From positions 34,667 to 98,666 of IMG/VR virus record IMGVR_UViG_3300045996_000470: DNA of 64,000 bases. The stretch is one strand, 5' to 3'. The DNA is from a virus. Taxonomy: Duplodnaviria > Heunggongvirae > Uroviricota > Caudoviricetes. Below, piece by piece: positions 1 to 64,000 of this stretch. A model generated the notes under the pieces. That model was not told the DNA's origin. It did not search any database and was given only the letters and a program-made list of their open reading frames with translations. Within the stretch, counting starts at the first letter, position 1, and each line of letters begins with the position of its first letter. The position numbers were made by a program, and so were the translations under genes.

Positions 1-157
1 TTAGAGACACGGTAGCGATAGTGACGCAGGACGAAGCAATGACACAATTAGTGTGTAGAGAAAGCACAGAAAAATCCGAATCAATGACCGAAGATTTAGC
101 TTACATATTAACTCAAATGGAGAAGACTTTTAGTGCCAAAAGCAGTAAAAAATCGTA

Positions 158-376
158 ATGACAACCCCTAGAAATAGAGCAGAATTTTTAGAGCTAAAAC
201 CCTATAAATGCTATATGTGCGAAGGACTTATAGGCATGTGTACAAGAACAAAACTATATATCGGAGCAGCCATCTTTGTTCGGTCAGTTACCATTGAATG
301 CGGATACTGTTGTCGTCATACCTTCTGGAAACCAGAGTCGGAAGTGATGAATAAAAATAATGGGGACACAGTTTAG
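158..376 (+). CDS. doubtful small Cys-rich ORF upstream of portal
   Basis: 72 aa, no recognisable ribosome-binding site, Cys-rich (CYMCEG, CGYCC); lies in the non-coding leader before the morphogenesis block. Confidence 0.15.
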   Translation: MTTPRNRAEFLELKPYKCYMCEGLIGMCTRTKLYIGAAIFVRSVTIECGYCCRHTFWKPESEVMNKNNGDTV

Positions 377-573
377 CTTGACAAAGTTAGACAAAAACAT
401 ATACAATTAGTAACTAGGGTGCGAAAAGAGCAGATATAAAGATTCATCAAGGCACGGGCGAGTCAATATATGCACCCTTTAAACAAATTCGGCAGATTGA
501 GATATTAAGGCTCAATGTTCAAGTAGACGTGATGCAGCTACTCTATTAAAAAGGAGGAGTTGCATCTTTTTTT

Positions 574-2181
574 ATGAGTATACCAATTGCACCAACACAA
601 GAACAATATCCCTCAGGTACTTATATCGGAATTGAGAAAGACGAAAACGTAGTCGAAGCGACTCCGGTAGTTCTCAAAAACGAGTATCTAGTAGGAGGAC
701 TTAATACCGACGATGATACGTTACGCATCCTGATGCATAATTATGATGCATGGTCAGGAAAGTTAACCGATGTAAAGATTGCCGAAATGTTAAGAGATGC
801 CGAGATACACAAGTGTTTCACGGTTATCAAAAACGGTGTACTAGGAGACGGGGTTACCTTTACTCCTGCACTTACAGAGCCTACAGCTATAGCTAAGCCA
901 GTGGACGGTGAGGTAGAACCTCCCGAAAGAAAAACAGAAAGACTCGCCCGTGAAAGAGAAATCGAAAGATTTGAGTTAGCTAAGAAGTATGCAGATTTTA
1001 CGACCCGTGCCTTTGATAATTTAGAAGTTTCGTTTAGGGAGACTTTAGATGATATGCTATCTGCGTTGCCTTTTGGTAATCGAGTAGCAGAGAAGGTCTT
1101 CGTAACTAAACAGGACAGAGAGTTTGGCAAGCCATTGCTATACTTTGATAGACTTAATGTGAAACCAAGAAAGGCAACAATATTTGTTGTTGACAAGTAC
1201 TGGAATCACGTAGGATTTAAGGTCTATATCAAAGAAAAGGACAAAGATGGCAAAGAGATTCTCAAAGAAAAAGTCCTTAGGAAAGAAAAGTTTGCTACCC
1301 TTACGTGGGGAATGGTAAACCAAGACCCAAGGGGGGAATCTTTCTTACAGCCGGTTTACACTGCTTATCAATTAAAGCAGTCTCTATGGCCTGAGTATTT
1401 GAGATGGATGATTTATTCCGCTGTTCCTCCTATTGTAGGAACTGCCTCAGATTTGCCAGACAGCAGAAAAGTTTTAAGGGATGCCAATAACGAGTTAATT
1501 ACTGACGCTCAAGGTAATCCGGTGTATGAGTCAGACGTAGGGGCGCTATTAAATGCCCTTAAGCAAGTCAGAAACTCTTCCGCAATCGCAATTCCAGCAG
1601 GAGCGAAAGTGGAAACTCTTAACAGTAGTGTATCAGGTGACCCTTTCAAGGGATTCAGAGACGTACTGAACCAAGAGATGGAAATGGCGCTTATCAAGCA
1701 GACTCTTGCAACAAGCGACTCTAGAAACAACACTAGAGCAGCAAGTCAAACTCACATCAGTATCTTGGATGATTTGATTTGGAGAGTAAAAGGACTTGTA
1801 AGGGATATGATTACTGGGATGGTCAAGCATTTGATGCTGATTAATTTCCCAAATTTCGATGAGTCTCTAACTCCGATAGTATCTATGGGAGACACTGCAA
1901 GAAGAGAGTTTGCAGGAGACGTTGGAGCTATTTCTCAGTTGCATATTTCAGGATTCCTTGGGGAATCTCAGAAGGTCGGAGTTGATAATCTATTAGGATT
2001 ACCACCAAGAGACGTATACAGCGACAGAGAGTTCGAAAGACAGAAGGCTCTAGAGAAAGTTAAAATGGAAGCGATGCTGGCAGAAATAACTGCCCCACAG
2101 GTAGCACCAACGCCAGCACAAGAACCAGAGGAAGAACGTACTAGTCGCCCTCCTCGGAGAAGGGACAGTGGAGATAACTAA
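574..2181 (+). CDS. portal protein (candidate)
   Basis: 535 aa; first gene of the + strand structural block; strong AAAGGAGGAG ribosome-binding site; its stop overlaps the start of the prohead protease gene (TAATG); size and position typical of a portal. Confidence 0.55.
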   Translation: MSIPIAPTQEQYPSGTYIGIEKDENVVEATPVVLKNEYLVGGLNTDDDTLRILMHNYDAWSGKLTDVKIAEMLRDAEIHKCFTVIKNGVLGDGVTFTPALTEPTAIAKPVDGEVEPPERKTERLAREREIERFELAKKYADFTTRAFDNLEVSFRETLDDMLSALPFGNRVAEKVFVTKQDREFGKPLLYFDRLNVKPRKATIFVVDKYWNHVGFKVYIKEKDKDGKEILKEKVLRKEKFATLTWGMVNQDPRGESFLQPVYTAYQLKQSLWPEYLRWMIYSAVPPIVGTASDLPDSRKVLRDANNELITDAQGNPVYESDVGALLNALKQVRNSSAIAIPAGAKVETLNSSVSGDPFKGFRDVLNQEMEMALIKQTLATSDSRNNTRAASQTHISILDDLIWRVKGLVRDMITGMVKHLMLINFPNFDESLTPIVSMGDTARREFAGDVGAISQLHISGFLGESQKVGVDNLLGLPPRDVYSDREFERQKALEKVKMEAMLAEITAPQVAPTPAQEPEEERTSRPPRRRDSGDN

Positions 2182-3605
2182 TGAGAGTTTTAAACTATTT
2201 AAGGTCACCTTCTAGAATTTGGGCTATCGAGGAAGGAGCATGGGATGAAATGGTAAATATTGTGGAAGGTCAAAACCTTACACCAGAAACCATTGAAGCC
2301 AATGTAGCAAAATTAAATAACAAGGCAGCGAATGCCTACGATGTTGTTAATGGAGTTGCAGTTATCCCAGTTATAGGCCCAATCGTTAAGTACGGAGACC
2401 TATTTAGTCAGATTAGTGGAGCAACATCCGTAACTAGACTGACCAGAGATTTTACTACTGCCCTAAATGATGAAGATGTTAAGGCTATTATGTTTGAAAT
2501 AGATAGTCCGGGCGGTGAAGCTAATGGTATTAATGAGTTTGCAGAGCAAATCTATAATGCTAGAGGCAGTAAGCCAATTCAGGCGTACATTTCAGGACAA
2601 GGTTGTTCAGCAGCCTACTGGATTGCAAGTGCTTGTGACCCAGATGGGGTTTTCTTAGACGAAACAGCAATGACAGGAAGCATTGGAGTTGCAGCGGTAG
2701 TCAAAGATGATGAGGGCAAAGACGCTAACGAAGGTATTAAAACCTATAAGTTTGTTTCTGAAGGGTCTGAAAATAAAAGACCTGACCTAGAAACTGATGA
2801 AGGTAAAAAAGTTGTACTTGAAAGTCTAAATGCTATGGCGCAGGTATTCCGAAGCAAAGTAGCAAGAAACAGGTCAAACGACAACACTAGCCTTACTGTT
2901 AGGGATGTTATTGAAAAGTTCAATCGTGGAGGAGTTCTTATGGGACACCAAGCAGTTGAAGCAGGATTAGCAGATGGAATTAGTTCTCGAAGAGAAGTAC
3001 TTTCCAATCTAATTAGTAAGAGTGGTGACTCCGATGACACATCGCTCGAAGATATACAGGAGAACATTATGAGTAAAGTAGAAGATACTAAAGTGGTTGC
3101 AGCGGCTCCAGAGCTTAAGGACGATGTAAAGGTCGGAGAACTAACAGCCAAGATTGAAACTTTGTCAGCAGAAAAGGTCGAACTAGCGACTAGCTTTGAA
3201 GAGCTACAGAAGCAGTTTGAATCCCTTCAAGCACAAGTTAGGGCTGAAGCAGAGGCTAAGATGGGTCTTGAGAAAGAGAATCTTGCACTCAAAGCAGCAG
3301 CAGCAGCCGACGGCGAGTTCAGTGGTAAAATAATTCCTGCTCAAAGGGATAAATTTATCAAGAATTACGTTCAGCACGCTACCGATGACAGCAGAAACCC
3401 ACTTGAAGGTGGAAGCCGTCTTGAGGATTTCTTGGATATGTGGAGAGCTTCTGAAGACCACAATCTTGAGGAAGAGGAACTAACCCCTGACCACGTAGAC
3501 CTAAGCAATGACATAGGCGCAGACGACAACGGAATTGCAGAGCTTGTTCAGAATGCAAAGGCACACGCAGCCAAGGTTAATAAAACACAACACGCAAGTA
3601 ACTAA
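2181..3605 (+). CDS. prohead serine protease (S49/ClpP-like) fused to C-terminal coiled-coil scaffold-like domain
   Basis: Motifs GPIVKYGD, IDSPGGE and GQGCSAAYWIA (Ser nucleophile context of SppA/S49 ClpP-fold peptidases); the C-terminal ~200 aa are Glu/Lys/Ala-rich coiled coil (ELQKQFESLQAQVRAEAEAK). Confidence 0.7.
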   Translation: MRVLNYLRSPSRIWAIEEGAWDEMVNIVEGQNLTPETIEANVAKLNNKAANAYDVVNGVAVIPVIGPIVKYGDLFSQISGATSVTRLTRDFTTALNDEDVKAIMFEIDSPGGEANGINEFAEQIYNARGSKPIQAYISGQGCSAAYWIASACDPDGVFLDETAMTGSIGVAAVVKDDEGKDANEGIKTYKFVSEGSENKRPDLETDEGKKVVLESLNAMAQVFRSKVARNRSNDNTSLTVRDVIEKFNRGGVLMGHQAVEAGLADGISSRREVLSNLISKSGDSDDTSLEDIQENIMSKVEDTKVVAAAPELKDDVKVGELTAKIETLSAEKVELATSFEELQKQFESLQAQVRAEAEAKMGLEKENLALKAAAAADGEFSGKIIPAQRDKFIKNYVQHATDDSRNPLEGGSRLEDFLDMWRASEDHNLEEEELTPDHVDLSNDIGADDNGIAELVQNAKAHAAKVNKTQHASN

Positions 3606-3645
3606 AAGGATAGTGCGTAGAAATATATTTAGGAGATAAATTATT

Positions 3646-4263
3646 ATGGGAAATTCAATGGGTCAAACTAGAACATTGTTCACCGAAAGAATGGGACGCT
3701 CTATTCAGGTTAGTGCTGACGGCGCTCCAAAGTACAAAGCAGGTGGTATTACAGTTAACTGGAATGCTATCTATGCATGTCCTGCTGATACAGGTACTTA
3801 CTACGGTAAAACTGTAGCTAATGGACAGGTGGAATTTGAAGATGGAGTCGTTGTTAAGGTAGGAGAAAAGGCTATTAGATATGGTAGTATTATGGTTTAT
3901 GATTCTGCTCTTGACTTAGACCCAACACTTACAACTGGTGCAGGTGTTCCTCAGGGAGCATACAGACTAGCCCTAACGGGCGATGCTGCACTTCTAGCTA
4001 TAAGAGGAAATGGTTTCATTGTAAATGAAACTGTGCTTGAAGAAGATACTTATAGCAATCACATCGGCGTCATGGACGGCGGTAGAATGTGGAGAGCTAG
4101 AATTGTTAAGAGTGATGTCACACAAGCTGATACAACTTGGGTAGCAGGAGACCAAGCAGAAGCAGCCGTTGCCGCTTACACAAGCGCAACCGCGTCTGTT
4201 CCTCCAACTCTAGCACAGATTGAAGCAGGTTTGCCTCTTGTCGTTTGGGCACGAGACAACTAA
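3646..4263 (+). CDS. hypothetical head protein
   Basis: 205 aa between the protease/scaffold and the capsid candidate; good ribosome-binding site TAGGAGATAAATTATT-ATG. Confidence 0.3.
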   Translation: MGNSMGQTRTLFTERMGRSIQVSADGAPKYKAGGITVNWNAIYACPADTGTYYGKTVANGQVEFEDGVVVKVGEKAIRYGSIMVYDSALDLDPTLTTGAGVPQGAYRLALTGDAALLAIRGNGFIVNETVLEEDTYSNHIGVMDGGRMWRARIVKSDVTQADTTWVAGDQAEAAVAAYTSATASVPPTLAQIEAGLPLVVWARDN

Positions 4264-4282
4264 TTAGGAGAAATAAACTATT

Positions 4283-5428
4283 ATGGCAATTAACATGACT
4301 AAAACAGACTTTTTCTCCACTACACGTATCACTAGGCTTGTTCAGACTCTCGCCAGCGAGCTAGAGGTTAGCCAACCGCTAACCTTCTTGAACAGAACTC
4401 CTATCGTGCCTGTATTGGATGATATAGAGATTTTGGGAAGTTATTCTGGCCCAATCTTCGCAGCAGACCTAATCACAGAGGACGCAGAGGCAGTCGTTGT
4501 TGATGGTGGTAGGTTCGAAGTCACCGCTAGTGTAACATCAATCCCTAAAATCAAGATTGGTGCGAGAGTATCTGAATCTATGTTACGTAGACTCAGTCAG
4601 CTTAAGCAAGGCATTCAGCTACAGGGGGATTCCTCACTTATTACAGGTTGGGAACTTAACTTTGCTACTAACTTGGTAACAGGTGTACGTCACAGAATGA
4701 ACGCGCTTTGCGCAGCAATGATGCTTGACAATCACACCTATGACCGTCTTGGTGTAAAGCTATCCGGTAGCTTTGGCGCTCCAGCAGACCTTAAGGTCAC
4801 ACTGGCAGGCGCAGATAAGTGGATTCCTGCAAACGTAACAACTGCTACGCCACTTGCAGACCTTGAGGCTATTGTTCAACTAGCTAAGGTTAATTATGGT
4901 AAGACCTATGACCGTGTTACTATGTCTACTCTTGCATTCCAGAGAATCACAGAGACAGACGAGTTCAAGGAAAGGCTTCGCCTATACCTTAGAATCGAGC
5001 CATCTATGTTCGCATACGGGCTTTATTCACAGGATAACCTTCGTGCTATGTTCAGTCAGATGACAGGACTACAGCTTGAAATTGAAGACTCCCAGATGAG
5101 GGTTCGTGAGCAGAACGGAGGTTCCACTCAGTCTCGTTATCTTCCAGCACACCAAGTTCTTTTGAGCTTTACAGGTGATGATGGGCAGTCAAGCGCATAC
5201 GACTTTGCTAACGGTATCGTTACCGAGTCTATTGTTGCTCCGCTTATTGCAGGTGCTCCCGACTTCGGTGGGGAACAGGTTGGGCCGGTGGCTTTCTATA
5301 ACGGAAACCGTGAGCTTAATCCACCTGACTTGAGGGCATGGGCTGTTGCTAGAGGATTTCCTCGTAAGCACGACAAGTATGCTACCGCTGTTTTGACAGT
5401 TGCAGCTACTGAGGCTCTTACTTCATAA
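4283..5428 (+). CDS. major capsid protein (candidate)
   Basis: 381 aa, downstream of portal/protease/scaffold in canonical order; ribosome-binding site TTAGGAGAAATAAACTATT-ATG; the call rests on position and size only. Confidence 0.45.
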   Translation: MAINMTKTDFFSTTRITRLVQTLASELEVSQPLTFLNRTPIVPVLDDIEILGSYSGPIFAADLITEDAEAVVVDGGRFEVTASVTSIPKIKIGARVSESMLRRLSQLKQGIQLQGDSSLITGWELNFATNLVTGVRHRMNALCAAMMLDNHTYDRLGVKLSGSFGAPADLKVTLAGADKWIPANVTTATPLADLEAIVQLAKVNYGKTYDRVTMSTLAFQRITETDEFKERLRLYLRIEPSMFAYGLYSQDNLRAMFSQMTGLQLEIEDSQMRVREQNGGSTQSRYLPAHQVLLSFTGDDGQSSAYDFANGIVTESIVAPLIAGAPDFGGEQVGPVAFYNGNRELNPPDLRAWAVARGFPRKHDKYATAVLTVAATEALTS

Positions 5429-5477
5429 GAATGATGGGTGAGTTAATTCTCACCCTCATATTAATTAAGGAGATATT

Positions 5478-5861
5478 ATGGCAAGAAGAGATGAATTGAT
5501 GGATATTATTAAGTCCGGTGGTGGAGCAATGGTTCGTATTCACGGGCAGAAGAAAATCATCACAATGGACAATATTGAAGAGCTTCCATCTGAAGTTGAC
5601 CTAGCAGAGGGTAATCCTCAGCTAGAAGAAGCAGCCCTACAAAATATAGAATCTCAGATTGAGGTTTTAGAAGAAGCAAAAAGTCGTTTGACTGCTTCTA
5701 TTAAGGGTAAGAAGGATGCAGCTAAAGCTGTGGAATCTAAGGCTGATAAGGCTGAAGAAGCAGCACCAGCAGAGGAGCCAGCACCTGCGGAAGCAGAGGC
5801 AGCGCCGGCTGAGGAAGCAGCACCTGCGGAAGCAGAGGCAGATTCCAAAAAGAAGAAATAA
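5478..5861 (+). CDS. hypothetical protein with Ala/Glu/Pro-rich low-complexity C-terminus
   Basis: 127 aa; C-terminus AAPAEEPAPAEAEAAPAEEAAPAEAEA encoded by an imperfect direct repeat (gcacctgcggaagcagaggca twice, 5781-5840). Confidence 0.4.
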   Translation: MARRDELMDIIKSGGGAMVRIHGQKKIITMDNIEELPSEVDLAEGNPQLEEAALQNIESQIEVLEEAKSRLTASIKGKKDAAKAVESKADKAEEAAPAEEPAPAEAEAAPAEEAAPAEAEADSKKKK

Positions 5862-5868
5862 CTAAACG

Positions 5869-6291
5869 ATGCTAACTAAAACCCAAATCAATGCTGCCAG
5901 TGCTACACTAGATGAGACTGATATTGCAATGATTACTGCGACCATCAGGGGCAGCGACAAATACAAACAGAATCCTGCGTATTATACAGATTTTGTTATA
6001 AAGGTCGAGGACACTGACGGTACTATTCAGGCAAAGCAGATTAATGCTGCTATGACTGAAATAGCAAACTTGGGTATTGGGGTGGTTGAAATTGACCAGA
6101 GGAGAGTAGGAGGGTCAGACGGACTATTCTACTCTCAAATTGCTGAGAGGAACTCTCTCATTGATTATATTATTGGGGTTGTTTATCCTGAATATTATGA
6201 GTCAGTTCAACTTGATGCAAATGGTAATCCTATTTATGGGAACGGGGCTTATGGAGTAGCTCAAAGGGAGCCAGAGGATATATGGGGTTAA
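5869..6291 (+). CDS. hypothetical structural protein
   Basis: 140 aa in the head-tail connector region. Confidence 0.3.
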   Translation: MLTKTQINAASATLDETDIAMITATIRGSDKYKQNPAYYTDFVIKVEDTDGTIQAKQINAAMTEIANLGIGVVEIDQRRVGGSDGLFYSQIAERNSLIDYIIGVVYPEYYESVQLDANGNPIYGNGAYGVAQREPEDIWG

Positions 6292-6656
6292 ATGTAAGTA
6301 AGGCTTTTTTCAAAGCTAACTCTGTCCTAAACCAAAACTTAGGAAAGTTTGATAGCTTGAATATAATTGGCATTAACCAGTCAGGAACTCAGGTTTATTT
6401 GGTTCAGGGAATTACAAAAGGCTTTTATTATAAGGAAGCCAGTGGAGCAGAGGGCGACACTAGGGAAATATTAAATATAGTTCCTGAAAACTCCACGGTA
6501 GAGACTGCTCTCAAGAACGTTGCTCTATTCGAATTAGTAAATTTGGATGGAACATTTATTAGGTTCGAACCTATGAGCAAAAAGCTACCGGAGAGACCTA
6601 GTTTTCAGTGGACGTTTAGCATTAAACCTAATCGAGAAGCTAAGAAAGTTATTTAA
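6282..6656 (+). CDS. hypothetical structural protein
   Basis: 124 aa; overlaps the previous gene by 10 nt. Confidence 0.3.
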   Translation: MGLNVSKAFFKANSVLNQNLGKFDSLNIIGINQSGTQVYLVQGITKGFYYKEASGAEGDTREILNIVPENSTVETALKNVALFELVNLDGTFIRFEPMSKKLPERPSFQWTFSIKPNREAKKVI

Positions 6657-6668
6657 GGAGAAATTATT

Positions 6669-7568
6669 ATGCCAATATTTCAATCAAATGCAGGATTAGA
6701 GAAGCCATTTGGTAGCGAGGTTCAATTAGAGACTCTACCAGAGCTTTATCCGCCTCGTCACTATGCCGCAGGCAATGGAGCCATAATCCTAGAAGATGAT
6801 GCAGCATATGCGATTAGAGAAGCGACTTGGGCAGCTAAGACAAGAACCATTACAGTTGATTTCGGCGCCGATGGAGGCGTAGTAGGATTAAAAGAAACAA
6901 CCACCCCTCTAGCATATAACGCAACTCCTGCTACTATTCAGGCAGCTTTAGAAGCAATGGCGGGACTTGCTCCGGGCGACATTTTAGTTAGCGGTGCAGG
7001 GAGATATTTTGAGTATGCGTTCAGCGGAGCGTTTGCTAACAAAGGAATGAAGAGAATGTATTCTTCTCACGGCTCTATTAATCAGGTGCAGACCGAATCT
7101 AATACTGCGACAGGCGGTAGTAGAACTTATACCTTTAAGGGTGTAACTACTGGGCCTCTAAACTTTGATGCAACTAACGCTACAGTTCAGACAGCTATTC
7201 AAGGGCTTTCTACTGTAGGAGCAGGTAACATTACAGTTTCCGGTCCAGCAAACGCATTGGTATTTACCTTTGCACAGGACTTGAGTGGAGCACAGCCTCT
7301 ATTAACAGTTGACCCTGCGTTATTAACAGGCGGTACTGCGGTTTTGACCACAACAACTGCTGGTTCAGACGGAATTAGAGTTTACTTTGAAACCGTTGTT
7401 ATGGGAGTTTCTCAGAATGCTCAGAGAGCAATCAGACAGGACTACACTGACAGAGCGATTAACAGTGCAGCAGGTGGCAGCGGAACGGATGCGTGGGGCA
7501 AGAAAGCTCCAGCGGATATTGGAAATCCAGCAAGATATAATCCTGATGGTTCTCCAAACCAACAGTAA
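6669..7568 (+). CDS. structural protein carrying two copies of a ~75-aa module that is also found in the tail fibre protein
   Basis: 299 aa; ribosome-binding site TAAGGAGAAATTATT-ATG; internal repeats YNATPATIQAALEAMAGLAPGDILVSG and FDATNATVQTAIQGLSTVGAGNITVSG; homologous to HNATAATIRAALEALPSINPGDVTVGG in the 21742-27726 protein. Confidence 0.4.
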   Translation: MPIFQSNAGLEKPFGSEVQLETLPELYPPRHYAAGNGAIILEDDAAYAIREATWAAKTRTITVDFGADGGVVGLKETTTPLAYNATPATIQAALEAMAGLAPGDILVSGAGRYFEYAFSGAFANKGMKRMYSSHGSINQVQTESNTATGGSRTYTFKGVTTGPLNFDATNATVQTAIQGLSTVGAGNITVSGPANALVFTFAQDLSGAQPLLTVDPALLTGGTAVLTTTTAGSDGIRVYFETVVMGVSQNAQRAIRQDYTDRAINSAAGGSGTDAWGKKAPADIGNPARYNPDGSPNQQ

Positions 7569-7693
7569 TAATGAATTATGAATCTTATTAAAAGTATTCA
7601 GTTGTTTATTAAAGCAAGGGAAGAGGCGATTAGACAGATAGAAATCTCTAAGACCTTTTCCCTTTATTTACAAGAGAAGTTAATTGAGAAGTT

Positions 7694-8218
7694 ATGGCAA
7701 TCCAAGATGGAGACAAAACGTACTTAGGCTCTATAGCCGTTAAAGTTACAACTCCGGAGTTTGCTATTGAGGGTAAAAAGGCGCTTGCAGAATTTCGCAG
7801 GCAGATGAACGTAGCCCACAGAAAAGGAATTGAAGAGGGCAAAGCCATCTTAGAGAAAGTCGTTCGTGACGAAAGGATATTTGATACCGGAAAACTGCTC
7901 AGGTCGGTCTCAAGCATGTGGTTTGTAAAATCTACTGATATCTTTTCTGGAACTGTTCACTTTGCGAATCCCGGAAAAGAGTATGCTTACTTTGTTGAGC
8001 ACGGAAGAGGGCCGGGTAAACCCCCTCCCTTCAGTAAGATGAAGGCATGGGGAGAAAGAAAGGGCATTCCATACGACAAGGTGATGGCTATCAGGAGTAA
8101 GATAGCTAGAGTAGGAACTAAGCCTCATCCGTTCTTTGAGAAAGCTACGGAACAGGTAGTTAACAATTATAATAAGATTGTAGACCGTGCTGTTGATAAG
8201 TATAGGAGCAGAAACTAA
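7694..8218 (+). CDS. hypothetical structural protein (head-tail joining region)
   Basis: 174 aa. Confidence 0.3.
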   Translation: MAIQDGDKTYLGSIAVKVTTPEFAIEGKKALAEFRRQMNVAHRKGIEEGKAILEKVVRDERIFDTGKLLRSVSSMWFVKSTDIFSGTVHFANPGKEYAYFVEHGRGPGKPPPFSKMKAWGERKGIPYDKVMAIRSKIARVGTKPHPFFEKATEQVVNNYNKIVDRAVDKYRSRN

Positions 8219-8739
8219 TGCCTAAGCCAGTAATAGTTCCTAACCCTCAGACACAGCAAGATTGGAAGTTACTGAGGCAGGGAATAGCAAGATGTATTGA
8301 AGCCGTAGCACCTACAGCGAAGGTTTACGAAAGATGGCCGTTGAGGCTTGACATAGGAAAGACCGCTGAGATACTTATATCCACAGCCGACTCAAATAAG
8401 ATTCACTCGTGGATTGTAGGAATCAATAGGGCGTTACCCTATAATGATAGGAACAGCGATGGTCTGGTTCTATGGGACTTAACAGTTAGGATTTGGGGTT
8501 TCTTAGGATACGAGTATGGAACTGACGACGACAACCCATACAACGTTATGGAATCTGAAATTAAAAAGATAGTGCATGTCTTTATGGCTAATAGAGAACA
8601 CTTAAGTCTAGACAACACACAATCTTTAAAGGATGTCGGGATACCTCAGTTTGAAGATATAGAGACTCAGGGATTTGGAAACGAAGACCTCATAGTAGCT
8701 CAAGGAACAGTAGCTATTAAATTGATTGAGTTTCTTTAA
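8218..8739 (+). CDS. hypothetical structural protein
   Basis: 173 aa; start overlaps the previous stop (TAATG). Confidence 0.3.
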   Translation: MPKPVIVPNPQTQQDWKLLRQGIARCIEAVAPTAKVYERWPLRLDIGKTAEILISTADSNKIHSWIVGINRALPYNDRNSDGLVLWDLTVRIWGFLGYEYGTDDDNPYNVMESEIKKIVHVFMANREHLSLDNTQSLKDVGIPQFEDIETQGFGNEDLIVAQGTVAIKLIEFL

Positions 8740-8740
8740 A

Positions 8741-8770
8741 AAGATTTTTACCATTACGAAATGGTATAAT
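8741..8770 (+). promoter_or_regulatory. putative promoter with extended -10 (TGGTATAAT) upstream of the tail gene block
   Basis: TGGTATAAT at 8762-8770 preceded by a small hairpin TACCATT-acga-AATGGTA; weak -35. Confidence 0.3.
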
Positions 8771-8871
8771 ATGTAAAAGGCTATGCCAAAGTGGACAGAT
8801 TTGGGAGCTATCAAATGATTTAGAAAAGTAACGAGTGCTTGTAACTTGTTGCAAATAAAGGAGATAATGAA

Positions 8872-10068
8872 ATGCCAGAATTTTTAACAAGGAATCTAAA
8901 GATGGCAGTTAGTGCGACACCTGAGGCTACCTATAATGCTATTAAAGTAGCAGGTCCAGCACCGGGTCCACAAGATACTTATCTAGGACTGTTGACAACA
9001 GGTAGAGCATTCTACATTCCAGATAAGGAGAAGGTAGACGATACAGGTAAGGTCGGTACTGGACGAGAGTTCCCAACTGAACAGAGAAGCACATACATTA
9101 CTGTACCATCTTTGGAAATAACCGAAGAACTTAATATCGACATTGCAGCGCTATTTTTGAGGAGAGCAATGGGAGGCGCTGATGTAGTGTCCGGCCCCGT
9201 TGCAGCAACTCCCGCATCTACTATTCACGACCACACATTCGGTCTAGACCTTAGCACGACTGGAAGACAGCTTCCATCCTCTTCTATGATTTGGTCTATT
9301 ATGGGTTCCGGCGCAGACTACGTTTGGGCAGGAGTTGTAGTTGAATCTTTTGCTATTTCACAAACTAACTCCGATGTTCCTACGGTAACAATCGGACTAG
9401 TTGGTTCAGGACTGTTTAAGAGACTTTTATTCTTGACAGCTAACGGTTTGGCAGCATCTGGTGCTAACCCTTACACTGGCCCTTATTTGGGAGCAGGTCC
9501 AAGTTTCTATCCACCTGCTTTCCCTAATCCTACAGCACAGCGTTATATGATTGGTGCTGAATCTGAACTATTGTTTACCCCTGCAGGAGGTGCCCAGTAC
9601 TCAGTAACGGGAAGTGGACAGAGAATGAAGAGTTACTCTTCTACCTTGACCAACAATCACAGAACAGATGATAGGCGTCCGGGTGACCCAAGAATTGAAT
9701 CTGCTCAGCCTCGTGCAGGACACTATGTAAATAGAATGAATCACGGAGACAGAACAATCGGTGGAGATATGACAATTATGTTGGATGACACTCTTAATGA
9801 GTTCAACCACGCTTACAATGACAAAGTTCTAGAATCCTTTACCTATAAGGCAAAGGGAGCTTACCTAGCAGCAACTAACCCTGCGCTAGAATCTGATAAG
9901 CAGTCAGAATTTGAAATCGTCTATCCTAAGTGTTATTTGAGAGGAATTGCAGGAACAGATGATACTGGAGATGCAGTTATTACAATGTCTGTGTTCCCTG
10001 TTGACAACGGAACTACCGGTCCAATGATTGCTAGAGTTCGTAACAACAGCGTCACAGCAATCGTATAA
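8872..10068 (+). CDS. major tail protein (candidate)
   Basis: 398 aa, first gene after the head-tail joining genes and before the chaperone-like genes and tape measure; ribosome-binding site AAAGGAGATAATGAA-ATG; call is positional only. Confidence 0.4.
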   Translation: MPEFLTRNLKMAVSATPEATYNAIKVAGPAPGPQDTYLGLLTTGRAFYIPDKEKVDDTGKVGTGREFPTEQRSTYITVPSLEITEELNIDIAALFLRRAMGGADVVSGPVAATPASTIHDHTFGLDLSTTGRQLPSSSMIWSIMGSGADYVWAGVVVESFAISQTNSDVPTVTIGLVGSGLFKRLLFLTANGLAASGANPYTGPYLGAGPSFYPPAFPNPTAQRYMIGAESELLFTPAGGAQYSVTGSGQRMKSYSSTLTNNHRTDDRRPGDPRIESAQPRAGHYVNRMNHGDRTIGGDMTIMLDDTLNEFNHAYNDKVLESFTYKAKGAYLAATNPALESDKQSEFEIVYPKCYLRGIAGTDDTGDAVITMSVFPVDNGTTGPMIARVRNNSVTAIV

Positions 10069-10079
10069 GGAGAATTACT

Positions 10080-10775
10080 ATGCCAGAGAATAAAGAAAAC
10101 GAAGTTCAGGCTTCAGACCCAATCCTAAGAGAGTTGGTTGAGAGAGTGGAATCACTTCCTCGAACAGACCACATGACTCTTCCTGCGGTTATGGTCAATG
10201 AGATTGACGATGAGACCCGTGCTCGTATGGCGTCCATTAAGGCTGTTAACGATGCTAGAAATCCCGACGATGTAATCGACGAGAGTGGAAAAACTCTAGC
10301 ACAGGTAAGGCGTGAGTTTGAGTTTGGTGTGTCTGAAGAAGACGAAGAAGGTGGAAAACACTCCTTTAAGTTTGAAGAGGGTGAGCACGGTATCCAAAAG
10401 GTTACTGTTATTCCTCCTGTTCATAAGGTTATAAACGCAGAAGGCGAGGTAGAAGAAATTAGTTCTCAGGAAGTAGTTTTCCAGCCAACCCCTGCTAATA
10501 TAGCTCCGGTTGATGCAGACGCTCCTAAGAATCCCGCTGAATTGAGGGAAGCGCAGGGAGAAGACGACAGCGCCCCTACGACCACTAAGGTCAAAGGAGG
10601 GGTTGCCGTTAAAGAAGGAATGACTTCTACGTCTACTGGAGGTGTGGCACCTAGCGCCCCTGCTCCGGGCATGGCTGCTCCATCAACTCCGTCGGCGCCT
10701 TCTAGCGAAGGTACTGCTCCGTCCGGAGGAACCACAGGAGGGACTACTAGCGGAAGCGGTGGAAGCTCCCAGTAA
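10080..10775 (+). CDS. hypothetical acidic protein with Gly/Ser/Thr/Pro-rich C-terminus
   Basis: 231 aa; ribosome-binding site TAAGGAGAATTACT-ATG. Confidence 0.3.
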   Translation: MPENKENEVQASDPILRELVERVESLPRTDHMTLPAVMVNEIDDETRARMASIKAVNDARNPDDVIDESGKTLAQVRREFEFGVSEEDEEGGKHSFKFEEGEHGIQKVTVIPPVHKVINAEGEVEEISSQEVVFQPTPANIAPVDADAPKNPAELREAQGEDDSAPTTTKVKGGVAVKEGMTSTSTGGVAPSAPAPGMAAPSTPSAPSSEGTAPSGGTTGGTTSGSGGSSQ

Positions 10776-10800
10776 TGTATCAAAATCGGTAGTTAACTGA

Positions 10801-10838
10801 TGTCGCGTATGCTTTTGTATGCGCGGCATTTTTGTTTT
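10801..10838 (+). terminator. rho-independent terminator
   Basis: Stem TGTCGCG / CGCGGCA (7 bp, one G-U) with a 14-nt loop, followed by TTTTTGTTTT. Confidence 0.5.
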
Positions 10839-10841
10839 AAG

Positions 10842-10871
10842 TTGACTTTATATAGCGCATATTGGTATAAT
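10842..10871 (+). promoter_or_regulatory. sigma70-like promoter (TTGACT -35, extended -10 TGGTATAAT)
   Basis: TTGACT at 10842-10847 and TGGTATAAT at 10863-10871 (18-nt spacer), 40 nt upstream of the 10914 ribosome-binding site. Confidence 0.45.
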
Positions 10872-10913
10872 TCTAAACTGAGACGATATTAAAATTCAGG
10901 AGAAACATATAAT

Positions 10914-11813
10914 ATGCCAGAGCAGGGCGCAGTTATAGAAGAAATGGAGAAGGCTACGCCTATCTCCACCGCAGCAAAAACGTCCAAACAGGACGAATAT
11001 CAGATGGATTTAGACCCATTCAAGGTCAAAATCAACATTTTCCCAAGTGCCGAAAAAACAGTAGAAGTTACCCACACCCTTCGCAAACCTACGTTTGCAG
11101 AAGAAGAGGCTAGGGAACGTATGATGCCTCTGATTATTTCAGATGCAGGTAAAGTTGATGGGTCAGAAGCTTCGTCAATGAGCTTGGACGACGAGCCAGC
11201 GAATGTAAGACTTTACGATAAGATTGCGCAGTCCGTTAATGGGTATGCTTTGGAGCCGGGGCAAAAACCCAGCGCAGACGAAGTAAGTGTGGACACTATG
11301 ATTAGTGTTAACGGTGAAGAGAAATCCGTTAAAGATTTAATTCCACCTAGCCATAAGAGTGCTGTTATTAATGGTCTCTACCCAGCTAGTTACGAAGTGG
11401 ACTTCGGAGGGGAAGAGTTTTATTTTGCTCTTGGTGGTGGAAGAGAATGGAAAATTAGACAGGAAATCGGTGGAAAGTTTAAGCGTGAAGACGGAACTCT
11501 TTCTCCAGCCGATTACACGGTTTTTTATATTTTCCGTGAGCCAACTCAGGAAGAGAGAAAGAAATTTAGAAGTTCGGCAATTAGTGCAGTTACTTTGAGG
11601 ACTACTTCAGGTAATAAGGACAGGAGAAGTACCAACCTTAAGGTTGTTAGCGACTTGTTCGACGCTTTAATCCAGACCATTGACGGTGCAACCATTGACG
11701 GTGCAACCATTGACGCTAGAGACAAGAAGCAGCTTGAAAAAATTCCAGCTACCTTTAAGAAAGGTGCAATCATCAGGCTAATGAACTTCCTAGAAGCTGA
11801 CTTGTCGGACTAG
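10914..11813 (+). CDS. tail assembly chaperone-like protein (candidate G-type); contains a 15-bp tandem repeat
   Basis: 299 aa directly upstream of the tape-measure region; tandem repeat accattgacggtgca x2.8 at 11676-11717 encodes TIDGATIDGATIDA. Confidence 0.3.
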   Translation: MPEQGAVIEEMEKATPISTAAKTSKQDEYQMDLDPFKVKINIFPSAEKTVEVTHTLRKPTFAEEEARERMMPLIISDAGKVDGSEASSMSLDDEPANVRLYDKIAQSVNGYALEPGQKPSADEVSVDTMISVNGEEKSVKDLIPPSHKSAVINGLYPASYEVDFGGEEFYFALGGGREWKIRQEIGGKFKREDGTLSPADYTVFYIFREPTQEERKKFRSSAISAVTLRTTSGNKDRRSTNLKVVSDLFDALIQTIDGATIDGATIDARDKKQLEKIPATFKKGAIIRLMNFLEADLSD

Positions 11814-12328
11814 AAGCAGCCCTAAGACCCTTCTACGAAAAAAGACTTAGGGCACTTAGAAAACTAGAAGGAAGATGTTGCCCCGGAGAAGCTATCTGTA
11901 CATCAGATAGAAAGGAAGGGGAAATTGCAGGTGTACGTGGAAGGTCTCAAGAGTATACCCTTCAAAACCATTGTCATAACGGCTTTGGGGAGAACGGGGA
12001 GCCTCTTGATTTACTACATGGATTCAAGGAGCCGTGCCAGTACTTTGATACCAAACCAGAAAACGTTCCCGTTAATATAGTCGGAGCAGTTCAAACCGCA
12101 GAAGAGTTCAAGAAGAACAAAATTTTAGGACTGTTGAAGCCCGACTTAGATAGTTTAACTGCTTTTGAATATGAATGTTACAGTATCGCTGAAGAAGCGG
12201 CTGGTCTTATAGAAGCAGAAGAAACTAGGGAAGCTATAAAGAAGGCTAATAATGGAGGAGGCAGCAACACTGCTGAAAAGATAGGCACAGAGCCTGTCAA
12301 GAATGCTTTCTCCGGTTGGGAAGAATAA
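11801..12328 (+). CDS. long open frame with no start codon in the -1 frame relative to 10914-11813: candidate frameshift extension, or a TTG-initiated ORF 12134-12328
   Basis: Frame open for 176 codons from just after a TGA at 11798-11800 to 12328; no ATG/GTG/TTG until the TTG at 12134; stem-loop GCCCTAAG...CTTAGGGC at 11819-11853 immediately downstream of the overlap; no canonical slippery heptamer seen. Confidence 0.3.
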   Translation, partial: LVGLEAALRPFYEKRLRALRKLEGRCCPGEAICTSDRKEGEIAGVRGRSQEYTLQNHCHNGFGENGEPLDLLHGFKEPCQYFDTKPENVPVNIVGAVQTAEEFKKNKILGLLKPDLDSLTAFEYECYSIAEEAAGLIEAEETREAIKKANNGGGSNTAEKIGTEPVKNAFSGWEE

Positions 12329-13024
12329 ATGGCACAAAAAGATTTAATAGGGCAGGTATTTGGAAACCTTACGGTTACTAAAGAAACTATCTATAGAAAG
12401 TATAAACAAGTTGTATGGGAATGTAAATGTGATTGTGGTAATATACATTTAGTTCCTCGTAATTCCTTGTGTAATGGAGATACAAAATCTTGTGGATGTT
12501 TAAAAACCAAAAACTTGTTAGGACGTAGTTTTGGGGAATGGAAGGTTTTATCTAAAATAAATCAGCGTAGTTTACAGGGAAAAATACTTTGGTATTGTAA
12601 ATGTAGCTGTGGAAATACTTCTACTTTAAGTACTAATCAACTAACTTCTGGAAAAACTTCAAGTTGCCAGAAAGGTATTCACAGTTCTTTGTACAGACAT
12701 GGAAAATCTAAAACTAAAGATTATAATAAATTAGTGGAAGGAAAAAGAAGAGCCAATAAAAAACACAACTTAACAAATTCCATTACTGTTAAAGAATTAA
12801 GAGATAGGATTGAATTTTTTGGAAATACTTGTGTATATTGCCAGAAAAATCCACACCAACATTTAGACCACATCATTCCTTTATCTAAAGGAGGGGCTCA
12901 TTCTATAAAAAATTTGGCTCCATCTTGTGCAAAATGTAATCTTAGTAAAGCAAGCAAATTACTCTTCGTTGAGTGGAATCCCGCAAATCCGCACCCTGTA
13001 ATGGAGGAGTTATATGGCAGCTAA
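12329..13024 (+). CDS. HNH endonuclease (homing-endonuclease-like) inserted between the chaperone region and the tape measure gene
   Basis: 231 aa; several CxxC pairs; HNH core HLDHIIPLSKGGAHSIKNLAPSCAKCNLSK. Confidence 0.75.
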   Translation: MAQKDLIGQVFGNLTVTKETIYRKYKQVVWECKCDCGNIHLVPRNSLCNGDTKSCGCLKTKNLLGRSFGEWKVLSKINQRSLQGKILWYCKCSCGNTSTLSTNQLTSGKTSSCQKGIHSSLYRHGKSKTKDYNKLVEGKRRANKKHNLTNSITVKELRDRIEFFGNTCVYCQKNPHQHLDHIIPLSKGGAHSIKNLAPSCAKCNLSKASKLLFVEWNPANPHPVMEELYGS

Positions 13025-16000
13025 AGAACAAGTTATAAGCGTCAGTATGACCCTTAATACCAAGGGCTTCAGCGACGGTCTCGTGCTCACCGATAAACAA
13101 GCAAAAAGTTTTGGAAAAAGTATAGCCAATGCTCTTACCATTGACCCCAAATCCTCAATCAATGCCCTTAAATCTATAGGGGTAGAGAAAGATAAACTAA
13201 TCAAAAATTTCCAACTACTTAATAAGGTAATTAAAGATTCCTTATTGATATCTCCTTCTCAATCCAAGGCAATGAATGATAAAATCAAGGAACTTGGTAA
13301 GAATCTTGATGGTCTAAAAACTAAGTCCTTAGAAACGGCTAAGGCTATGAATAACATCAGGTTTAATGTTGGAGATACAAACAAGAAAATTAAATCTGTT
13401 CAGACTGCTTTAGAAAATCTAAGGAAAGCAGCTACGGCTGTTGGTACTGTGAGCGTTGGAGCTACTGGAGGAACTAGAGGAACGGGGACTACAAGCACCA
13501 GAACAACGGGAGAGACTCCTGCACAAGCTGCGGCTAGACGGGCATCTATACCCGTTAGTCGGCAGGGAGACGAATTTAAGGTTTTAACTCCTCAAGAGAG
13601 AGCACAAGAACAATCAATAAGGGCTGCGCTAGACAAGAGGATGCAAGAACAGAGGGATAAAATCTGGTCAGAGGGTAACAAAAAGATTGCATCCGGCACC
13701 ACCAAAGTCTTTACTGATATGGGTTCATCTGCTTCCAAGGGATTTGCTGACAAGTTCAGAGAACTTAGCAGCCATATGGAGAAAATAGGAAAGCAATCTA
13801 GAAATAAATTTTCGTCTCTTTTCGGTGCTAATTTCTTTGCAGATTTGGCGTCTAATGCAGTACAGAGCTTTGCTAGACAATTAACAGAACTAGGAAAAGA
13901 TACTATCCTTTACGCCGCAAGAACAGATGAGTTGGGAGTCGCCTTGACTTCTTTGGCTAGAGTTAATAATATCGCTACTGAAACCATTGACCAACAAGAG
14001 CAGTCCATTAAAAGATTAAATATTACAACCCAAGATGCTAGAGAAACTTTGGCTAGATTCGTAAACGTGGGTTTTGACCTAAACAAAGCTGCCCCGCTTG
14101 CTAGGGTTGCACAGGACTTGGGTGTTATCACTGGTCTGTCTACCTCAGAAGAGTTAGATAAGTTGGTAGTCGCTATTCAAACTCTACAGTCTCGTAATCT
14201 AAGAACTGCCGGAGTCTTCCTTACAGTTGATGAGGTTCTAGACAAATTATCTGCTACAACAGGTAGAGCTAGAGATTCTTTCTCCACATTAGAGAAGCAG
14301 GAAGCTGTTCTAAATGCTGTTATGACTTATGGTACTAAGGTAGCTGGAACTTATGAAGCTGCTATGGACACTGCTTCTAAGAGAATTCGTTCCTTGGAGC
14401 GTGAGGCTCGTGAAGCACAAAACGCTTTAGGAGAACAATTTCAGCCTGCTTTACTTGCAGGAGTCAAAGCAGTAAGTTTCTTGTTAAATCAGATTAAAGA
14501 TTTTCCCGGTGCTTTTACAGCAGCCCTTCAAACCATAGGTTTATTTTCAGCAGCTCTTATTCTGTTGAACAGTCAGATTATTCCTAGTTTGGTAAGCGGT
14601 GTAATATCTGTTGGTACTGCTATGCTTACTACAGCTAGTAATACCGGTATTCGTGGGTCTGCACAAAGACGAGCTAATGAGGAGATGTTGAGGGGCATTA
14701 AACTGGATATTGAGATGGCTGCCGCCGCAGAGAAGACAGCTAGGGCTAATGCTACCGCTGCTACTAGTGCTATTAACAGGGCTGCATTTGAAAAGCAAGC
14801 TAATAATGCCCTTGCCAAGCAAGCTGAAAAGGAGAGGATGCTTACTGAAACAAGGGTATCTTCGCTTAGTGGAAAGATTTCTGGTGTCTTAGGGACTATT
14901 GGACTCATTGGTGCTGCTGTTTCAACTGTATTCACAGTTGCCACTTTAATAACGGAAAAGCTAAATCAACCTCTACCATTGATTAAACAGGACATTGGGG
15001 CTATTCAAAAGAGTGCAGAAGAAACTGCCACACTTCAGAGAACTTACAATGAATTACAGAACAATACCATTCTTCTTAAAGATGCTGAGTTGACTTTACA
15101 TAAAAGCATCGGCGTAGAAAATAGGGCGTCTTTGATTTTAGCTGAAAAAGAAACAGACGAATATAGAAAGAGGATAGCTTATCAAGACGTTATTCAAAGA
15201 CAAATTGATAGTAACAACCAGAGAAGAAATAGCGAAGTTGCTGCTTCTGCTCAAAATATTATAAATCAATTCAGAAATTTTAGTAAAGAAAGTGATGCTG
15301 CGCAGAAAATAGCCGTACAATATGAGGACATACAGAAGAGACTTAATGCGGTTAAAGAACTTAGAAAAACTAATCCTCAGGCTGTGGGTCTAGAAGATGA
15401 GAGAGCTTTGAATCTTCAGCTTGAAACTATTCTTCCTCAGCAAATAGAACAAATTAAAAAAGCTAATGAAGCTGCTGCTGAATTCTTTAATACTTTAAAG
15501 GATGGGCAGCAGGTTGCCCTAGCCTACGGCTTAACACTGGACGAACTTTTAGAAGTCAGACTATCTGATAGTTTTGCCGCTAATTCTGAAGAGTTAGCCA
15601 AGTTTAATGCCGAAGTTAGAAAGTTCAAACAGCTACAGTTGGTTGATATTTTAAAGCAGATAGAAAAAACATCTCTTACTCCAGAGGAGAGAATAGGTCA
15701 ACTGTCTAAGAGCTTTCAAAAACAGTATAAGGAACAAATAGACCAACTTAATATACAAAGAACCGACCTTTTCAATAAAATGAAGGATAATGAGGCGACT
15801 CAGGAAGAGTTGGAAGCATTTAACAGACAGACGGAGAAGGCTAATCTTAATTTTCCTAAAGCATTTGCGCAAGCTTATGGTAAATCTAATGAAAACCAGA
15901 AAGCATTCTTTAGTACTTTGTCTCAAGGCATTACTCAGCTTGAAACAATAAGTGGAAAGACCCTTAGTTATAGTGAGATAACTAAGGAGTTGGATAAAAC

Positions 16001-19000
16001 TGTTGCACATGCTATAGAGACCGATAAGGCTATGGCTGAAGCTATCACTGAACAAGGAGTTTCCTACGAGTTTCTTATTAAGTTCACTGAAGAGTACATC
16101 ACTGCTTTGCCTAAATTACAGCAAGCTATAAGAGAAGCCAGCTTAGAGATAGATGCCTTCGTCGGAGAGAGTGCGGAGAAAAGGGGACTTTCTTTCGAGT
16201 TAGAAAGTAAAAGAGAAACCTTACAAACCTTGAAAAGCATCAGTAGGCTTCAATTTGAATTGGGGGCTAAACAGTCAGATTTGACTCCTTATAAAAATAA
16301 TATCCAAGCTGCACAAAGACTGGAAGCATCTCTTAAGAGACAGAAGAAACTTCAGGACGAAATCAACGAAGCTAAGGATGCTCAACTAATAGTTGAGAAT
16401 GAGATTGCGGTGTTGAGGGCAAGGCTTGCAATTCCCCTTGTTAATACTGAACTAATGGCTCAGAAGGCTATTCTTGAAACTATCCAAGAGAGGAGAGAAG
16501 AGGAGCAAAAGCTTACCACCGACATAGCTTTAGAAATTACCAAAAGGAAAAGATTTGGCGTGGACAGCGGGAGACTTGTAGCTGAAGCCTTTCTGGAAGC
16601 CCAAAGAGGAGAAAACGAAGCTGTTTCTGGAGCTACTAAGAGTTTTCTTAATGCACAACTACAGCAAGGTAATAATGCTATCTTCACTAACAATCCTCTT
16701 ATAAGAGAAGCTATCAAACAGTCTGAGAAAATGGCACAGATAGAAGCTAAAGGAGGATTACAGGTTGCTAAAATAACAGAGGGTAATGACATTGCTAAGA
16801 ATACACAATCCTTAGTTAAGCAAACTTCTGATAACGTAGTTTCTTCTGGAGAAAAGATAGTGTCCGCTATTCAACAGGCTCCTGCATTTACGGGAGGAGT
16901 AGGGAGCGGGGGATTCCCAACTTTTGGTAATGTTGGTTCAACTCCTAATGCCTTTGCCGCTACTTTCAAAGCTAAGATGCAGAGTCTGGGAATGCAACCC
17001 GGCGCTATTACGTGGATGCTGGCAAATCTCAAGAGAGAAAGTGGATTCGACTTAGGCACTACTCAACGCATTTCTGTAGACCCCATTAATAATGGCAGTA
17101 GAAATGCAGGAGCTTTCCAATGGAATTCTTCTGGAAGATTACAGCAGTATCAGAGATTTTTAGGAAGCAGAGGATTAAATGTTTCTGTTGCCAGAGCCGT
17201 AGACCAAGCCGACTTTATGGGGCAGGAGCTACAAGGTGGTTACAATAGGTTCCTAAGGATTATGCAAACTCCGGGACTAAGTTCAGAGCAATACTATAAA
17301 GCTGCCGCAGGCTATATTGGATTTTCTGATAGTCCAACCAAGAGAGGGCCGGGAGGAAGAACTTGGAGAGAAATCAATAGGAGTAAAAATTTCCAATTTG
17401 CTAGACAACTGGGAGGTATTCCTGACTTTAGCCCTACGGCAGGAGTAATTGCAGAAGCTGTTAAGACAACTCCGTCTACTTCTAAAATTTTGGGTCTGGA
17501 CATCATTAAGAAGACCTATGGGCTGGATATTGCCGACCTTCAAGAACTCACTGGAGGAAAAGGAGGCGCACTCAAAGGTCCAGCAGGGCAAATTCATAGC
17601 ATGTTACTTCAGGCGGCAACACTTAAAGATGCGTTTGGAAAAGTAACCGGAACTCCTAATGATTTTGCTGCGGCCCAATCTTTTACTGATGATATGACAT
17701 CCAGAGTAAAGGCCGTAGATATCAGTAAGGCCACCAGAGCTATAAGGTGGTTTAACCAAAATTCTATTAGAGCCTTAGAAGCCGCAGAGGAATGGGAGAA
17801 GTATGAAACTGAGATTTCCGAAGAAAGAGAGTTTGGTGCCGATAGAAGAAGAACCCAAGACACTATTAACGGACTTAGGCTAATGGCTTTGAATGACCCT
17901 AGAAGTACAGGCTATAGGCAGGCTTTTGGAGAAGCTCGTTCTGCTCGTGTTGCCTCTCAAGTTGACGAGACGAAGGAGCTAATTAAACTTCAAGAGGAAG
18001 GAATTTTTAGAATCTTCCAAGCAGAAGCTTATCGAGCTAGACAAAAGAAAAGATTTGATAGAGACCAAATAATTGCACTTCAGGCTACAGAAGATGCTGA
18101 AACAGACTTAGCTATAAAGAGAGAAGCATATGCAGATAAGAATTCTCTTTATTACAGGAACATTATAAGAAATGAGAGACTTGTAAGAGCGCAGGCTAAG
18201 CAAACTCTAAAAGAAGAGACCGACGCTATCAGAAGATATAATAGAGAGTACCTAAAGAGTGAAGATAACAGAACCCGTATCTTTGAGGAGGCTACTAGAG
18301 ATAGGGAAGCTGCGTATAGGGACTTAGTTGAGTCTATGATTAAGATGGACGAGGCTTATGGTAAGCAAAATATATTTCTTCAGGAGGAATTAGCTGCCCG
18401 TCAAAAAGAGATTAGAAATTCTCAGGAAAGAGAATTTGCGGATACCCGTTTGAGACAACTTGATGCTGAGAACGAATACATTCGTAAGACTACAGACCCA
18501 TTTAATTCTGCTGAGTTTAGAACCAGAGGTCTAGAGAAAATAAATTCAATGATGACGGACAGCACTACGCTAATGTCTAACCTTTTCTCTGATACCTTTG
18601 ATGGAATCTCCCAAGGATTTGGAAGTCTTATTGATAAAATGACCGAGAGAATGGGAATCTTTGGTGGAGCTATCGGTAATCTTTTGAAGGGTATCACTAA
18701 TAATATTTTCGGGGCATTATTTAAGGATGTTTTAGGAGGAATCGCTCCTACTGACCCTGCCGTAGCAGAAGCTATGGGAGGAAAATCTGCTGCGGACAAC
18801 GTTAGCAAGCTTTCGGATGCAGCGGCGACTAGTTATGCTGCACAAATGACTTATAGCAATGCGTTTGTTACGGCTTCAGCGGATATGGCTACAAATGTAT
18901 ACAATCTTAGTGGCTCTATAGCTAACGCTAGTGCGACTATTATTGCAGTAGCGGGAACTTTGGCACAAACTGCTTCTAATATCATCAACGCTCTTCCATC

Positions 19001-20474
19001 CGGTGGGGGAGGTGGAGCAGGAGGAGTCGGTTCTGGCGGAGGCATCAACGGTCTAATAAGAAGTGCCACAACAACTGGTATGAATCAAGTTGCACAGCAA
19101 CAGGCTGCGCTTCCCGGTATTCCTAATATAGCAGACATTGCAACTATTGTTCACGGTCCCGGCTCTAGTGGTATTATTGGTAGTGGTGCGCAGGCAATTC
19201 TTGGTAGAGTTCCTCAGGCAGGAGGAGCTTTAGGGGTACTTCAAGGAGCAGGACAATCTGCTCTTGGTGGAATCCTAGGTGGTCAAGGACTTAAGGCTAT
19301 TGGTGGTTCTCTTCTTGCGGGAGCGCCTATGTTAGGAGCAGGACTTGGCGGATTGCTTGGCGGACAAAGTGCGGGCGGTCAGATGCTTGGACAACTTGGT
19401 GGGCTTCTCGGAGGAGTTGCTGCCATTGGTGCGTTAGGTGCATTAGGTTTTGGAGGAGCTACCGCAGCAGGCTTATTCGGTACTAGCCTAGTTGCTAGCG
19501 GAGGATTAACTACGGTTGGAGGAGTTGGAGGATTATTCGGAGCAGGGGGAGCTTTGGCAGGTATAGGAAGTTTGTTCGGAGGTGTAGGAGGATTCTTCGG
19601 GGCTACCGGAGCAGCCGCTACAGCACTTGGAGCAACCGTTATTCTTGCGCCTATCGCTGCTGCGTTGCTTATTGGTGGAGCGTTGCTTGCACGTAATAAG
19701 AGAAGAAGAGAAGAAGAAAAAATTCGTAATCAGGCTATGCTCGACGCACTCCCTGCCCTTCAGGAATTGCTTAAGGGAGTAAAAACTGATAAAATAGATG
19801 GTACAGAAGCGCTAACTAGAGCCGATGAAATTCGTAAGCAATACGTTGACCAAATGAGTCAGCTTAAGGACAAGAAAACTAGGAACATCGCCCTTAAGGA
19901 TGTTAGTAGACTTGATACAGTTATTGCTGAAATCAAGATAGCTGCTAAGAATCAATCTATCAGAAGAGAATTAGATGAAAGAATGGTTCCGACTTACGCA
20001 ACAGGTGGAGTTGGGTCAGGAGTAATCCGAATTTCTAGGGGAGAGGATTTGTTTGTCCCTCACGCAGCAGGAAGTTTCTCCGGTGCTGATATTGCAGCGG
20101 GCGGAATTCCCGGCTATGCAACTGGTGGAATGTACACCGGAATGAAGTTGAAAGGAAGTTTCGACGGAAGAGATAATATTTTAGCTCGTGTTCCTAAGGG
20201 AACAGTAATCGCAAATCCTCGCCAGTCAACCAAGATAAGGTCGGCAAGGGGATATGCAACAGGTGGGGTTGCGTTTGGTCGTGGAAGTTCTTCTACTGCT
20301 CAGGGAGCTTACATGATGCAACCCCCTTCAGTAACAGCAATTATAGTATTCAGCACTAAGGAAGCTGAGGAACTTGGACGCCAGATTCCAAACTCTGTTA
20401 TTGTAGGCAAAGTAAGACAACACGTTAGGGCTACCGGAACTACCGGACTGGCAGGAGATATCTTTAACGTATAA
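13014..20474 (+). CDS. tail tape measure protein
   Basis: 2486 aa, by far the largest ORF in the tail block; extended coiled-coil content; internal lysozyme/transglycosylase-like segment (~16950-17280: LANLKRESGFDLGTT...AGAFQWNSSGRLQQYQRFL); Gly-rich and hydrophobic segment near the C-terminus (~19000-19700). Confidence 0.8.
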   Translation: MAAKEQVISVSMTLNTKGFSDGLVLTDKQAKSFGKSIANALTIDPKSSINALKSIGVEKDKLIKNFQLLNKVIKDSLLISPSQSKAMNDKIKELGKNLDGLKTKSLETAKAMNNIRFNVGDTNKKIKSVQTALENLRKAATAVGTVSVGATGGTRGTGTTSTRTTGETPAQAAARRASIPVSRQGDEFKVLTPQERAQEQSIRAALDKRMQEQRDKIWSEGNKKIASGTTKVFTDMGSSASKGFADKFRELSSHMEKIGKQSRNKFSSLFGANFFADLASNAVQSFARQLTELGKDTILYAARTDELGVALTSLARVNNIATETIDQQEQSIKRLNITTQDARETLARFVNVGFDLNKAAPLARVAQDLGVITGLSTSEELDKLVVAIQTLQSRNLRTAGVFLTVDEVLDKLSATTGRARDSFSTLEKQEAVLNAVMTYGTKVAGTYEAAMDTASKRIRSLEREAREAQNALGEQFQPALLAGVKAVSFLLNQIKDFPGAFTAALQTIGLFSAALILLNSQIIPSLVSGVISVGTAMLTTASNTGIRGSAQRRANEEMLRGIKLDIEMAAAAEKTARANATAATSAINRAAFEKQANNALAKQAEKERMLTETRVSSLSGKISGVLGTIGLIGAAVSTVFTVATLITEKLNQPLPLIKQDIGAIQKSAEETATLQRTYNELQNNTILLKDAELTLHKSIGVENRASLILAEKETDEYRKRIAYQDVIQRQIDSNNQRRNSEVAASAQNIINQFRNFSKESDAAQKIAVQYEDIQKRLNAVKELRKTNPQAVGLEDERALNLQLETILPQQIEQIKKANEAAAEFFNTLKDGQQVALAYGLTLDELLEVRLSDSFAANSEELAKFNAEVRKFKQLQLVDILKQIEKTSLTPEERIGQLSKSFQKQYKEQIDQLNIQRTDLFNKMKDNEATQEELEAFNRQTEKANLNFPKAFAQAYGKSNENQKAFFSTLSQGITQLETISGKTLSYSEITKELDKTVAHAIETDKAMAEAITEQGVSYEFLIKFTEEYITALPKLQQAIREASLEIDAFVGESAEKRGLSFELESKRETLQTLKSISRLQFELGAKQSDLTPYKNNIQAAQRLEASLKRQKKLQDEINEAKDAQLIVENEIAVLRARLAIPLVNTELMAQKAILETIQERREEEQKLTTDIALEITKRKRFGVDSGRLVAEAFLEAQRGENEAVSGATKSFLNAQLQQGNNAIFTNNPLIREAIKQSEKMAQIEAKGGLQVAKITEGNDIAKNTQSLVKQTSDNVVSSGEKIVSAIQQAPAFTGGVGSGGFPTFGNVGSTPNAFAATFKAKMQSLGMQPGAITWMLANLKRESGFDLGTTQRISVDPINNGSRNAGAFQWNSSGRLQQYQRFLGSRGLNVSVARAVDQADFMGQELQGGYNRFLRIMQTPGLSSEQYYKAAAGYIGFSDSPTKRGPGGRTWREINRSKNFQFARQLGGIPDFSPTAGVIAEAVKTTPSTSKILGLDIIKKTYGLDIADLQELTGGKGGALKGPAGQIHSMLLQAATLKDAFGKVTGTPNDFAAAQSFTDDMTSRVKAVDISKATRAIRWFNQNSIRALEAAEEWEKYETEISEEREFGADRRRTQDTINGLRLMALNDPRSTGYRQAFGEARSARVASQVDETKELIKLQEEGIFRIFQAEAYRARQKKRFDRDQIIALQATEDAETDLAIKREAYADKNSLYYRNIIRNERLVRAQAKQTLKEETDAIRRYNREYLKSEDNRTRIFEEATRDREAAYRDLVESMIKMDEAYGKQNIFLQEELAARQKEIRNSQEREFADTRLRQLDAENEYIRKTTDPFNSAEFRTRGLEKINSMMTDSTTLMSNLFSDTFDGISQGFGSLIDKMTERMGIFGGAIGNLLKGITNNIFGALFKDVLGGIAPTDPAVAEAMGGKSAADNVSKLSDAAATSYAAQMTYSNAFVTASADMATNVYNLSGSIANASATIIAVAGTLAQTASNIINALPSGGGGGAGGVGSGGGINGLIRSATTTGMNQVAQQQAALPGIPNIADIATIVHGPGSSGIIGSGAQAILGRVPQAGGALGVLQGAGQSALGGILGGQGLKAIGGSLLAGAPMLGAGLGGLLGGQSAGGQMLGQLGGLLGGVAAIGALGALGFGGATAAGLFGTSLVASGGLTTVGGVGGLFGAGGALAGIGSLFGGVGGFFGATGAAATALGATVILAPIAAALLIGGALLARNKRRREEEKIRNQAMLDALPALQELLKGVKTDKIDGTEALTRADEIRKQYVDQMSQLKDKKTRNIALKDVSRLDTVIAEIKIAAKNQSIRRELDERMVPTYATGGVGSGVIRISRGEDLFVPHAAGSFSGADIAAGGIPGYATGGMYTGMKLKGSFDGRDNILARVPKGTVIANPRQSTKIRSARGYATGGVAFGRGSSSTAQGAYMMQPPSVTAIIVFSTKEAEELGRQIPNSVIVGKVRQHVRATGTTGLAGDIFNV

Positions 20475-20482
20475 GGAGCAGG

Positions 20483-29799: not shown

Positions 29800-31020
29800 C
29801 TATTCGTCCTCTATGAGTACATCTGAGACCCCACAACGGTTTCGAGCTAGTTCCCAGAGTCCGGAATGTACAACTCCTTGCATTTGAAGGTCATACAGTT
29901 CCTCTAGAACCTCTCCCATCTTAGGGGAAGGCTCCATACCATACTGTATCAGATACTTGCCCGTAACCACTGGCTTAATAGGCTCTTCTTCAATTCTAAG
30001 CCTATCAATCGTCTCAGCAAACCTAGTTGCAAACGCCTTAGCCGTTGGGAAACAGCTTACGACTCTAGCCATTAGCTTCATAGAAATCTTCTGAGAAAGC
30101 TTATGGAAATCATAGTCCGTTTCTAGTCCACCGAAAGGCATATTGTCAAGGATAGCCTCGACATGCTTTCGTACAGGATAGCCGTTTACAGAGTTCACTC
30201 CTAGTTCATCCAAAAGCGTATACTCCGAACCGTATGCAAACATTGTCAGGATAACCGTTAAACGTTCCTCGTACGACAGACCCTCTACATTGAAAACACT
30301 GTTAAACAGTCCGTCTGCAAGGTGTTCATTAAATCTAAAGCTAGGAAATAGTTTTTCCACAATCCCTAGACTTTCAAGCTTAGTAACACCAAACGGAAGG
30401 TTTGGAGACTTCGTAAGAAGCTTTTCCATTTCTCCCCAAATTCTTTCTTTGGGAAGGTCAGACAAATCCGTTTCGTATGCCAGCATTTGCGTACGCGAGT
30501 CTACTTCAAACCCAAACCTAGAAGCAAACTGTGCGCAACGAAGAACTCGAAGAGAATCCTCTTGGAAAGCCTTGTCTGAGACAGCACGAAGGATACCATT
30601 TTGAAGGTCAATAACCCCACCCCACGGGTCAACAAGTTCATCCGTAAGCGGGTCTTTCATAATAGCGTTAATCGTAAAGTCTCGCCTTGAGCAAGCCTCT
30701 TCGAAAGACATATGAGGGTCACCCTCAACAGTAAAACCTTTGTGACCTACGCCCGTTTTCTTTTCACGCCTCGGAAGAGATACGTCAATATCCTGTCCAA
30801 GTTTATAGACAGCAAAGGAAGCACCAACTTCGTCAACCTTACCAAAAGTTCCTAGCACTTCCCGCAGACGTTCAGGCTCAAGACCATAGATTTCTATGTC
30901 AATGTCTTTCGAAGCTATCCCTAGAATCTCGTCGCGTACACATCCACCAACGAGCATAGCTCGACCGCCTGCCTCCCGCACTTGTTCTGCTAGGTCTGTA
31001 ATAAGACTGTTGTGTTTCAT
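29800..31020 (-). CDS. cca: tRNA nucleotidyltransferase (CCA-adding enzyme, class II)
   Basis: 406 aa; head motif GRAMLVGGCVRDEILGIASKDIDIEIYG (GGxVRD...DxD) characteristic of CCA-adding enzymes/poly(A) polymerases; its ATG overlaps the TGA of the upstream minimal-NTase gene (ATGA). Confidence 0.7.
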   Translation of the reverse strand: MKHNSLITDLAEQVREAGGRAMLVGGCVRDEILGIASKDIDIEIYGLEPERLREVLGTFGKVDEVGASFAVYKLGQDIDVSLPRREKKTGVGHKGFTVEGDPHMSFEEACSRRDFTINAIMKDPLTDELVDPWGGVIDLQNGILRAVSDKAFQEDSLRVLRCAQFASRFGFEVDSRTQMLAYETDLSDLPKERIWGEMEKLLTKSPNLPFGVTKLESLGIVEKLFPSFRFNEHLADGLFNSVFNVEGLSYEERLTVILTMFAYGSEYTLLDELGVNSVNGYPVRKHVEAILDNMPFGGLETDYDFHKLSQKISMKLMARVVSCFPTAKAFATRFAETIDRLRIEEEPIKPVVTGKYLIQYGMEPSPKMGEVLEELYDLQMQGVVHSGLWELARNRCGVSDVLIEDE

Positions 31021-31319
31021 ATGCTACCGTGCCTTAAGTGTGAGTAAACTTCCTCAAAGGAATGTAACCACCTATATTCTACTCTCAATCCCTCTATCTC
31101 TACGTGTCCTATGTAATCCTCTAAGCCTACTTCTACTAAATCTGCTTTGCCTATGTCTACTACGAAACAATCCAAATCTGAATCCTTTCTCCATCCACCG
31201 GTAATACGAGAACCAAACAACTTGATGTTATCTTCCGAACAATCCAAAGTTTTTGCTATCTTGCTTTTAATTTGTTTTGGAGAGTACCCATTTAAAGATT
31301 CCATCCTTCTATTGTACAC
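31017..31319 (-). CDS. minimal nucleotidyltransferase (MNT / Pol-beta-like NTase domain protein)
   Basis: 100 aa; motif LFGSRITGGWRKDSDLDCFVV (GS...DxD); translationally coupled (ATGA) to the CCA-adding enzyme gene. Confidence 0.5.
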   Translation of the reverse strand: MYNRRMESLNGYSPKQIKSKIAKTLDCSEDNIKLFGSRITGGWRKDSDLDCFVVDIGKADLVEVGLEDYIGHVEIEGLRVEYRWLHSFEEVYSHLRHGSI

Positions 31320-31524
31320 GATTATAGTCTCTTGTCAAGAACTCTTCAATCGAATCTTGTGACTGCTCAAATTCTTCAAGAGCATCACGCCTAGCTTGCT
31401 TAAGCTGAAGTCTATCCTCTACTGTACGCCTTCTGTTGACTTCTGTGATTAAATACCATAAGACTATAGGAGTTACAACAAAGACTATAAATCCAACGGC
31501 TGTAAAAAATGCTATCTTTCCCAT
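31309..31524 (-). CDS. small membrane protein
   Basis: 71 aa; N-terminal transmembrane helix AFFTAVGFIVFVVTPIVLWYLI. Confidence 0.35.
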   Translation of the reverse strand: MGKIAFFTAVGFIVFVVTPIVLWYLITEVNRRRTVEDRLQLKQARRDALEEFEQSQDSIEEFLTRDYNRVQ

Positions 31525-31528
31525 AATT

Positions 31529-31552
31529 TTATAGGGGAGTCTTGCTCCCCTT
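31529..31552 (-). terminator. intergenic hairpin (weak terminator or processing site)
   Basis: GGGGAG-caaga-CTCCCC on the - strand between two genes; the downstream U-tract is poor (UAUAAAAUU). Confidence 0.3.
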
Positions 31553-31556
31553 TAGT

Positions 31557-32363
31557 TTATTTACTTGGCAATTGAAGAATTGGACTGTTGTTTCCTTGAC
31601 CAAAGATAAGTGTTCCTTGGTGGGCACTCCACGCCTTTGCCTCCTCGACCCGAAGCTTCTGCATTTCTAGTGCATAAATCTTAGGATTCTCAAAGTTCTG
31701 TGCTTGGATTTTCTTAGTCTCCGTCTCGACAATAGCTGCTGACTGTGCCGCGTCTGCTGCTTCCTTAAGCTTTTGGTTAGCTACAACCTTAGACGCTGCC
31801 AACTCAATGTCGTTGTTTTCAAAGTCTGGTGCTGTCATAAGCTGAACTGATTCTATCTCCTGTCTCAACTGAGTCTCTAGAATTACTTTCAACTTAGTAA
31901 AGATGGCATTCTGAATAGTTCCTTGATTAGCCATTAACGTGTAAGCGTCATACGGTGCTACCGCATTTCTAACTTCTGTGTTGATATGTCCCACAAGAAC
32001 CTTGTTAAATGACTTGTCTCTAGTTGTTTCTTCAACACCAAACTGTGCAATGTGTTCTCTGATAGACGCATCATCGTTTTTTAAGTGATAAGTAACTGCA
32101 ACCTGAAGATTTAGACGAGCGTTATCTTTTGACTGTGCCTGAACCGTGATAGGTTCTGTTGTAATAGACTTCACTGATACAGGATGATATTCACTTCCCA
32201 TAATAAAGATAGTCCACTTTCCCCCGCTTTCCGGACGTATAATTTCCCCCGGAACGTCCCAAATTGTTTCGTACTGGACAGTTCCCTGTTCAGCAGTAAT
32301 CCAACATCCTGTGAAAAACATAGTGCTGACAAGCACTAATCCTAATAGTAGTTTTTGTTTCAT
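31557..32363 (-). CDS. SPFH (band-7/prohibitin-like) domain lipoprotein
   Basis: 268 aa; signal peptide with lipobox LVLVSTMFFTG-C; central region (NARLNLQVAVTYHL...IREHIAQFGVEETT...) and a C-terminal Ala/Gln-rich helix typical of SPFH proteins. Confidence 0.5.
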   Translation of the reverse strand: MKQKLLLGLVLVSTMFFTGCWITAEQGTVQYETIWDVPGEIIRPESGGKWTIFIMGSEYHPVSVKSITTEPITVQAQSKDNARLNLQVAVTYHLKNDDASIREHIAQFGVEETTRDKSFNKVLVGHINTEVRNAVAPYDAYTLMANQGTIQNAIFTKLKVILETQLRQEIESVQLMTAPDFENNDIELAASKVVANQKLKEAADAAQSAAIVETETKKIQAQNFENPKIYALEMQKLRVEEAKAWSAHQGTLIFGQGNNSPILQLPSK

Positions 32364-32368
32364 AATTT

Positions 32369-32647
32369 TTATTTGTAAGTTATAATACAGTCGCCCTTGG
32401 CTCTTTGATTCTGTCCGTTTTTGGAATATTGAATATAACCACTATCAAGAATGTAGTGGTACTCAACATTCGTTTCCTTTAAAATCTCAGTCCCTTGTGA
32501 ATAGCAAGTTATGTCCACCTTAGAGTACTGAGTCACACATCCGACTAAAGAAACTGCTCCCAAACATATCAATGCGATTAGTAATTTTTTCATATTATTT
32601 TTTAGGTATGGCATAACAAGTGCCAGTAAACTTGTGCCTCTTCCCAT
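32369..32647 (-). CDS. small lipoprotein
   Basis: 92 aa; lipobox LVG-C. Confidence 0.35.
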   Translation of the reverse strand: MGRGTSLLALVMPYLKNNMKKLLIALICLGAVSLVGCVTQYSKVDITCYSQGTEILKETNVEYHYILDSGYIQYSKNGQNQRAKGDCIITYK

Positions 32648-32840
32648 CTAATGTATAGTACGTTGTACCTTGATAGCTTTCTACTCCCTGCGCTTCAATA
32701 TCTAAAACCACTTTCTCTCCTGCGTAGCAGACTAATGTAAACTTCTCTTGGGACGCATGGTAACTAAAATAAGTAACCAATAGGGAAATTGCTAACACTA
32801 TTCCCAAGAGGATGCACAATATTTTATAACCCACCGGCAT
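32595..32840 (-). CDS. small membrane protein (overlaps the downstream lipoprotein gene)
   Basis: 81 aa; N-terminal transmembrane helix ILCILLGIVLAISLLVTYF; 53-nt overlap with 32369-32647. Confidence 0.3.
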   Translation of the reverse strand: MPVGYKILCILLGIVLAISLLVTYFSYHASQEKFTLVCYAGEKVVLDIEAQGVESYQGTTYYTLDGKRHKFTGTCYAIPKK

Positions 32841-33045
32841 GTTTTAATTCCTTTATTTCTTTTTTCAATTCAACAATCTCTCTGTCTCTTGCTTTTAAAA
32901 TATTTCTTAAATCGTTTGCAACATCCCTTGCATTCTGCCTGATTCCGTAACACTCTGCTGTTGAGTGCATTGGTAAATCTCTGCCGGTACAAGAAATAAG
33001 AGTGAAACTAATCACTATCCCTAAAACGATTTTTAGCATTTTCAA
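32824..33045 (-). CDS. small lipoprotein with C-terminal coiled coil
   Basis: 73 aa; lipobox TLIS-C; C-terminus DLRNILKARDREIVELKKEIKELK. Confidence 0.35.
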   Translation of the reverse strand: MKMLKIVLGIVISFTLISCTGRDLPMHSTAECYGIRQNARDVANDLRNILKARDREIVELKKEIKELKHAGGL

Positions 33046-33262
33046 AGCCCCCTAAGTATCCTGAAAGATATTTGATAACGTCCGCAACCTCTCCGTGAAT
33101 TACATAAAAATGGTTGTCTGGATAGACTTGAAAGATAGTAACCTTTCCAGACTCGTGTTGCTGCGCTTCCCACCTGACTTCGGTCACTTTAGTTAGGTTG
33201 CTCAGTAACATCACCAGTATTCGGGCGAGTGCCATCTGCGTACCTTTTTCTATCTCGTTCAT
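33008..33262 (-). CDS. hypothetical protein
   Basis: 84 aa; overlaps neighbours; the real start may be internal. Confidence 0.25.
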   Translation of the reverse strand: MNEIEKGTQMALARILVMLLSNLTKVTEVRWEAQQHESGKVTIFQVYPDNHFYVIHGEVADVIKYLSGYLGGFENAKNRFRDSD

Positions 33263-33506
33263 TTAATTCCTGTGACAACCATTTCATCATTTTAGATTCT
33301 GAAAGTGAATTGCCTTGTTCATACTGCCCCGGCATATCTCCTACTGCTCTGTAAAAAGTATACTCCAGTCCCTCACTGAAACAAGCTGAGACTGTTTTCT
33401 CTATCAAGAGAAGAGGCTCTTCAAGTCCCTTGTTGTATTCTATTAACAGAAGCTCAATAACTTTATTAGTTAGTTCTTCTTGTTTTTCAATTGTGTGGGT
33501 TATCAT
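33189..33506 (-). CDS. hypothetical protein (first gene of a leaderless operon)
   Basis: 105 aa; ATG sits 7 nt downstream of the -10 TATACT. Confidence 0.35.
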   Translation of the reverse strand: MITHTIEKQEELTNKVIELLLIEYNKGLEEPLLLIEKTVSACFSEGLEYTFYRAVGDMPGQYEQGNSLSESKMMKWLSQELNERDRKRYADGTRPNTGDVTEQPN

Positions 33507-33513
33507 ATAAAAT

Positions 33514-33541
33514 AGTATACAGGATTTTGTAGAAAAGTCAA
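33514..33541 (-). promoter_or_regulatory. leaderless sigma70-type promoter (copy 1 of a family)
   Basis: - strand TTGACT, 16 nt, TATACT, 7 nt, ATG. Confidence 0.5.
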
Positions 33542-33783
33542 GGGAGGAAGTATTTTAAGGTGACAAAGAACGCTCCTGCGATTGTAAAGGCTACAGCCCA
33601 TTGAAAAAACAACCGTATCCAGCCTTTGATTCTTTCCCAGCGTGGCTCTTCTGTGCCTTCTACTTCAATGTAATGCTCAAACATAGGTTCGGGGCTATTT
33701 CTAGCCCCTCTCGCCCCCGCAACCACCAACAGTTTATAGATACGTTGGCTATCTATCTGTGTAATCTGACTTACCCTTATCAA
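33538..33783 (-). CDS. small membrane protein
   Basis: 81 aa; C-terminal transmembrane segment WAVAFTIAGAFFVTL. Confidence 0.3.
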   Translation of the reverse strand: MIRVSQITQIDSQRIYKLLVVAGARGARNSPEPMFEHYIEVEGTEEPRWERIKGWIRLFFQWAVAFTIAGAFFVTLKYFLP

Positions 33784-34879
33784 ATAGATAAGTATTAGTC
33801 AGGTACTTCAGAATAACTCGACCTACTTTATGGTCGTATCTTTCCTTAATAGGCTTAATAACAACGCCTTCCATCGGATGCTCTGGACTCAATAGAGATT
33901 CTTTGGAAATCTTCTCAACAGAGTTTATGATATTGTCGTAGTCATAGCTCATGTTGTTAAACGTAGGAACTGTTTCTACTCCGTGCAGTCTGCAAAGAGT
34001 CAAGAACATTTCTTGGTCTGCGTATTTCCCGTCAACCAATAAATCAAATGCTCTGAAACCAATTCCATTCTTGATTCCGTAATTATATTTCTTCTGGACA
34101 ATGCCAAAGACTTCTCCAAAAAGAATTACTTGCTTTGCATCTTGTCCTATTGTTAGAAGTAAATTACGAATAGAAGGCAGTGTCAGAGGATACCAATAAG
34201 TATTCCTCTCCATATCCTTATCCTCAGGTTTCTTCCTACGAAGCCCGTGAGAACCTGCCATAAACTCTCCCTCGATAAGCCCTACTCGGCAGTTAGTTCC
34301 GTGCAGCTTCTCTGTGATTACAACTTCCTCTCCCTCTTCTAGGACATTAGGATAGTTCCTAAGGTTTTCGATAGAAGTGTACTTGACAAATAAGGGATGG
34401 TCTTCCTCTGCATCACCTGCTGTTGCTCTCATTGCAGGTTCATACTTTAGAATGCCTAACAACTCAGCCAAATTATCTCCAAGCTGCAATAAGTTTATAT
34501 CAGTAGAAGCTTTTCCATTAGTGCTCTCACTTACCAATTGACTTACCACATCCCTAGGGATGGTCGTACCAAAGCTAGGCTCACCACGCAGCTTTGCCTG
34601 ACGAACACGAAGCATTGTCTCTCCGTTCTCGTTAGTAACAAACGTACCGTCAGGATTTTTCACTGACTGTAGGTGCTGTTTGATTTCTAGAATATCGGCA
34701 AGCTTCTCTGTAATCAAAGAGTCAGGGGTAATATAAACTACCCTCTCTCCCTCTTTGTAAAGGCCTTTACCGCAAACAATCTGCCATCCGTTAATATCGC
34801 AAATATCTAATCTATCTGCATCAGGATGATTCCTTAAATTTGTAACTTCTGCGACCTGCGCCACTACGTTGCTTGGCAT
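33749..34879 (-). CDS. RNA ligase (Rnl2-like family, KxHGxN motif) with N-terminal tRNA-binding OB (Myf/EMAP-like) domain
   Basis: 376 aa; N-terminus VAEVTNLRNHPDADRLDICDINGWQIVCGKGLYKEGERVVYITPDS matches the tRNA_bind OB fold; nucleotidyltransferase motif I ITEKLHGTNCRV (compare T4 Rnl2 EKIHGTN). Confidence 0.55.
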   Translation of the reverse strand: MPSNVVAQVAEVTNLRNHPDADRLDICDINGWQIVCGKGLYKEGERVVYITPDSLITEKLADILEIKQHLQSVKNPDGTFVTNENGETMLRVRQAKLRGEPSFGTTIPRDVVSQLVSESTNGKASTDINLLQLGDNLAELLGILKYEPAMRATAGDAEEDHPLFVKYTSIENLRNYPNVLEEGEEVVITEKLHGTNCRVGLIEGEFMAGSHGLRRKKPEDKDMERNTYWYPLTLPSIRNLLLTIGQDAKQVILFGEVFGIVQKKYNYGIKNGIGFRAFDLLVDGKYADQEMFLTLCRLHGVETVPTFNNMSYDYDNIINSVEKISKESLLSPEHPMEGVVIKPIKERYDHKVGRVILKYLTNTYLFDKGKSDYTDR

Positions 34880-34891
34880 TATCTTTTCTTC

Positions 34892-35272
34892 CTACTCGTA
34901 AACTGTAATCACCTTTTCTTTAGGGGTAACTTCCTTGCCCCACTCTTCAAAATCTACTCCGTGGTAAGACGAATACCAACCGTCTGTCTTAATGTAAATG
35001 TCGTACTTAGGAAAGAACTTAACTGAGTACCACTCGTCGCCTTGTCCTTCGCCTCCCTTTTGGGCTACTTCATCCCAACCGCCAAGCTCTTCCTTGGCTT
35101 TATTGTAAAGTTCCTCGGCTTCCTCAGAAGTCATTTCTCTCTCTTCGCCAGTTTCAGGGTCATATATCCACTCACCGTCGCCGTAGTCAGGGTCGTCGTG
35201 GGCAAATACAGATAGAGGGAGTCCTGATTTTTTAAGTTTATCTAGAATTTCTTCACCTGTTAGCTTATTCAT
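34892..35272 (-). CDS. hypothetical acidic protein, paralog of 35265-35576
   Basis: 126 aa; shared C-terminal module YDIYIKTDGWYSSYHGVDFEEWGKEVTPKEKVITVYE. Confidence 0.35.
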   Translation of the reverse strand: MNKLTGEEILDKLKKSGLPLSVFAHDDPDYGDGEWIYDPETGEEREMTSEEAEELYNKAKEELGGWDEVAQKGGEGQGDEWYSVKFFPKYDIYIKTDGWYSSYHGVDFEEWGKEVTPKEKVITVYE

Positions 35273-35576
35273 AAATAGTTACCTCAATTTTCTTTGGTCT
35301 TACTTCTTGTAGTGTGTATGTCTCTAGGGCATAGCCAGCACCGTGAGAACCGCTGCGAACCTTGCCTTTAATGTAAACATCGTAGTCTGCAAAGTACCAC
35401 ACGCCCACTGTGTCGTCCCACTCTCCCTCTTGGGTCTTCTGGATGCAGACAAAATTACCTAGCTTGTCTATGTACTTAGCGCTCATACCAAGAAGATTCC
35501 AATCTTCCCAACATTCATTCTCGTCGTAGCCCGGACGAGACTCTTCTAGCACCTCTATAATTTCCTCTGCTGTCAT
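35265..35576 (-). CDS. hypothetical protein, paralog of 34892-35272
   Basis: 103 aa; C-terminus YDVYIKGKVRSGSHGAGYALETYTLQEVRPKKIEVTIYE. Confidence 0.35.
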   Translation of the reverse strand: MTAEEIIEVLEESRPGYDENECWEDWNLLGMSAKYIDKLGNFVCIQKTQEGEWDDTVGVWYFADYDVYIKGKVRSGSHGAGYALETYTLQEVRPKKIEVTIYE

Positions 35577-36349
35577 AACTTCTCCTGAATTTTTTTTACA
35601 AAATTGTACTCAGCCCTCATTAAATCTGGGTACCTTTCTATAGCCCACAGTGCCACATAAAGCGGGGCGTGTGAGATAAGGTACTTCTTAAACATCCTCA
35701 AATAGGCACGCTTGTATGGAAGCTTTCTAAATCTTTCGAAAGCCATCACCATAACTTCCTCACGGATTAAATTCTCTTTCGCCTCATCGGGAGCATTCTC
35801 AAACTTTTGTTCATCAATCTCGACCTCTGCCCCGTCTGCTAACATAGTAGTGTAAGTGGGAGTAGGATTGATAAGAGTGTGAAGATGGTCATGGTCAAAT
35901 TCCTTCAACGCATTGTCAAAGAAATCTGCTGCTGACATTTTCAAATCAGAGCGTGTATTCTTTTCGTGGTACTTGTTCCAATATTCGTACAACTCATAGA
36001 ATACTTCCTTCTGAATCTTCGCTCTCTTCTTCAAAAGAAATTGAATGTCCCACATATGCTTGTCCCAATCAATGTCCCAAAAAATGTGAGACGCCTTAAG
36101 AGTAAGCATCAAATCAGGGTCAAGGACTTCTGACTTGGCGTATTTTAAGATAACAGGATTCTCTAGGAATTCGACTGTAGGAATCGGTTTAAATTCAGTG
36201 CGTTTAAAATCAGCTAGAATCTTTTGAAGCTGTATCTTATCGTCAAGGTTTTCAATAGCATAGTCCAAATCCTTAGGGACTCTATTAAAGTCTGGAAAGT
36301 GGTGCTTAATTGCCGTTGAGCCTATGATTACTGTATTAACCAAACGCAT
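35573..36349 (-). CDS. predicted nucleotidyltransferase-fold protein
   Basis: ~258 aa from the ATG at 36349 (the ORF track starts at a GTG at 36364); N-terminus VIIGSTAIKHHFPDFNRVPKDLDYAI has the GS...DxD pattern of Pol-beta-superfamily NTases; first gene of the operon that ends with the tRNA-binding RNA ligase. Confidence 0.35.
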   Translation of the reverse strand: MRLVNTVIIGSTAIKHHFPDFNRVPKDLDYAIENLDDKIQLQKILADFKRTEFKPIPTVEFLENPVILKYAKSEVLDPDLMLTLKASHIFWDIDWDKHMWDIQFLLKKRAKIQKEVFYELYEYWNKYHEKNTRSDLKMSAADFFDNALKEFDHDHLHTLINPTPTYTTMLADGAEVEIDEQKFENAPDEAKENLIREEVMVMAFERFRKLPYKRAYLRMFKKYLISHAPLYVALWAIERYPDLMRAEYNFVKKIQEKL

Positions 36350-36355
36350 AGGAAT

Positions 36356-36383
36356 ATGATACACTATTTTGTAGAATTGTCAA
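36356..36383 (-). promoter_or_regulatory. leaderless sigma70-type promoter (copy 2)
   Basis: - strand TTGACA, 16 nt, TATCAT, 6 nt, ATG (36349). Confidence 0.5.
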
Positions 36384-36487
36384 TAGGGTTGGAGGCACGT
36401 AAAGGATTCGAACCAATGAGTTTTCTTGAAGCTTTTATTTCGAAATTATTACTTCCTACTCTGTCCCTCTTTTCCATCTAGCGTTAC

Positions 36488-36781
36488 TTAAGCCCCTAGA
36501 TTTTCAAGTGACAACGTACCGTACTCTTCCATCCAAAGATAAGGACTAGGAGGGTACTTATCAAAGTCGTACACTCCGTAATGTCTAAAGTCTGCATCAA
36601 GGGGAACTGCATTGGCTTGCTTTTTACGGAAACAAGCCGCACAATTTCCCCTATTGCCACAGATACAAGTCTCTGCTTTAGATTTACAAGGTTGACACCT
36701 ACGGTATTCTCCTCTCCATTCCCACTTCATGTTTTCGGGAATCTCTTTTTTGCAGTACCAACACTTTATTTCGTGTTTCAT
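36488..36781 (-). CDS. Cys-rich zinc-finger protein
   Basis: 97 aa; CWYCKK...CQPCKSKAETCICGNRGNCAAC. Confidence 0.4.
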   Translation of the reverse strand: MKHEIKCWYCKKEIPENMKWEWRGEYRRCQPCKSKAETCICGNRGNCAACFRKKQANAVPLDADFRHYGVYDFDKYPPSPYLWMEEYGTLSLENLGA

Positions 36782-36782
36782 A

Positions 36783-37169
36783 TTAACTAGAAGCTAGAGG
36801 AAACCTATTCTTAATAGTCCTCAAAGCCAAATCCAATGGCGTCTTACCCTCTGGATATTTCTTAGTGTTCCAAGTCGTTGCTCCAATAAGGAAACAAATA
36901 CTCGTAAGACAGTTGCCCGTATCAGGCTCGTGAAACTTAGTCACAGGCACTTTAAGTTTTCTCAACTCGTCGTAAGCTTCCTGCAACTGCGTGTCACTAA
37001 ACGCTTCAAGAAGGATAATCGTCTTATCTTTTCTTGCCCAACGCTGCCACTCAGGGGTATCGTAATACTTCAATGCGTATTCCGTACCTGCGTGGTCACT
37101 CTGGATGCCCTGCTGTCTGCCCGACAAGTGCCTCAATGTAATTGTAATTCTTCTCTGCTCAGTCGTCAT
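36783..37169 (-). CDS. peptidyl-tRNA hydrolase, PTH2-like
   Basis: 128 aa; ITITLRHLSGRQQGIQSDHAG aligns with PTH2 [22 protein letters not shown], and EWQRWARKDKTIILLEAFSDTQLQEAYDELRKLKVPVTKFHEPDTGN...LIG aligns with the PTH2 QW...PKVVVKA...L...GL...IQDAGRT...LGIG region. Confidence 0.5.
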   Translation of the reverse strand: MTTEQRRITITLRHLSGRQQGIQSDHAGTEYALKYYDTPEWQRWARKDKTIILLEAFSDTQLQEAYDELRKLKVPVTKFHEPDTGNCLTSICFLIGATTWNTKKYPEGKTPLDLALRTIKNRFPLASS

Positions 37170-37197
37170 ATTATCTTCCTACAAATCTTTCATTTGT

Positions 37198-37377
37198 TTA
37201 GTCCTCTCTTATAATTAATCTTAGTAACACAAATGCTATTGAAATGCACGCCAGTATTCCAAAACCTATTCCCATTGAAGTGGGGTTAAGCACCGTAAGT
37301 ATTAATGTAAATACATTTATCCCAAGTAAAACGTAGTGCGCTTTTCTACTGTCTAAAATAGTGAGTAATCTTTCCAT
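37198..37377 (-). CDS. small membrane protein (59 aa, below the ORF-track cut-off)
   Basis: MERLLTILDSRKAHYVLLGINVFTLILTVLNPTSMGIGFGILACISIAFVLLRLIIRED; ATG 6 nt after the -10 of promoter copy 3. Confidence 0.35.
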   Translation of the reverse strand: MERLLTILDSRKAHYVLLGINVFTLILTVLNPTSMGIGFGILACISIAFVLLRLIIRED

Positions 37378-37383
37378 ATAGAT

Positions 37384-37411
37384 ATCCTAACAGGTTTTAG
37401 GAAAAAGTCAA
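37384..37411 (-). promoter_or_regulatory. leaderless sigma70-type promoter (copy 3)
   Basis: - strand TTGACT, 16 nt, TAGGAT, 6 nt, ATG (37377). Confidence 0.4.
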
Positions 37412-37632
37412 CCCTTTGCCCACTTTGCAATATCGTGCCAAAGTACCACTAATAGGACTAACCCTATTAGTAAGGTTATAGTCAACATAGATAAAGACAA
37501 TTGCCACGGCATAAGGATTAGACACATTAGGTATACTCCTATAACGCTTATCGCAAGTACCCACATTAAAATAGTTTGTACCGTTAATATATGTCGGTCT
37601 AAAAATAAAATCAATCTCTTTAATGTTTTCAT
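37408..37632 (-). CDS. small membrane protein (two predicted transmembrane helices)
   Basis: 74 aa, hydrophobic LMWVLAISVIGVYLMCLILMP / TITLLIGLVLLVVLW. Confidence 0.35.
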   Translation of the reverse strand: MKTLKRLILFLDRHILTVQTILMWVLAISVIGVYLMCLILMPWQLSLSMLTITLLIGLVLLVVLWHDIAKWAKG

Positions 37633-37646
37633 ATTGCGGAGAATTT

Positions 37647-38675
37647 TTAATTGGCATCCTCCGAAACCATCTTAAAGACTCTTGTAACTTCTGGACGAAT
37701 TAACTTCCAGATATTATCTGAATAGTCTTTGCCATCTAACATATGAAAAAGAATAGAAGGATACTTATAGTTTTGATAATGCAAAGCATTAGTCTTTCTA
37801 TCACCCAAGTCAATAAAGAAAATCTTTGCTGTCAATTCTATTTCGTTATACTTCTCTTGCAACTCAGTCCTAACTTCTTCTACGAAATCGTAGAACTCGT
37901 CAGGAGTTCCTTCAAGAAGTTCCTCAAGAGTACCGTTCCTCATTGCTTCCCAAACAGTCTTTTCAGAGACGCCTGTAATCAAACGGTGAAGTCTCTTGTA
38001 CTCCTCTAACTTAATCTTGACACGTTCGCCATTAGAATATCTTAGTACAAACCCCTCAAGATTAGGCTCCTCGTAAGAAAGAATCTCTTCTAAAGAGTCA
38101 AAGGAATAAACCTTTGGAGTACGAAACCCGTACATCTTTGCAAGCTTCTTGTAATAAACAGCAGTAAACTCCTGCCCATGCTGCCAAACAGATAACAATA
38201 CTACGTCAGAGAAGTCGTAATTAACTACGACACGGTTCTCAGGATAAATAACTTCAAAGATAAACGTGTATCCTTCAAGCGGTAAGAAATCTCCAAGCAA
38301 CTCCTTTCCTCTCTTAGCTTGGTCTGATACAAATGAACCACGAGTCGCTGTTACCAACTGTCCCTGATACATCACAGCAACAAGCATAGACCCGTCCATC
38401 TTTTCTTCGACTACGAAATCACCTTCTGGCAACTTGCCATCAAGCTGTTCGTAAGAAAAGAACTTCTTAAAAGGACGAGCAACAATATTCCCCTCACCGT
38501 CAGCTATTAAGCCTCGGCAGTTAAGGGTAACATCATTCCAGACCCAAGCAAACTGAGTGTTAGCAGTGTAGTTGTACACCCACAAGTCTAACTCAGGGTG
38601 CTTCTCACGCTTAACCATCTTGTCTGTCAAGGCTTGGTCTAATGCTTCTTGTGTAAATAAATCAGTTAATTTCAT
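37647..38675 (-). CDS. ATP-dependent RNA ligase (Rnl1-like; nucleotidyltransferase motif I KMDGS)
   Basis: 342 aa; motif I VVEEKMDGSMLVAV (compare T4 Rnl1 KEDGSL); size and context fit an RNA ligase rather than the DNA ligase, which is found elsewhere. Confidence 0.45.
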   Translation of the reverse strand: MKLTDLFTQEALDQALTDKMVKREKHPELDLWVYNYTANTQFAWVWNDVTLNCRGLIADGEGNIVARPFKKFFSYEQLDGKLPEGDFVVEEKMDGSMLVAVMYQGQLVTATRGSFVSDQAKRGKELLGDFLPLEGYTFIFEVIYPENRVVVNYDFSDVVLLSVWQHGQEFTAVYYKKLAKMYGFRTPKVYSFDSLEEILSYEEPNLEGFVLRYSNGERVKIKLEEYKRLHRLITGVSEKTVWEAMRNGTLEELLEGTPDEFYDFVEEVRTELQEKYNEIELTAKIFFIDLGDRKTNALHYQNYKYPSILFHMLDGKDYSDNIWKLIRPEVTRVFKMVSEDAN

Positions 38676-38863
38676 TAGTTTTTAGGATAAAACTTTTCAG
38701 TGAATCCTTGCCCTTTAAATACGGGAGGAGAGGTTTTTGAATAAGCCCTCTCTGCTTTGTTCCCACACGACTCACACACTGCTTCGTCGTCCCTCTTATC
38801 TATCCTACGAATTTCTTCAAAGGATTCGTCACACCTCTTACAGTAGAACTCATACATCGGCAT
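38675..38863 (-). CDS. FmdB-family zinc-ribbon protein
   Basis: 62 aa; MPMYEFYCKRCDESFE...CESCGNK. Confidence 0.5.
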   Translation of the reverse strand: MPMYEFYCKRCDESFEEIRRIDKRDDEAVCESCGNKAERAYSKTSPPVFKGQGFTEKFYPKN

Positions 38864-38865
38864 AA

Positions 38866-39204
38866 TTAATAACAGTCCGGTACACTAATATGGAAGTGAG
38901 GGGCAGTCCAGACCTTTTGCCCTCTAGGACGCTTCCTTTCGTCCACTACTATGTAACCCCACTTTGTTAAAACCTCTGTTAACATCGCCATATGAAAGGT
39001 TGTCCTTCCCTTGACGCTTACGTCTATAGCTTTTCCTCGGTAATGCTTGCTTCGAGCGTTATGAGGTCCCCCCATTTCGGAACTGACTCTCCATCCCATT
39101 TTCACTACTATGTCTTTTAAATCTTTGTAGTTAGTCTGACAAACCTGTGAGAAACCGTTCCCACAAAAACAAATAAGTAATACGAAAATTACGATAACTT
39201 TCAT
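38866..39204 (-). CDS. peptidase M15-type peptidoglycan hydrolase with signal peptide (endolysin candidate)
   Basis: 112 aa; signal peptide MKVIVIFVLLICFCGNGFSQ; zinc-binding motif SKHYRGKAIDV (SxHxxGxAxD) and a downstream HFHI, as in L-Ala-D-Glu peptidases / VanY-like M15. Confidence 0.55.
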   Translation of the reverse strand: MKVIVIFVLLICFCGNGFSQVCQTNYKDLKDIVVKMGWRVSSEMGGPHNARSKHYRGKAIDVSVKGRTTFHMAMLTEVLTKWGYIVVDERKRPRGQKVWTAPHFHISVPDCY

Positions 39205-39211
39205 ACTACTT

Positions 39212-39239
39212 ATTATACAAACTTTTGGATAATTGTCAA
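39212..39239 (-). promoter_or_regulatory. leaderless sigma70-type promoter (copy 4)
   Basis: - strand TTGACA, 16 nt, TATAAT, 7 nt, ATG (39204). Confidence 0.55.
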
Positions 39240-39243
39240 GGGG

Positions 39244-39738
39244 CTACGTTTTTGGGGTGTCTATCCAGCCTAAAGTGTAAAATGGGGGATTCTTCTTAAG
39301 TCCTTCTGCTTCCATACAGAGGTCTCGCATCCACTTACTCCACTTCTCTGCATCCTCACCTTCTATCGAGCGTATAATGACCTTGCCCTCGTCGTCTTTA
39401 AGTTCTATCTCTAAACGACTTACTTGGACAGGGTACTTAACAATCTCGTCGGTAATCCTTTCTATGGCTTCTTGTTTAGCTTCTTCTTTTTTCTTTGTGG
39501 GAGGAACTTCTAGAATTTCCGTAAGTCTACGTGCTTCAATGTTTACAAGCCTGTTTTCAGGGTAGAGGACACGCACCCAACCGTCAGGGAGTATTTCGTC
39601 TAGCTTGACTTCTACTTCTCTGTTACCGTCAATAATATATCTAGCGCCAATCTTTTCTTGCGTAATTGTTTTCATAGGATTTTTAGAATCTCTATCGTTG
39701 CTGTTATTATTATAGTACGGGAACATTGGCATTGTCAA
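39244..39738 (-). CDS. hypothetical protein
   Basis: 164 aa; no recognised motif. Confidence 0.35.
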   Translation of the reverse strand: MTMPMFPYYNNNSNDRDSKNPMKTITQEKIGARYIIDGNREVEVKLDEILPDGWVRVLYPENRLVNIEARRLTEILEVPPTKKKEEAKQEAIERITDEIVKYPVQVSRLEIELKDDEGKVIIRSIEGEDAEKWSKWMRDLCMEAEGLKKNPPFYTLGWIDTPKT

Positions 39739-39950
39739 ACTCCTTCGATGTCTGTTACTTGTCTAAAGCCTCGACTTATCCTCACTAATCCAAAACAAAT
39801 TAACGCCATTGCCAGCCTAGAGAACCATTTCCAGTTGTCCCCTGTACCAAACTCTGTAAACATATAAATGCTTCCCGAAATGAAAAACAAAAAAGCATTT
39901 ACAATCAATATGGCTTCGAGAGCGTAATCAAAATCTCTAGATTTTGTCAT
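39735..39950 (-). CDS. small membrane protein
   Basis: 71 aa; two hydrophobic helices. Confidence 0.35.
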   Translation of the reverse strand: MTKSRDFDYALEAILIVNAFLFFISGSIYMFTEFGTGDNWKWFSRLAMALICFGLVRISRGFRQVTDIEGV

Positions 39951-40162
39951 TTTAAAATATCCCCTTCTTTATATTTGCAGCCTTCCTCGGAAGCCTGTAC
40001 CCAAATAATTCCCCATCCTTTAGTTTCCGGTTCAACCCTTAGCCAGCAAGATTTTCCATCAGGATTAAAGTGAACTCGTTCTACCTTCACTGGGTATTTG
40101 ATGTACGTATTACAGCCAAAAGAAAACAAACCCAAGAGTAAAATTAACAATATACCTTTCAT
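39947..40162 (-). CDS. small lipoprotein
   Basis: 71 aa; lipobox LFSFG-C. Confidence 0.35.
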   Translation of the reverse strand: MKGILLILLLGLFSFGCNTYIKYPVKVERVHFNPDGKSCWLRVEPETKGWGIIWVQASEEGCKYKEGDILK

Positions 40163-40740
40163 ATCCCCCCGACAGAAGCTAAGGCTGGCTGCGAGACTAT
40201 CGCAACCAACCTCTTATAAACTTCAACCGTAGCTAAAGTATCGTACCTAGCCTCGTGAGCGTTGCCCTCTATTTGAATACCGAAATACTCAATAAGATTT
40301 CCTAAGCTCACTGATTCAACTGGAAGTCGACCATTCAATTGCAAGAATCTTGCAACCAACATAGTGTCAAGCGCCCGATGTGAAACAAAATTATCCAAAG
40401 AACCCTTAGAAATAATCGTGTCAACGATAAAGTCAACATCAAATTGAACGTTTTGTCCAAGAGGAATTAACTTCTCTTCTCCTCGGTTTTTCTCTAAGAA
40501 CTTATACAGAATAGTCTTTGCGTCCTTATAAGGGATAGCCTTCTCAGCTAACTCGATAAGGTTAATCTTGTTGACTGTAAGACCTTGTGGTTGAACCCTA
40601 TAGATTCCATCGTCCGGAATCAAGTTCAAATCCAACTCGTCTATAAGCTTTAAGTCCTTATCCAAGACAGCAAAATAAGCAGTCAATAGAGAAACTTCTT
40701 TCCCTAGACCACCTGATTCAATGTCGAATGCTAAAAACAT
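40159..40740 (-). CDS. DEDDh 3'-5' exonuclease (DnaQ/oligoribonuclease-like)
   Basis: 193 aa; FDIESGG (Exo I), NVQFDVDFI (Exo II), NAHEARYDTLAT (Exo III with His). Confidence 0.6.
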   Translation of the reverse strand: MFLAFDIESGGLGKEVSLLTAYFAVLDKDLKLIDELDLNLIPDDGIYRVQPQGLTVNKINLIELAEKAIPYKDAKTILYKFLEKNRGEEKLIPLGQNVQFDVDFIVDTIISKGSLDNFVSHRALDTMLVARFLQLNGRLPVESVSLGNLIEYFGIQIEGNAHEARYDTLATVEVYKRLVAIVSQPALASVGGI

Positions 40741-40749
40741 TATTTCTCC

Positions 40750-41052
40750 TTAAGCTGTTGCCTGTTTACTTTCTTCCTTCGGCTCTTCCTTTTTTACCGC
40801 AGGAAGTTTATCATCTATATCAAAATCAAAAGGATTCATCATCCCTGTATTGTCGTACCTTACGTACCTTTTAATTGCAACCTCAGGAAGAATGTAAGAT
40901 TCTCCTGTAGTCACAACCCACGCTCGGTCTTTCCAAACACCAATTTTTACTCCTAACTGCTCGCTCATTGCGATGGCAATAGGACAAAGCATTTCGCATC
41001 CTTTACCACCAAAACCTCTGTCAATATGCCTTTGATAAACATTAATTCTCAT
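40750..41052 (-). CDS. hypothetical protein
   Basis: 100 aa. Confidence 0.35.
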   Translation of the reverse strand: MRINVYQRHIDRGFGGKGCEMLCPIAIAMSEQLGVKIGVWKDRAWVVTTGESYILPEVAIKRYVRYDNTGMMNPFDFDIDDKLPAVKKEEPKEESKQATA

Positions 41053-41058
41053 ATTGTT

Positions 41059-41086
41059 ATTATACTTGATTTTGTCTGATTGTCAA
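41059..41086 (-). promoter_or_regulatory. leaderless sigma70-type promoter (copy 5)
   Basis: - strand TTGACA, 16 nt, TATAAT, 6 nt, ATG (41052). Confidence 0.55.
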
Positions 41087-41090
41087 GGGG

Positions 41091-41531
41091 TTAAAACCCG
41101 TACACACTCTCTATATCAAATACGATTCCTCGACAGAAAGGCTCTCCCTCTTCTAACATAGTAAACGTGGCATGGGGTATAGCTGTAACATAACTCCACG
41201 GTATGTCATCTACGTCCCACAAAGCTACGACTTCTGAGGCGCCCGAATCTTTTCTTCTAAAGTAGGCGCGAACCTCGTCCTCGTTCTCTTTCTCTAAGGT
41301 ATCCCAATCCGGTATGATTCCTTCCTTATCAAATTTGACTGTAGTACGTTCTCCTACATTAGTTTCGTCGTAGATAGCCCCGTCAAACTCGATTATATCG
41401 TCGCCATATCCGTAGACAATAACTAGCCCGTTTTCTCTTGCTGTATCTATGGCGACTTGGGGCATTCCTAAGTTTACATCCATGCCCTCTAACACTTCAG
41501 CCATAGCTTCTTTAGTTATTTCTTTATACAT
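41091..41531 (-). CDS. hypothetical acidic protein
   Basis: 146 aa. Confidence 0.35.
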   Translation of the reverse strand: MYKEITKEAMAEVLEGMDVNLGMPQVAIDTARENGLVIVYGYGDDIIEFDGAIYDETNVGERTTVKFDKEGIIPDWDTLEKENEDEVRAYFRRKDSGASEVVALWDVDDIPWSYVTAIPHATFTMLEEGEPFCRGIVFDIESVYGF

Positions 41532-41811
41532 CCAAAGTCCCTGCCTTTCTAGATACTTCTAAGAAATGCTTTATCTTTTCCTTTTTAGCCTCAACCTTTT
41601 CCATATCAACGCCAATAGGAATACCCTCCTCTTGCAACATTTCTATTATCCCATACAAGTCGCTAAGTTCATTGTTGATGATTTCTAGATTAAGTAGTCC
41701 AGATTTAGGTTGTGTGTTAGTTAATCCAAAGCGCTTAGTTTTAGACATAGCTTGGATTAATTCTGCACATTCTTCCTGTGCGATTGTCCAAAGATGTTCT
41801 CGTCTATTCAT
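41524..41811 (-). CDS. MazG-like nucleotide pyrophosphohydrolase (all-alpha NTP-PPase)
   Basis: 95 aa; WTIAQEECAELIQAMSK ... ELSDLYGIIEML pattern of MazG-type EExxE/EL helices. Confidence 0.45.
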   Translation of the reverse strand: MNRREHLWTIAQEECAELIQAMSKTKRFGLTNTQPKSGLLNLEIINNELSDLYGIIEMLQEEGIPIGVDMEKVEAKKEKIKHFLEVSRKAGTLDV

Positions 41812-42037
41812 TGTGTATATACCCCAGTGTATGGTGCGGAGCTAAATAGTTGTACTCTAGTACCCATTTCAATCCCAATATTTCAATCATAGATTCAATA
41901 CAAATTGTTTTATATCTATCTCTTACCTTTTCGTAATCCTTGTGTTCCGGATTCAACTTTTGTAAGACAGTAAAGGCATTGTTCCACGTACTGTTTAACC
42001 TATCTATTCTATCTTTTATTTGTTCTTCATTTTTCAT
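41804..42037 (-). CDS. hypothetical protein
   Basis: 77 aa. Confidence 0.3.
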   Translation of the reverse strand: MKNEEQIKDRIDRLNSTWNNAFTVLQKLNPEHKDYEKVRDRYKTICIESMIEILGLKWVLEYNYLAPHHTLGYIHNE

Positions 42038-42555
42038 GGAAGTAAAATGTTTTTAATCATTTGAATGCCAGTATCCAAGTCCTGCGCCTCCCACCCGACA
42101 CTTTGCGTAATCAGTCCGTGGCGATGGATGTTGCCGTCATTAGTAACTAGTACGCAAGGTTTTCGATAGGCATAGCCCCAAGCAACTTCCATTACTGTAC
42201 CGATAGAGACTCGTTTAACATCTAAAAGATTAAAGAGTATGGCATCAGCCGTCTGGCAATCCCAGTGGTCACGATTAAGAATTTGTGACAGGGGAGTAAC
42301 TGTTTCTCCTTTATGGTGTTCAGGCATCCCTGCCATAGCGTTAAGATATCCTTTCGCCCTCATAGGGGAATAAGCTGTAATATTACTAGGCTTTATTAGC
42401 TTATTCCCTGTTTGTGGGTGAGTCAAGGCGCTGCCGTCCACATCATAGAGGTGAGTAAAGGCTAATTGCTCTTTGGCATATTCTCTCCAATTAGTTGCGC
42501 CATGAAATGTTTGCCCTGAGATTGGGCCTGCTAAGTAAACTTTATAGTATTTCAT
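42034..42555 (-). CDS. nucleoside 2-deoxyribosyltransferase-like protein
   Basis: 173 aa; KVYLAGPISG near the N-terminus and SIGTVMEVAWGYAYRKPCVLV near the C-terminus match the NDT/DNPH1(Rcl) family signature. Confidence 0.6.
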   Translation of the reverse strand: MKYYKVYLAGPISGQTFHGATNWREYAKEQLAFTHLYDVDGSALTHPQTGNKLIKPSNITAYSPMRAKGYLNAMAGMPEHHKGETVTPLSQILNRDHWDCQTADAILFNLLDVKRVSIGTVMEVAWGYAYRKPCVLVTNDGNIHRHGLITQSVGWEAQDLDTGIQMIKNILLP

Positions 42556-42860
42556 AATTCTTTTTCATCAACAATCTTCTCTAAAATTTCTACCTTGACA
42601 AGCCTGTATTGCCAACCCTCTGCTTTGGCTCTTTCTATATGACCATCACGATACCCTGCCCTACTTTTCTTATAGTTAGCCACAGCAACATTACCGCTAA
42701 CAGGACTAGAGGCTACTGTTTTCCACTCTAAGTACCATTCCTTTTCAGGGTGTCGGGATTGTAGGTCATACCTAATTTTCATTACTCTTTCTCCAAAATC
42801 TGAATCAGGTAAACTATTCCGTCTGACTCCACTATCCTCAATTTGCCTCTCAATTTCCAC
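42552..42860 (-). CDS. hypothetical protein (GTG start in the track)
   Basis: 102 aa. Confidence 0.3.
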   Translation of the reverse strand: MEIERQIEDSGVRRNSLPDSDFGERVMKIRYDLQSRHPEKEWYLEWKTVASSPVSGNVAVANYKKSRAGYRDGHIERAKAEGWQYRLVKVEILEKIVDEKEL

Positions 42861-42941
42861 TTAGCCCAACCGTTCTCCGAGAGAAGTCTATTTATTTCCT
42901 GATTAAATTCAAAAACTTCAGATAGTTGTCTCTTGACTACC

Positions 42942-43199
42942 TTATAAGTATCCATTTTTCTCGTTGTACTCCCTTAAAAACTTTTGTGTTCTGCTCTCTT
43001 CCGGACAACCGTTTGGATGTTCACAACAACTTGGGTGAACCGAGTACTCCGCAGGAATCCAGTTACCTTCCTTAAAATTCTCCTTGCGCAGAATTACTTC
43101 ATGCTCTTTCTGGTCGGGAGTGACAATGCAAATGTTAACCCACCTTCCATTATCCTCCCAACTTCCTATATATACTACTGCGTTAGCTTTTAACCCCAT
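42942..43199 (-). CDS. hypothetical protein
   Basis: 85 aa. Confidence 0.3.
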   Translation of the reverse strand: MGLKANAVVYIGSWEDNGRWVNICIVTPDQKEHEVILRKENFKEGNWIPAEYSVHPSCCEHPNGCPEESRTQKFLREYNEKNGYL

Positions 43200-43393
43200 A
43201 CCAAGTCCCTTCCTATAAGTTTCCCTATTGTCTTTAATTTCTTTTCAGGCGTTACTTCGCAGACGGCGATAATAGTGCCCTTTCCACAACTTAATGCCCA
43301 TAAGTGTTTGCCCAATCTAACTCTAACATTTTCAGGTTCCGTTGGATACACTTCTCTAATTTTTGCTATCTGCTCTTCCATAATCGGTGACAC
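43190..43393 (-). CDS. hypothetical protein
   Basis: 67 aa. Confidence 0.3.
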   Translation of the reverse strand: MSPIMEEQIAKIREVYPTEPENVRVRLGKHLWALSCGKGTIIAVCEVTPEKKLKTIGKLIGRDLVWG

Positions 43394-43461
43394 TTATTTA
43401 CTGAGTCCCTATTCGTGTCCATCCATTAGGGTATCACCCCACAACAGAAACGTCCACAATT

Positions 43462-43698
43462 CTATGCATAGCCTCTAAAAATAGAGGCTGTTAACCATTG
43501 CAATGCGCTTACTATATCTTCATCGCTTGCAGTTTCTAGCCATTCATCTTCCCAAACCCTTAAGTTTTGGTCTCTGAGAATGCTCCAACGGCTCATTCCT
43601 TTAGGGGGACGAGTAGTTAAACCAAATTCGTCCCGCCAATTTTTAATCCTACCTATGACTATTTCTCTCATATTAAAACTCGTGATAAGGGTTACCAA
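43462..43698 (-). CDS. hypothetical protein
   Basis: 78 aa. Confidence 0.3.
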   Translation of the reverse strand: MVTLITSFNMREIVIGRIKNWRDEFGLTTRPPKGMSRWSILRDQNLRVWEDEWLETASDEDIVSALQWLTASIFRGYA

Positions 43699-44575
43699 AC
43701 TGCATCAGAGGGAGTCCCTCTTCTGCCCACAGTTCCCTACACACCTGAGGTCTATCGTCAACAACAAGGTACACAAGGTATTTGTTCTTAATATGCTCCT
43801 CATAAAGCTCTCTTTTGATAATAGAATCCTTCCTAGAATCCCCTGCTTTTCTCATATACAGGTGGTCGTAAGCAATTCCATGTGCTTTCAACCAATTCTC
43901 GGTAGGAGTTCTACCCAAATCTTCCTTACGGCCTGACAGGCAGATAAGAGTTACGTCCTCTCTGTCAGCGTACATCTTAGCGATATCCACCACCGGCAAG
44001 TTAGGGAGGTCTTCGTGACACCTAGTCTCGTCAAATGGTGAACGCCCGTTCATCAGCGCAAGAGTACCATCAAGGTCAAAAATGACTGCCTTCGGTTTAT
44101 CGCCGTAGTAGTAATTGCAATCTGTGTAAAGCTTCTTCGGAGGAAGAAACTCTGCCTTCTGTTTCATAATAACCTTCTTCCAAAAGTCCTTACCTTCTGG
44201 ACGATTGGCACAACGCTCGATACAAACATCTATCGGAACGTCTGAAAAATCCTTTACCTCAAAATCATACTGCTCCCTGTACTTCGGGAACACAAGCGCC
44301 TTCACATTCTTTATGTGAAGCTTGTTGAGATTCGTGTCAGCTACGATAACTGACTGTCCCTTCTCAAGAGCCTTCATAATAAGTTCGTTACGCTTCTCAA
44401 CAACTTTAGATTCCTTCACTCTCTTTTCGTTGTCGCCAACAACAGCACCCATTGATGCACGAATATCATCCTTGCATACGATTACTGTGTTAGGATTAGC
44501 AGACACGTACTCATTAGCCCAAGTAGTTTTGCCTGAGCCTGAAAGTCCGTATGTCATTATCACCTTATTCTTCAT
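43673..44575 (-). CDS. pnk: polynucleotide kinase-phosphatase (T4 Pnk-like: 5'-kinase + 3'-phosphatase)
   Basis: 300 aa (T4 Pnkp is 301 aa); N-terminal P-loop GLSGSGKTTWANEY; C-terminal HAD phosphatase motif I VIFDLDGTLA plus a downstream DDR. Confidence 0.8.
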   Translation of the reverse strand: MKNKVIMTYGLSGSGKTTWANEYVSANPNTVIVCKDDIRASMGAVVGDNEKRVKESKVVEKRNELIMKALEKGQSVIVADTNLNKLHIKNVKALVFPKYREQYDFEVKDFSDVPIDVCIERCANRPEGKDFWKKVIMKQKAEFLPPKKLYTDCNYYYGDKPKAVIFDLDGTLALMNGRSPFDETRCHEDLPNLPVVDIAKMYADREDVTLICLSGRKEDLGRTPTENWLKAHGIAYDHLYMRKAGDSRKDSIIKRELYEEHIKNKYLVYLVVDDRPQVCRELWAEEGLPLMQFGNPYHEF

Positions 44576-44744
44576 CTATCCACCCTAAAATAGCTAACAC
44601 TATTGCTAGCAATCCTATTCCTACAACTCCTCCGAAATTAAATGCCAGTAAATTTATAAACTGCTCTCCTAAATATCCTGTAACTGCAAAGTACAGGGTT
44701 TGGAGTATTAAAAATAGCAAAATAGTAATCATTCCTCTTATCAT
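44565..44744 (-). CDS. small membrane protein (unannotated mini-ORF)
   Basis: 59 aa MIRGMITILLFLILQTLYFAVTGYL...; ATGA overlap with the upstream gene stop, and its own stop overlaps the pnk start. Confidence 0.3.
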   Translation of the reverse strand: MIRGMITILLFLILQTLYFAVTGYLGEQFINLLAFNFGGVVGIGLLAIVLAILGWIDEE

Positions 44745-44971
44745 TTATCTTCCCCCAAAAATCCGTACTTCAAAAGTCGGCTGTGCAACTCCGCTTCAAG
44801 GATTTCGTACTGCCTTCTTCCTTTGTCAGTGAAACAACCATCGTAGTCGTCTCCACCCGCTAAATCTAGAGTCTCTCTTAGAAGCTCCTCGTTAGACATC
44901 TGACTAACTCTCTCGTGAAATGCACTCATCTTTCTATCCTCTCCGTCCAAATCTTTCTGCAAACCATACAC
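44741..44971 (-). CDS. hypothetical protein
   Basis: 76 aa. Confidence 0.3.
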   Translation of the reverse strand: MYGLQKDLDGEDRKMSAFHERVSQMSNEELLRETLDLAGGDDYDGCFTDKGRRQYEILEAELHSRLLKYGFLGEDK

Positions 44972-45408
44972 TGCTTTCTATCTTCACTCCACCCAGCACA
45001 TACAGTCGTTGATATTGTGAGAGCATTTTCGTGCTGACAATCCCAAGACTTGATTGTATCTTGAACATTCTGCTCTACCTTAGCTAACTGTTTCTTAGCC
45101 CCTTCCAATCTAAGTTCTGCTCTACGTACTTCGTCCTTTGCCCTTGCGAGAGTAGCCTCAATAGCCTTGTCTAAGTCTGCGTACAAGTCCGTGTAATCTT
45201 CGCAACAGAATGGTTCAGTCTGCCAGACTCCATTCTCTTTAAGCTGCACATTTTCTGCAATGACGTACCTTGTAAAATCTCCGAGGTCTATACCATATAC
45301 TGTTAGCCCAGCGACAATAGGAACTCCATCAACAGTAATAGCATTAGTTCTGTTGCGCTCTTCGTAAAGCGCTTTAATTTCTGCATTGATTTCTTCTTTA
45401 GTTCTCAT
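44926..45408 (-). CDS. hypothetical protein with coiled coil and C-terminal Cys cluster
   Basis: 160 aa. Confidence 0.3.
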   Translation of the reverse strand: MRTKEEINAEIKALYEERNRTNAITVDGVPIVAGLTVYGIDLGDFTRYVIAENVQLKENGVWQTEPFCCEDYTDLYADLDKAIEATLARAKDEVRRAELRLEGAKKQLAKVEQNVQDTIKSWDCQHENALTISTTVCAGWSEDRKQCMVCRKIWTERIER

Positions 45409-45652
45409 TTATCTTAACTGTACTCTCGGAATCTTTTTGCTTGCTTGTATGCTCAAACATAGTTCCATCTTTGTCTAATTGTCTGATAATTAGTTGAATA
45501 TATCTTTCTGGTCTGTTGTATCTTTGAGACCCTTCCTCTATACGTTCTACGATGGCTTTCGTCACGCCGTTAGAGATACAGACTATCCAATCGCCAACAC
45601 GTATCTCGTTCCCGTAATAATCTTTTGCTGATTCTAATGTTCTTCTAGCCAT
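45398..45652 (-). CDS. hypothetical protein, paralog of 45645-45866
   Basis: 84 aa; shared core VGDWIVCISNG...IVERIEEG..RYNRPERYIQLIIRQLDKDG versus VVFSWAGTLYKGIIERIRPV...PPRYELTIRPLNADG. Confidence 0.35.
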   Translation of the reverse strand: MARRTLESAKDYYGNEIRVGDWIVCISNGVTKAIVERIEEGSQRYNRPERYIQLIIRQLDKDGTMFEHTSKQKDSESTVKINEN

Positions 45653-45866
45653 TTATCTTAATCGTAGTGTACGAACACTTAACTTTAGCTGTAGTCTCAT
45701 ACGCCTCTCCATCTGCATTCAAGGGTCTAATCGTCAACTCGTATCTTGGAGGGATAGACCTGACCGGACGTATCCTTTCTATGATTCCCTTGTAAAGAGT
45801 TCCAGCCCAACTAAAGACTACCATATCGGTTTCTATTAGTGGAGTCCCATACGTATCAGTTGCCAT
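45645..45866 (-). CDS. hypothetical protein, paralog of 45398-45652
   Basis: ~73 aa from the ATG at 45866 (the track starts at a TTG at 45872); leaderless promoter immediately upstream. Confidence 0.35.
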   Translation of the reverse strand: MATDTYGTPLIETDMVVFSWAGTLYKGIIERIRPVRSIPPRYELTIRPLNADGEAYETTAKVKCSYTTIKING

Positions 45867-45873
45867 ATTCAAT

Positions 45874-45902
45874 ATAATACACTATTTTGTATAATTGTCA
45901 AG
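45874..45902 (-). promoter_or_regulatory. leaderless sigma70-type promoter (copy 6)
   Basis: - strand TTGACA, 17 nt, TATTAT, 7 nt, ATG (45866). Confidence 0.5.
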
Positions 45903-45905
45903 AGG

Positions 45906-46253
45906 TTATCGTCTTCCAAATCTAGCTGGTATGGGAAATCCTCTAGCTACTGCCCATCTATCAAGCCGAGGAGCCGTAAGTTCTGTTTGCTGTGGTTCCG
46001 CACGTCTTTCGTACGAAGCAGCCCTATTTTTTAGGATGCTGGCTAAGTGTAGACAACATTCCCTATGGGTATGAAATAACTTACGCTTTAAAGTAGTTTC
46101 GTGTATCAAATAAACCTTATTTGTATTACTGCGACAAAATCTGTAGGCTTTCCTGCCCTTAACTTTGTTCATCAAATCCAACGGCACTGTTGTAATTTTT
46201 CTGCTATCACAAAACCAATAACTTCCTCCCGGTATCAATTCCTCTATTGTCAT
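45906..46253 (-). CDS. hypothetical basic protein whose C-terminus carries WAVARGFP (also found in the capsid candidate)
   Basis: 115 aa; C-terminus APRLDRWAVARGFPIPARFGRR. Confidence 0.3.
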   Translation of the reverse strand: MTIEELIPGGSYWFCDSRKITTVPLDLMNKVKGRKAYRFCRSNTNKVYLIHETTLKRKLFHTHRECCLHLASILKNRAASYERRAEPQQTELTAPRLDRWAVARGFPIPARFGRR

Positions 46254-46522
46254 TACTTGTAAGCCTCCAAAATTTCTTCTAGCTTATTTTTACTCACCGC
46301 CCCGACGACTCTATCTACTTCCTCTCCATCCTTTAAGAACAGGAAAGTAGGCACAGCCCTTATGCCATACTCGGTTACCATCGTAGAAGCTTCTTCTACA
46401 TTCAGCCTCTCCACATCGTAAGTTTGTGCTAACTCTTCTACGATAGGGTGCATCTGCTTGCAAGGGGGACAGCCCTCTCCCCAAAAATTAATCATCTTTA
46501 CCATATTATTCCTCTGTTTCAA
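46253..46522 (-). CDS. thioredoxin-family protein (CPPC active site)
   Basis: 89 aa; WGEGCPPCKQMHP followed by the thioredoxin fold pattern VPTFLF...GEEVDRVVGA. Confidence 0.7.
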   Translation of the reverse strand: MKQRNNMVKMINFWGEGCPPCKQMHPIVEELAQTYDVERLNVEEASTMVTEYGIRAVPTFLFLKDGEEVDRVVGAVSKNKLEEILEAYK

Positions 46523-46694
46523 AAGTTTCTTTGTCGTAATAAACGCCCTTTATTCTGTTTCTAAATCCACAGTTAGGACAATCTCTATCTGTTTCGTGCT
46601 CCACAGTTACAAAGTCCGTACGATGTTTTCCACGAAATATTTCTCCACACGCACAACGCAGTGTGACTTCTTCTAATTCTTTCCAATCTCTCAT
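46506..46694 (-). CDS. zinc-ribbon protein
   Basis: 62 aa; CACGEIF...CPNCGF. Confidence 0.35.
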   Translation of the reverse strand: MRDWKELEEVTLRCACGEIFRGKHRTDFVTVEHETDRDCPNCGFRNRIKGVYYDKETFETEE

Positions 46695-47029
46695 ATTATT
46701 TTTAGTCCCTGCAAAAAATGGTAAATTTGTTGGTCTCCTCCGAGCGTTATTCCCACTCTTTCTATCCTTCTTATATCCCTTTCAAAAGCATCCTTTATAC
46801 CTTCTAGCGCCGTCAGTGCTGCCTTGGCTGCTTCTACATAATTAGCATACAAAGAAAATTCTATGTCTAAAGGGTTCAAAATTCTCTTTTTAAAACCAAA
46901 GCGGGGTTTAAAACAGTACAATTTTCTATGATGAACCTTGCGCATAAAATAAAGTCTTTCCACAGTTCCTGAGCGGTGAAAGAAATACGCTCTATCTATT
47001 ATCAAGTCTTTTGTATTCACGGTGTCCAA
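46691..47029 (-). CDS. hypothetical protein
   Basis: 112 aa. Confidence 0.3.
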   Translation of the reverse strand: MDTVNTKDLIIDRAYFFHRSGTVERLYFMRKVHHRKLYCFKPRFGFKKRILNPLDIEFSLYANYVEAAKAALTALEGIKDAFERDIRRIERVGITLGGDQQIYHFLQGLKII

Positions 47030-48204
47030 CTAAATACCTCTCTGCCGTGAGCCTTCGTGCCGTTGGCATAAAGTTCCCACAGGTTTTCTTTTACTAACTT
47101 AATGTCCTCAATCCTCCCCAAGTTGTCATAACTTCCTGAGTAATCTAAGACGTAACAATCTTCCTTGTCCTCTGCAATACGTGTGCCTCGTCCTAACATT
47201 TGGTAGTATAAAGCAAGGGAACGAGTCGGACGAATCAAATAGATGCAATCCAACTCTGGAAAGTCAAATCCTGTTGTCAGAACTCCCACGTTAAAGACCA
47301 CTTGAATTTTTCCTGTACGGAATTCTTCTATAATTCTGTCGCGCTCTTTAGTTGGCGTTTTTCCTGACACGCAAGCTGCCTTAGTGATTGTAGTAGCAAG
47401 CCTTTCAGCCTGTGAGACGGAACTACAAAAAACTAAGACAGCCTTGCGATGCTTACGCGCTCCGTTAATACTTACGATTATCTGCTCTTCGTAAGGAGTT
47501 AGGAGTCGTTCAAATTCCTCTAAATTAAAATCTGATGCAGACTTGTTTAAAGGAATATTTGCGTGAGGAACAAACGTCCTGCTGAAATACTTTAGAGGAC
47601 AAAGATATCCTTGGTCTACCAATTCGTGGTTGTTTATATTATAGGAAATCCTGTTCCATAGACGAGGGTTTGTTCTGTTTATTAATTTTAAAAAAGTTCC
47701 GTAGGTAACGATTCCATTGATATTTCCCACTGCTTGGACATTTCTGTATGGTGTAGCCGTTAGCCCAATCATAATTGGGTCTCCTATTGCTTTCAAGAAA
47801 GATGTGAACATTCCCTTCTTATTTTTGGAATTGATTGCGTGTGCTTCATCGCATAATACTAATCCAATGTGGTTAAACAATTCAGGTTTTTTGTAAATAG
47901 ATTGAATAGTGGCAAAATTATACTTCCTTATGTCCTTACGCTTAAATGAAGCAGAGTACACTCCTATTTCGTTTTTAGGTACGTGTGCCTCTAGTTTATT
48001 CATGTTTTGCTGAAGAATTTCTTTTGACGGTTGTAGAATTAAAATTTCTTTTTTTAATTCGTTGGCAATTCCAGACACAACCAAACTTTTTCCAGCCCCT
48101 GTTGGAAGGACTAACAAAGAATTATTATCAAATTTTTTGATACTCCAGATTCCTTTTTCTATCGCCTCTTCTTGATAAGGACGTAGTATTGGTTTAGATT
48201 TCAT
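47017..48204 (-). CDS. SF2 DEAH-box helicase
   Basis: 395 aa; Walker [17 protein letters not shown] in [17 protein letters not shown], and motif [10 protein letters not shown]. Confidence 0.7.
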
Positions 48205-48781
48205 TTATTATAAAAATAGGCTTGAACCTATTCCCTTTAGAAGAATTTTCTTTCTTAGATAAGTACTGTAAATTTTCCGGAACGTGTAGACCGGAAACCA
48301 ACTTCCCTTGTAATGGAAAAATATGGTCTACTGTCATTCCCTTTGGACATTTACTATAAATTTCTGTTATCTTGTCTTTATCTGCCCAAGCAGGAAATCT
48401 TTTCATTTTTGCTGCATGTCTGCGAGCGTCTATATTTCTTTGAATATGTGGATTGGCTTTTCTGTAATTCTTTTTCCTTTCTTTGTGAATTTTACTGTAC
48501 TCTCGACCATATTCTAAAAGTCTTTCTTTATTACTGGCTCTGTAATCTGCTTGTTTTTGTTTTATAGTGTGTTTATTGTCCTCGTAATACTTCTTCCCTA
48601 TTTCAACGGCTCTTTTTTTATAGCCCTCCCTAACGAGTAGAACTTTTTCTCTGTTGCGCTTTTTCCACTCTCTATTCCGTATAAGCCTGCAGTTTGTACA
48701 AGCTTTATTTGGTTGGTTGTCTCTTGTAGTGCTACCGCACTTCTTGCAAGGACTTCCCTTAATTGTGAGTTGTTTTTGCAT
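48194..48781 (-). CDS. HNH endonuclease (paralog of 63618-63908)
   Basis: 195 aa; N-terminal CxxC pairs; [40 protein letters not shown]. Confidence 0.7.
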
Positions 48782-48800
48782 TCAAAAAATCCTCCCACTA

Positions 48801-49019
48801 TTAATTCAACAAGGTGTAATTATATGGAGCCGTAATTGCATTTCCAGTAGTCACATCAAACTGCTGGTCATTATCCATAACAATGACAGGAAACTCTTCC
48901 CCGCTAATCTTATCCTGTTTGAAGATAAGTTCCTTAATAGTTCTAAACTCCGGTATTCCTAGAGTCTGTGAACTAACTATAATGATTTCGTCTCCGACCT
49001 TATACTTCTCTAGGTTCAT
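48801..49019 (-). CDS. hypothetical protein
   Basis: 72 aa. Confidence 0.3.
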   Translation of the reverse strand: MNLEKYKVGDEIIIVSSQTLGIPEFRTIKELIFKQDKISGEEFPVIVMDNDQQFDVTTGNAITAPYNYTLLN

Positions 49020-49377
49020 TCTCTTCTCCCTTTACATAAGCTATTGCGTCGAGTGTTTCTGCTTCAAACCTAATGCCATACTCAACGTCTCCGTCACCTA
49101 TATCTTCCTTGTACGCTTTCAACATTGCGGTAGCAGAGTACTCCACATCCCTATCCAGCATACCTCTTAAGAGGTCTTCCCCTATTTCCTTAAGGCTCTC
49201 TGGAGTATTTAAAAAAGAAAGTCCTCCTCTCATATCCTTAGCCAAGCAAGCCGTAGTCCTAAGGGCAGCCATCATTTCCCAATCCGTCTTTTCGATTACG
49301 TGTTCTATTATTTCTTCTTTATTCATTCTTTTCCTCTCACTAAGGTTTTCTTTGCTAATCTGTATGTATAGTAACAT
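49000..49377 (-). CDS. hypothetical acidic protein
   Basis: 125 aa. Confidence 0.3.
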   Translation of the reverse strand: MLLYIQISKENLSERKRMNKEEIIEHVIEKTDWEMMAALRTTACLAKDMRGGLSFLNTPESLKEIGEDLLRGMLDRDVEYSATAMLKAYKEDIGDGDVEYGIRFEAETLDAIAYVKGEENEPREV

Positions 49378-49622
49378 CCTACAGAAAATAACATTCCTGC
49401 TAAAACTGCAAGAGCAGGATAAAAAGCCTTAGTCCAAAGGGTTATTCCTATCACTGCGGCTGTCACTAATAACAACTGTACAGCAAAGCTTATAAAAATT
49501 GACACAACCCACATACTTATATTTTCTTCAAGGTCATATGGCGAACCATCAAGATATTCAAATACTTTTTTAATGCCCCAAGTGCTGCCTATAAGCCACA
49601 CTCCCAATAGAAAATATATCAT
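49323..49622 (-). CDS. membrane protein (three predicted transmembrane helices)
   Basis: 99 aa, hydrophobic. Confidence 0.3.
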   Translation of the reverse strand: MIYFLLGVWLIGSTWGIKKVFEYLDGSPYDLEENISMWVVSIFISFAVQLLLVTAAVIGITLWTKAFYPALAVLAGMLFSVGCYYTYRLAKKTLVRGKE

Positions 49623-49891
49623 ACATCGTCCTCAAATAATTCGTATACTGACCTTCGCACCGGCTCTCCCGTTGTTTCAGGGGTTGCCTTTTCCCAATCT
49701 AAGTAGACCGCTTCTGCATTAGGGTTAGCCGCTAGTCTTAATTCTTCTACCCTTAATTCGTTTAGTTTTTCTTCTTCCTCTCTTTGATAGTCCTGCTCTG
49801 TAATCTCTCTCAAAACTACGATACTGCCCCAAATAGCAAGTCCTGACAGTATTAAAAGTACGACAATTTCTAGCCAATAAGCTTTAGCCAT
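49619..49891 (-). CDS. small membrane protein
   Basis: 90 aa; N-terminal transmembrane helix AYWLEIVVLLILSGLAIWGSIVVL. Confidence 0.3.
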   Translation of the reverse strand: MAKAYWLEIVVLLILSGLAIWGSIVVLREITEQDYQREEEEKLNELRVEELRLAANPNAEAVYLDWEKATPETTGEPVRRSVYELFEDDV

Positions 49892-50537
49892 TACTTTTCC
49901 TCAACTCATTTGGTATCCACTCTTTAGTCCAATGCACATCCGTCTGAACGTGATTAGGTCTAACTGCCTTAGCCAAATTTTTTTGGAAATCGTTGTAGTG
50001 ATAACTCATTACGTTACGAATAACTATTCCTTCGTGTCCGCTTGCTATGATGTGGTTGTAAGTGTGTACAAGGAAGTCTAAGTGTTGCTCATAATCAAAG
50101 AGGACAATTCTAGAGTCAATCTCTACGTGTGTTAATCCTAATTCATAACACATGTGCTGTGTCTGTAGTAAGTCAAGGCATTCGTTCTTATCATTCCAAA
50201 TACTAAAAACATAAAAGAAGCTTTTCAAATCTGTGTAATGAATAGAGTGCTTCGCGTACAGATTCTCCCCACAAATTCTCCATCCTCTAGGAATCAGGTG
50301 CTTAATTCCTGCGTGTATCTGTTTAACTACAGACCTAGAAGGGTGGTGAGTAGAGTCCAACGACCTAGCGTGGATGCCATCACGATACATAGAGGTGTTC
50401 TCTCCATCCATCTTGACAGTAACTGCTACTTGCTTTCCATTGAAACACGATTCATCTTCCATTCTCCTGTCGTCATTTTGCAGACCTAGAGAGAAAGGCA
50501 AGTGATATGTTTTAGGATATTTATGTTGATTTTCCAT
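49884..50537 (-). CDS. small RNA-ligase-family protein (Rnl2-like minimal nucleotidyltransferase; motif I KxDGxN)
   Basis: 217 aa; motif I VTVKMDGENTSMY; WRICGENLYAKHS (motif III-like); SGHEGIVIRNV (motif IV-like); FQKNLAKAVRPNH (motif V-like). Confidence 0.4.
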   Translation of the reverse strand: MENQHKYPKTYHLPFSLGLQNDDRRMEDESCFNGKQVAVTVKMDGENTSMYRDGIHARSLDSTHHPSRSVVKQIHAGIKHLIPRGWRICGENLYAKHSIHYTDLKSFFYVFSIWNDKNECLDLLQTQHMCYELGLTHVEIDSRIVLFDYEQHLDFLVHTYNHIIASGHEGIVIRNVMSYHYNDFQKNLAKAVRPNHVQTDVHWTKEWIPNELRKSNG

Positions 50538-50739
50538 TACCTTTTACCTTTCTATAGTTTCTTTGAAATTCTCGATAATCGTATACCCCTAAACTAATCA
50601 GTACAGTGAGTCCTACAAATGCAAAAACGTAAAGGACTCCCGACCCCCATAAAGTTATAAGCTGTAGGAATCCATAGGCTATAAGCAATGCCCCTACAAC
50701 GATAGCTGTTCCGATTAGACTGCTTTTTAAAATTTCCAT
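50521..50739 (-). CDS. small membrane protein
   Basis: 72 aa; two transmembrane helices. Confidence 0.35.
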   Translation of the reverse strand: MEILKSSLIGTAIVVGALLIAYGFLQLITLWGSGVLYVFAFVGLTVLISLGVYDYREFQRNYRKVKGNGKST

Positions 50740-50745
50740 ACTTCT

Positions 50746-50773
50746 ATTCTAGCACATCTTGTATAAAAGTCAA
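50746..50773 (-). promoter_or_regulatory. leaderless sigma70-type promoter (copy 7)
   Basis: - strand TTGACT, 16 nt, TAGAAT, 6 nt, ATG (50739). Confidence 0.45.
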
Positions 50774-51126
50774 CAACCTCGTCGTTGTTTTCTTACGCTT
50801 GCTATTTGTAGCTTGTTTATTGGGTAGAACATTCTTTTTGTGTAGTCCCTCAAAGAATTTAACAGAGTTTTTGACGGTTGGCACGCCTTTTTCAGTCCTT
50901 CCAGTCTGTCGATATAGAAATCTTTGTAGACCAAATTAAGAAGGTAGGGATTTTTAGAAATCACTGGAAACACATCAAGCTGGGCTTCCTTTAATAGCAT
51001 CAGGTATCGACAAACCTTTTTTCTGTTGTAATTATCTAGCTTTTCTAACTCTTGCACAATGTAAGTCAACGAAGGGAAGTCCTTGATGTTTCCAAATGTG
51101 TCTGCTTTTATTTTGTTTTCTATCAT
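50770..51126 (-). CDS. hypothetical protein
   Basis: 118 aa. Confidence 0.3.
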   Translation of the reverse strand: MIENKIKADTFGNIKDFPSLTYIVQELEKLDNYNRKKVCRYLMLLKEAQLDVFPVISKNPYLLNLVYKDFYIDRLEGLKKACQPSKTLLNSLRDYTKRMFYPINKLQIASVRKQRRGC

Positions 51127-51127
51127 G

Positions 51128-51343
51128 CTAACGTCCTTTAAGCAATTCTTTGGCGATTTGAATCCATTCTTCTGTCGTATGTAGCAGCAGTGTAGGACGA
51201 CCTTTTAGGTGGCACTCCATATCAGAAATGTCGTCCCAAAAGCTATGCATAGTTCCTATTGGTTGGGCTATTGAGCGCAGTCTTTTTATTAATTCTTGTA
51301 ATTCTTCCTCTTTATCCATAATTAGGGGCGCCTTGATGAACAA
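51128..51343 (-). CDS. hypothetical protein
   Basis: 71 aa. Confidence 0.3.
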   Translation of the reverse strand: MFIKAPLIMDKEEELQELIKRLRSIAQPIGTMHSFWDDISDMECHLKGRPTLLLHTTEEWIQIAKELLKGR

Positions 51344-51566
51344 CCCTCCATCCCTTTTCCTCAGATTTCTTCAGGACTTTCTCAAAAACCTCTATAGTCT
51401 TAAAGAAATTTCTGTACATCAGAATCTCTGGTTGGTCTTTGCGGGGGTCTACCTTCATTACAGCACCCCCGTTTTTATGTGCAGCCATAGCTACCACGGC
51501 TAAGAGTTGTCCCTTTACCAAGATAGCTATGTCTGTCGTTACTGCTATTGTTTCTTCTTCTGCCAT
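51312..51566 (-). CDS. hypothetical protein
   Basis: 84 aa. Confidence 0.3.
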   Translation of the reverse strand: MAEEETIAVTTDIAILVKGQLLAVVAMAAHKNGGAVMKVDPRKDQPEILMYRNFFKTIEVFEKVLKKSEEKGWRVVHQGAPNYG

Positions 51567-52756
51567 TAATCCTGCCTTACAGCCTTAAACTTAGGATGCC
51601 TAGGGATGCCATACTTTGACCTACCGAAAAATTCAATCGTTGCTTGTTTTCCGATAAGGTTTTTCCTATCATTGTAAAGCGCCATCCCTTTCTCGTGACT
51701 GATTCCTTTACCAAGTCCCGGAGCAAAGGTAGTAATCTCTTTACCGTCTCTGTCCACCGTAGGTTTGTCCAACTTACAAATTACCCTACCCAAACGCCCC
51801 TGCTTGTTCAACTCAAAGTCCACAATTTCAAACTCTGCATCCTCGTACAGCTTACACTTAACCAAAGACCAGCTACGTTTATGTTCATAACCCTTATCCA
51901 GAGTTCTAATCATTAACCCTTCGTGTCCCTGTTCAAGAAACTCGTCAGTCTTTTCGGCAATCTTCTCGTCAGTAGCTTCAATCTCAAAGCTAGGGACAAC
52001 AATAACGTTGTCAGACGCAAACTGTTTAAGAAATTCATAGCGCTCCTTGTAATTCTTATCGCTATACGTGTCGTAAAGGTAGTACTTTACCTTCTTAAGT
52101 TGTTCTTCCTCTTCCGGTGTGCGGCTCTCCCTGCGCAACAGCCCACCCAAGTCGTCAAAGGCAAACTCAGAACTATAAAGTTCTCCATCAAGAGGGACAT
52201 CCCCTGTTAGCCCAAGTCTTTCATAAGACTCTCTAAGTTCCTTCTCTACGTGAGGAAGTGTGCCTGTCCTGTCACCCTTACGAGTATAGATTTGTACTTC
52301 GTCCGGAGTTACCTGAATAGGGGCGCGATAGCCGTCATACTTAGGCTGTACGTGAATAATATCGCCCTTAATCTTCATTTTCTCAAGAGTCTTAGAAGAA
52401 CTCTGCTTGCCTAGCGGGTCATATTTATGAGCCAGCATAGGAGTGAGAATTCCTGACCGGAGAACGCCTTTCTTGGCATCCTTTAAGTCTGTTACATATT
52501 GGTCACGGAGTTTCTTTTCTAACTTCGCTTCTGCTTCGGCAACAGCTTGCGTGTATGGTGTGGTAGCATTGGCTTTACCAATGTTCTTTCCTGCGGTAAC
52601 AGGGGTTGACTCAAGTTTCATCTTCATTCCCAAGACGCCTGACTCCCTGTGGATTATCGCCGGTGCTGTCTGGTTCGTTGGGTCACCTTCTACCCAAATC
52701 GTCCAAATAAGGTCTTGTCCCTTGCTGCTTATTTTGTAGATGCTTGTTTTTTTCAT
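51566..52756 (-). CDS. lig: ATP-dependent DNA ligase
   Basis: 396 aa; motif I VQPKYDGYRAPI (KxDGxR); motif IV-V GHEGLMIRTL ... WSLVKCK. Confidence 0.75.
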   Translation of the reverse strand: MKKTSIYKISSKGQDLIWTIWVEGDPTNQTAPAIIHRESGVLGMKMKLESTPVTAGKNIGKANATTPYTQAVAEAEAKLEKKLRDQYVTDLKDAKKGVLRSGILTPMLAHKYDPLGKQSSSKTLEKMKIKGDIIHVQPKYDGYRAPIQVTPDEVQIYTRKGDRTGTLPHVEKELRESYERLGLTGDVPLDGELYSSEFAFDDLGGLLRRESRTPEEEEQLKKVKYYLYDTYSDKNYKERYEFLKQFASDNVIVVPSFEIEATDEKIAEKTDEFLEQGHEGLMIRTLDKGYEHKRSWSLVKCKLYEDAEFEIVDFELNKQGRLGRVICKLDKPTVDRDGKEITTFAPGLGKGISHEKGMALYNDRKNLIGKQATIEFFGRSKYGIPRHPKFKAVRQD

Positions 52757-52763
52757 ATAAGAT

Positions 52764-52791
52764 ATGATACCTTATCTTGTATAAAAGTCAA
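52764..52791 (-). promoter_or_regulatory. leaderless sigma70-type promoter (copy 8)
   Basis: - strand TTGACT, 16 nt, TATCAT, 7 nt, ATG (52756). Confidence 0.5.
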
Positions 52792-52818
52792 GGGGGGCCG
52801 TACTTCGTTTCCACCAAT

Positions 52819-52872
52819 AGAAAAAAGCCTAAGAACGGATTTTGGAATTTTTACCAAGCCCCGTTTTTAGGC
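52819..52872 (-). terminator. rho-independent terminator
   Basis: - strand GCCTAAAAACGG, 22-nt loop, CCGTTCTTAGGC (one mismatch), then UUUUUUCU; sits between the stop at 52881 and promoter copy 8. Confidence 0.5.
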
Positions 52873-52880
52873 TCAATTTT

Positions 52881-54008
52881 TTACTTGTTGTAATAAAATC
52901 CAGAATCCTTCGCCCATCGCTTAACTATAGTTCTTTCATTTGGTCGGGCTATCCTATTTGCTAGCCCTCTAACCTGATTTACGTTATTCCCCCTAACTTC
53001 AATGGTTAGCTTTTTATTGTCATTCAGTGTTAATGACCAGATAGAAGATTTTCCAGCTATACATTCATTCTTATAAGACAGTACGCAATGCCGCATTGCG
53101 TTTCCTTCTTTTTGAAGCTCTTTTGCCGACTTTATCTGTGTAAATTTCCACAAATTAACTGTATCATCAGAATTCTTCTGAGAGTACTGCCTATCTTTGA
53201 CTGGAGTCCCTTCCCAATTAGCCTCTCCTATTAGTTTCAAACGTCTTAGGTCTTGGTGCCATTGTTCTACTTTTTTAGTTAGAGATTCAATTGTGTGCCC
53301 CTTGCCAATAATAGTAAAATCTGTATCTTCTCGACGCCTATAAACAATGTAATCGACAATATCATCAAGCTGTTCTTTTGATTTAGGTTCTTGGCGAGCA
53401 AAAAATTTTACTACCTCTCTCCAAAACTCCTCTGTTAAATCAAAAGCATTAATTTTTGTTTTGGAGATTCGTAAAGCTTTTCCTGTGTTATTTGATTCAG
53501 TATAAGCTATAGCGTATACAATTGCCTCGTCTATTGGAATTTCATAGTGACAATTCAAAAATGTGTGACATTCTTTTTTTGTAAATAAAGCCTGCCCGTA
53601 TTCCTTATAAAATGAACCGCCCGTTGCAATACAAATATACCAAAGCCTGTAATCTTCTTTGGTAGCAAATCCATAATCAACAGAAGGAACTGAAGAATGA
53701 TACCACTCTCGCCTCGGTGATGGAGTTTCCCAAGCATTAAACATAAACTCGGGAACAGGGTAAAGATGGAAAACGTGACGGACAAATTCAAAACGCTGTT
53801 TATCTCTATGCTTGCTTCTAGTTTTTAGGATAAAAGAATCCTTATCTCTAATAAAGAATCCCTTGTATTCCTTAAAGTCCTCAGACACATCAGGAACAGG
53901 TTCTGCCAGCTTGGCTTTAACTTCTCTAGTCCGTGCAGCAAAATTCTGTTGGAAATTAGCCTCAGCTTGTGCTAATTCTTCATTTTTTAATTTGGTCGCA
54001 CGCCCCAT
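52881..54008 (-). CDS. hypothetical protein (375 aa) with conserved-looking C-terminal NAMRHCVLSY motif
   Basis: ATG at 54008 lies 6 nt after the -10 of promoter copy 9 (the track starts at a GTG at 54023); no fold recognised. Confidence 0.35.
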   Translation of the reverse strand: MGRATKLKNEELAQAEANFQQNFAARTREVKAKLAEPVPDVSEDFKEYKGFFIRDKDSFILKTRSKHRDKQRFEFVRHVFHLYPVPEFMFNAWETPSPRREWYHSSVPSVDYGFATKEDYRLWYICIATGGSFYKEYGQALFTKKECHTFLNCHYEIPIDEAIVYAIAYTESNNTGKALRISKTKINAFDLTEEFWREVVKFFARQEPKSKEQLDDIVDYIVYRRREDTDFTIIGKGHTIESLTKKVEQWHQDLRRLKLIGEANWEGTPVKDRQYSQKNSDDTVNLWKFTQIKSAKELQKEGNAMRHCVLSYKNECIAGKSSIWSLTLNDNKKLTIEVRGNNVNQVRGLANRIARPNERTIVKRWAKDSGFYYNK

Positions 54009-54014
54009 AAAAGT

Positions 54015-54042
54015 ATGATACACCAGTCCTTGTAAAAGTCAA
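54015..54042 (-). promoter_or_regulatory. leaderless sigma70-type promoter (copy 9)
   Basis: - strand TTGACT, 16 nt, TATCAT, 6 nt, ATG (54008). Confidence 0.5.
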
Positions 54043-54126
54043 GGGGCCCTCTCGCCCCTTCCATTAGAAATTTTTCTAAAATTCGGTTTTTGGGGTTTTG
54101 ACAAGGGCCTATTTTTCGGTTCAAAA

Positions 54127-54489
54127 TTAGTTGCAAGCGAAAATTAGATACTTCTCCGGTGTAGGGTCTCCTCTCCTGTACCAATCAGAAACTGCGTTAA
54201 CTCGCATTATCTGTAAATCCTGTCTTAAGAACATAAACGCTCTAGTGCGAATTCTGTAGTTTTTGCAATCTGCCTCAAAAGACAGAAAAGCAAGCATATT
54301 TCCGTAAGGGTGCATAGCCCAAAAAACCCTTCTGCCATTTTTTAGGACTTGAAGGGAGCTTTTGTCGGAATAGTGGGCAACTCCGTCAATATCTACGAAA
54401 ATGGGCGAATAATCCTCTTTTTGGAGGGATTGTGTAGATACAGCTAAACTGCCGAATAGGAAAAGAGCGATAAGTAGTAATTTCCTCAT
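54127..54489 (-). CDS. secreted protein (signal peptide)
   Basis: 120 aa; MRKLLLIALFLFGSLAVSTQS. Confidence 0.35.
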   Translation of the reverse strand: MRKLLLIALFLFGSLAVSTQSLQKEDYSPIFVDIDGVAHYSDKSSLQVLKNGRRVFWAMHPYGNMLAFLSFEADCKNYRIRTRAFMFLRQDLQIMRVNAVSDWYRRGDPTPEKYLIFACN

Positions 54490-54551
54490 AATTGAGGATT
54501 ATACAATAATTAAAGGATTAAAAGCAAACTACTCTCTATCTGTTAGGAATT

Positions 54552-54956
54552 TTAAGCAATTTCATCATAGTATCTTTCTCCCTCCAAAAGAATAGGCTCG
54601 TCAAAATATGCAAACTCTCTTTCAGGCTCATCAAGAGGTACTCCTAGAGACTTTTTATATCTCTTTCTTTCTGCTGCTTCTTGATAACTATAATTTTCAT
54701 TTCCCACAAAAAGGACTCTACCCACCAAAAACATATAATCGTGCAACTGGTAATCTTCGTAAACCTTGTAAATGGTATAATCGGGGAGAATCACCTGTCT
54801 GTACGTCCGAATGTCATTTTTGTATTTTTCGCCTCTATGGTATAGGTTGTAGGTTCCATTCTTTAAGTGCCAAAGGAATTTATAAAAATCTTCGTCACTA
54901 AGACCGTTTTTTAATCCCTTTCGGTAATATTCAATTTTCGTCGGCAGTTTCGGCAT
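54552..54956 (-). CDS. hypothetical protein
   Basis: 134 aa; Tyr-rich. Confidence 0.3.
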   Translation of the reverse strand: MPKLPTKIEYYRKGLKNGLSDEDFYKFLWHLKNGTYNLYHRGEKYKNDIRTYRQVILPDYTIYKVYEDYQLHDYMFLVGRVLFVGNENYSYQEAAERKRYKKSLGVPLDEPEREFAYFDEPILLEGERYYDEIA

Positions 54957-55320
54957 CTTCTTTTAATAATTCCACTAGGTTCCCGCTGCAAGAGCGCCTT
55001 AGCCCGTTTTCTTCCCATTGAATATCTTTCGGATGTGATTCATATGGATTTTTACAGTGTCGGCACTGATTTCTTCGTTCTTTTTTAACTTTTACCGGAA
55101 AGTCCTCATCAAAAGTTAGTACTGTATTGTTTGATGGATGAGAGCCTACGTGAATGGCATAAAATTCGTAGAAATTTTTGTAAATTCCGAAACTATTGTA
55201 GTCACTTGCCATCCAGTATACAACAACACTTCCATTCCCAAAAATAGAACCCTCTAAAACTTGTCCAGTTCCACTTACACCGCTTTCATCATTATGACGG
55301 GTCATTTGAAACGTCTTCAT
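54931..55320 (-). CDS. hypothetical protein
   Basis: 129 aa. Confidence 0.3.
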   Translation of the reverse strand: MKTFQMTRHNDESGVSGTGQVLEGSIFGNGSVVVYWMASDYNSFGIYKNFYEFYAIHVGSHPSNNTVLTFDEDFPVKVKKERRNQCRHCKNPYESHPKDIQWEENGLRRSCSGNLVELLKEDAETADEN

Positions 55321-55442
55321 TTTCTTCTTCCTCTACCCAATTCACGTAATACCCCAAATTCCAGAAAAACTGCTCTAAGGTCAGTATTACCCTCCCTTGA
55401 GCAGAGAGTGCCGTAACTGTCGGGTCTGTTGGCATTAAGTGC

Positions 55443-56123
55443 TTAGTTAACTTTACGTGCATTGGCATAATGTTTCCAAATCATTAAATCGTATTCCGTA
55501 GGATTCACTCCTATTTTATCACAATGGTCAAGATAAATCTTCTCGTAATGGTCGTACTGCTTTCTAGAAGAAGGAGTATTCTTAGGTGCTTCGTCGTGCC
55601 CTAAATCGTCCCTAATAAATTTCATCAAATGCACATCAAGCATAGCAACCCTAACATATTTTCTCGTCCACGCCAAAAAACAACTAGCAGATTTCCTACC
55701 GATTCCGTGAATCGCCATAAGCTGTGCCATCGAACAACCTCGGAGATTGATTCCAGAATTAGTAACCTCTCTAAATGCCCTAGCCAAGCGAGTTTGACAA
55801 CCAAAGCCGTACGCCTTTAATGCACTTGGTAAATCATTATATTGTCGTACCTCGTAACGGACTGCAACGGCTGGGTCTATTATTCCAAAGTTGTCATATC
55901 TTATAGGGTTATGACGATGATATGCAAATTGTCCGTGTACTCCCGGTCTGTCATACAATTTCACCTTATTGAAAGGGGTACTTCCAGCGCCCTGAAGAAA
56001 CGCGTCCAATTGTCTAGCAGTAGTGGCGGCATTCTTTCCTGCTACGGCAATAAGAAAAAGGATTAATTCCTCTAACTCTTCGTCAGTTCTATTATAATTG
56101 ATTATATTATTAGGGTCTACCAT
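55443..56123 (-). CDS. HhH-GPD superfamily DNA glycosylase
   Basis: 226 aa; helix-hairpin-helix LMAIHGIGRKSASCFLAW followed by the catalytic Asp context VRVAMLDVHL. Confidence 0.5.
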   Translation of the reverse strand: MVDPNNIINYNRTDEELEELILFLIAVAGKNAATTARQLDAFLQGAGSTPFNKVKLYDRPGVHGQFAYHRHNPIRYDNFGIIDPAVAVRYEVRQYNDLPSALKAYGFGCQTRLARAFREVTNSGINLRGCSMAQLMAIHGIGRKSASCFLAWTRKYVRVAMLDVHLMKFIRDDLGHDEAPKNTPSSRKQYDHYEKIYLDHCDKIGVNPTEYDLMIWKHYANARKVN

Positions 56124-56461
56124 ACTTCCCTATGCGTTTGTACAAACTCGTCAAACTTACGGATATTTACGTTAAATGTTCCCCTATTTGTTTGGACAAT
56201 ATGCTCGTCTCCAAACATTGTCACTTTAAAAACTTGGTCAATCTGCTCCATCAACTTAAGGCTGATTAGAAACAGTTTCATTCTCTCAATCAATTTTTGA
56301 TAATTAGACACTATAGGGTAGCTGTAGTAGTTCATATTTTCCTCATTGCACATTTCACAGGGACATGATTGCTTTAATCCTCCAAATTCCACAGTGCAGT
56401 CAGTGTTCCCGTATTTGCATCCGTGTTCTTTACAACAATGTTCTGTGTGAACGTCCTTCAT
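56117..56461 (-). CDS. Cys-rich protein
   Basis: 114 aa; HTEHCCKEHGCKYGNTDC...CPCEMC. Confidence 0.3.
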   Translation of the reverse strand: MKDVHTEHCCKEHGCKYGNTDCTVEFGGLKQSCPCEMCNEENMNYYSYPIVSNYQKLIERMKLFLISLKLMEQIDQVFKVTMFGDEHIVQTNRGTFNVNIRKFDEFVQTHREVW

Positions 56462-56826
56462 CTTAGTCCTTTGGCCCTAGCGTAAGAAAGAAACAAGTTT
56501 AAATATCTTTCCATTTCTGGCTTGTGTTTATCTGAATACACAAACTCGGCACGGTCTATTTCTCCGTGTTGTTTAGAATCTAGCCAATCCTTAACTACAT
56601 CCACTTCTGGAGTCTCAACGACTTTTATACCCATTTTTTGGATAAAATCGTCAGCAGCGTCTCTAGTGTTGTAAATAAAATCAAAAGTATACCCTGACGG
56701 GTCTTCGTCCCCTGTAAGTTCTATAGCCTCGTCACAGAGTTCGTCACAAATTTCTTGGAACTTATCAACTTCTGATTTTATCACATCGAGGCGGTCTTTA
56801 TCTGCTTCGGTTATTTGTTTTTTCAA
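56458..56826 (-). CDS. hypothetical acidic protein
   Basis: 122 aa. Confidence 0.3.
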   Translation of the reverse strand: MKKQITEADKDRLDVIKSEVDKFQEICDELCDEAIELTGDEDPSGYTFDFIYNTRDAADDFIQKMGIKVVETPEVDVVKDWLDSKQHGEIDRAEFVYSDKHKPEMERYLNLFLSYARAKGLR

Positions 56827-57118
56827 GTTTTTGTATCTCCTCCACTTGTTCTTTTGTTTTAAGTTCCTGTAGAGCTAGTATCTTGTCAAGTTTTCGTATC
56901 TCTGCTTCCTGTTCCTCAAGCTTCCTAGCTCTTTCTAAAGCTATTTTATACTCATAAGTATGTGTATAAGCATTCTGTTCGTGCAAACGCTTACCATCCT
57001 CTCTAAATGCTCCCCAAGCATCGTAGAAAGGGGCAGGAATTCCGTTCCCAATAAGATAAGCAAGAGTTATTGCTAACCCAACTATAACTAATCTTTTTCT
57101 GGTAAAGTATTCTCTCAT
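56798..57118 (-). CDS. membrane-anchored coiled-coil protein
   Basis: 106 aa; N-terminal transmembrane helix then EEQEAEIRKLDKILALQELKTKEQVEEIQKLEK. Confidence 0.3.
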   Translation of the reverse strand: MREYFTRKRLVIVGLAITLAYLIGNGIPAPFYDAWGAFREDGKRLHEQNAYTHTYEYKIALERARKLEEQEAEIRKLDKILALQELKTKEQVEEIQKLEKTNNRSR

Positions 57119-57558
57119 ATTTGTGGTTGCGTATAAATCTGTAATTCGTAATCCTGTTGAATCTCTGATACATCATCGAAAAACAAATTATACATGCTGC
57201 CCGGAGGAGTCCAAGATGTGTACGTTCCTACAGGAAGTATACCACCTTTTCTTTCAGGGTCTAGGTGTGGAACAACGAAATGGTATGAACAAGTGTTCGA
57301 AGTAAATTCGTAATCCCCCTGTGCATTTACAGTCTGTGTTGTTCTAGTCATTAGATTAAACTTAATGCTAAATTGTTGGTGCGTTATCTGCACCATATGC
57401 TTATTTATATATTTCTGGCTTTCTTTATCAGCACCCCGTATTTGTCCGTAAAATCTCACCGGCTGTGTTACACAACAAATAGGACATTGGGTATCTTGAG
57501 CAAACGATGCCAAAGTACCCGCTAATATCAGACTAATTGCTAAGATTATTTTTTTCAT
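57115..57558 (-). CDS. secreted protein (signal peptide)
   Basis: 147 aa; MKKIILAISLILAGTLASFAQ. Confidence 0.35.
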   Translation of the reverse strand: MKKIILAISLILAGTLASFAQDTQCPICCVTQPVRFYGQIRGADKESQKYINKHMVQITHQQFSIKFNLMTRTTQTVNAQGDYEFTSNTCSYHFVVPHLDPERKGGILPVGTYTSWTPPGSMYNLFFDDVSEIQQDYELQIYTQPQI

Positions 57559-58115
57559 ATTCTTTTCTTGTGATGGTCAACGACCAAATATTCCTTTTGG
57601 CTTAGAAGTTCTTTAATCCCCTCAAACGAAACAGGGGTATAGTCAAAGTTGTCTACTCCCACATCAATCCTTGTCGTATCCTTGTTAAGATGGTTCACGC
57701 TTCCGTGACAATGCCCGTGAATCATCCAACTTCCCTTGTGCGCTCCGTGCCAAGAGAGAATAGGATAGTGAGCAAGTATTAGGTATTGTCTGTCTATTTT
57801 AATTCTCTTATAGTCTTGGACTGACTCAAAATATTTATAGAGGTATCCGCCTTCTGTATCAAAAACTTCGTCGTGATTTCCTTTAATAAAATGTTTATGT
57901 CCGTTCAGGCGCTTGAGAATATCTTGAGTCGCTACAAAATTCCCAAAAGAAAAATCTCCAAGATGCCAAACTATGTCTTTATCCGTTACAACAGAGTTCC
58001 ACCTTTCCACCATAGCTTCATTCATTTCTTCGACATCCGTAAACGGTCGTCCTGAATAAGAAATTATATTCTTATGGAAATAGTGTGTATCTGATGTAAA
58101 AAACGTTGTACTCAT
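57555..58115 (-). CDS. metallophosphoesterase (calcineurin-like)
   Basis: 186 aa; FTSDTHYFH, HLGDFSF, GNHDE, AHYP..., GHCH metal-ligand motifs. Confidence 0.6.
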   Translation of the reverse strand: MSTTFFTSDTHYFHKNIISYSGRPFTDVEEMNEAMVERWNSVVTDKDIVWHLGDFSFGNFVATQDILKRLNGHKHFIKGNHDEVFDTEGGYLYKYFESVQDYKRIKIDRQYLILAHYPILSWHGAHKGSWMIHGHCHGSVNHLNKDTTRIDVGVDNFDYTPVSFEGIKELLSQKEYLVVDHHKKRI

Positions 58116-58270
58116 TCTGTTATAACTTTAAAAGTAACATTGTTGTAACCCGCGTCGGTATACATAACTGCATCTTCTCCAAATAGTTTTATAAGAGAGT
58201 CGATTGTATTTTTCCATTCCTCTAGGGTTAACCTAGCATCATCTAATTCTTCAATGCCTACTTCACTCAT
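58114..58270 (-). CDS. unannotated mini-ORF (52 aa)
   Basis: MSEVGIEELDDARLTLEEWKNTIDSLIKLFGEDAVMYTDAGYNNVTFKVITE; its TGA overlaps the ATG of the metallophosphoesterase. Confidence 0.25.
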
Positions 58271-58579
58271 TTATTTCTTAAACCCTTCAAACCATCCTAA
58301 TTTTTCAGCGTGTTCGAAAACCTCTAAAGCATCTTCTAGTTCACTAACTAGTAATTCGCCTTCTGTTAGAACTAGTTTGTCTTGGGCAGTCATTTGCCTG
58401 TTTGCGTATCTCTGTAGAGCAGGATAAAGACTATTGATTAGCCAATCCTCTCCATCCCAAAGAATTTCTCGTTTATCTACGGCTAACCAGAGCGCGTAGA
58501 ATGAGCCATCTTCTCTAAGATTACCTTCCAACTTTACACTGTCGCTATCGCTGGTTATTGTTCTTGATTCAAAACTCAT
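58271..58579 (-). CDS. hypothetical protein
   Basis: 102 aa. Confidence 0.3.
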   Translation of the reverse strand: MSFESRTITSDSDSVKLEGNLREDGSFYALWLAVDKREILWDGEDWLINSLYPALQRYANRQMTAQDKLVLTEGELLVSELEDALEVFEHAEKLGWFEGFKK

Positions 58580-58929
58580 TTTATAATTTTGAAATTCTCT
58601 ACGCCAATTTCCTTAAGAGCATCCTCACAAGGTTGGCAGAAAAATTCATGCCCTTTCAATACTGCTGTATGCGCTTTGTAACGCTCCGGTAAATTCTTTA
58701 TTGCGTGTACCTCGGCATGTGTCCACCCACACTCGGAAGTTGTATCGTAATTCTCTTTGTTCTGCACCACTCCAAGCCTAGCACAGATTCCACCTTCCGG
58801 TTCACAGGTATTAGCCCCGCTTGAAACTACCTTTCCCTCTTTACTAATAAGGACACAAACTACCGGACGCTTCTGACAAGTGCTTTCTCTGGCGACTGCC
58901 TCAATTAGCTCTTTTAAATTCAAACTCAT
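58576..58929 (-). CDS. CMP/dCMP-deaminase-family zinc-dependent deaminase
   Basis: 117 aa; HAEVHAI and CQPCEDAL (H-x-E ... P-C-x-x-C zinc ligands). Confidence 0.6.
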   Translation of the reverse strand: MSLNLKELIEAVARESTCQKRPVVCVLISKEGKVVSSGANTCEPEGGICARLGVVQNKENYDTTSECGWTHAEVHAIKNLPERYKAHTAVLKGHEFFCQPCEDALKEIGVENFKIIK

Positions 58930-58939
58930 TACGTGTATC

Positions 58940-59194
58940 TTACACTATAGGTTGGTCTTTGTCAATAACCTTCGCTAAACCCACTGCAATAAGCCAAGTT
59001 AGGGCTTCAATGGCTTCGTGTTCCATTTTCTTATCCCACTCGTTCTGCCCAAACTCCTCCTCTTGATTTTTCCAAATTTTAAGGTACTGTTTCAGAGTTG
59101 TCCCTTCATTAGGGTCTAGCCCGTGAATATACCCTACATAATTATGGCGGGGGATTTCGTTTTTAGGTTCTTTTACTCTTAAATACTTAATCAT
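58940..59194 (-). CDS. hypothetical protein
   Basis: 84 aa. Confidence 0.3.
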   Translation of the reverse strand: MIKYLRVKEPKNEIPRHNYVGYIHGLDPNEGTTLKQYLKIWKNQEEEFGQNEWDKKMEHEAIEALTWLIAVGLAKVIDKDQPIV

Positions 59195-59459
59195 TATTTC
59201 CTTCTACTGCAAACCACTGCTCTATTTTATAAAGTCCGTCAGGAAACCAAGTGCCTCCGTATTCGTCCCATACAGAAACCTTTTCTAGAAACTTTAAAGC
59301 CTCTTCGTAACTTCTAAATATATCGGCATCTTCCTGATTAGCAGAGAATACAGGTCTCCAGTCTGCTCCGGCATAATATTTTCCTGTAGATTTTTTGATT
59401 ACAAATATTTCTTTCATTATTTTCCTACATAGTCCAGTATAATTCCACATTCCAAACAA
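59187..59459 (-). CDS. hypothetical protein
   Basis: 90 aa. Confidence 0.3.
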   Translation of the reverse strand: MFGMWNYTGLCRKIMKEIFVIKKSTGKYYAGADWRPVFSANQEDADIFRSYEEALKFLEKVSVWDEYGGTWFPDGLYKIEQWFAVEGNND

Positions 59460-59674
59460 ATAGTCATGTGAAATGTTTCTCCATCTGTACCATACGAAGT
59501 GTGTTTATGTTTACAGGGAGTTACTTTATGCGGATATTCTTTTAACATAGTGTGTTTGTATCCACAGCTTATCAAGTTACATTTACTCTTCTTAGAAGTG
59601 CCTATAGAAATCATTTTCCCTTTTCCGCACTTGTCGCAAATGTAATTTACTTCTCCGTCTTTATACTGTTCCAT
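59417..59674 (-). CDS. zinc-ribbon protein
   Basis: 85 aa; CDKCGKG...C...C and CLECG. Confidence 0.3.
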   Translation of the reverse strand: MEQYKDGEVNYICDKCGKGKMISIGTSKKSKCNLISCGYKHTMLKEYPHKVTPCKHKHTSYGTDGETFHMTICLECGIILDYVGK

Positions 59675-59865
59675 TATTTGTATTGGAGTCCTATTTTCAG
59701 AGTCTCTTCAAATCTCTTAACAATTTCCTCGACAATAATTTCTCCGTCACTGATAGCTCTGTATAGTTCCTCTCTAGATAAGTCCTCGTCGTCTTTTCTA
59801 TCGTAGTAAAGAAATTTACTGACTAAATCGTCTATTGTTCCAAGAATTTGTACCTTTCTACTCAT
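59674..59865 (-). CDS. hypothetical protein
   Basis: 63 aa. Confidence 0.3.
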   Translation of the reverse strand: MSRKVQILGTIDDLVSKFLYYDRKDDEDLSREELYRAISDGEIIVEEIVKRFEETLKIGLQYK

Positions 59866-59871
59866 TCTTTA

Positions 59872-59900
59872 ATCCTACACTAGTTTTATACAAAAGTCAA
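59872..59900 (-). promoter_or_regulatory. leaderless sigma70-type promoter (copy 10, weak -10)
   Basis: - strand TTGACT, 17 nt, TAGGAT, 6 nt, ATG (59865). Confidence 0.35.
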
Positions 59901-59904
59901 GGAA

Positions 59905-60354
59905 CTACCTAGTAAGACGTATCATAGGACGCTTTCTTGGGTTTACGGCTACATCTGCTCTGTCCTTTAACACGTTTGTAAATTCTTCCGGAGTTAGAAT
60001 AGTACTATGCTCGACTTCGTACATTCTCACTTTCAGTGGGATTTCTGGACTGTAATGTCCTTTGCTTGTAGTTACTGTCACAGGAAAGAACCAGATTTCT
60101 TGGTCGTTTTTTCCTATAACTCCTAGCTGCCCACGCATCTTCACCAGTGTTCCAGTTTCTACTTTTCTGGCAAACTCTGCGTAAAGCCTGTTTTCTTCTT
60201 TTTGCAATTCCTGCTTTAGTTCTTTAATTTTCGTCGTGTCCATTTTTACATCCTTGTTGTAGTTTTGTGCCAACGCCTGTGCCATATTTGCTCCACATTG
60301 TATGCAAGCCATTCCGTCTTTTGTAGTTTGAAATTGATGATTAACGCAGTCCAT
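59905..60354 (-). CDS. hypothetical protein
   Basis: 149 aa; N-terminal CxxC. Confidence 0.3.
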   Translation of the reverse strand: MDCVNHQFQTTKDGMACIQCGANMAQALAQNYNKDVKMDTTKIKELKQELQKEENRLYAEFARKVETGTLVKMRGQLGVIGKNDQEIWFFPVTVTTSKGHYSPEIPLKVRMYEVEHSTILTPEEFTNVLKDRADVAVNPRKRPMIRLTR

Positions 60355-60655
60355 TTTCTATCTCCTGTTTATTGGCTCTATACTGGTCACTAAGCCTTTT
60401 AATTAAATCAAATTCATCTGGCTCTGGCTCTGTGTAGATAGTTTCTCCACACCACGAACACCAAGTCACCCCATCAGTAATGTTAGTCTCTCCGTGTTCG
60501 CAGGTATCGTACTCTTTCGTAGGCTTTGGTCTTAAATCCATCATTTGAGATATAACTCCTATATCTGTTTCATAGTGTGCCACTGCAAGGAAGGCAGCCG
60601 TAGCCGTTAGGTTTTCGTCCTTCTTGCTCGGTTTTGGAAAAGGTCTCATTACCAT
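60341..60655 (-). CDS. hypothetical protein
   Basis: 104 aa. Confidence 0.3.
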   Translation of the reverse strand: MVMRPFPKPSKKDENLTATAAFLAVAHYETDIGVISQMMDLRPKPTKEYDTCEHGETNITDGVTWCSWCGETIYTEPEPDEFDLIKRLSDQYRANKQEIENGLR

Positions 60656-60882
60656 TATACTTCGAAACTGAAAGGCTCTACCTGCTCTCCAAAATACAGC
60701 TTTTTCATAAATTTTTCCGCAGACACAGGAAGTCGCTTAGTAACGTATTGCCCGTCTCTGAAATATACCAAGAATCTCTTATCTGCTACAGAATCCCAGC
60801 CGTATTGTCGCTTTACAGCGTTCTCAATAGGCTTACTTCCGCTGTCAATATCTTCTTGTTCGACGTTAATTAATATACTCAA
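60655..60882 (-). CDS. hypothetical protein
   Basis: 75 aa. Confidence 0.3.
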   Translation of the reverse strand: MSILINVEQEDIDSGSKPIENAVKRQYGWDSVADKRFLVYFRDGQYVTKRLPVSAEKFMKKLYFGEQVEPFSFEV

Positions 60883-61102
60883 TTGGCTCTCCTTGTCTTT
60901 CTAGTTCTTCTATTCTATTTTCTACATCAGTTAAATCCAAACTAAGTTGGTTAACGGATTGGATTAATAGGTTTATTTTTTTAGTAATCTGTGTTTGTTT
61001 GTCTCCAAGTCTTTGTAATTCCACAACTACTTTTTTGAAATCTTCTCTTTCCATTAATATTGCTCCAATACAGGCATAAACCGTGTATATTGCTTCAACC
61101 AC
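60866..61102 (-). CDS. coiled-coil protein (its start is probably the internal ATG at 61054, coupled TAATG to the primase-helicase stop)
   Basis: 78 aa as drawn; the internal Met gives 62 aa with no overlap. Confidence 0.3.
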   Translation of the reverse strand: MVEAIYTVYACIGAILMEREDFKKVVVELQRLGDKQTQITKKINLLIQSVNQLSLDLTDVENRIEELERQGEPIEYIN

Positions 61103-63189
61103 GCTAAATGTACGGCTCCTGTAGGTCCATTTCTCTGTTTCGCCACATCTACTTTCGCCAGTCCTTTCAAATCGGTATCATCGGGACTGTAATACTCCGG
61201 ACGAAACATAAATGCTACTACGTCTGCATCCTGCTCAATGCCGCCCGACTCTCTAAGGTCACTTAGCTTAGGCTCAGGGTTAGGACGACCCTCAGGCGCT
61301 CGTGAAAGCTGCGATAGAGCTATAAGAGGAACTCTAAACTCTTTTGCCAAACCCTTAAGGTCGGCAGAAATTTCTGAAACTTCCTGTACCTTGTTGTAAT
61401 GATTCTTACCGCTACTTCCCTTCATTAACTGTATATAATCGACTACGACCATGTCCAGCCCCCCCTCTTGCTCAAGCCTTAATAGCTTGCTGCGCATTTC
61501 AGCCACGCCAATCCTAGGGGTATCGTCAATGTAAAGCCCCGCTTCGTCCAATACCGGAAGTATCTTAGCAATTCTTGCCCAATCAGCTTCCTGCATTCCC
61601 CCGTTTTTAAAGTCAAACGAGTTGACGTAAGCCTCAGAACACATCACTTTAGAGATAAGTTGCTCTTCGCTCATTTCCAAAGAGAATACAGCTACGTTTT
61701 TTCCGCCTCTGATGGCAGCGTGAGCAGCCATATTCATCGCAAAACTAGTCTTACCCATTGACGGACGCCCCGCAATAATAATCAAGTCGGTATTCTGCCA
61801 TCCAGAGGTCATATAATCTAAATCCGGAAATCCGGTAGAGATTCCTGTTATGCCCTTTCCTACAGCTTCCCTAGCATTAACTATGACATTCTCTAAGCCA
61901 CTTCCAAGTCTTGAAAGTCCCTTTTTCTTATCGTCAATTTTAACACTGTACACCTTATCAATAAAGGTGTCTGTAAGCATTTTGACCGGCTGTGCTTCGT
62001 GTTCTGCCAAGCTCGATAAGTTCTTACCGAGAGTAACCAATTCTCGGTACTGAGATTTAGCAATAACAATTTTAATCCACGAATCAATATCAAAAACTTC
62101 CGGAAGTCCCTCTTCCAACTGTTCAATAGTTTCGACGCCGCCCAGATTGATTAAGGATTTTTTATCAAATTTGTCAGCAAGGGTGATAACATTAACATCT
62201 TGCTTGTCATTATAACATTCTATTACCGCATCTAAAATTGCTTTAGTTTTCTTATCAAAAAAATGTTTCTGAAGTTCGTTCTCAATAACTCTACCCACAA
62301 GAATAGGATTTTTGAGAATCGCTCCTAAAATTGCCTTCTCTGCCTCTACGTTGTGAGACTGAGATGGGTCTATTGCTAAATCCTCTTCGGTGTACCGTAA
62401 CGGCTCTACTTCTCGACACAGATAGAGCAAATCATCCAGAGTGTTCCCCTCTTCCAGATAATTACTTACATCATACTTTGGTTCATCTGATGGAAGCTGA
62501 ACTATTTTAACCGAATTGGCTGACCGGTAAACTTCCTTAGAAACTAGCTCTGCGTGGTCGTATCCCGATACATCATTATCCGCAAGGATTATAACGTCCC
62601 TGTTTGCGAAATACTTATTAAAGTGTTTCTCCCATTTTGTCGCTCCACCTGAGTTTGTCGTGGCGATTGCCCCTGCCTCTGTCAGATTGTCGGCGTCTTT
62701 TTCTCCCTCGACAATAAACACCGGCTCAGCACTAGACTCTAGAACCTTAGGCAGGTTATAAATAGTTCTAGTTACGCCCTGCAAATCCCAGACCGCTTTT
62801 CCTCTATTGTCAAATCGTCTTTGTAGAAACTTCTTCGGTTCAAACCGGACAACTTGATAAAGTAACTTCCCTGCCTCGTCTGTGTAGTCGTAGGTCGCTA
62901 CAATCTTAGATTCGATTTTTTCTCTCTTCTCAGGAACATCTTTCCACATTCCTAGAGAACGTACGATACTTTCGAAATCGCACCCCGCGAAACACTTAAA
63001 GCCAACTGTATTTCCTGATTTAATAAAGGATAGAGAAGGTCTACCGTCGTTGTGAGCAGGACAGCGGGCAACCCACCACCCACCATTTCCCTTCTTGACT
63101 TTTGACAGGCTAGACTTTACTTCATCAAAGTCTAGTGCAAACCTGTCGTCCTTTTCAAATTTTTGCCCATCCTGTTCAAAAAACGCCAT
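61054..63189 (-). CDS. bifunctional DNA primase (DnaG-type zinc finger + TOPRIM) / DnaB-family replicative helicase
   Basis: 711 aa; zinc finger WWVARCPAHNDGRPSLSF...CFAGC; TOPRIM FIVEGEKDADNL...ILADNDVSG; DnaB N-terminal domain EKAILGAIL; Walker A AGRPSMGKTSFAMNMA; no intein insertion seen. Confidence 0.85.
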   Translation of the reverse strand: MAFFEQDGQKFEKDDRFALDFDEVKSSLSKVKKGNGGWWVARCPAHNDGRPSLSFIKSGNTVGFKCFAGCDFESIVRSLGMWKDVPEKREKIESKIVATYDYTDEAGKLLYQVVRFEPKKFLQRRFDNRGKAVWDLQGVTRTIYNLPKVLESSAEPVFIVEGEKDADNLTEAGAIATTNSGGATKWEKHFNKYFANRDVIILADNDVSGYDHAELVSKEVYRSANSVKIVQLPSDEPKYDVSNYLEEGNTLDDLLYLCREVEPLRYTEEDLAIDPSQSHNVEAEKAILGAILKNPILVGRVIENELQKHFFDKKTKAILDAVIECYNDKQDVNVITLADKFDKKSLINLGGVETIEQLEEGLPEVFDIDSWIKIVIAKSQYRELVTLGKNLSSLAEHEAQPVKMLTDTFIDKVYSVKIDDKKKGLSRLGSGLENVIVNAREAVGKGITGISTGFPDLDYMTSGWQNTDLIIIAGRPSMGKTSFAMNMAAHAAIRGGKNVAVFSLEMSEEQLISKVMCSEAYVNSFDFKNGGMQEADWARIAKILPVLDEAGLYIDDTPRIGVAEMRSKLLRLEQEGGLDMVVVDYIQLMKGSSGKNHYNKVQEVSEISADLKGLAKEFRVPLIALSQLSRAPEGRPNPEPKLSDLRESGGIEQDADVVAFMFRPEYYSPDDTDLKGLAKVDVAKQRNGPTGAVHLAWLKQYTRFMPVLEQY

Positions 63190-63194
63190 ACCCT

Positions 63195-63222
63195 ATCTTA
63201 TCCTATTTTCCAGAATTGTCAA
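63195..63222 (-). promoter_or_regulatory. leaderless sigma70-type promoter (copy 11)
   Basis: - strand TTGACA, 16 nt, TAAGAT, 5 nt, ATG (63189). Confidence 0.4.
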
Positions 63223-63646
63223 CCCCTAAATATTTCCTATACTCCTGTAGTTTATGCAATTTAGTAAAATCGACAACCGTTATAATATAACCTCCCCTCA
63301 CTACATCATTCTTTCCTAACATACTCAGCCCTTTCCTATACCGTTTCTTAGTAGAGGGGTCAAAAGCAACTTTAGTACCATCCATTACAATAGCGTGGGA
63401 TGCTTCTTTATAATTTTTACTTTTAACTGTGGCAACCCAATAACTATCTTGCCATATAGGTCCACTGGCAGAATGGTACTGCATTTCTAGCCCAAACTGC
63501 CCTAAGAAGTCTCTCCAAACAAACCACCACCTATCGGTATGGTCATTAGGCATAACTTCTATCGGCAGTTCCATAATAGAAGCCATGCAAGCCCCAAAAC
63601 AGTCTCCCATTTTATGGCTAACTACTCTTTGTCTCTGCTCTTTCAT
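63203..63646 (-). CDS. hypothetical protein with papain-like Cys/His motifs
   Basis: 147 aa; MGDCFGACMASIM (candidate nucleophile Cys in a Gly/Ala context) and a downstream ASHAIVMDG (candidate His). Confidence 0.25.
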   Translation of the reverse strand: MKEQRQRVVSHKMGDCFGACMASIMELPIEVMPNDHTDRWWFVWRDFLGQFGLEMQYHSASGPIWQDSYWVATVKSKNYKEASHAIVMDGTKVAFDPSTKKRYRKGLSMLGKNDVVRGGYIITVVDFTKLHKLQEYRKYLGVDNSGK

Positions 63647-63908
63647 TTATCTGTATCGAAGGCTCAAAGATGTTTGCCTTCGCCTGATTCTTGTCGTCCG
63701 GTAGGTACTGCAAATTATTAGCAACGTGCAGACCGGAAACTAATTCCCCGCCCAAAGGTATGACATGGTCAACTCGCATCCCTTTAGGACATTCGACATA
63801 AACCTTTATCAACTCACGCCTATCTACCCACTTAGGGACTGCGTTCTTTTTCTTTGCCCGTTTAAGAGCGAAACTGTATCTAGCTCCCGCTTTCATATTA
63901 ACTTGCAC
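63618..63908 (-). CDS. HNH endonuclease (paralog of 48194-48781)
   Basis: 96 aa; CPKGMRVDHVIPLGGELVSGLHVANNLQYLPDDKNQAKAN is nearly collinear with the 48194 HNH core. Confidence 0.65.
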   Translation of the reverse strand: MQVNMKAGARYSFALKRAKKKNAVPKWVDRRELIKVYVECPKGMRVDHVIPLGGELVSGLHVANNLQYLPDDKNQAKANIFEPSIQINERAETKSS

Positions 63909-64000
63909 GAAGGGGCATGGCCACGTAACGTGCTGTATTATCTAAAACTTCCACTGCTGAAAGTGCATTTTTCAATTTAAATGCAGGATTGTCGCAAACT

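Follow-up and report, generated by a model that had tools for sequence, protein, structure and literature searches.

The gene pair and its surroundings

We analyzed a 64-kb stretch of a ~121-kb phage genome (the window) that carries, on its minus strand, a gene for a minimal nucleotidyltransferase (small NTase) and, overlapping it, a gene for a CCA-adding type of tRNA nucleotidyltransferase (CCA enzyme). The pair and the features around it are as follows.

28796..29752, minus strand: 3'-5' exonuclease of the DEDDh (RNase T/DnaQ) type, 318 aa, weakly SLOG/YAcAr-like in its N-terminal domain and encoded downstream of the hairpin (RNase_T, phrog_192)
29778..29801, minus strand: hairpin resembling a terminator, GGGGCU-ACA-AGCCCC with a U6 run after it (folding energy -13.6 kcal/mol, z = -2.0)
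29800..31020, minus strand: class II tRNA nucleotidyltransferase of the CCA-adding type, 406 aa, without an HD domain (Pfam, PHROG, NCBIfam, PDB)
31017..31020, minus strand: ATGA stop/start overlap of the small NTase and CCA enzyme genes (direct read)
31017..31304, minus strand: minimal Polβ-type nucleotidyltransferase, the small NTase, 95 aa (open reading frame, NTP_transf_2, JGI call, alignments, AF2)
31309..31524, minus strand: single-pass membrane protein, 71 aa, directly upstream of the small NTase (weak holin-like PHROG match)
31311..31349, minus strand: overlapping pair of sigma-70-like promoter matches directly before the small NTase ATG (consensus match)
31557..32363, minus strand: SPFH/Band-7 lipoprotein (Band_7, 44.2 bits; phrog_200 'lipoprotein')
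33749..34879, minus strand: RNA ligase, ATP-dependent and of the DRB0094 family, that begins with a PHA02142 OB domain (TIGR02306)
37647..38675, minus strand: T4 Rnl1-type RNA ligase (PF09511, 56.4 bits, cutoff 28.3)
43673..44575, minus strand: T4-type polynucleotide kinase-phosphatase, Pnkp (HAD_PNKP, 142.6 bits; AAA_33, 56.1 bits)
49884..50537, minus strand: third RNA ligase, 217 aa (PF09414 RNA_ligase, 90.8 bits, cutoff 27)

An earlier, sequence-only reading of this DNA had described two coupled open reading frames that share a 4-nt ATGA, and both the list of frames and the sequence itself bear this out, with the two genes on the minus strand: the small NTase ends with TGA at 31019..31017, and the CCA enzyme begins with ATG at 31020..31018. 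The small frame had been given a length of 100 aa, from the GTG at 31319; the frame is there and that GTG yields its longest version, but the length had to be revised, as the true start of the gene is almost certainly the ATG at 31304, which gives 95 aa. The JGI gene call (P0001) is likewise of 95 aa, the relatives that lack an N-terminal extension start at the aligned M-x-S-L-N-G while the extended ones hold this motif internally, and a start at the GTG would create an 11-nt overlap with the upstream gene. Since each of the two genes has conserved homologues, both are real genes rather than chance reading frames. The ATGA junction turned out to be the commonest type on the minus strand of the window (12 of 71); as it is routine here, the overlap shows that the two genes are co-transcribed and coupled, as befits a compact genome, and points to no special functional bond. 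Base composition gave no trace of a recent acquisition.

The hairpin, which begins within the stop codon of the CCA enzyme gene, lies between the pair and the exonuclease gene. It was missing from a consensus terminator scan, possibly because its stem can be extended into the U-run. At the other end of the pair, the two promoter matches read TTGACA-16-TACAAT (11/12) and TTGAAG-17-TATAAT (10/12), the total for the region being 27 versus 19.8 expected; similar as they are to the consensus, we take them as a lead and not as evidence of a promoter.

The pair was said to stand at the end of an SPFH/lipoprotein gene string, which was confirmed by a Band_7 match (44 bits) and by the lipoprotein nature of the genes upstream. 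SPFH/Band-7 modules have reportedly been tied to RNA repair by Burroughs and Aravind in 2016, and this link was excluded from the evidence here. The gene downstream had been called a SLOG-exonuclease, of which the exonuclease is solid (RNase_T, 71 bits) and the SLOG label weak (YAcAr, 16.5 bits, cutoff 28.2). Farther upstream the window is rich in RNA-repair genes and, with the CCA enzyme, holds three RNA ligases and Pnkp; the ligase at 33749..34879 scored 160.8 bits against TIGR02306 (cutoff 151.15), 89.4 bits against RNA_ligase, and 35.6 bits against PHA02142. Neither RlaP nor a tRNA gene was found in the 64-kb window, nor was a HEPN gene among the window proteins scanned.

The CCA-type enzyme

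The motifs GGCVRD...KDIDIEI, on which the CCA assignment had been based, are present in the 406-aa frame. Read directly, the protein carries GGCVRD and DIDIE (motif A), RRDFTINA (motif B), and EDSLRVLR (motif D), and the latter two line up with the equivalent motifs of the CCA enzyme 6ibp. Pfam gave a PolyA_pol head (PF01743, 64.4 bits, cutoff 23) and a PolyA_pol_RNAbd domain (25.6 bits, cutoff 22) and no HD domain, and the best PHROG was phrog_2244, 'tRNA nucleotidyltransferase' (E = 1.5e-59). Asked whether this is a class II CCA enzyme or a poly(A) polymerase, the profiles sided with the sequence-only reading, the protein being CCA-like and not PcnB-like. The NCBIfam CCA models scored higher (142, 126, and 119 bits) than PcnB (107 bits), all below their cutoffs of 290 to 606; the top PDB matches were the CCA enzymes 6ibp, 3h37, and 1miv; and full-length alignment was restricted to models and structures of the CCA type (3h37 over residues 21-377, NF009814 over residues 12-376). 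CC-adding enzymes lack the flexible loop that lies between motifs A and B. In pairwise alignment the 406-aa protein keeps this loop, at a length similar to that in the Planococcus halocryophilus enzyme, which may have a functional meaning. We infer from these similarities that the protein probably rebuilds or matures the 3'-CCA ends of tRNA.

Such an enzyme is of an already known kind and common in large phages, with relatives in 462 phage records of the collection searched. The 406-aa protein shares the head, neck, and body/tail organization of phage class II CCA enzymes and lacks an HD domain, as do the CCA enzymes of the Bacillus and Thermotoga type. Its identity to the matches in the phage collection reached no more than 46% across the aligned segment, and no more than ~27% among matches that covered at least 80% of it. 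What sets it apart from other phage CCA enzymes is its translational coupling to a minimal NTase, seen among the loci examined only on the contigs of this phage (L003 and L004); at no related locus was a CCA enzyme coupled to a relative of the small NTase. The earlier proposal of a tRNA-repair or counter-toxin role for the enzyme is plausible and has precedents, in that MenT3 toxicity is relieved when PcnA, which is a class II CCA enzyme, is overexpressed (PMC11541572) and phage CCA enzymes are counted as part of phage RNA repair (PMC7824862). The further proposal that the two proteins neutralize toxins together rests on one adjacency, given that the pairing occurs in one phage and that ATGA is routine.

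The small nucleotidyltransferase and its family

The Polβ NTase motif FGSRITGGWRKDSDLD is present in the small frame as had been claimed, and the catalytic Asp pair, whose absence had been named as an argument against such an enzyme, was found together with a third acidic residue. In the numbering of the 95-aa protein, GSX10DXD consists of G31-S32, 10 residues, and D43-L-D45, and the third residue is E76, which aligns with the conserved E/D of the family. The profile search upheld the domain assignments of both proteins, NTP_transf_2 and the CCA-type PolyA_pol head, the former as a marginal pass (PF01909, 25 bits, cutoff 21). The AF2 model (pLDDT 86.7, pTM 0.78) shows the core a1-b1-a2-b2-a3-b3-b4-a4, i.e., the NTase core alone.

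MNT antitoxins came out as the nearest solved relatives by profile (HI0073, at 1.4e-05, and MntA), and the top Foldseek match was 8xeh_E, the MNT subunit of a HEPN-MNT complex (prob 0.97, E = 0.019); the PADLOC model PDC-S09 was matched weakly (E ~1e-3). The sequence-only reading had suggested an MntA-type antitoxin, and in this the NCBIfam MntA equivalog did not support it, scoring the protein at 16.1 bits (NF047752, cutoff 60). The fold search returned NTase folds in general, including ANT(4'), ANT(9), Tam41, and the signal-making HalB, and gave no separation of MNT antitoxins from terminal RNA NTases. Net charge and pI were no more informative, the family core, the cellular MNTs, and the CCA enzyme all being acidic.

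The small NTase belongs to a family of ~41 protein clusters, known from metagenomes only and mostly of 81-95 aa, with a core of ~85 aa that has a median pI of 4.8 and no RNA-binding domain. These clusters scored at least 68 bits and generic MNTs at most 50 bits. Across the alignment of 40 members, G-S-R and S-D-L-D never vary, conservation of the third carboxylate is 90% or higher, and every member matches NTP_transf_2 (best E-value, 6.6e-11). Two further motifs, the N-terminal SLNG...K and the C-terminal SWLxxS[IV], are noncatalytic, specific to the family, and conserved across phages, a pattern that would suit a universal substrate. Some of the members carry basic Zn-ribbon extensions.

Could the small gene be spurious, or the remnant of an NTase that is no longer catalytic? 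The marginal Pfam score and a degenerate DxD in three distant representatives (P0015, P0022, and P0012) may be cited in favor of this. The conservation across the 40 members, their uniform match to NTP_transf_2, the confident AF2 model, and the retention of every catalytic residue in the window copy largely refute it, and we regard it as very improbable. The 95-aa protein is thus a predicted, catalytically competent minimal Polβ NTase.

An exhaustive HMMER search with the family gave 26 matches in all. Two long multi-stretch matches (P0004 and P0011) were rejected as relatives, since on inspection they turned out to be low-complexity tandem-repeat proteins, and P0003, P0023, and P0026 showed the same multi-stretch pattern. 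The region had no match at the DNA level among 50,697 phage records; tblastn with the small NTase and a typical family member found no match in the phage collection, and no cultured-phage representative; and a genome-collection scan with two narrow peptide patterns gave no small NTase match. A DNA-pattern scan of viral contigs returned the two known contigs and L032, an unrelated high-GC MNT. No report of the family was found in the literature searched on phage CCA, MntA, and minimal-NTase topics.

We then turned to the genes that surround the family members. RNA-repair or tRNA genes lay within ~7 kb of a member in 6 of 12 independent lineages, where a rough background expectation is up to ~25%; in the remaining six, no RNA-repair gene was within reach. 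At one locus (L006) the member is the first gene of an operon-like array, followed by Rnl1, a metallophosphatase, and an AAA_33 kinase. Elsewhere Pnkp is 0.8 kb away (L022), a PolyA_pol-type enzyme and a 2H phosphoesterase are ~4.2 kb away (L024), PTH2 and GluRS are nearby (L014), or a class I aaRS is 0.3 kb away (L025). The members at L015, L020, L021, L023, L027, and L028 sit among anonymous small frames or beside radical-SAM/nucleotide-metabolism genes. An all-against-all BLASTP of the neighbors revealed no neighbor family that recurs across lineages; a cluster of neighbors from 11 loci was rejected as a recurrent partner, as it is the antisense frame of the NTase gene itself. No HEPN gene was seen near the relatives, either in the Pfam calls at nine loci or among the neighbors scanned, L007 to L019 being covered in part. 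The family is a discrete, phage-only offshoot of the MNT clade without a fixed partner gene. It is this phage-restricted family of stand-alone minimal NTases that is the new element here, CCA enzymes and RNA-repair kits being already known.

Possible roles of the small nucleotidyltransferase

In cells, a protein of this size and motif almost always belongs to a HEPN-MNT toxin-antitoxin pair, in which MntA poly-AMPylates a Tyr of the HepT RX4HXY motif. The small NTase has in common with MNT antitoxins that it is an acidic, minimal Polβ NTase (~80-150 aa), and with MntA the exact GSX10DXD spacing and the third metal-binding carboxylate (PMC7641770). It differs from MNT antitoxins, such as Shewanella oneidensis MntA and Haemophilus influenzae HI0073, in having no adjacent HEPN toxin of the PF01934/DUF86 or PF05168 family at the inspected loci and in belonging to a phage-only family with SLNG...K and SWLxxS[IV] motifs of its own. 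GSX10DXD also occurs in TUTases and so does not discriminate MntA. Tailor, TUT4/7, GLD-2, and CutA have a nearly identical local motif (FGSRITG......SDLD in Tailor), and they share with the small NTase the palm core alone, since they exceed 300 aa and also have RNA-binding modules and either a PAP-associated or a nucleotide-recognition domain.

RlaP, the RNA ligase-associating Polβ NTase (T4 NrdC.11, PfRlaP), adds 1-2 NMP to an RNA 3'-OH. Like the small NTase, it is a Polβ-superfamily NTase of large phages. It is encoded with RNA ligases and end-healing enzymes, and repair enzymes of this sort lie near family members in some lineages (adjacent at L006, within 0.8-7 kb in the window and at L022 and L024); the family member at L006 occupies the operon position expected of RlaP; by analogy, the small NTase is a candidate for an RlaP-like job, the restoration of lost 3' nucleotides. 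The small NTase is not RlaP itself: PF10127 did not match it at E ≤ 1 and matched 1 of the 40 family members at E = 0.11. We know of no minimal NTase of ~85 aa that acts on RNA. RlaP has a C-terminal helical domain that forms an RNA cleft (PMC12776372), which the small NTase lacks, consisting of the NTase core alone. For NTases in phage RNA repair as such there are precedents (PMC7824862, PMC12776372).

The explanation that we tentatively favor, while thinking it short of probable, is that the small NTase is an accessory enzyme of a phage defense against damage to tRNA and other RNA. The two genes form a co-transcribed cassette that closes a string of membrane-protein genes at its 3' end, within a nonstructural arm of the genome that is unusually well stocked for RNA repair. 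The CCA enzyme would restore or mature tRNA 3'-CCA ends, and the small NTase, in the manner of RlaP, would take RNA 3' ends damaged by host ribotoxins and extend them by one or a few nucleotides. As it has no domain for binding a substrate, it would depend on a partner in trans, which could be the translationally coupled CCA enzyme. As to the substrate, an RNA 3' end is a fair guess but one that we hold loosely, whereas a small molecule or nucleotide signal seems quite unlikely, and so does some altogether different activity. Against an RNA end speak the acidic core without an RNA-binding domain, the fact that the nearest characterized proteins, the MNTs, modify proteins, and the coupling to a CCA enzyme in a single phage, with no recurrent neighbors and a routine junction.

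Two other explanations have to be weighed against this one. In the first, the small NTase is an orphan MntA-like adenylyltransferase that AMPylates host HEPN RNases (HepT-type RNases or anticodon nucleases), and the CCA enzyme mends tRNA separately. The exact spacing of the motif with its third carboxylate, the MNT antitoxins as closest solved relatives by profile, an acidity equal to that of cellular MNTs, the Foldseek match to 8xeh_E, and the weak PDC-S09 match would all suit such an enzyme, and the proximity of Rnl and Pnkp genes would also be expected of an anticodon-nuclease inhibitor. The low equivalog score argues against it, and a phage-only family well apart from cellular MNTs is unlike a recent capture from a host toxin-antitoxin module. 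The conserved noncatalytic surfaces fit poorly with toxin targets that are diverse and fast evolving, a tight family is not what one would expect of a mimic of cognate antitoxins that diversify quickly, and no phage-borne counter-defense of the MntA type was reported in the literature searched. Moreover, HepT helps to form the ATP site of MntA, which implies cognate specificity (PMC7641770). Modification of a HEPN-type RNase by the small NTase is, on balance, unlikely.

In the second, the pairing is incidental: a housekeeping CCA gene, whose product would mature phage or host tRNAs without an encoded CCA or boost tRNA turnover, happens to stand next to an unrelated small NTase that acts on a small molecule, a nucleotide signal, or a protein not linked to tRNA. 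This would agree with the abundance of CCA-type genes in large phages, with a pairing that is not conserved and a junction that is the default, with the lack of a recurrent neighbor family, with the members found among anonymous small frames, radical-SAM genes, or nucleotide-metabolism genes, and with fold neighbors that include small-molecule NTases (ANT(4'), ANT(9), and Tam41) and HalB. It agrees less well with a 64-kb window devoid of tRNA genes, with the RNA-repair or tRNA genes near members in half of the lineages, and with the operon-like array at L006, and we consider it rather unlikely.

Whether as the accessory RNA-end enzyme that we favor or as an MntA-like one, the family might represent a new class of counter-defense enzymes, either broad MntA-like inactivators of HEPN RNases or RNA-end NTases that borrow the tRNA-binding body of a partner, though we would not expect this with any confidence. 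The HEPN partner is missing, and the small NTase genes tend to lie among tRNA and RNA-repair functions. If the MntA-like form were true, the small NTase would be the first virus-carried enzymatic antitoxin mimic for type VII systems; if the RNA-end form were true, it would be the smallest known RNA-end NTase, healing ribotoxin-damaged tRNA with the help of a partner protein, for example the CCA enzyme coupled to it. Being tiny and easily expressed, the protein is a simple biochemical target, and its substrate would tell whether antitoxin chemistry has been turned on host RNases or a bare NTase core works in RNA repair. Either outcome would add a tool to the phage counter-defense against attacks on translation.

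Gene junction and identity of the CCA enzyme

The minus strand carries both ORFs, and both are real:

31020 to 29800, minus strand: CCA-enzyme ORF, 406 aa, read from the sequence
31019..31017, minus strand: TGA stop of the small nucleotidyltransferase (NTase), overlapping the CCA-enzyme ATG at 31020..31018

In the Pfam scan the 406-aa protein scored 64.4 bits for the PolyA_pol head and also matched PolyA_pol_RNAbd, while no HD domain turned up; its PHROG match was 'tRNA nucleotidyltransferase' (E = 1.5e-59). Among NCBIfam models, those for CCA enzymes ranked top (142, 126, and 119 bits, against 107 bits for PcnB), with all scores below the equivalog cutoffs. The best PDB matches were the CCA-adding enzymes 6ibp, 3h37, and 1miv; the alignment with 3h37 and NF009814 was near full length, GGCVRD/DIDIE, RRDFTINA, and EDSLRVLR were in register with CCA enzymes, and the motif A-to-B loop was kept. 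The class II CCA-type identity proposed in the sequence-only reading is supported by these comparisons, and the predicted enzyme would restore or mature tRNA 3' ends. Since it has relatives in 462 phage records and CCA enzymes already feature in accounts of phage RNA repair (PMC7824862), the CCA half of the pair is of a known kind and unremarkable in a large phage. As a precedent, MenT3, a toxin that modifies tRNA ends, is counteracted by a class II CCA enzyme (PMC11541572). One homologue, 44% identical, lies on another viral contig (L001, IMGVR_UViG_3300011013_003468), where the surrounding 7 kb (3000..10000) yield no more than two ORFs of 60 aa or longer under code 11; stop-codon recoding is probable in that phage.

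The ATGA junction was found as claimed, the 4-nt overlap being read from the sequence. It shows that the genes are co-transcribed and makes translational coupling probable. This is the most frequent junction type on the minus strand (12/71), and, being the commonest in a compact genome, it is no evidence of a special functional bond. The 100 aa previously assigned to the small protein correspond to its longest form, from GTG 31319; we took 95 aa as the product because the JGI call (P0001) starts at ATG 31304 and relatives lacking an N-terminal extension start at the aligned M-x-S-L-N-G, a motif held internally by the extended ones. A GC hairpin followed by U6, starting within the CCA-enzyme stop codon (-13.6 kcal/mol, z = -2.0), lies between the pair and the exonuclease gene downstream. 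Directly 5' of the NTase ATG are two strong sigma-70-like matches, in a region where such matches barely exceed chance.

A phage family of small nucleotidyltransferases

The small protein passed the NTP_transf_2 cutoff marginally (25 bits; cutoff, 21), and AlphaFold2 with the family alignment modelled it with confidence as an NTase core alone (pLDDT 86.7, pTM 0.78). Among 1.84 billion representatives, an exhaustive HMMER search picked out 26 matches, the genuine ones being ~81-95 aa, some with N-terminal extensions. In a profile search of a 5.8-billion-protein database, a clean score gap separated ~41 clusters (at least 68 bits) from generic cellular MNTs (at most 50 bits); all the members came from JGI, ENA, or Logan metagenomes and none from NCBI/UniRef, and tblastn against cultured phages gave no match to the family. 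Across 40 members, F-G-S-R and S-D-L-D were invariant, which bears out the catalytic Asp pair, and the third acidic residue (E76 in the window copy) was at least 90% conserved; further hallmarks are an N-terminal SLNG...K and a C-terminal SWLxxS[IV].

The coupling to a CCA enzyme was absent from all the related loci examined and recurred only on the same phage's own contigs (L003 and L004). Downstream of P0002, the sole relative to emerge from the first database search (39% identical), comes a small membrane protein, two viral loci with CCA-enzyme relatives had no small NTase upstream, and an all-against-all BLASTP of neighbours revealed no recurrent partner family. The pairing is not a conserved unit, the adjacency being unique to the window phage. 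Taken together, the alignments and neighbourhoods show a predicted catalytically intact minimal NTase of a discrete, phage-only family without a fixed partner.

Degenerate catalytic motifs were seen in the distant representatives P0015, P0022, and P0012 (DLG, NLG, and ELE, the last with Asn in place of the third carboxylate), which hints either at non-catalytic members or at sequencing errors. N-terminal extensions were found in P0005, P0038, P0041, P0042, L008 949..1386, P0021, and P0013, the types including a basic four-Cys Zn ribbon (pI ~9), a SEC-C motif, and, by eye, a Walker-A-like GSGKS segment.

RNA-repair genes around the family

At the level of function, RNA or tRNA genes recurred near family members in 6 of 12 independent lineages: a same-strand array of NTase, Rnl1-type ligase, metallophosphatase, and AAA_33 kinase (L006/L010); a T4-type Pnkp at 0.8 kb (L022); a PolyA_pol-type enzyme and a 2H phosphoesterase 4.2 kb distant (L024); PTH2 and GluRS (L014); a class I aminoacyl-tRNA synthetase at 0.3 kb (L025); and, in the window, a DRB0094-type RNA ligase (passing TIGR02306), an Rnl1-type ligase, Pnkp, a third RNA ligase, and a DEDDh exonuclease. 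The other six had anonymous small ORFs, radical-SAM, or recombination genes. With a rough expectation of up to ~25%, the enrichment is only suggestive. The genomic setting of the pair itself is RNA-repair-rich, with other accessory genes present as well:

28796..29752, minus strand: DEDDh/RNase_T exonuclease, solid domain
31557..33045, minus strand: SPFH/Band-7 lipoprotein, with small predicted lipoproteins/membrane proteins before it on the coding strand
33749..34879, minus strand: DRB0094-type RNA ligase (TIGR02306)
36783..37169, minus strand: 128-aa ORF, weak PTH2 match (17.8 bits; cutoff, 23)
37647..38675, minus strand: T4 Rnl1-type RNA ligase
42034..42555, minus strand: nucleoside 2-deoxyribosyltransferase-like protein
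43673..44575, minus strand: T4-type Pnkp
49884..50537, minus strand: RNA ligase, 217 aa (PF09414)
51566..52756, minus strand: ATP-dependent DNA ligase
52881..54023, minus strand: PcfJ-like protein
55443..56123, minus strand: weak Ogg-HhH glycosylase-like protein
58576..58929, minus strand: dCMP/cytidine deaminase

The three RNA ligases, Pnkp, and DNA ligase all lie within 20 kb of window sequence; for a ~121-kb genome, this set of RNA-repair genes is unusually complete. The weak PTH2-like ORF sits between the two nearest RNA ligases; the PTH2 of L014 is solid. For the presumed SLOG exonuclease, the DEDDh/RNase_T part stood, whereas the SLOG label for its N terminus is weak, coming from a sub-threshold YAcAr match (16.5 bits; cutoff, 28.2) and a PHROG 'GTP-binding domain' match. 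Paired with the CCA enzyme, this exonuclease might serve to trim tRNA 3' ends that are then rebuilt.

Several side observations were made. One small protein by the SPFH gene has a weak Cor-like superinfection-exclusion match (E = 0.0076), a 71-aa membrane protein upstream of the NTase has a weak holin-like match, and a thioredoxin is also among the small ORFs of the window. The C-terminal part (26002..27726) of a 1994-aa tail-fibre-like protein (21742..27726, plus strand) matches by BLASTP an ORF of L007 (3442..4938) that by eye appears intein/Hint-containing, so this structural protein may end in a Hint-type autoprocessing domain. The L025 synthetase (1136 aa, tRNA-synt_1 plus Anticodon_1, 171..3581) lies two genes upstream of the family member on a phage-like contig. 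In L014 (JACCEA012289556.1, 64.7 kb), the virus-like contig carries an island of translation and nucleotide-metabolism genes round the family member (1957..7919: PPK2, MazG-like, PTH2, GIY-YIG endonuclease, glutamyl-tRNA synthetase). L013, also carrying a member, has a 125-aa ORF (1491..1868) resembling ribosomal protein L7/L12 by eye and a KxDGS ligase-like ORF (2088..2447) with no Pfam match.

Possible roles of the small nucleotidyltransferase

Phage RNA repair has a Polβ NTase of its own associated with ligases, RlaP, whose defining features are PF10127 and an NTase domain joined to a helical-domain cleft. The small NTase has no PF10127 match and, as modelled, no such cleft, so that its identity as RlaP was ruled out. 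We nevertheless lean slightly, and tentatively, toward an RlaP-like role in RNA-end healing that would require a partner in trans. This is favoured by the strong conservation of non-catalytic surfaces across diverse phages, suggesting a universal substrate, by the basic Zn ribbons that extend some of the members, by the operon position in L006, and by the absence of RlaP from the window.

The pair had been proposed to neutralise HEPN/MNT-type or tRNA-end toxins, the small NTase mimicking the antitoxin MntA. It has exactly the MntA signature, GSX10DXD plus a third acidic residue (Asp in MntA; PMC7641770), but this GSX10DXD is common to Tailor-type TUTases too. Its nearest solved proteins by sequence profile belong to the MNT clade (HI0073, 1.4e-05; 2rff; a Cmr1-MntA fusion; MntA antitoxins), with TUTases slightly weaker, each alignment spanning the GS...DxD segment only. 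Such homology, and an acidity like that of antitoxins, argue for mimicry; against it, the family is separated from cellular MNTs, MntA-HepT recognition is cognate, and the score with the curated MntA model, 16.1 bits (cutoff, 60), speaks against MntA membership. So does the lack of any HEPN gene in the scanned window proteins, the precomputed Pfam calls of nine further loci, and the neighbours scanned elsewhere. We consider MntA mimicry somewhat less likely than RNA-end healing, and put at about the same level a small-molecule or unrelated role in which the adjacency to the CCA enzyme is incidental.

The original observation is thus confirmed and its interpretation supported in part. Within the minimal NTases, the small NTase is new and phage-restricted, and if either counter-defence mechanism, RNA-end healing or MntA mimicry, were demonstrated, its interest would be high.

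Follow-up and report, generated by a model that had tools for sequence, protein, structure and literature searches.

Leaderless expression of a phage gene has its classic single case in lambda cI, transcribed from PRM, and the Thermus phage P23-45 also has a temporal class of leaderless transcripts. Among lytic phages, T5, T7 (A1-A3) and SPO1 possess sets of strong early promoters close to the sigma70 consensus. Leaderless expression has experimental support in Deinococcus, and there the -10 element lies about 6-7 bp before the open reading frame (PMC12340547); Zheng et al. used a -10 close to the start codon as a signal for calling leaderless genes (PMC3160421). According to the account in PMC3594737, which cites Sevostyanova et al. 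2007, the leaderless transcript class of phage phiYS40 has been connected with a change in host initiation factors, IF2 rising and IF3 falling.

The locus described here belongs to an uncultivated siphovirus-like phage of ~121 kb and 41% GC, of which a window of 64,000 nucleotides was analysed; beyond generic domains, its proteins showed no similarity to those of cultured phages. Its minus-strand arm, which holds replication, nucleotide-metabolism and RNA-repair genes, carries a family of at least 13, possibly 14, near-identical predicted promoters of bacterial type, all on the minus strand. Three genes point to Acidobacteriota (Blastocatellia) as the candidate host. The promoter and initiation rules of this phylum are poorly characterised, and a crude scan of 80 Blastocatellia loci gave no clear host-wide leaderless signal.

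As in T5, T7 and SPO1, multiple near-identical host-type promoters are scattered in gene orientation, but in those phages leaders with ribosome-binding sites follow, whereas here the -10 abuts the ATG. The leaderless genes of Deinococcus-Thermus and Actinobacteria resemble the family in having a TANNNT -10 about 6-7 nt before the AUG and no Shine-Dalgarno (SD) sequence (PMC12340547, PMC3160421). Those of Deinococcus and Actinobacteria, however, mostly have a -10 alone and reside in a high-GC host chromosome, whereas every phage copy also has a -35 that matches TTGACA perfectly or nearly so, set at 16-nt spacing, with a conserved spacer, in a genome of 41% GC. Thermus thermophilus phage phiYS40, as portrayed in PMC3594737, is likewise a lytic phage with an entire transcript class without leaders; its leaderless class is made up of middle/late transcripts, in a host phylum where leaderless mRNAs are very widespread, whereas the present elements have -35 boxes, serve a replication and nucleotide-metabolism arm and would render leaderless only the first cistron of each unit.

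The sites, scored with a weight matrix built from the 13 window sites (threshold 12 bits), are listed below with their first genes, which lie on the same strand.

63187..63222, minus strand: P1, TTGACA (63222-63217), 16-nt spacer, TAAGAT (63200-63195), 5-nt gap, ATG 63189, 25.7 bits; first gene 63189..61054, primase-helicase of 711 aa (Pfam DnaB_C, DnaB, Toprim)
59863..59900, minus strand: P2, TTGACT, 17-nt spacer, TAGGAT, 6-nt gap, ATG 59865, 38.6 bits; first gene 59865..59674, 63 aa
58927..58965, minus strand: P3, TTGACA, 17-nt spacer, TAAGAT, 7-nt gap, ATG 58929, 20.9 bits, located within the 3' end of the preceding ORF 59194..58940, the TAA stop of which forms part of the -10; first gene 58929..58576, dCMP/cytidine deaminase-like, 117 aa
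54006..54042, minus strand: P4, TTGACT, 16-nt spacer, TATCAT, 6-nt gap, ATG 54008, 31.1 bits; first gene 54008..52881, PcfJ-like, 375 aa
52754..52791, minus strand: P5, TTGACT, 16-nt spacer, TATCAT, 7-nt gap, ATG 52756, 38.5 bits; first gene 52756..51566, ATP-dependent DNA ligase, 396 aa
50737..50773, minus strand: P6, TTGACT, 16-nt spacer, TAGAAT, 6-nt gap, ATG 50739, 32.5 bits, the TTGAC containing the TGA stop of the upstream gene; first gene a membrane protein, 72 aa
45864..45901, minus strand: P7, TTGACA, 16-nt spacer, TATTAT, 7-nt gap, ATG 45866, 42.3 bits; first gene 45866..45645, 73 aa
41050..41086, minus strand: P8, TTGACA, 16-nt spacer, TATAAT, 6-nt gap, ATG 41052, consensus match 12/12, 35.0 bits; first gene 100 aa
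39202..39239, minus strand: P9, TTGACA, 16-nt spacer, TATAAT, 7-nt gap, ATG 39204, consensus match 12/12, 38.3 bits; first gene a secreted protein, 112 aa, with a weak Peptidase_M15_3 match
37375..37411, minus strand: P10, TTGACT, 16-nt spacer containing the stop codon of the upstream gene, TAGGAT, 6-nt gap, ATG 37377, 22.3 bits; first gene 37377..37198, membrane protein, 59 aa
36347..36383, minus strand: P11, TTGACA, 16-nt spacer, TATCAT, 6-nt gap, ATG 36349, 40.9 bits; first gene 36349..35573, DUF7277/DUF7275 protein, 258 aa
33504..33541, minus strand: P12, TTGACT, 16-nt spacer, TATACT, 7-nt gap, ATG 33506, 34.7 bits, the TTGAC containing the TGA stop of the upstream gene; first gene 105 aa
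31302..31338, minus strand: P13, TTGACA, 16-nt spacer, TACAAT, 6-nt gap, ATG 31304, consensus match 11/12, 23.6 bits, the end of the -10 overlapped by the stop of upstream ORF 31524..31309; first gene 31304..31017, small nucleotidyltransferase-domain protein, 95 aa
54487..54527, minus strand: weaker candidate 14th site in a 62-nt intergenic gap, below the matrix threshold, TTGCTT, 18-nt spacer, TG-TATAAT (54503-54498), 8-nt gap, ATG 54489; first gene a secreted protein, 120 aa

A preliminary description of this DNA had counted eleven copies. All eleven are present on the minus strand where it had placed them, and the true number is 13, possibly 14, with P3 and P13 absent from its list. The full pattern, TTGAC[A/T]-N16-17-TANNNT-N5-7-ATG, has 13 matches on the minus strand and none on the plus strand, compared with a mean of 0.13 and a maximum of 3 in 300 dinucleotide shuffles counted over both strands together. 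Alignment, which the description had proposed along with a weight matrix, gives the consensus CnC-TTGACA-ATTATACAAAAT-nGTG-TATnAT-A-nnnnT-ATG, with TTGAC and three -10 positions (T, A and the final T) identical at every site. The spacer measures 16 nt at 11 of the 13 sites and 17 nt at P2 and P3; this 16-nt spacing and the TG directly abutting the -10 depart from the canonical 17-nt and TGn arrangement. Apart from the 13 sites, the matrix yields a single window hit above 12 bits (42426, 13.0 bits), the plus strand having none, and an ATG follows the -10 at 5-7 nt in 13 of the 14 hits (p ~3e-16).

The distance from the -10 to the ATG is 5 nt at one site, 6 nt at seven and 7 nt at five; the base before the ATG is T at ten of the 13, and every start codon is ATG, each opening an ORF that tiles with its neighbours. 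ORFs 36364, 54023 and 45872 do begin at GTG or TTG inside the promoter, as had been remarked, with the ATG 2-5 codons further on, and ORF 31319 shows the same arrangement. The -10 element spans positions -12 to -7, so that a 6-nt gap puts the A of the ATG at the canonical +1, and with gaps of 5-7 nt, mostly 6, transcription would be expected to start at that A; where the gap is 5, 7 or 8 nt, the start could lie 1-2 nt off it. The proposal that transcripts start on the A, or no more than 1-2 nt from it, holds at the level of sequence, the spacing lying far beyond chance. Primary-sigma promoters that start transcription at the A of the AUG, and so yield leaderless first cistrons, are the probable reading of this layout.

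The first genes lack the usual ribosome-binding signal, as claimed before. Measured as anti-SD duplex energy against background, with -6 kcal/mol as the reference level, SD strength has a median of -1.9 kcal/mol in the 13 first genes compared with -2.2 for background; none rises above background and none reaches -6 kcal/mol. The corresponding medians are -7.3 kcal/mol for plus-strand genes and -5.5 for internal minus-strand genes. No alternative in-frame start occurs in 60 codons of the primase-helicase or in the 63-aa ORF at P2. The N-terminus of the primase-helicase is conserved in 20 homologues. Homologues at 40-72% identity start at most 1-3 residues from the same Met, and conserved residues appear once position 2-10 is reached. 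In the 13 ORFs, the first 40 nt are no less structured than internal gene starts.

On the plus strand, the strong AGGAG sites ascribed to all structural genes reduce to a strong SD in only 68% of genes. The TGGTATAAT extended -10 promoters reported for the structural genes come down to two (8762 and 10863), and the motif's overall count is at chance level. The sharp contrast drawn between the strands is further weakened by a plus-strand promoter in the family's sequence style:

378..407, plus strand: promoter-like site, TTGACA-aagttagacaaaaacata-TACAAT, with the GACAAAA spacer signature and an 18-nt spacer

Its leader of ~165 nt ends in AAAGGAGGAG, followed by a portal-like gene at 574, and the site would be the leadered counterpart of the minus-strand family.

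An independent test came from applying the window matrix to five related metagenomic phage loci (L001-L006). There it gives 35 hits, in 23 of which an ATG follows the -10 at 6-9 nt (p ~8e-19) and in 13 at exactly 6 nt (p ~2e-14); each of the 23 ATGs opens a called gene. Orthologous genes keep the geometry although the promoter sequences have diverged. Primase-helicase gaps are 5 nt in the window, 6 in L001, 6 in L002 and 8 in L006; those of the PcfJ-like gene are 6 nt in the window, 6 in L004 and 7 in L006; those of the ligase are 7 nt in the window, 8 in L002 and 6 in L004; and the sliding clamp orthologues have gaps of 6 and 6 nt.

The promoters might be real and the proximal ATGs nonetheless translated mainly from read-through polycistronic mRNA, by termination-reinitiation or 70S scanning, with the closeness of -10 and ATG a by-product of extreme compaction and the transcripts serving chiefly downstream cistrons. 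Coupling is the norm in this arm, where an overlap with the upstream neighbour is seen in 49 of the 67 other minus-strand genes, and just one clear canonical terminator is present:

29777..29798, minus strand: intrinsic terminator, GGGGCTacaAGCCCC then TTTTTT, just after the CCA-adding enzyme gene

Terminator-like sites are otherwise modestly above the shuffle mean, within ~1.7 sd, and P4 is the sole site of the 13 with a terminator-like hairpin (GGGGC..GCCCC) directly upstream. Given this near-absence of terminators, the 13 ATGs would also lie inside read-through transcripts, and at the five sites where the upstream stop is 4-19 nt from the ATG, reinitiation could translate those genes too. 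At the other eight, however, the stop lies 30-124 nt away and there is no SD, an unfavourable setting for reinitiation. The upstream stop may lie anywhere from 4 to 124 nt before the ATG, whereas the -10 always ends 5-7 nt before it, which suggests that the ATG is positioned by the promoter and not by the upstream gene. A spacing that peaks at exactly 6 nt and is conserved in relatives is not what compaction predicts, and all 13 starts are ATG, the codon that leaderless initiation requires. Read-through as the main source of translation is accordingly judged unlikely.

The element might instead not be, or not only be, a promoter for the host's primary sigma factor, its spacer and C-rich 5' flank being recognised by a sigma factor, activator or repressor encoded by the phage, which would switch the gene class on or off; the real start could then differ. 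Conservation does reach past both hexamers: spacer positions carry 0.6-1.25 bits, with a conserved T-TACAAAAT and sometimes TACA-N6-TGTA together with the -10; the 4-6 nt 5' of the -35 are C-rich even in non-coding stretches; the A-rich spacer is kept in relatives; and the plus-strand sites at 8762 and 10863 lack it. Yet the positions that never vary coincide exactly with the sigma70 consensus, and no sigma-like, anti-sigma or helix-turn-helix protein was found among ~50 window proteins scanned, so that this alternative appears distinctly improbable; a spacer-binding regulator would be compatible with leaderless initiation from primary-sigma promoters and would not replace it. High similarity and placement at gene boundaries could also mark a dispersed repeat without a transcriptional role, such as a recombination or module boundary or a duplication remnant, fortuitously resembling a promoter. 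Similarity, however, is limited to ~35 bp, peaks at the hexamers and comes without flanking homology, all copies are oriented with the genes at a fixed spacing to the ATG, and the geometry persists in relatives with diverged sequences, all of which makes this origin extremely unlikely.

Under the leaderless reading, to which promoter sequence and geometry lead, bacterial RNA polymerase holoenzyme with a primary (sigma70/sigmaA-type) sigma factor, presumably the host's rather than a phage one, would read the 13 promoters, squeezed into the 3' ends of preceding genes or overlapping them. The product would be a 5'-triphosphate AUG mRNA with a 5' UTR of zero or at most 1-2 nt. Translation of its first cistron would be leaderless: a 70S ribosome or 30S-IF2-fMet-tRNA would engage the 5' AUG independently of an SD. 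Within each 1-6 kb unit, later cistrons would rely on moderate SDs or on coupling at overlapping stop and start codons, and the units would give nested, co-terminal transcripts because the arm is almost devoid of terminators. The distinct initiation mode proposed in the preliminary description would stand for the first cistron of each unit but not for the remaining minus-strand genes, most of which likewise lack a strong SD and overlap their neighbours. The early/middle temporal class proposed alongside it is overstated, as it is based only on what the genes encode (replication, nucleotide and RNA-repair functions). A promoter abutting the ATG is a layout known in other bacteria and phages; here it is unusually systematic and common to related phages.

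Thirteen elements of one sequence family lie on the minus strand of the window, each upstream of the first gene of a unit in the replication arm. All 11 copies named in the preliminary description, which had read them as sigma70-type promoters giving leaderless mRNAs, were found in place on this strand, while their number rose to 13 when a loose regular expression recovered two more. A weaker candidate would make a fourteenth.

Additional and candidate family sites
-35 at 58965, minus strand: within the 3' end of the ORF before it; the next gene is deaminase-like
-35 at 31338, minus strand: the next gene encodes a small nucleotidyltransferase
Before the gene at 54489: weaker 14th candidate with TTGCTT, an 18-nt spacer, TATAAT, an 8-nt gap and ATG

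Across the 13 sites, the -35 element is an invariant TTGAC followed by A or T, the -10 element is an invariant TANNNT agreeing with TATAAT at four to six of its six positions, and the spacer measures 16 nt in 11 sites and 17 nt in two, at the short end of the 17 +/- 1 bp range of sigma70. The -10 hexamer is separated from the ATG by 6 nt in seven sites, 7 nt in five and 5 nt in one, and a T immediately precedes the ATG in 10 of the 13. Alignment with MAFFT yielded the consensus CnC-TTGACA-ATTATACAAAAT-nGTG-TATnAT-A-nnnnT-ATG, with the similarity confined to the stretch from about 6 nt before the -35 to the ATG. Two further features go beyond the sigma70 consensus. Positions -6 to -1 before the -35 are C-rich (often CCCC), even where they fall between a stop codon and the -35, and spacer positions 4-11 carry a conserved T-TACAAAA(T), which at three sites combines with the first bases of the -10 into TACA-N6-TGTA. 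Terminator-promoter pairs were considered as the cause of the C-rich flank and rejected, since a terminator-like hairpin stands directly upstream of the promoter at one site only (-35 at 54042).

All 13 elements point in the same direction as the genes of the minus-strand arm and sit at gene boundaries. On the minus strand there are 13 matches to the full pattern and on the plus strand none, and 300 dinucleotide shuffles gave a mean of 0.13 matches, both strands together, and a maximum of 3. The 13 sites were also combined into a two-block weight matrix, which returned a single additional match above 12 bits in the window (42426, inside a gene) and none on the plus strand; a generic sigma70 scan was at chance level overall, its top scorers being the family sites. 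In -35, -10, spacer, location and orientation alike, the elements resemble sigma70/sigmaA promoters.

The window is phage-like, with 41% GC; large structural genes occupy the plus strand from 158 to 28,799, and about 80 mostly small genes fill the minus strand between 64,000 and 28,796.

Gene content of the two arms
158-28,799, plus strand: portal-like, S49 head protease, major capsid and tail genes
Plus strand: tape-measure-like protein (2,486 aa) and fibre-like protein (1,994 aa)
Minus-strand arm: primase-helicase, ATP-dependent DNA ligase, PcfJ-like protein, SF2 helicase and PNKP
Minus-strand arm: three RNA-ligase-family proteins, CCA-adding enzyme and RNase T-like proteins
Minus-strand arm: dCMP deaminase-like protein and nucleoside deoxyribosyltransferase

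A JGI/IMG metagenome contig, 121,203 bp long, carries the proteins of the window. Against 50,697 phage records, megablast returned no nucleotide match and tblastn no portal or capsid protein match. Scans of IMG/VR with two proteins found no relatives, a scan of IMG/VR with the full promoter motif gave four single, unrelated copies, and searches for phage relatives with the primase-helicase and head protease matched generic domains only. Rfam and tRNA scans of the window found nothing, and among about 50 window proteins no sigma factor, regulator, translation factor or ribosome-modifying protein was recognised.

The minus-strand arm also holds an unusually rich RNA-repair set, comprising PNKP (kinase-phosphatase), three RNA-ligase-family proteins, the CCA-adding enzyme and an RNase T-like exonuclease, which looks like a counter-measure against host defences that cleave tRNA; ORF 36783-37169 (minus strand) has a weak PTH2-like match. 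Several small early-arm proteins carry signal peptides or lipoprotein boxes, such as MKKIILAISLILAGTLASFAQ, and include an SPFH/Band-7 lipoprotein; they could act in superinfection exclusion or modify the envelope.

RNA-repair genes and small proteins of the minus-strand arm
28796-29752, 33749-34879, 37647-38675, 43673-44575 and 49884-50537, minus strand: RNA-repair genes
29800-31020, minus strand: RNA-repair gene, CCA-adding enzyme
38866-39204, 57115-57558, 54127-54489, 31557-32363 and 39947-40162, minus strand: small proteins with a signal peptide or lipoprotein box

The absence of a Shine-Dalgarno (SD) sequence from the family genes, previously noted by eye, was borne out by anti-SD duplex energies computed for a 17-nt stretch whose end lies 4 nt before each start. 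For the 13 promoter-proximal genes the median is -1.9 kcal/mol, with none at or below -6, a background level comparable to the -2.2 kcal/mol of random positions; the median is -7.3 kcal/mol for plus-strand genes (68% at or below -6) and -5.5 kcal/mol for internal minus-strand genes (40%). An AGGAG at every plus-strand gene had been claimed too strongly, as a strong SD is found in 68%. The role of TGGTATAAT at the structural genes had likewise been overstated, since it occurs upstream of them only at 8762 and 10863 and its count is at chance. The plus-strand promoter at 378-407 has the GACAAAA spacer of the family, but with 18-nt spacing, and is followed by a leader of about 165 nt containing AAAGGAGGAG. 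Being family-like yet leadered, it indicates that the arms differ in leader design, and not clearly in promoter class as had been proposed. Promoter and leader together take up 378-573 (plus strand), before the portal-like gene at 574 with its strong SD. A regulatory RNA element could lie in the leader; the Rfam scan found nothing. A temporal class for the family genes is plausible from their gene content.

An ATG opens all 13 family genes, a count in which the search pattern itself required ATG. The first 60 codons of the primase-helicase and of a 63-aa gene contain no other in-frame ATG, GTG or TTG, and most of the remaining family genes have no alternative start with an SD near the N-terminus. 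Twenty metagenomic primase-helicase homologues, of 40-72% identity, are nearly equal in length, start within 1-3 residues of the same Met and share conserved residues directly after it, and orthologues of the PcfJ-like and ligase genes in the relatives have the same first residues as those of the window. These comparisons point to the annotated start of the primase-helicase as its real N-terminus and also favour those of the PcfJ-like gene and the ligase. ORFs 36364, 54023 and 45872 do begin at GTG or TTG inside the promoter with the ATG further in, as first described, and ORF 31319 joins them; the ATG lies 2-5 codons in, and the upstream starts fall inside the promoter because the reading frame happens to be open there. 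A weaker 5' structure was looked for in the 13 leaderless-candidate ORFs and not found.

The comparative test covered the contigs of six primase-helicase homologues from related phages (metagenomic loci L001-L006) in four sequence archives, scanned with the window matrix at a threshold above 10 bits. Among 35 matches, 23 have an ATG 6-9 nt after the -10, each opening a called gene, with gaps of 6 nt in 13 cases, 7 nt in five, 8 nt in four and 9 nt in one; the binomial p is about 8e-19 for a gap of 6-9 nt (23/35) and about 2e-14 for exactly 6 nt (13/35). Spacers in the relatives are mostly 16-17 bp, and orthologues have diverged in promoter sequence while keeping the -10-to-ATG geometry.

Gap between the -10 hexamer and the ATG (nt) at orthologous genes
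Primase-helicase: window 5, L001 6, L002 6, L006 8
PcfJ-like: window 6, L004 6, L006 7
DNA ligase: window 7, L002 8, L004 6
Sliding clamp: L001 6, L002 6

In L003 the primase-helicase directly follows the clamp gene without a promoter, and the arrangement is therefore tied to the first gene of a unit rather than to particular genes. At L005, the most distant of the six loci (41% identity, 180-kb contig), the promoter family is missing and a leader carrying a GAGAG box is present, so that the trait is shared by a clade and not universal.

Some family-type promoters of the relatives have no ATG within 40 nt and may belong to small RNAs or leadered units; the two in L003 are followed by an identical sequence, AGGTTAGAGAAA. 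Selfish elements also occur in the clade, with an intein-like LAGLIDADG insertion in one primase-helicase homologue and several GIY-YIG and LAGLIDADG homing-endonuclease genes between the replication genes of relatives.

Promoters without a nearby ATG and selfish elements in relatives
L003 737-790, plus strand: family-type promoter without ATG
L003 2696-2640, minus strand: family-type promoter without ATG
L001 534-590, plus strand: family-type promoter without ATG
P0015 (889 aa): primase-helicase homologue with intein-like insertion
L001 3537-4094: selfish element
L004 5400-6056, 7421-8125 and 12831-13640: selfish elements

The promoters of the minus-strand arm occupy, or extend into, the ends of the genes before them; at several sites TTGAC, the spacer or the -10 contains the stop codon of the upstream gene. 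Over the 13 sites, the distance from upstream stop to ATG ranges from 4 to 124 nt, whereas that from -10 to ATG stays at 5-7 nt, which argues that it is the promoter that holds a fixed position relative to the ATG, and not the upstream gene. The other minus-strand genes overlap their upstream neighbour in 49 of 67 cases, typically as ATGA or TAATG, and probably depend on coupling and moderate SDs. Counts of terminator-like sites exceed the mean of the shuffles only slightly, by up to about 1.7 sd.

Terminator and hairpin of the minus-strand arm
29,798-29,777: clear intrinsic terminator after the CCA-adding enzyme gene
31533-31551: strong GC hairpin, AGGGGAGTCTTGCTCCCCT, between minus-strand genes 31557..32363 and 31524..31309

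The T-run of this hairpin is on the plus strand only, making it terminator-like for antisense transcription within the minus-strand arm.

A sigma70-type -10 hexamer spans positions -12 to -7, so that with a 6-nt gap +1 falls on the A of the ATG. The start site can shift by about one base in either direction, and a purine after a pyrimidine is preferred, a preference matched by the T-A junction at the family ATGs, and efficient leaderless initiation in bacteria needs an AUG start codon. The family genes combine the features by which leaderless genes are recognised, namely a -10 about 6-7 nt before the start, no SD and an ATG, and the 5-7 nt distance predicts a transcription start at the ATG, with a 5' UTR of 0 to a few nt. 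It is quite probable that the family consists of active primary-sigma promoters yielding 5'-AUG mRNAs that are translated without an SD; from the sequence we infer promoter activity, the exact +1, the route of translation and a sigma factor supplied by the host, not the phage. At least 13 nested transcription units would be expected, each with a leaderless cistron first.

Translation could instead proceed mainly from read-through transcripts by reinitiation, the close spacing being a by-product of compaction, as the lack of terminators and five short stop-to-ATG distances would allow. Such a mechanism leaves unexplained the spacing peak at exactly 6 nt and its conservation, as well as eight SD-less sites at 30-124 nt from the upstream stop. 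The conserved A-rich spacer and C-rich flank exceed the needs of sigma70, and a phage-specific sigma factor or regulator could act at these sites; however, the invariant bases are those of sigma70, no such protein was recognised among about 50 window proteins, and its action would add to leaderless transcription from primary-sigma promoters rather than replace it. A non-transcriptional repeat is contradicted by the orientation, register and conservation pattern of the elements.

Three phage genes bear on the host of these phages.

Genes with named cellular homologues
L002 8459-9535: sliding clamp; closest named cellular homologues only in Pyrinomonadaceae, about 40% identity
Window 29800-31020, minus strand: CCA-adding enzyme; named matches only in Pyrinomonadaceae and Acidobacteriota, 42-43% identity
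Window 61054-63189, minus strand: primase-helicase, DnaB domain; top named matches in Terriglobales

Overall, their identity to the closest named Acidobacteriota homologues is about 40-45%, and with moderate confidence the host phylum would be Acidobacteriota; the homologues, mostly from Pyrinomonadaceae/Blastocatellia, suggest that the clade as a whole infects this phylum. The best 80 of 583 loci in species-representative genomes were all from Blastocatellia, a result partly biased because the alignment behind the search patterns included such sequences. No clear -10 peak before starts was seen in 80 Blastocatellia loci (1.18 Mb), which are syntenic and, with crude ORF calls, give low power. 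In three Acidobacteria genomes, Zheng et al. put the predicted share of leaderless genes at 9.7-19.4% (PMC3160421). A Bacteroidota host, suggested by signal peptides ending FAQ/FSQ, was rejected because of the TTGACA/TATAAT promoters, the AGGAG at structural genes and the three genes pointing to Acidobacteriota.

Deinococcus-Thermus and Actinobacteria are well known for leaderless genes and mRNAs, lambda cI is the classic single case, and near-identical families of host-type early promoters are likewise classic. The leaderless genes of Deinococcus radiodurans are reported to have a -10-to-start distance of 6-7 bp (PMC12340547), the same as in the family here, and this distance serves as the signature for calling leaderless genes across bacteria (PMC3160421). 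In phiYS40 of Thermus a whole class of leaderless transcripts is known, from middle and late genes, linked to changes in IF2/IF3 (PMC3594737). The window differs from Thermus phages in lacking sequence relatedness to them (no nucleotide, portal or capsid match in the 50,697 records). As for a remodelling of host initiation of the phiYS40 type, no translation-factor or ribosome-modifying protein was recognised among the proteins scanned in the window, which covers all but about 57 kb of the genome. What is new is the combination of full-consensus -35 and -10 elements at a fixed 16-nt spacing, fused to the AUG in at least 13 copies, and its conservation across an uncultivated low-GC phage clade unrelated to these precedents.

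A broader reading, tentative and on balance unlikely, is that of an undescribed clade of 120-130 kb soil phages, probably on Blastocatellia (Acidobacteriota), in which leaderless first genes are the rule for nearly every replication-arm operon while the putative host lineage has no comparable genome-wide signal. This reading would suggest leaderless initiation as a phage-specific strategy, one possibility being expression that escapes when the phage or a defence blocks SD-dependent initiation, and another being expression favoured by phage-driven remodelling of initiation factors; the conserved spacer would be the handle for a class-specific regulator.

For annotation, automatic ORF calls mis-start four family genes at GTG or TTG inside the promoter, and the motif offers a simple rule for correcting starts and finding operon boundaries in the clade. 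The 35-bp elements are compact candidate signals for SD-independent expression and could serve little-studied hosts. If start sites confirm the arrangement, it would be a clean natural case of one gene class with full-consensus promoters fused to the AUG. If true, it would extend class-wide leaderless phage expression beyond Thermus phages and actinophages, to a low-GC lineage probably on Acidobacteriota, a dominant soil phylum with, to our knowledge, very few known phages. Its significance would be higher if the arrangement proves linked to a takeover of translation initiation.

Follow-up and report, generated by a model that had tools for sequence, protein, structure and literature searches.

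The 64-kb stretch of DNA analysed here (64,000 nt, hereafter the window) belongs to an uncultured large tailed phage, and raises the question of what a single phage would do with a polynucleotide kinase-phosphatase (Pnkp) and three RNA ligases. In phage T4, Pnkp (pseT) and the RNA ligase Rnl1 (gp63) reverse the damage caused by the anticodon nuclease PrrC. The first-pass annotation of positions 37647-58115 had proposed an unusually rich toolkit of this type, with three RNA ligase paralogs, and had compared it with a single Rnl1 in T4, although T4 has two RNA ligases, Rnl1 and Rnl2 (PMC4408790). All the genes it named exist, every one encoded on the minus strand and recognised by curated models, with HMM E-values that place the family matches far beyond chance. 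The kit in the window comprises a T4-type Pnkp, a tRNA CCA-adding enzyme and three RNA ligases, each of its own family.

33749-34879, minus strand: Rnl5-family (DraRnl/NgrRnl-type, DRB0094) RNA ligase, 376 aa (TIGR02306, PF21189, PF09414, 5cot, phrog_968)
37647-38675, minus strand: Rnl1-family RNA ligase, 342 aa (PF09511, phrog_562, 2c5u)
39212-39239, minus strand: putative promoter, perfect sigma-70 consensus TTGACA-N16-TATAAT (exact match), two small genes upstream of the Rnl1 gene
39709-39738, coding strand: further perfect putative sigma-70 site (exact match)
41059-41086, coding strand: further perfect putative sigma-70 site (exact match)
43673-44575, minus strand: T4-type Pnkp, 300 aa (AAA_33, HAD_PNKP, phrog_505, 1ltq, 4xrp)
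49884-50537, minus strand: ligase consisting of a nucleotidyltransferase (NTase) domain alone, 217 aa (PF09414, AF2 model, Foldseek)
51566-52756, minus strand: ATP-dependent DNA ligase, 396 aa, KYDGYR (PF01068 at 1.6e-19 and DNA_ligase_OB_2; phrog_114 at 2.7e-65)

Pnkp and the Rnl1- and Rnl5-family ligases

The Pnkp retains its catalytic motifs, with the kinase P-loop GLSGSGKTT at residues 10-18, KDDIR at 35-39 and the HAD phosphatase motif DLDGT at 167-171, and the earlier description of a T4-like kinase-phosphatase was thus confirmed. It contains the AAA_33 and HAD_PNKP domains (1.2e-41), matches phrog_505 (1.3e-77), and aligns over nearly its full length with the structures of Pnkp1 (4xrp, 1.6e-39) and T4 Pnkp (1ltq, 6.2e-37), sharing with the latter its length, the kinase-HAD phosphatase architecture and an end-to-end alignment (6e-37).

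The Rnl1-like ligase was also correctly recognised from its KMDGS motif (motif I, K92), as it scores 56.4 bits with PF09511 (gathering score 28.3), is covered by phrog_562 over residues 6-335 (5.8e-62) and matches the T4 Rnl1 structure 2c5u (E 1e-12) with the CRG, KFF, KxDGS, FE, EG and KIK motifs kept, the residues essential in T4 Rnl1 being conserved in this alignment. Unlike T4 Rnl1, it is divergent, and stays under the TIGR02308 equivalog cut-off (62 versus 242 bits); the Pnkp and Rnl1 genes also lie 5 kb apart, unlike those of T4. The three exact sigma-70 matches share the coding strand and closely precede the Rnl1 unit; 0.05 would be expected by chance, and none of 100 shuffles reached three. 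Their function as promoters, judged from sequence, would fit early expression of the Rnl1 unit by the host polymerase.

The ligase described as an OB-fused Rnl2-type enzyme does exist, but lies at 33749-34879, outside the region in which it was placed, and belongs to the Rnl5 family (TIGR02306, 160.8 versus a cut-off of 151.15; phrog_968, 9e-47). The only large ORF within that region open to confusion with it, at 47017-48204, encodes a helicase. As in DraRnl and NgrRnl, an N-terminal OB domain (PF21189, residues 7-108) precedes a C-terminal NTase domain (PF09414, residues 184-359), without a C-terminal appendage. The N-terminal domain aligns with NgrRnl (5cot, 8e-13), whereas the NTase half has diverged so far that a single-sequence search does not match it to NgrRnl. 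Motif I (K191, KLHGTN) is that of T4 Rnl2, and differs from the KLDGSS of NgrRnl.

A six-frame scan of the window found ligase-type motif I within ligase-like ORFs at four sites only, those of Rnl1, the small ligase, the DNA ligase and Rnl5. The KYDGYR protein is indeed a DNA ligase (PF01068 and OB_2), a replication enzyme outside the RNA kit, while the other KxDG proteins score far higher with RNA-ligase than with DNA-ligase models. Pairwise BLASTP among the three RNA ligases gave nothing significant, and they therefore represent three families rather than recently duplicated paralogs.

A free-standing nucleotidyltransferase-domain ligase

The freshest element of the kit is the small 217 aa ligase. 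The gene was correctly located by its KMDGEN motif and scores 90.8 bits with PF09414 (1.4e-25), versus 17.8 bits with the DNA-ligase model PF01068, but a strict Rnl2 label does not hold, since the protein is an NTase domain alone, and it had no NCBIfam match. Using invariant residues derived from 31 homologs, we located motifs I (K42, KMDGEN), Ia (R58), III (E91), IIIa (F108), IV (E169-G170) and V (K190, R193). The AF2 model is a single domain (pLDDT 92), with NgrRnl (6e-8), archaeal Rnl3 (1e-7) and T4 Rnl2 (6e-6) as best Foldseek matches, making Rnl5, Rnl3 and Rnl2 NTase domains its closest structural neighbours.

In being essentially a bare NTase domain the protein resembles the isolated domains T4 Rnl2(1-249) and NgrRnl-deltaN, but unlike these it occurs naturally as a free-standing protein, in a family with its own invariant segments at the N-terminus (KYPxTxHL) and C-terminus (NHVQTDxHW). 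At E<=1e-30 this family comprises 792 clusters (50% identity), among which no characterised member was found. Truncated T4 Rnl2 keeps step 3 of the reaction. Truncated NgrRnl retains this step alone, its ligase adenylylation and its sealing of nicks overall being impaired (PMC4408790). No recurrent small partner gene adjoined the small ligase in our neighbourhood survey. Kinetoplastid REL1 borrows an OB fold in trans.

The most recurrent same-strand neighbour of the small ligase is Pnkp, found within 2.5 kb in 6 of 55 ligase clusters. With clusters formed at 60% identity, 3 of 20 have Pnkp adjacent (<500 bp), and an AAA_33 kinase domain is fused to four family members (P0386, P0404, P0450 and P0435). 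The kinase domain of P0386 weakly resembles 171-residue chains labelled 'Metallophosphoesterase' (4jst, 4gp6 and 4gp7, E 0.003), which presumably represent the C. thermocellum Pnkp kinase domain. The second most recurrent neighbour is a DNA ligase, and this opens a different reading, in which both PF09414 ligases, the Rnl5-type and the small enzyme, would serve DNA replication or repair by sealing RNA-3'OH/5'P-DNA junctions (ribonucleotide patches or primer remnants), and the tRNA-repair pair would consist of Pnkp and Rnl1 only. The small ligase of the window and its relatives adjoins DNA ligase, helicase and endonuclease VII or DnaB, in the phage lineage of the window always DNA ligase and helicase. 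Fusions to HNH nucleases or topoisomerase IB (P0370), as well as inteins, occur in the family and are features typical of DNA enzymes. In addition, DraRnl and NgrRnl require RNA only on the 3'-OH strand for nick sealing, and Deinococcus that has lost DraRnl is more sensitive to ionising radiation (PMC5397189, PMC4408790). However, the phage already encodes a full DNA ligase, and RNA ligases rank above DNA ligases among the structural neighbours of the small ligase. Its Pnkp adjacency and kinase fusions fit healing and sealing; T4-type Pnkp acts on DNA ends too. Taken together, we consider a DNA-directed role for these two ligases unlikely.

tRNA enzymes and the metallophosphoesterase

Three further genes that may act on tRNA lie near the RNA ligases, while a phosphoesterase gene is located further away.

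29800-31020, minus strand: CCA-adding enzyme / tRNA nucleotidyltransferase, 406 aa (PF01743, PF12627, phrog_2244, NF009814)
31017-31319, minus strand: small Pol-beta-type nucleotidyltransferase, 100 aa (PF01909 NTP_transf_2)
36783-37169, minus strand: tentative PTH2-like peptidyl-tRNA hydrolase, 128 aa (PF01981 sub-threshold, Foldseek)
57555-58115, minus strand: calcineurin-like metallophosphoesterase, 186 aa (PF12850, phrog_547)

The CCA-adding enzyme, outside 37647-58115, matches PF01743 (1.6e-17), PF12627 and phrog_2244 (tRNA nucleotidyltransferase, 1.5e-59), is aligned by NF009814 over residues 12-376, and is kept in the syntenic relative L082 (58% identity). The Pol-beta-type gene (PF01909, 25.0 bits versus a gathering score of 21) overlaps with its end the start of the CCA-enzyme gene by 4 nt; no homolog was found at the corresponding place in L082. 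The PTH2-like assignment is tentative, with PF01981 at 17.8 bits (under the gathering score of 23), a weak precomputed PTH2 match of the L082 homolog, and a negative profile search of PDB sequences. Its low-confidence model (pLDDT 56) gave Foldseek PDB matches at E 0.03-0.16, of which only 3erj and 1xty carry the peptidyl-tRNA hydrolase label, but eight of the top nine are presumably PTH2-family entries.

The calcineurin-like phosphoesterase gene was correctly identified (PF12850, 28.9 versus a gathering score of 27; phrog_547, 1.4e-60), with every metal-binding motif present, but its proposed membership of the kit draws on gene-neighbourhood hints, which no more than suggest a link to RNA repair. 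There is about an even chance that the protein stands outside RNA end-healing and has nucleotides or other phosphoesters as its substrates, for instance in nucleotide metabolism or the degradation of signalling nucleotides. It is encoded 7 kb from the nearest ligase and two genes downstream of a dCMP deaminase, an adjacency also present in Streptomyces phage LukeCage, the phosphoesterase of which is not matched by the window protein at tblastn E<=1e-4. Its sole PDB relative, aq_1665 (1xm7), is of unknown function, and no sequence match was obtained to lambda phosphatase or to an identifiable CthPnkp phosphatase-domain chain. Among 28 dereplicated phosphoesterase clusters, 18 lack an RNA-repair gene within 10 kb, but 10 have one within 5 kb and four independent clusters within 500 bp (raw counts), the partner varying from the CCA enzyme (L094) to the small ligase (L101) and Rnl1 (L153, L173). 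In L091/L092, a metallophosphoesterase homolog (38-39% identity) directly follows Pnkp, and calcineurin-like phosphatases were proposed as RNA end-healers in jumbo phages (PMC7824862).

A possible repair pathway and its distribution among phages

The reading we favour, with moderate confidence, is that these dispersed minus-strand enzymes, located in an early/replication array, restore damaged RNA and above all host tRNA. RNA-targeting host defences such as anticodon nucleases would cut tRNA into pieces with 2',3'-cyclic phosphate and 5'-OH termini, and Pnkp would heal both ends, its kinase providing the 5'-phosphate and its HAD phosphatase the 3'-OH. Breaks in single-stranded loops would then be sealed by the Rnl1-type ligase, as in T4, and duplex-RNA nicks with an RNA 3'-OH strand by the Rnl5-type ligase, while the 217 aa ligase may be a third sealer, also downstream of a polynucleotide kinase. 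The CCA-adding enzyme could rebuild trimmed tRNA 3' ends, and the PTH2-like protein may release peptidyl-tRNA from stalled ribosomes. The substrates, the timing of expression and the defences countered are all inferred here. A division of labour among Rnl families has been described, although even the characterised Rnl5 enzymes have no known physiological substrate (PMC4408790).

The pathway resembles T4 in having an Rnl1-family ligase together with Pnkp, but the window phage appears non-T4-like, with a major tail protein and tail module that look siphovirus-like and a portal that tblastn matched to none of 50,697 phage records, and no anticodon nuclease cognate to it is known for its host, in contrast to PrrC in the T4 system. 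Another parallel is provided by jumbo phages, in which RNA ligases of several families occur alongside Pnk-HAD, PTH2, CCA-adding enzymes and calcineurin-like phosphatases (Iyer et al. 2021, PMC7824862), as they do in the window, PTH2 being tentative here. It differs from jumbo phages in its source contig of ~121 kb, below jumbo size, and from their kits in that no RtcB, RlaP, 2H or cRec domains were detected in the window. The kit is therefore a fresh example of an already described many-ligase kind (T4-like and jumbo phages), and its description as unusually rich was overstated, given comparable kits in the jumbo phages (PMC7824862), Aeromonas phage 25 and the unrelated IMG/VR virus contig L028. 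It is plausible that several non-redundant ligases serve different RNA damage, as already inferred for jumbo phages, where they were considered specialised rather than redundant (PMC7824862), and such specialisation may extend to several anticodon nucleases.

The kit genes extend across ~29 kb, interspersed with replication genes and numerous small uncharacterised ORFs, without a dedicated operon, and were probably assembled piecemeal; the 64-kb window contained no tRNA genes and no Rfam match. The kit is a mosaic, as its composition differs from one syntenic relative to another. L086/L087 and L082 have the small ligase together with Rnl5 and the CCA enzyme, without Pnkp or Rnl1 at the syntenic place; L089/L083 has three RNA ligases without Pnkp at that place, and L093 has Pnkp with only a 31 aa Rnl1 remnant. 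Thus no single combination is required. This variation, at 45-75% amino-acid identity, could mean that the ligases are horizontally acquired, overlapping and largely redundant accessory genes, their number reflecting gene flux in a large genome and not one ligase per defence. The dispersed genes, the remnant in L093, the IS605/TnpB insertion that separates Rnl1 from Rnl5 in L083, and the origin of the ligases in unrelated families, which implies separate acquisition, agree with this. We nevertheless consider redundancy improbable, as every catalytic motif is intact in all three RNA ligases, and characterised exemplars differ in substrate, with Rnl1 acting on loop breaks and Rnl5 on duplex nicks (PMC4408790). 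The same ligase combinations also recur in unrelated phages. Contig L028 (207 kb) has the same four ligase types and a partial Pnkp match (115 of 300 residues) within 17 kb, and the cultured Aeromonas phage 25 (NC_008208) encodes Rnl5, rnlA (Rnl1), pseT (Pnkp) and the gp30 DNA ligase within 12 kb. The pairing of Pnkp with Rnl1 recurs in cultured phages, both in Aeromonas phage 25 and in LukeCage, where the two genes are ~750 bp apart.

Ligase and kinase families in the window

For the proposed RNA-repair kit of the window, the analysis shows the family membership of the genes, their intact motifs, their linkage by adjacency and fusion, and their mosaic distribution. The Rnl1-like ligase, polynucleotide kinase-phosphatase (Pnkp), small ligase, DNA ligase and metallophosphoesterase named in the first-pass annotation were all present, each matching a curated model. 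An 'OB-fused Rnl2-type ligase' had also been placed within 37647-58115; this gene exists, but a motif scan of all frames combined with Pfam located it outside that region, and its product is of the Rnl5 rather than the Rnl2 type, as described below. A 395-aa ORF at 47017-48204 was ruled out as the OB-fused ligase, as it encodes a helicase.

33749-34879 (-), OB-fused, Rnl5-type ligase, 376 aa
37647-38675 (-), Rnl1-like ligase, 342 aa
43673-44575 (-), Pnkp, 300 aa
49884-50537 (-), small ligase, 217 aa, nucleotidyltransferase (NTase) domain alone
51566-52756 (-), DNA ligase, PF01068 plus OB domain
57555-58115 (-), metallophosphoesterase

The Rnl1-like ligase matched PF09511 (56.4 bits versus a gathering score of 28.3, profile positions 1-227), phrog_562 (5.8e-62) and the T4 Rnl1 structure 2c5u (E 1e-12). 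Mutagenesis by the Shuman laboratory reportedly identified R54, K75, F77, K99, G102, K119, E159, E227, G228, K240 and K242 as essential in T4 Rnl1, and in the HMMER alignment to 2c5u these residues are matched by CRG, KKFF, K92-MDG-S, FE(141), E207-G208 and K220-I-K222 of the window protein, with the conservative change of K119 to R112. Its score with the NCBIfam model of T4 RnlA equivalogs (TIGR02308) was 62.4 bits, far below the cut-off of 242.25, which argues for a divergent member of the Rnl1 family and not a T4 RnlA equivalog. The signature of Rnl1 is a C-terminal helical domain giving tRNA specificity; in this part of the protein the PHROG profile alignment extends to residue 335 of 342, and the alignment with the T4 structure ends at residue 265.

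The Pnkp combines an AAA_33 domain (residues 5-146) with a HAD_PNKP domain (residues 161-292, 1e-41), and carries GLSGSGKTT, KDDIR and DLDGT. Residues 3-292 align with residues 2-295 of T4 Pnkp (1ltq, E 6e-37), and the alignment with bacterial Pnkp1 (4xrp, E 1.6e-39) is near end-to-end. The protein is thus of predicted T4 type, with an N-terminal P-loop 5'-kinase and a C-terminal HAD (DxDxT) 3'-phosphatase in one chain of about 300 aa. No relative was found in IMG/VR with the Pnkp as single query, and one metagenome scan returned only two loci, both distant (33% identity).

The OB-fused ligase has the PHA02142 OB domain (PF21189) at residues 7-108, PF09414 at 184-359 and KLHGTN as motif I, and its residues 20-200 align with the Naegleria Rnl5 enzyme NgrRnl (8e-13). 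It passed the Rnl5 equivalog model TIGR02306 (160.8 bits, cut-off 151.15, profile positions 4-339 of 341) and failed the Rnl2 model TIGR02307 badly (29.8 bits, cut-off 197.15). An N-terminal domain joined to the NTase domain, without a C-terminal appendage, is the architecture that defines Rnl5 (PMC4408790). The C-terminal half matched no ligase among PDB sequences; it is the N-terminal domain, together with the curated HMM, that identifies the enzyme as a predicted Rnl5 ligase (DraRnl/NgrRnl, DRB0094). The characterised enzymes DraRnl and NgrRnl seal nicks in duplexes only if the 3'-OH strand is RNA.

The three RNA ligases had been described as paralogs, but pairwise similarity among them was not significant, which indicates that each belongs to its own family within the covalent nucleotidyltransferase superfamily and that they did not arise by duplication. 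Rnl2 enzymes proper combine an NTase domain with a signature C-terminal domain and match TIGR02307; the small enzyme, at 217 aa and modelled as a single domain, and the OB-fused enzyme both fall outside this group, and both fit the broader PF09414 family. The possibilities that these proteins align better with DNA ligases, or that catalytic residues have been lost, were not borne out, as the catalytic motifs were intact by inspection and alignment and the small ligase scored 90.8 bits with PF09414 versus 17.8 bits with the DNA-ligase model.

The free-standing 217-aa ligase

The small ligase had no match in NCBIfam, including the Rnl2 model TIGR02307, nor among PDB sequences. It belongs to an abundant family whose members come predominantly from phages, with others from bacteria, and which has 4154 relatives in a word-indexed search, mostly of 205-235 aa and a few with an N-terminal HNH domain, and with 792 clusters at 50% identity (E<=1e-30) in an exhaustive profile search. 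Among 31 homologs, K42 (KMDGEN), R58, E91, F108, E169, G170, K190 and R193 are invariant, corresponding to motifs I, Ia, III, IIIa, IV and V, and two family-specific segments are conserved, KYPxTxHL at the N-terminus and NHVQTDxHW at the C-terminus. The AlphaFold model is a single domain (pLDDT 92), which Foldseek related with a probability of 1.00 to the NTase domains of RNA ligases (NgrRnl 6e-8, archaeal Rnl3 1e-7, T4 Rnl2 6e-6), with DNA ligases ranking lower. Motifs and model place the protein in the covalent nucleotidyltransferase (ligase) superfamily, and the sequence family, conserved motifs, single-domain model and structural neighbours together argue that it is a natural bare NTase domain.

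No characterised polynucleotide ligase is known to be as small as these proteins, and the literature searched, with incomplete coverage, contained no characterised or solved member of the family and no free-standing NTase ligase. Truncation of NgrRnl to its NTase domain impairs adenylylation and nick sealing as a whole and leaves the final ligation step alone intact; truncated T4 Rnl2 also retains this step. A free-standing NTase has been postulated as the ancestor of ligases (PMC4408790).

The gene that recurs most often beside family members on the same strand is Pnkp. It lies within 10 kb of the small ligase in 16 of 80 IMG/VR loci and, after dereplication, within 2 kb in 5/20 clusters and adjacent in 3/20, all counts without an external baseline. 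Four family representatives (P0386, P0404, P0450 and P0435) have an AAA_33 kinase domain fused at the C-terminus, and that of P0386 weakly resembles PDB chains that we interpret as the Clostridium thermocellum Pnkp kinase domain. The adjacency to Pnkp and the kinase-domain fusions link the small-ligase family to 5'-end healing. Other recurrent neighbours are DNA ligase, an HNH protein and an HD-domain-phosphohydrolase-like protein (by sequence motif), and no recurrent small family that could supply an OB-fold or other partner was found among the neighbours. Since other members contain inteins or are fused to HNH or topoisomerase IB domains, and since the gene always lies beside the DNA ligase and a helicase in the phage lineage of the window, the small ligase may also have a role on the DNA side.

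A tentative reading, to which we give somewhat less than an even chance, is that the small ligases would perform complete sealing of RNA (or RNA/DNA) without an OB or C-terminal accessory domain, by means of KYPxTxHL and NHVQTDxHW. They would pair with polynucleotide kinase and do the sealing in a healing-and-sealing pathway distinct from those of Rnl1, Rnl2 and Rnl5, which would amount to a sixth RNA-ligase type that is close to the free-standing NTase postulated as the ancestor. Should the enzyme prove a self-sufficient minimal ligase, this would bear on the evolution of ligases from a bare nucleotidyltransferase domain and might provide a compact reagent. With its many members, catalytic motifs that look complete in sequence, and ties to polynucleotide kinase by gene adjacency and domain fusion, the 217-aa family is the practical lead from this analysis, and the one element that merits experimental follow-up.

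The homologs of the small ligase include P0396, P0428, P0440 and P0370; some family members have a LAGLIDADG-endonuclease intein just after motif I, and P0370 is fused to the catalytic core of topoisomerase IB. L088, a contig with the closest homolog (71% identity), has in addition genes for a cREC_REC domain protein and for a short RF-1 protein (peptidyl-tRNA hydrolase domain), at 2903-3274 and 4416-4727; proteins of both types have been linked to RNA repair or ribosome rescue.

Neighbouring RNA-related genes and the metallophosphoesterase

Four further genes with a likely connection to RNA are located just outside 37647-58115:

28796-29752 (-), DEDD (RNase T/DnaQ-like) exonuclease
29800-31020 (-), CCA-adding enzyme
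31017-31319 (-), minimal Pol-beta nucleotidyltransferase, 100 aa (PF01909, 25 bits versus a gathering score of 21)
36783-37169 (-), conserved 128-aa protein with sub-threshold PTH2 signals (PF01981, 17.8 versus a gathering score of 23)

The stop codon of the Pol-beta nucleotidyltransferase gene overlaps the start of the CCA-enzyme gene by 4 nt, and the gene is missing from the syntenic place in the related contig L082; its product may extend RNA 3' ends, or may be a mimic of an MNT-type antitoxin. The exonuclease carries an additional domain of roughly 140 aa at its N-terminus, which weakly matches the YAcAr SLOG family (E 0.008), and its pairing with the CCA enzyme is kept in L082. The gene for the 128-aa protein sits between those for Rnl5 and Rnl1. 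Its product shares 55-77% identity with the counterparts in the relatives L082, L086 and L093, and a relative's homolog has a precomputed weak PTH2 match. A single-sequence model of low confidence (pLDDT 56) was compared using Foldseek, and 8 of the top 9 entries (E 0.03-0.16) are structures which we take to belong to the PTH2 family. The profile search of this protein against PDB sequences gave no PTH2 match. PTH2 has been reported from jumbo phages as a ribosome-rescue factor (PMC7824862). A tRNA scan detected no tRNA genes in the 64-kb window, and a scan with Rfam gave no match.

The metallophosphoesterase contains SDTHYFH (8-14), GDFS (53-56), GNHD (79-82), H116 and HGHCH (133-137), which agree with the metal-binding motifs of calcineurin-like enzymes (DxH, GD, GNH(D/E), H and GHxH) and predict such an enzyme. 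Its PF12850 score is just above the gathering score (28.9 versus 27), and it matches phrog_547 at 1e-60. No characterised RNA-end 2',3'-cyclic phosphodiesterase/3'-phosphatase of the CthPnkp/lambda-phosphatase type was matched among PDB sequences, where the sole match was aq_1665 (1xm7), a protein without assigned function. The phosphoesterase was followed through 80 IMG/VR loci forming 28 clusters at 60% identity, of which four have an RNA-repair gene adjacent (CCA enzyme, small ligase, and Rnl1 twice) and 10/28 have one within 5 kb, again with no external baseline for either count. In the related contigs L091/L092, Pnkp is directly followed by a phosphoesterase homolog. This neighbourhood association is suggestive, and we consider the chances that the phosphoesterase belongs to the RNA kit to be about even. 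A dCMP deaminase gene (58576-58929, minus strand) is located two genes upstream of the phosphoesterase in the window. Streptomyces phage LukeCage has a dCMP deaminase with a metallophosphoesterase immediately after it, and tblastn at E<=1e-4 gave no match between the LukeCage and window phosphoesterases.

Distribution of the kit and the phage that carries it

The kit had been described as unusually rich. T4 itself encodes two RNA ligases (PMC4408790), and a kit with several RNA ligases is not unusual: Iyer et al. (PMC7824862) describe such kits in jumbo phages, and comparable sets occur in other genomes. In the cultured T4-like Aeromonas phage 25, genes for an Rnl5-type ligase, rnlA, pseT, cd and the DNA ligase gp30 fall within 12 kb. 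On a 207-kb IMG/VR contig (L028), a stretch of 17 kb contains Rnl1, Rnl5, the small ligase, a DNA ligase and a match to part of the Pnkp. In LukeCage, Rnl1 and Pnk are about 750 bp apart. Within the phage collection, 2110 records have an Rnl1-like ligase and 279 an Rnl5-like one; the small ligase occurs in 33, mostly of jumbo phages.

Syntenic relatives of the window, with 45-75% protein identity, were reached via homologs of the ligases and Pnkp, and these contain differing subsets of the kit. L086/L087 and L082, taken together, have the DNA ligase, small ligase, PTH2-like gene, Rnl5, CCA enzyme and exonuclease, without Pnkp or Rnl1 at the syntenic places. L089/L083 have the small ligase, DNA ligase, Rnl1 and Rnl5, without Pnkp there; in L083 (NCBI JAITZC010000665.1), an IS605-type element (TnpB/OrfB and Y1 transposase, 8075-9673) is located between the Rnl1 and Rnl5 genes. 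L093 has the DNA ligase and Pnkp (72% identity), with Rnl1 present only as a 31-aa remnant (19759-19851, 64% identity) at the syntenic position, which indicates a recent loss of Rnl1. The components of the kit have thus been gained and lost one by one among relatives.

We infer the substrates of the kit, the timing of its expression and the host defences that it counters. Pnkp would heal the 2',3'-cyclic-phosphate and 5'-OH ends made by RNA-cleaving defences of the host, after which Rnl1 would close loop breaks, as in T4, and Rnl5 would close nicks in duplex RNA; the CCA enzyme would rebuild tRNA 3' ends, and the small ligase would act as a third sealing enzyme coupled to polynucleotide kinase. 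The overall idea that multiple ligases deal with multiple kinds of RNA damage is reasonable and has already been published, and the finding is therefore confirmatory and breaks no new ground. Phage RNA-repair kits reveal which host defences hit the translation apparatus and are a source of useful enzymes, and their carriers now include the phage lineage of the window, which is very divergent and not of jumbo size.

Beyond about 28.8 kb, the remainder of the window has all its genes on the minus strand. Upstream lies a plus-strand virion module with portal, protease, major head and major tail proteins, and the window therefore belongs to a tailed phage. No nucleotide match to 16 kb of the window was found by megablast in 50,697 phage records, which offered no cultured close relative for synteny, and tblastn with the portal protein gave no match in the same records. 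Two proteins of the phage are recorded with identical sequence (as P0001 and P0241) on a JGI metagenome contig of 121,203 bp. The tail module contains two giant ORFs, at 13014-20474 (+, 2486 aa) and 21742-27726 (+, 1994 aa), the first of which is possibly an exceptionally long tape-measure protein, and an HNH endonuclease gene (12329-13024, +) is inserted just ahead of it.

The 129-aa product of the gene at 54931-55320 (-), a candidate anti-CBASS factor, had no Pfam match itself and shares 59% identity with an L086/L087 protein for which a match to Acb5 (PF26761) has been precomputed. Finally, three perfect TTGACA-N16-18-TATAAT sites were detected on the coding strand within 1.9 kb, at 39212-39239, 39709-39738 and 41059-41086 (-), in the region that immediately precedes the Rnl1 unit. 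The number expected by chance is 0.05, and 0/100 shuffles reached three. These σ70 consensus sites suggest strong early promoters and early transcription by the host polymerase.
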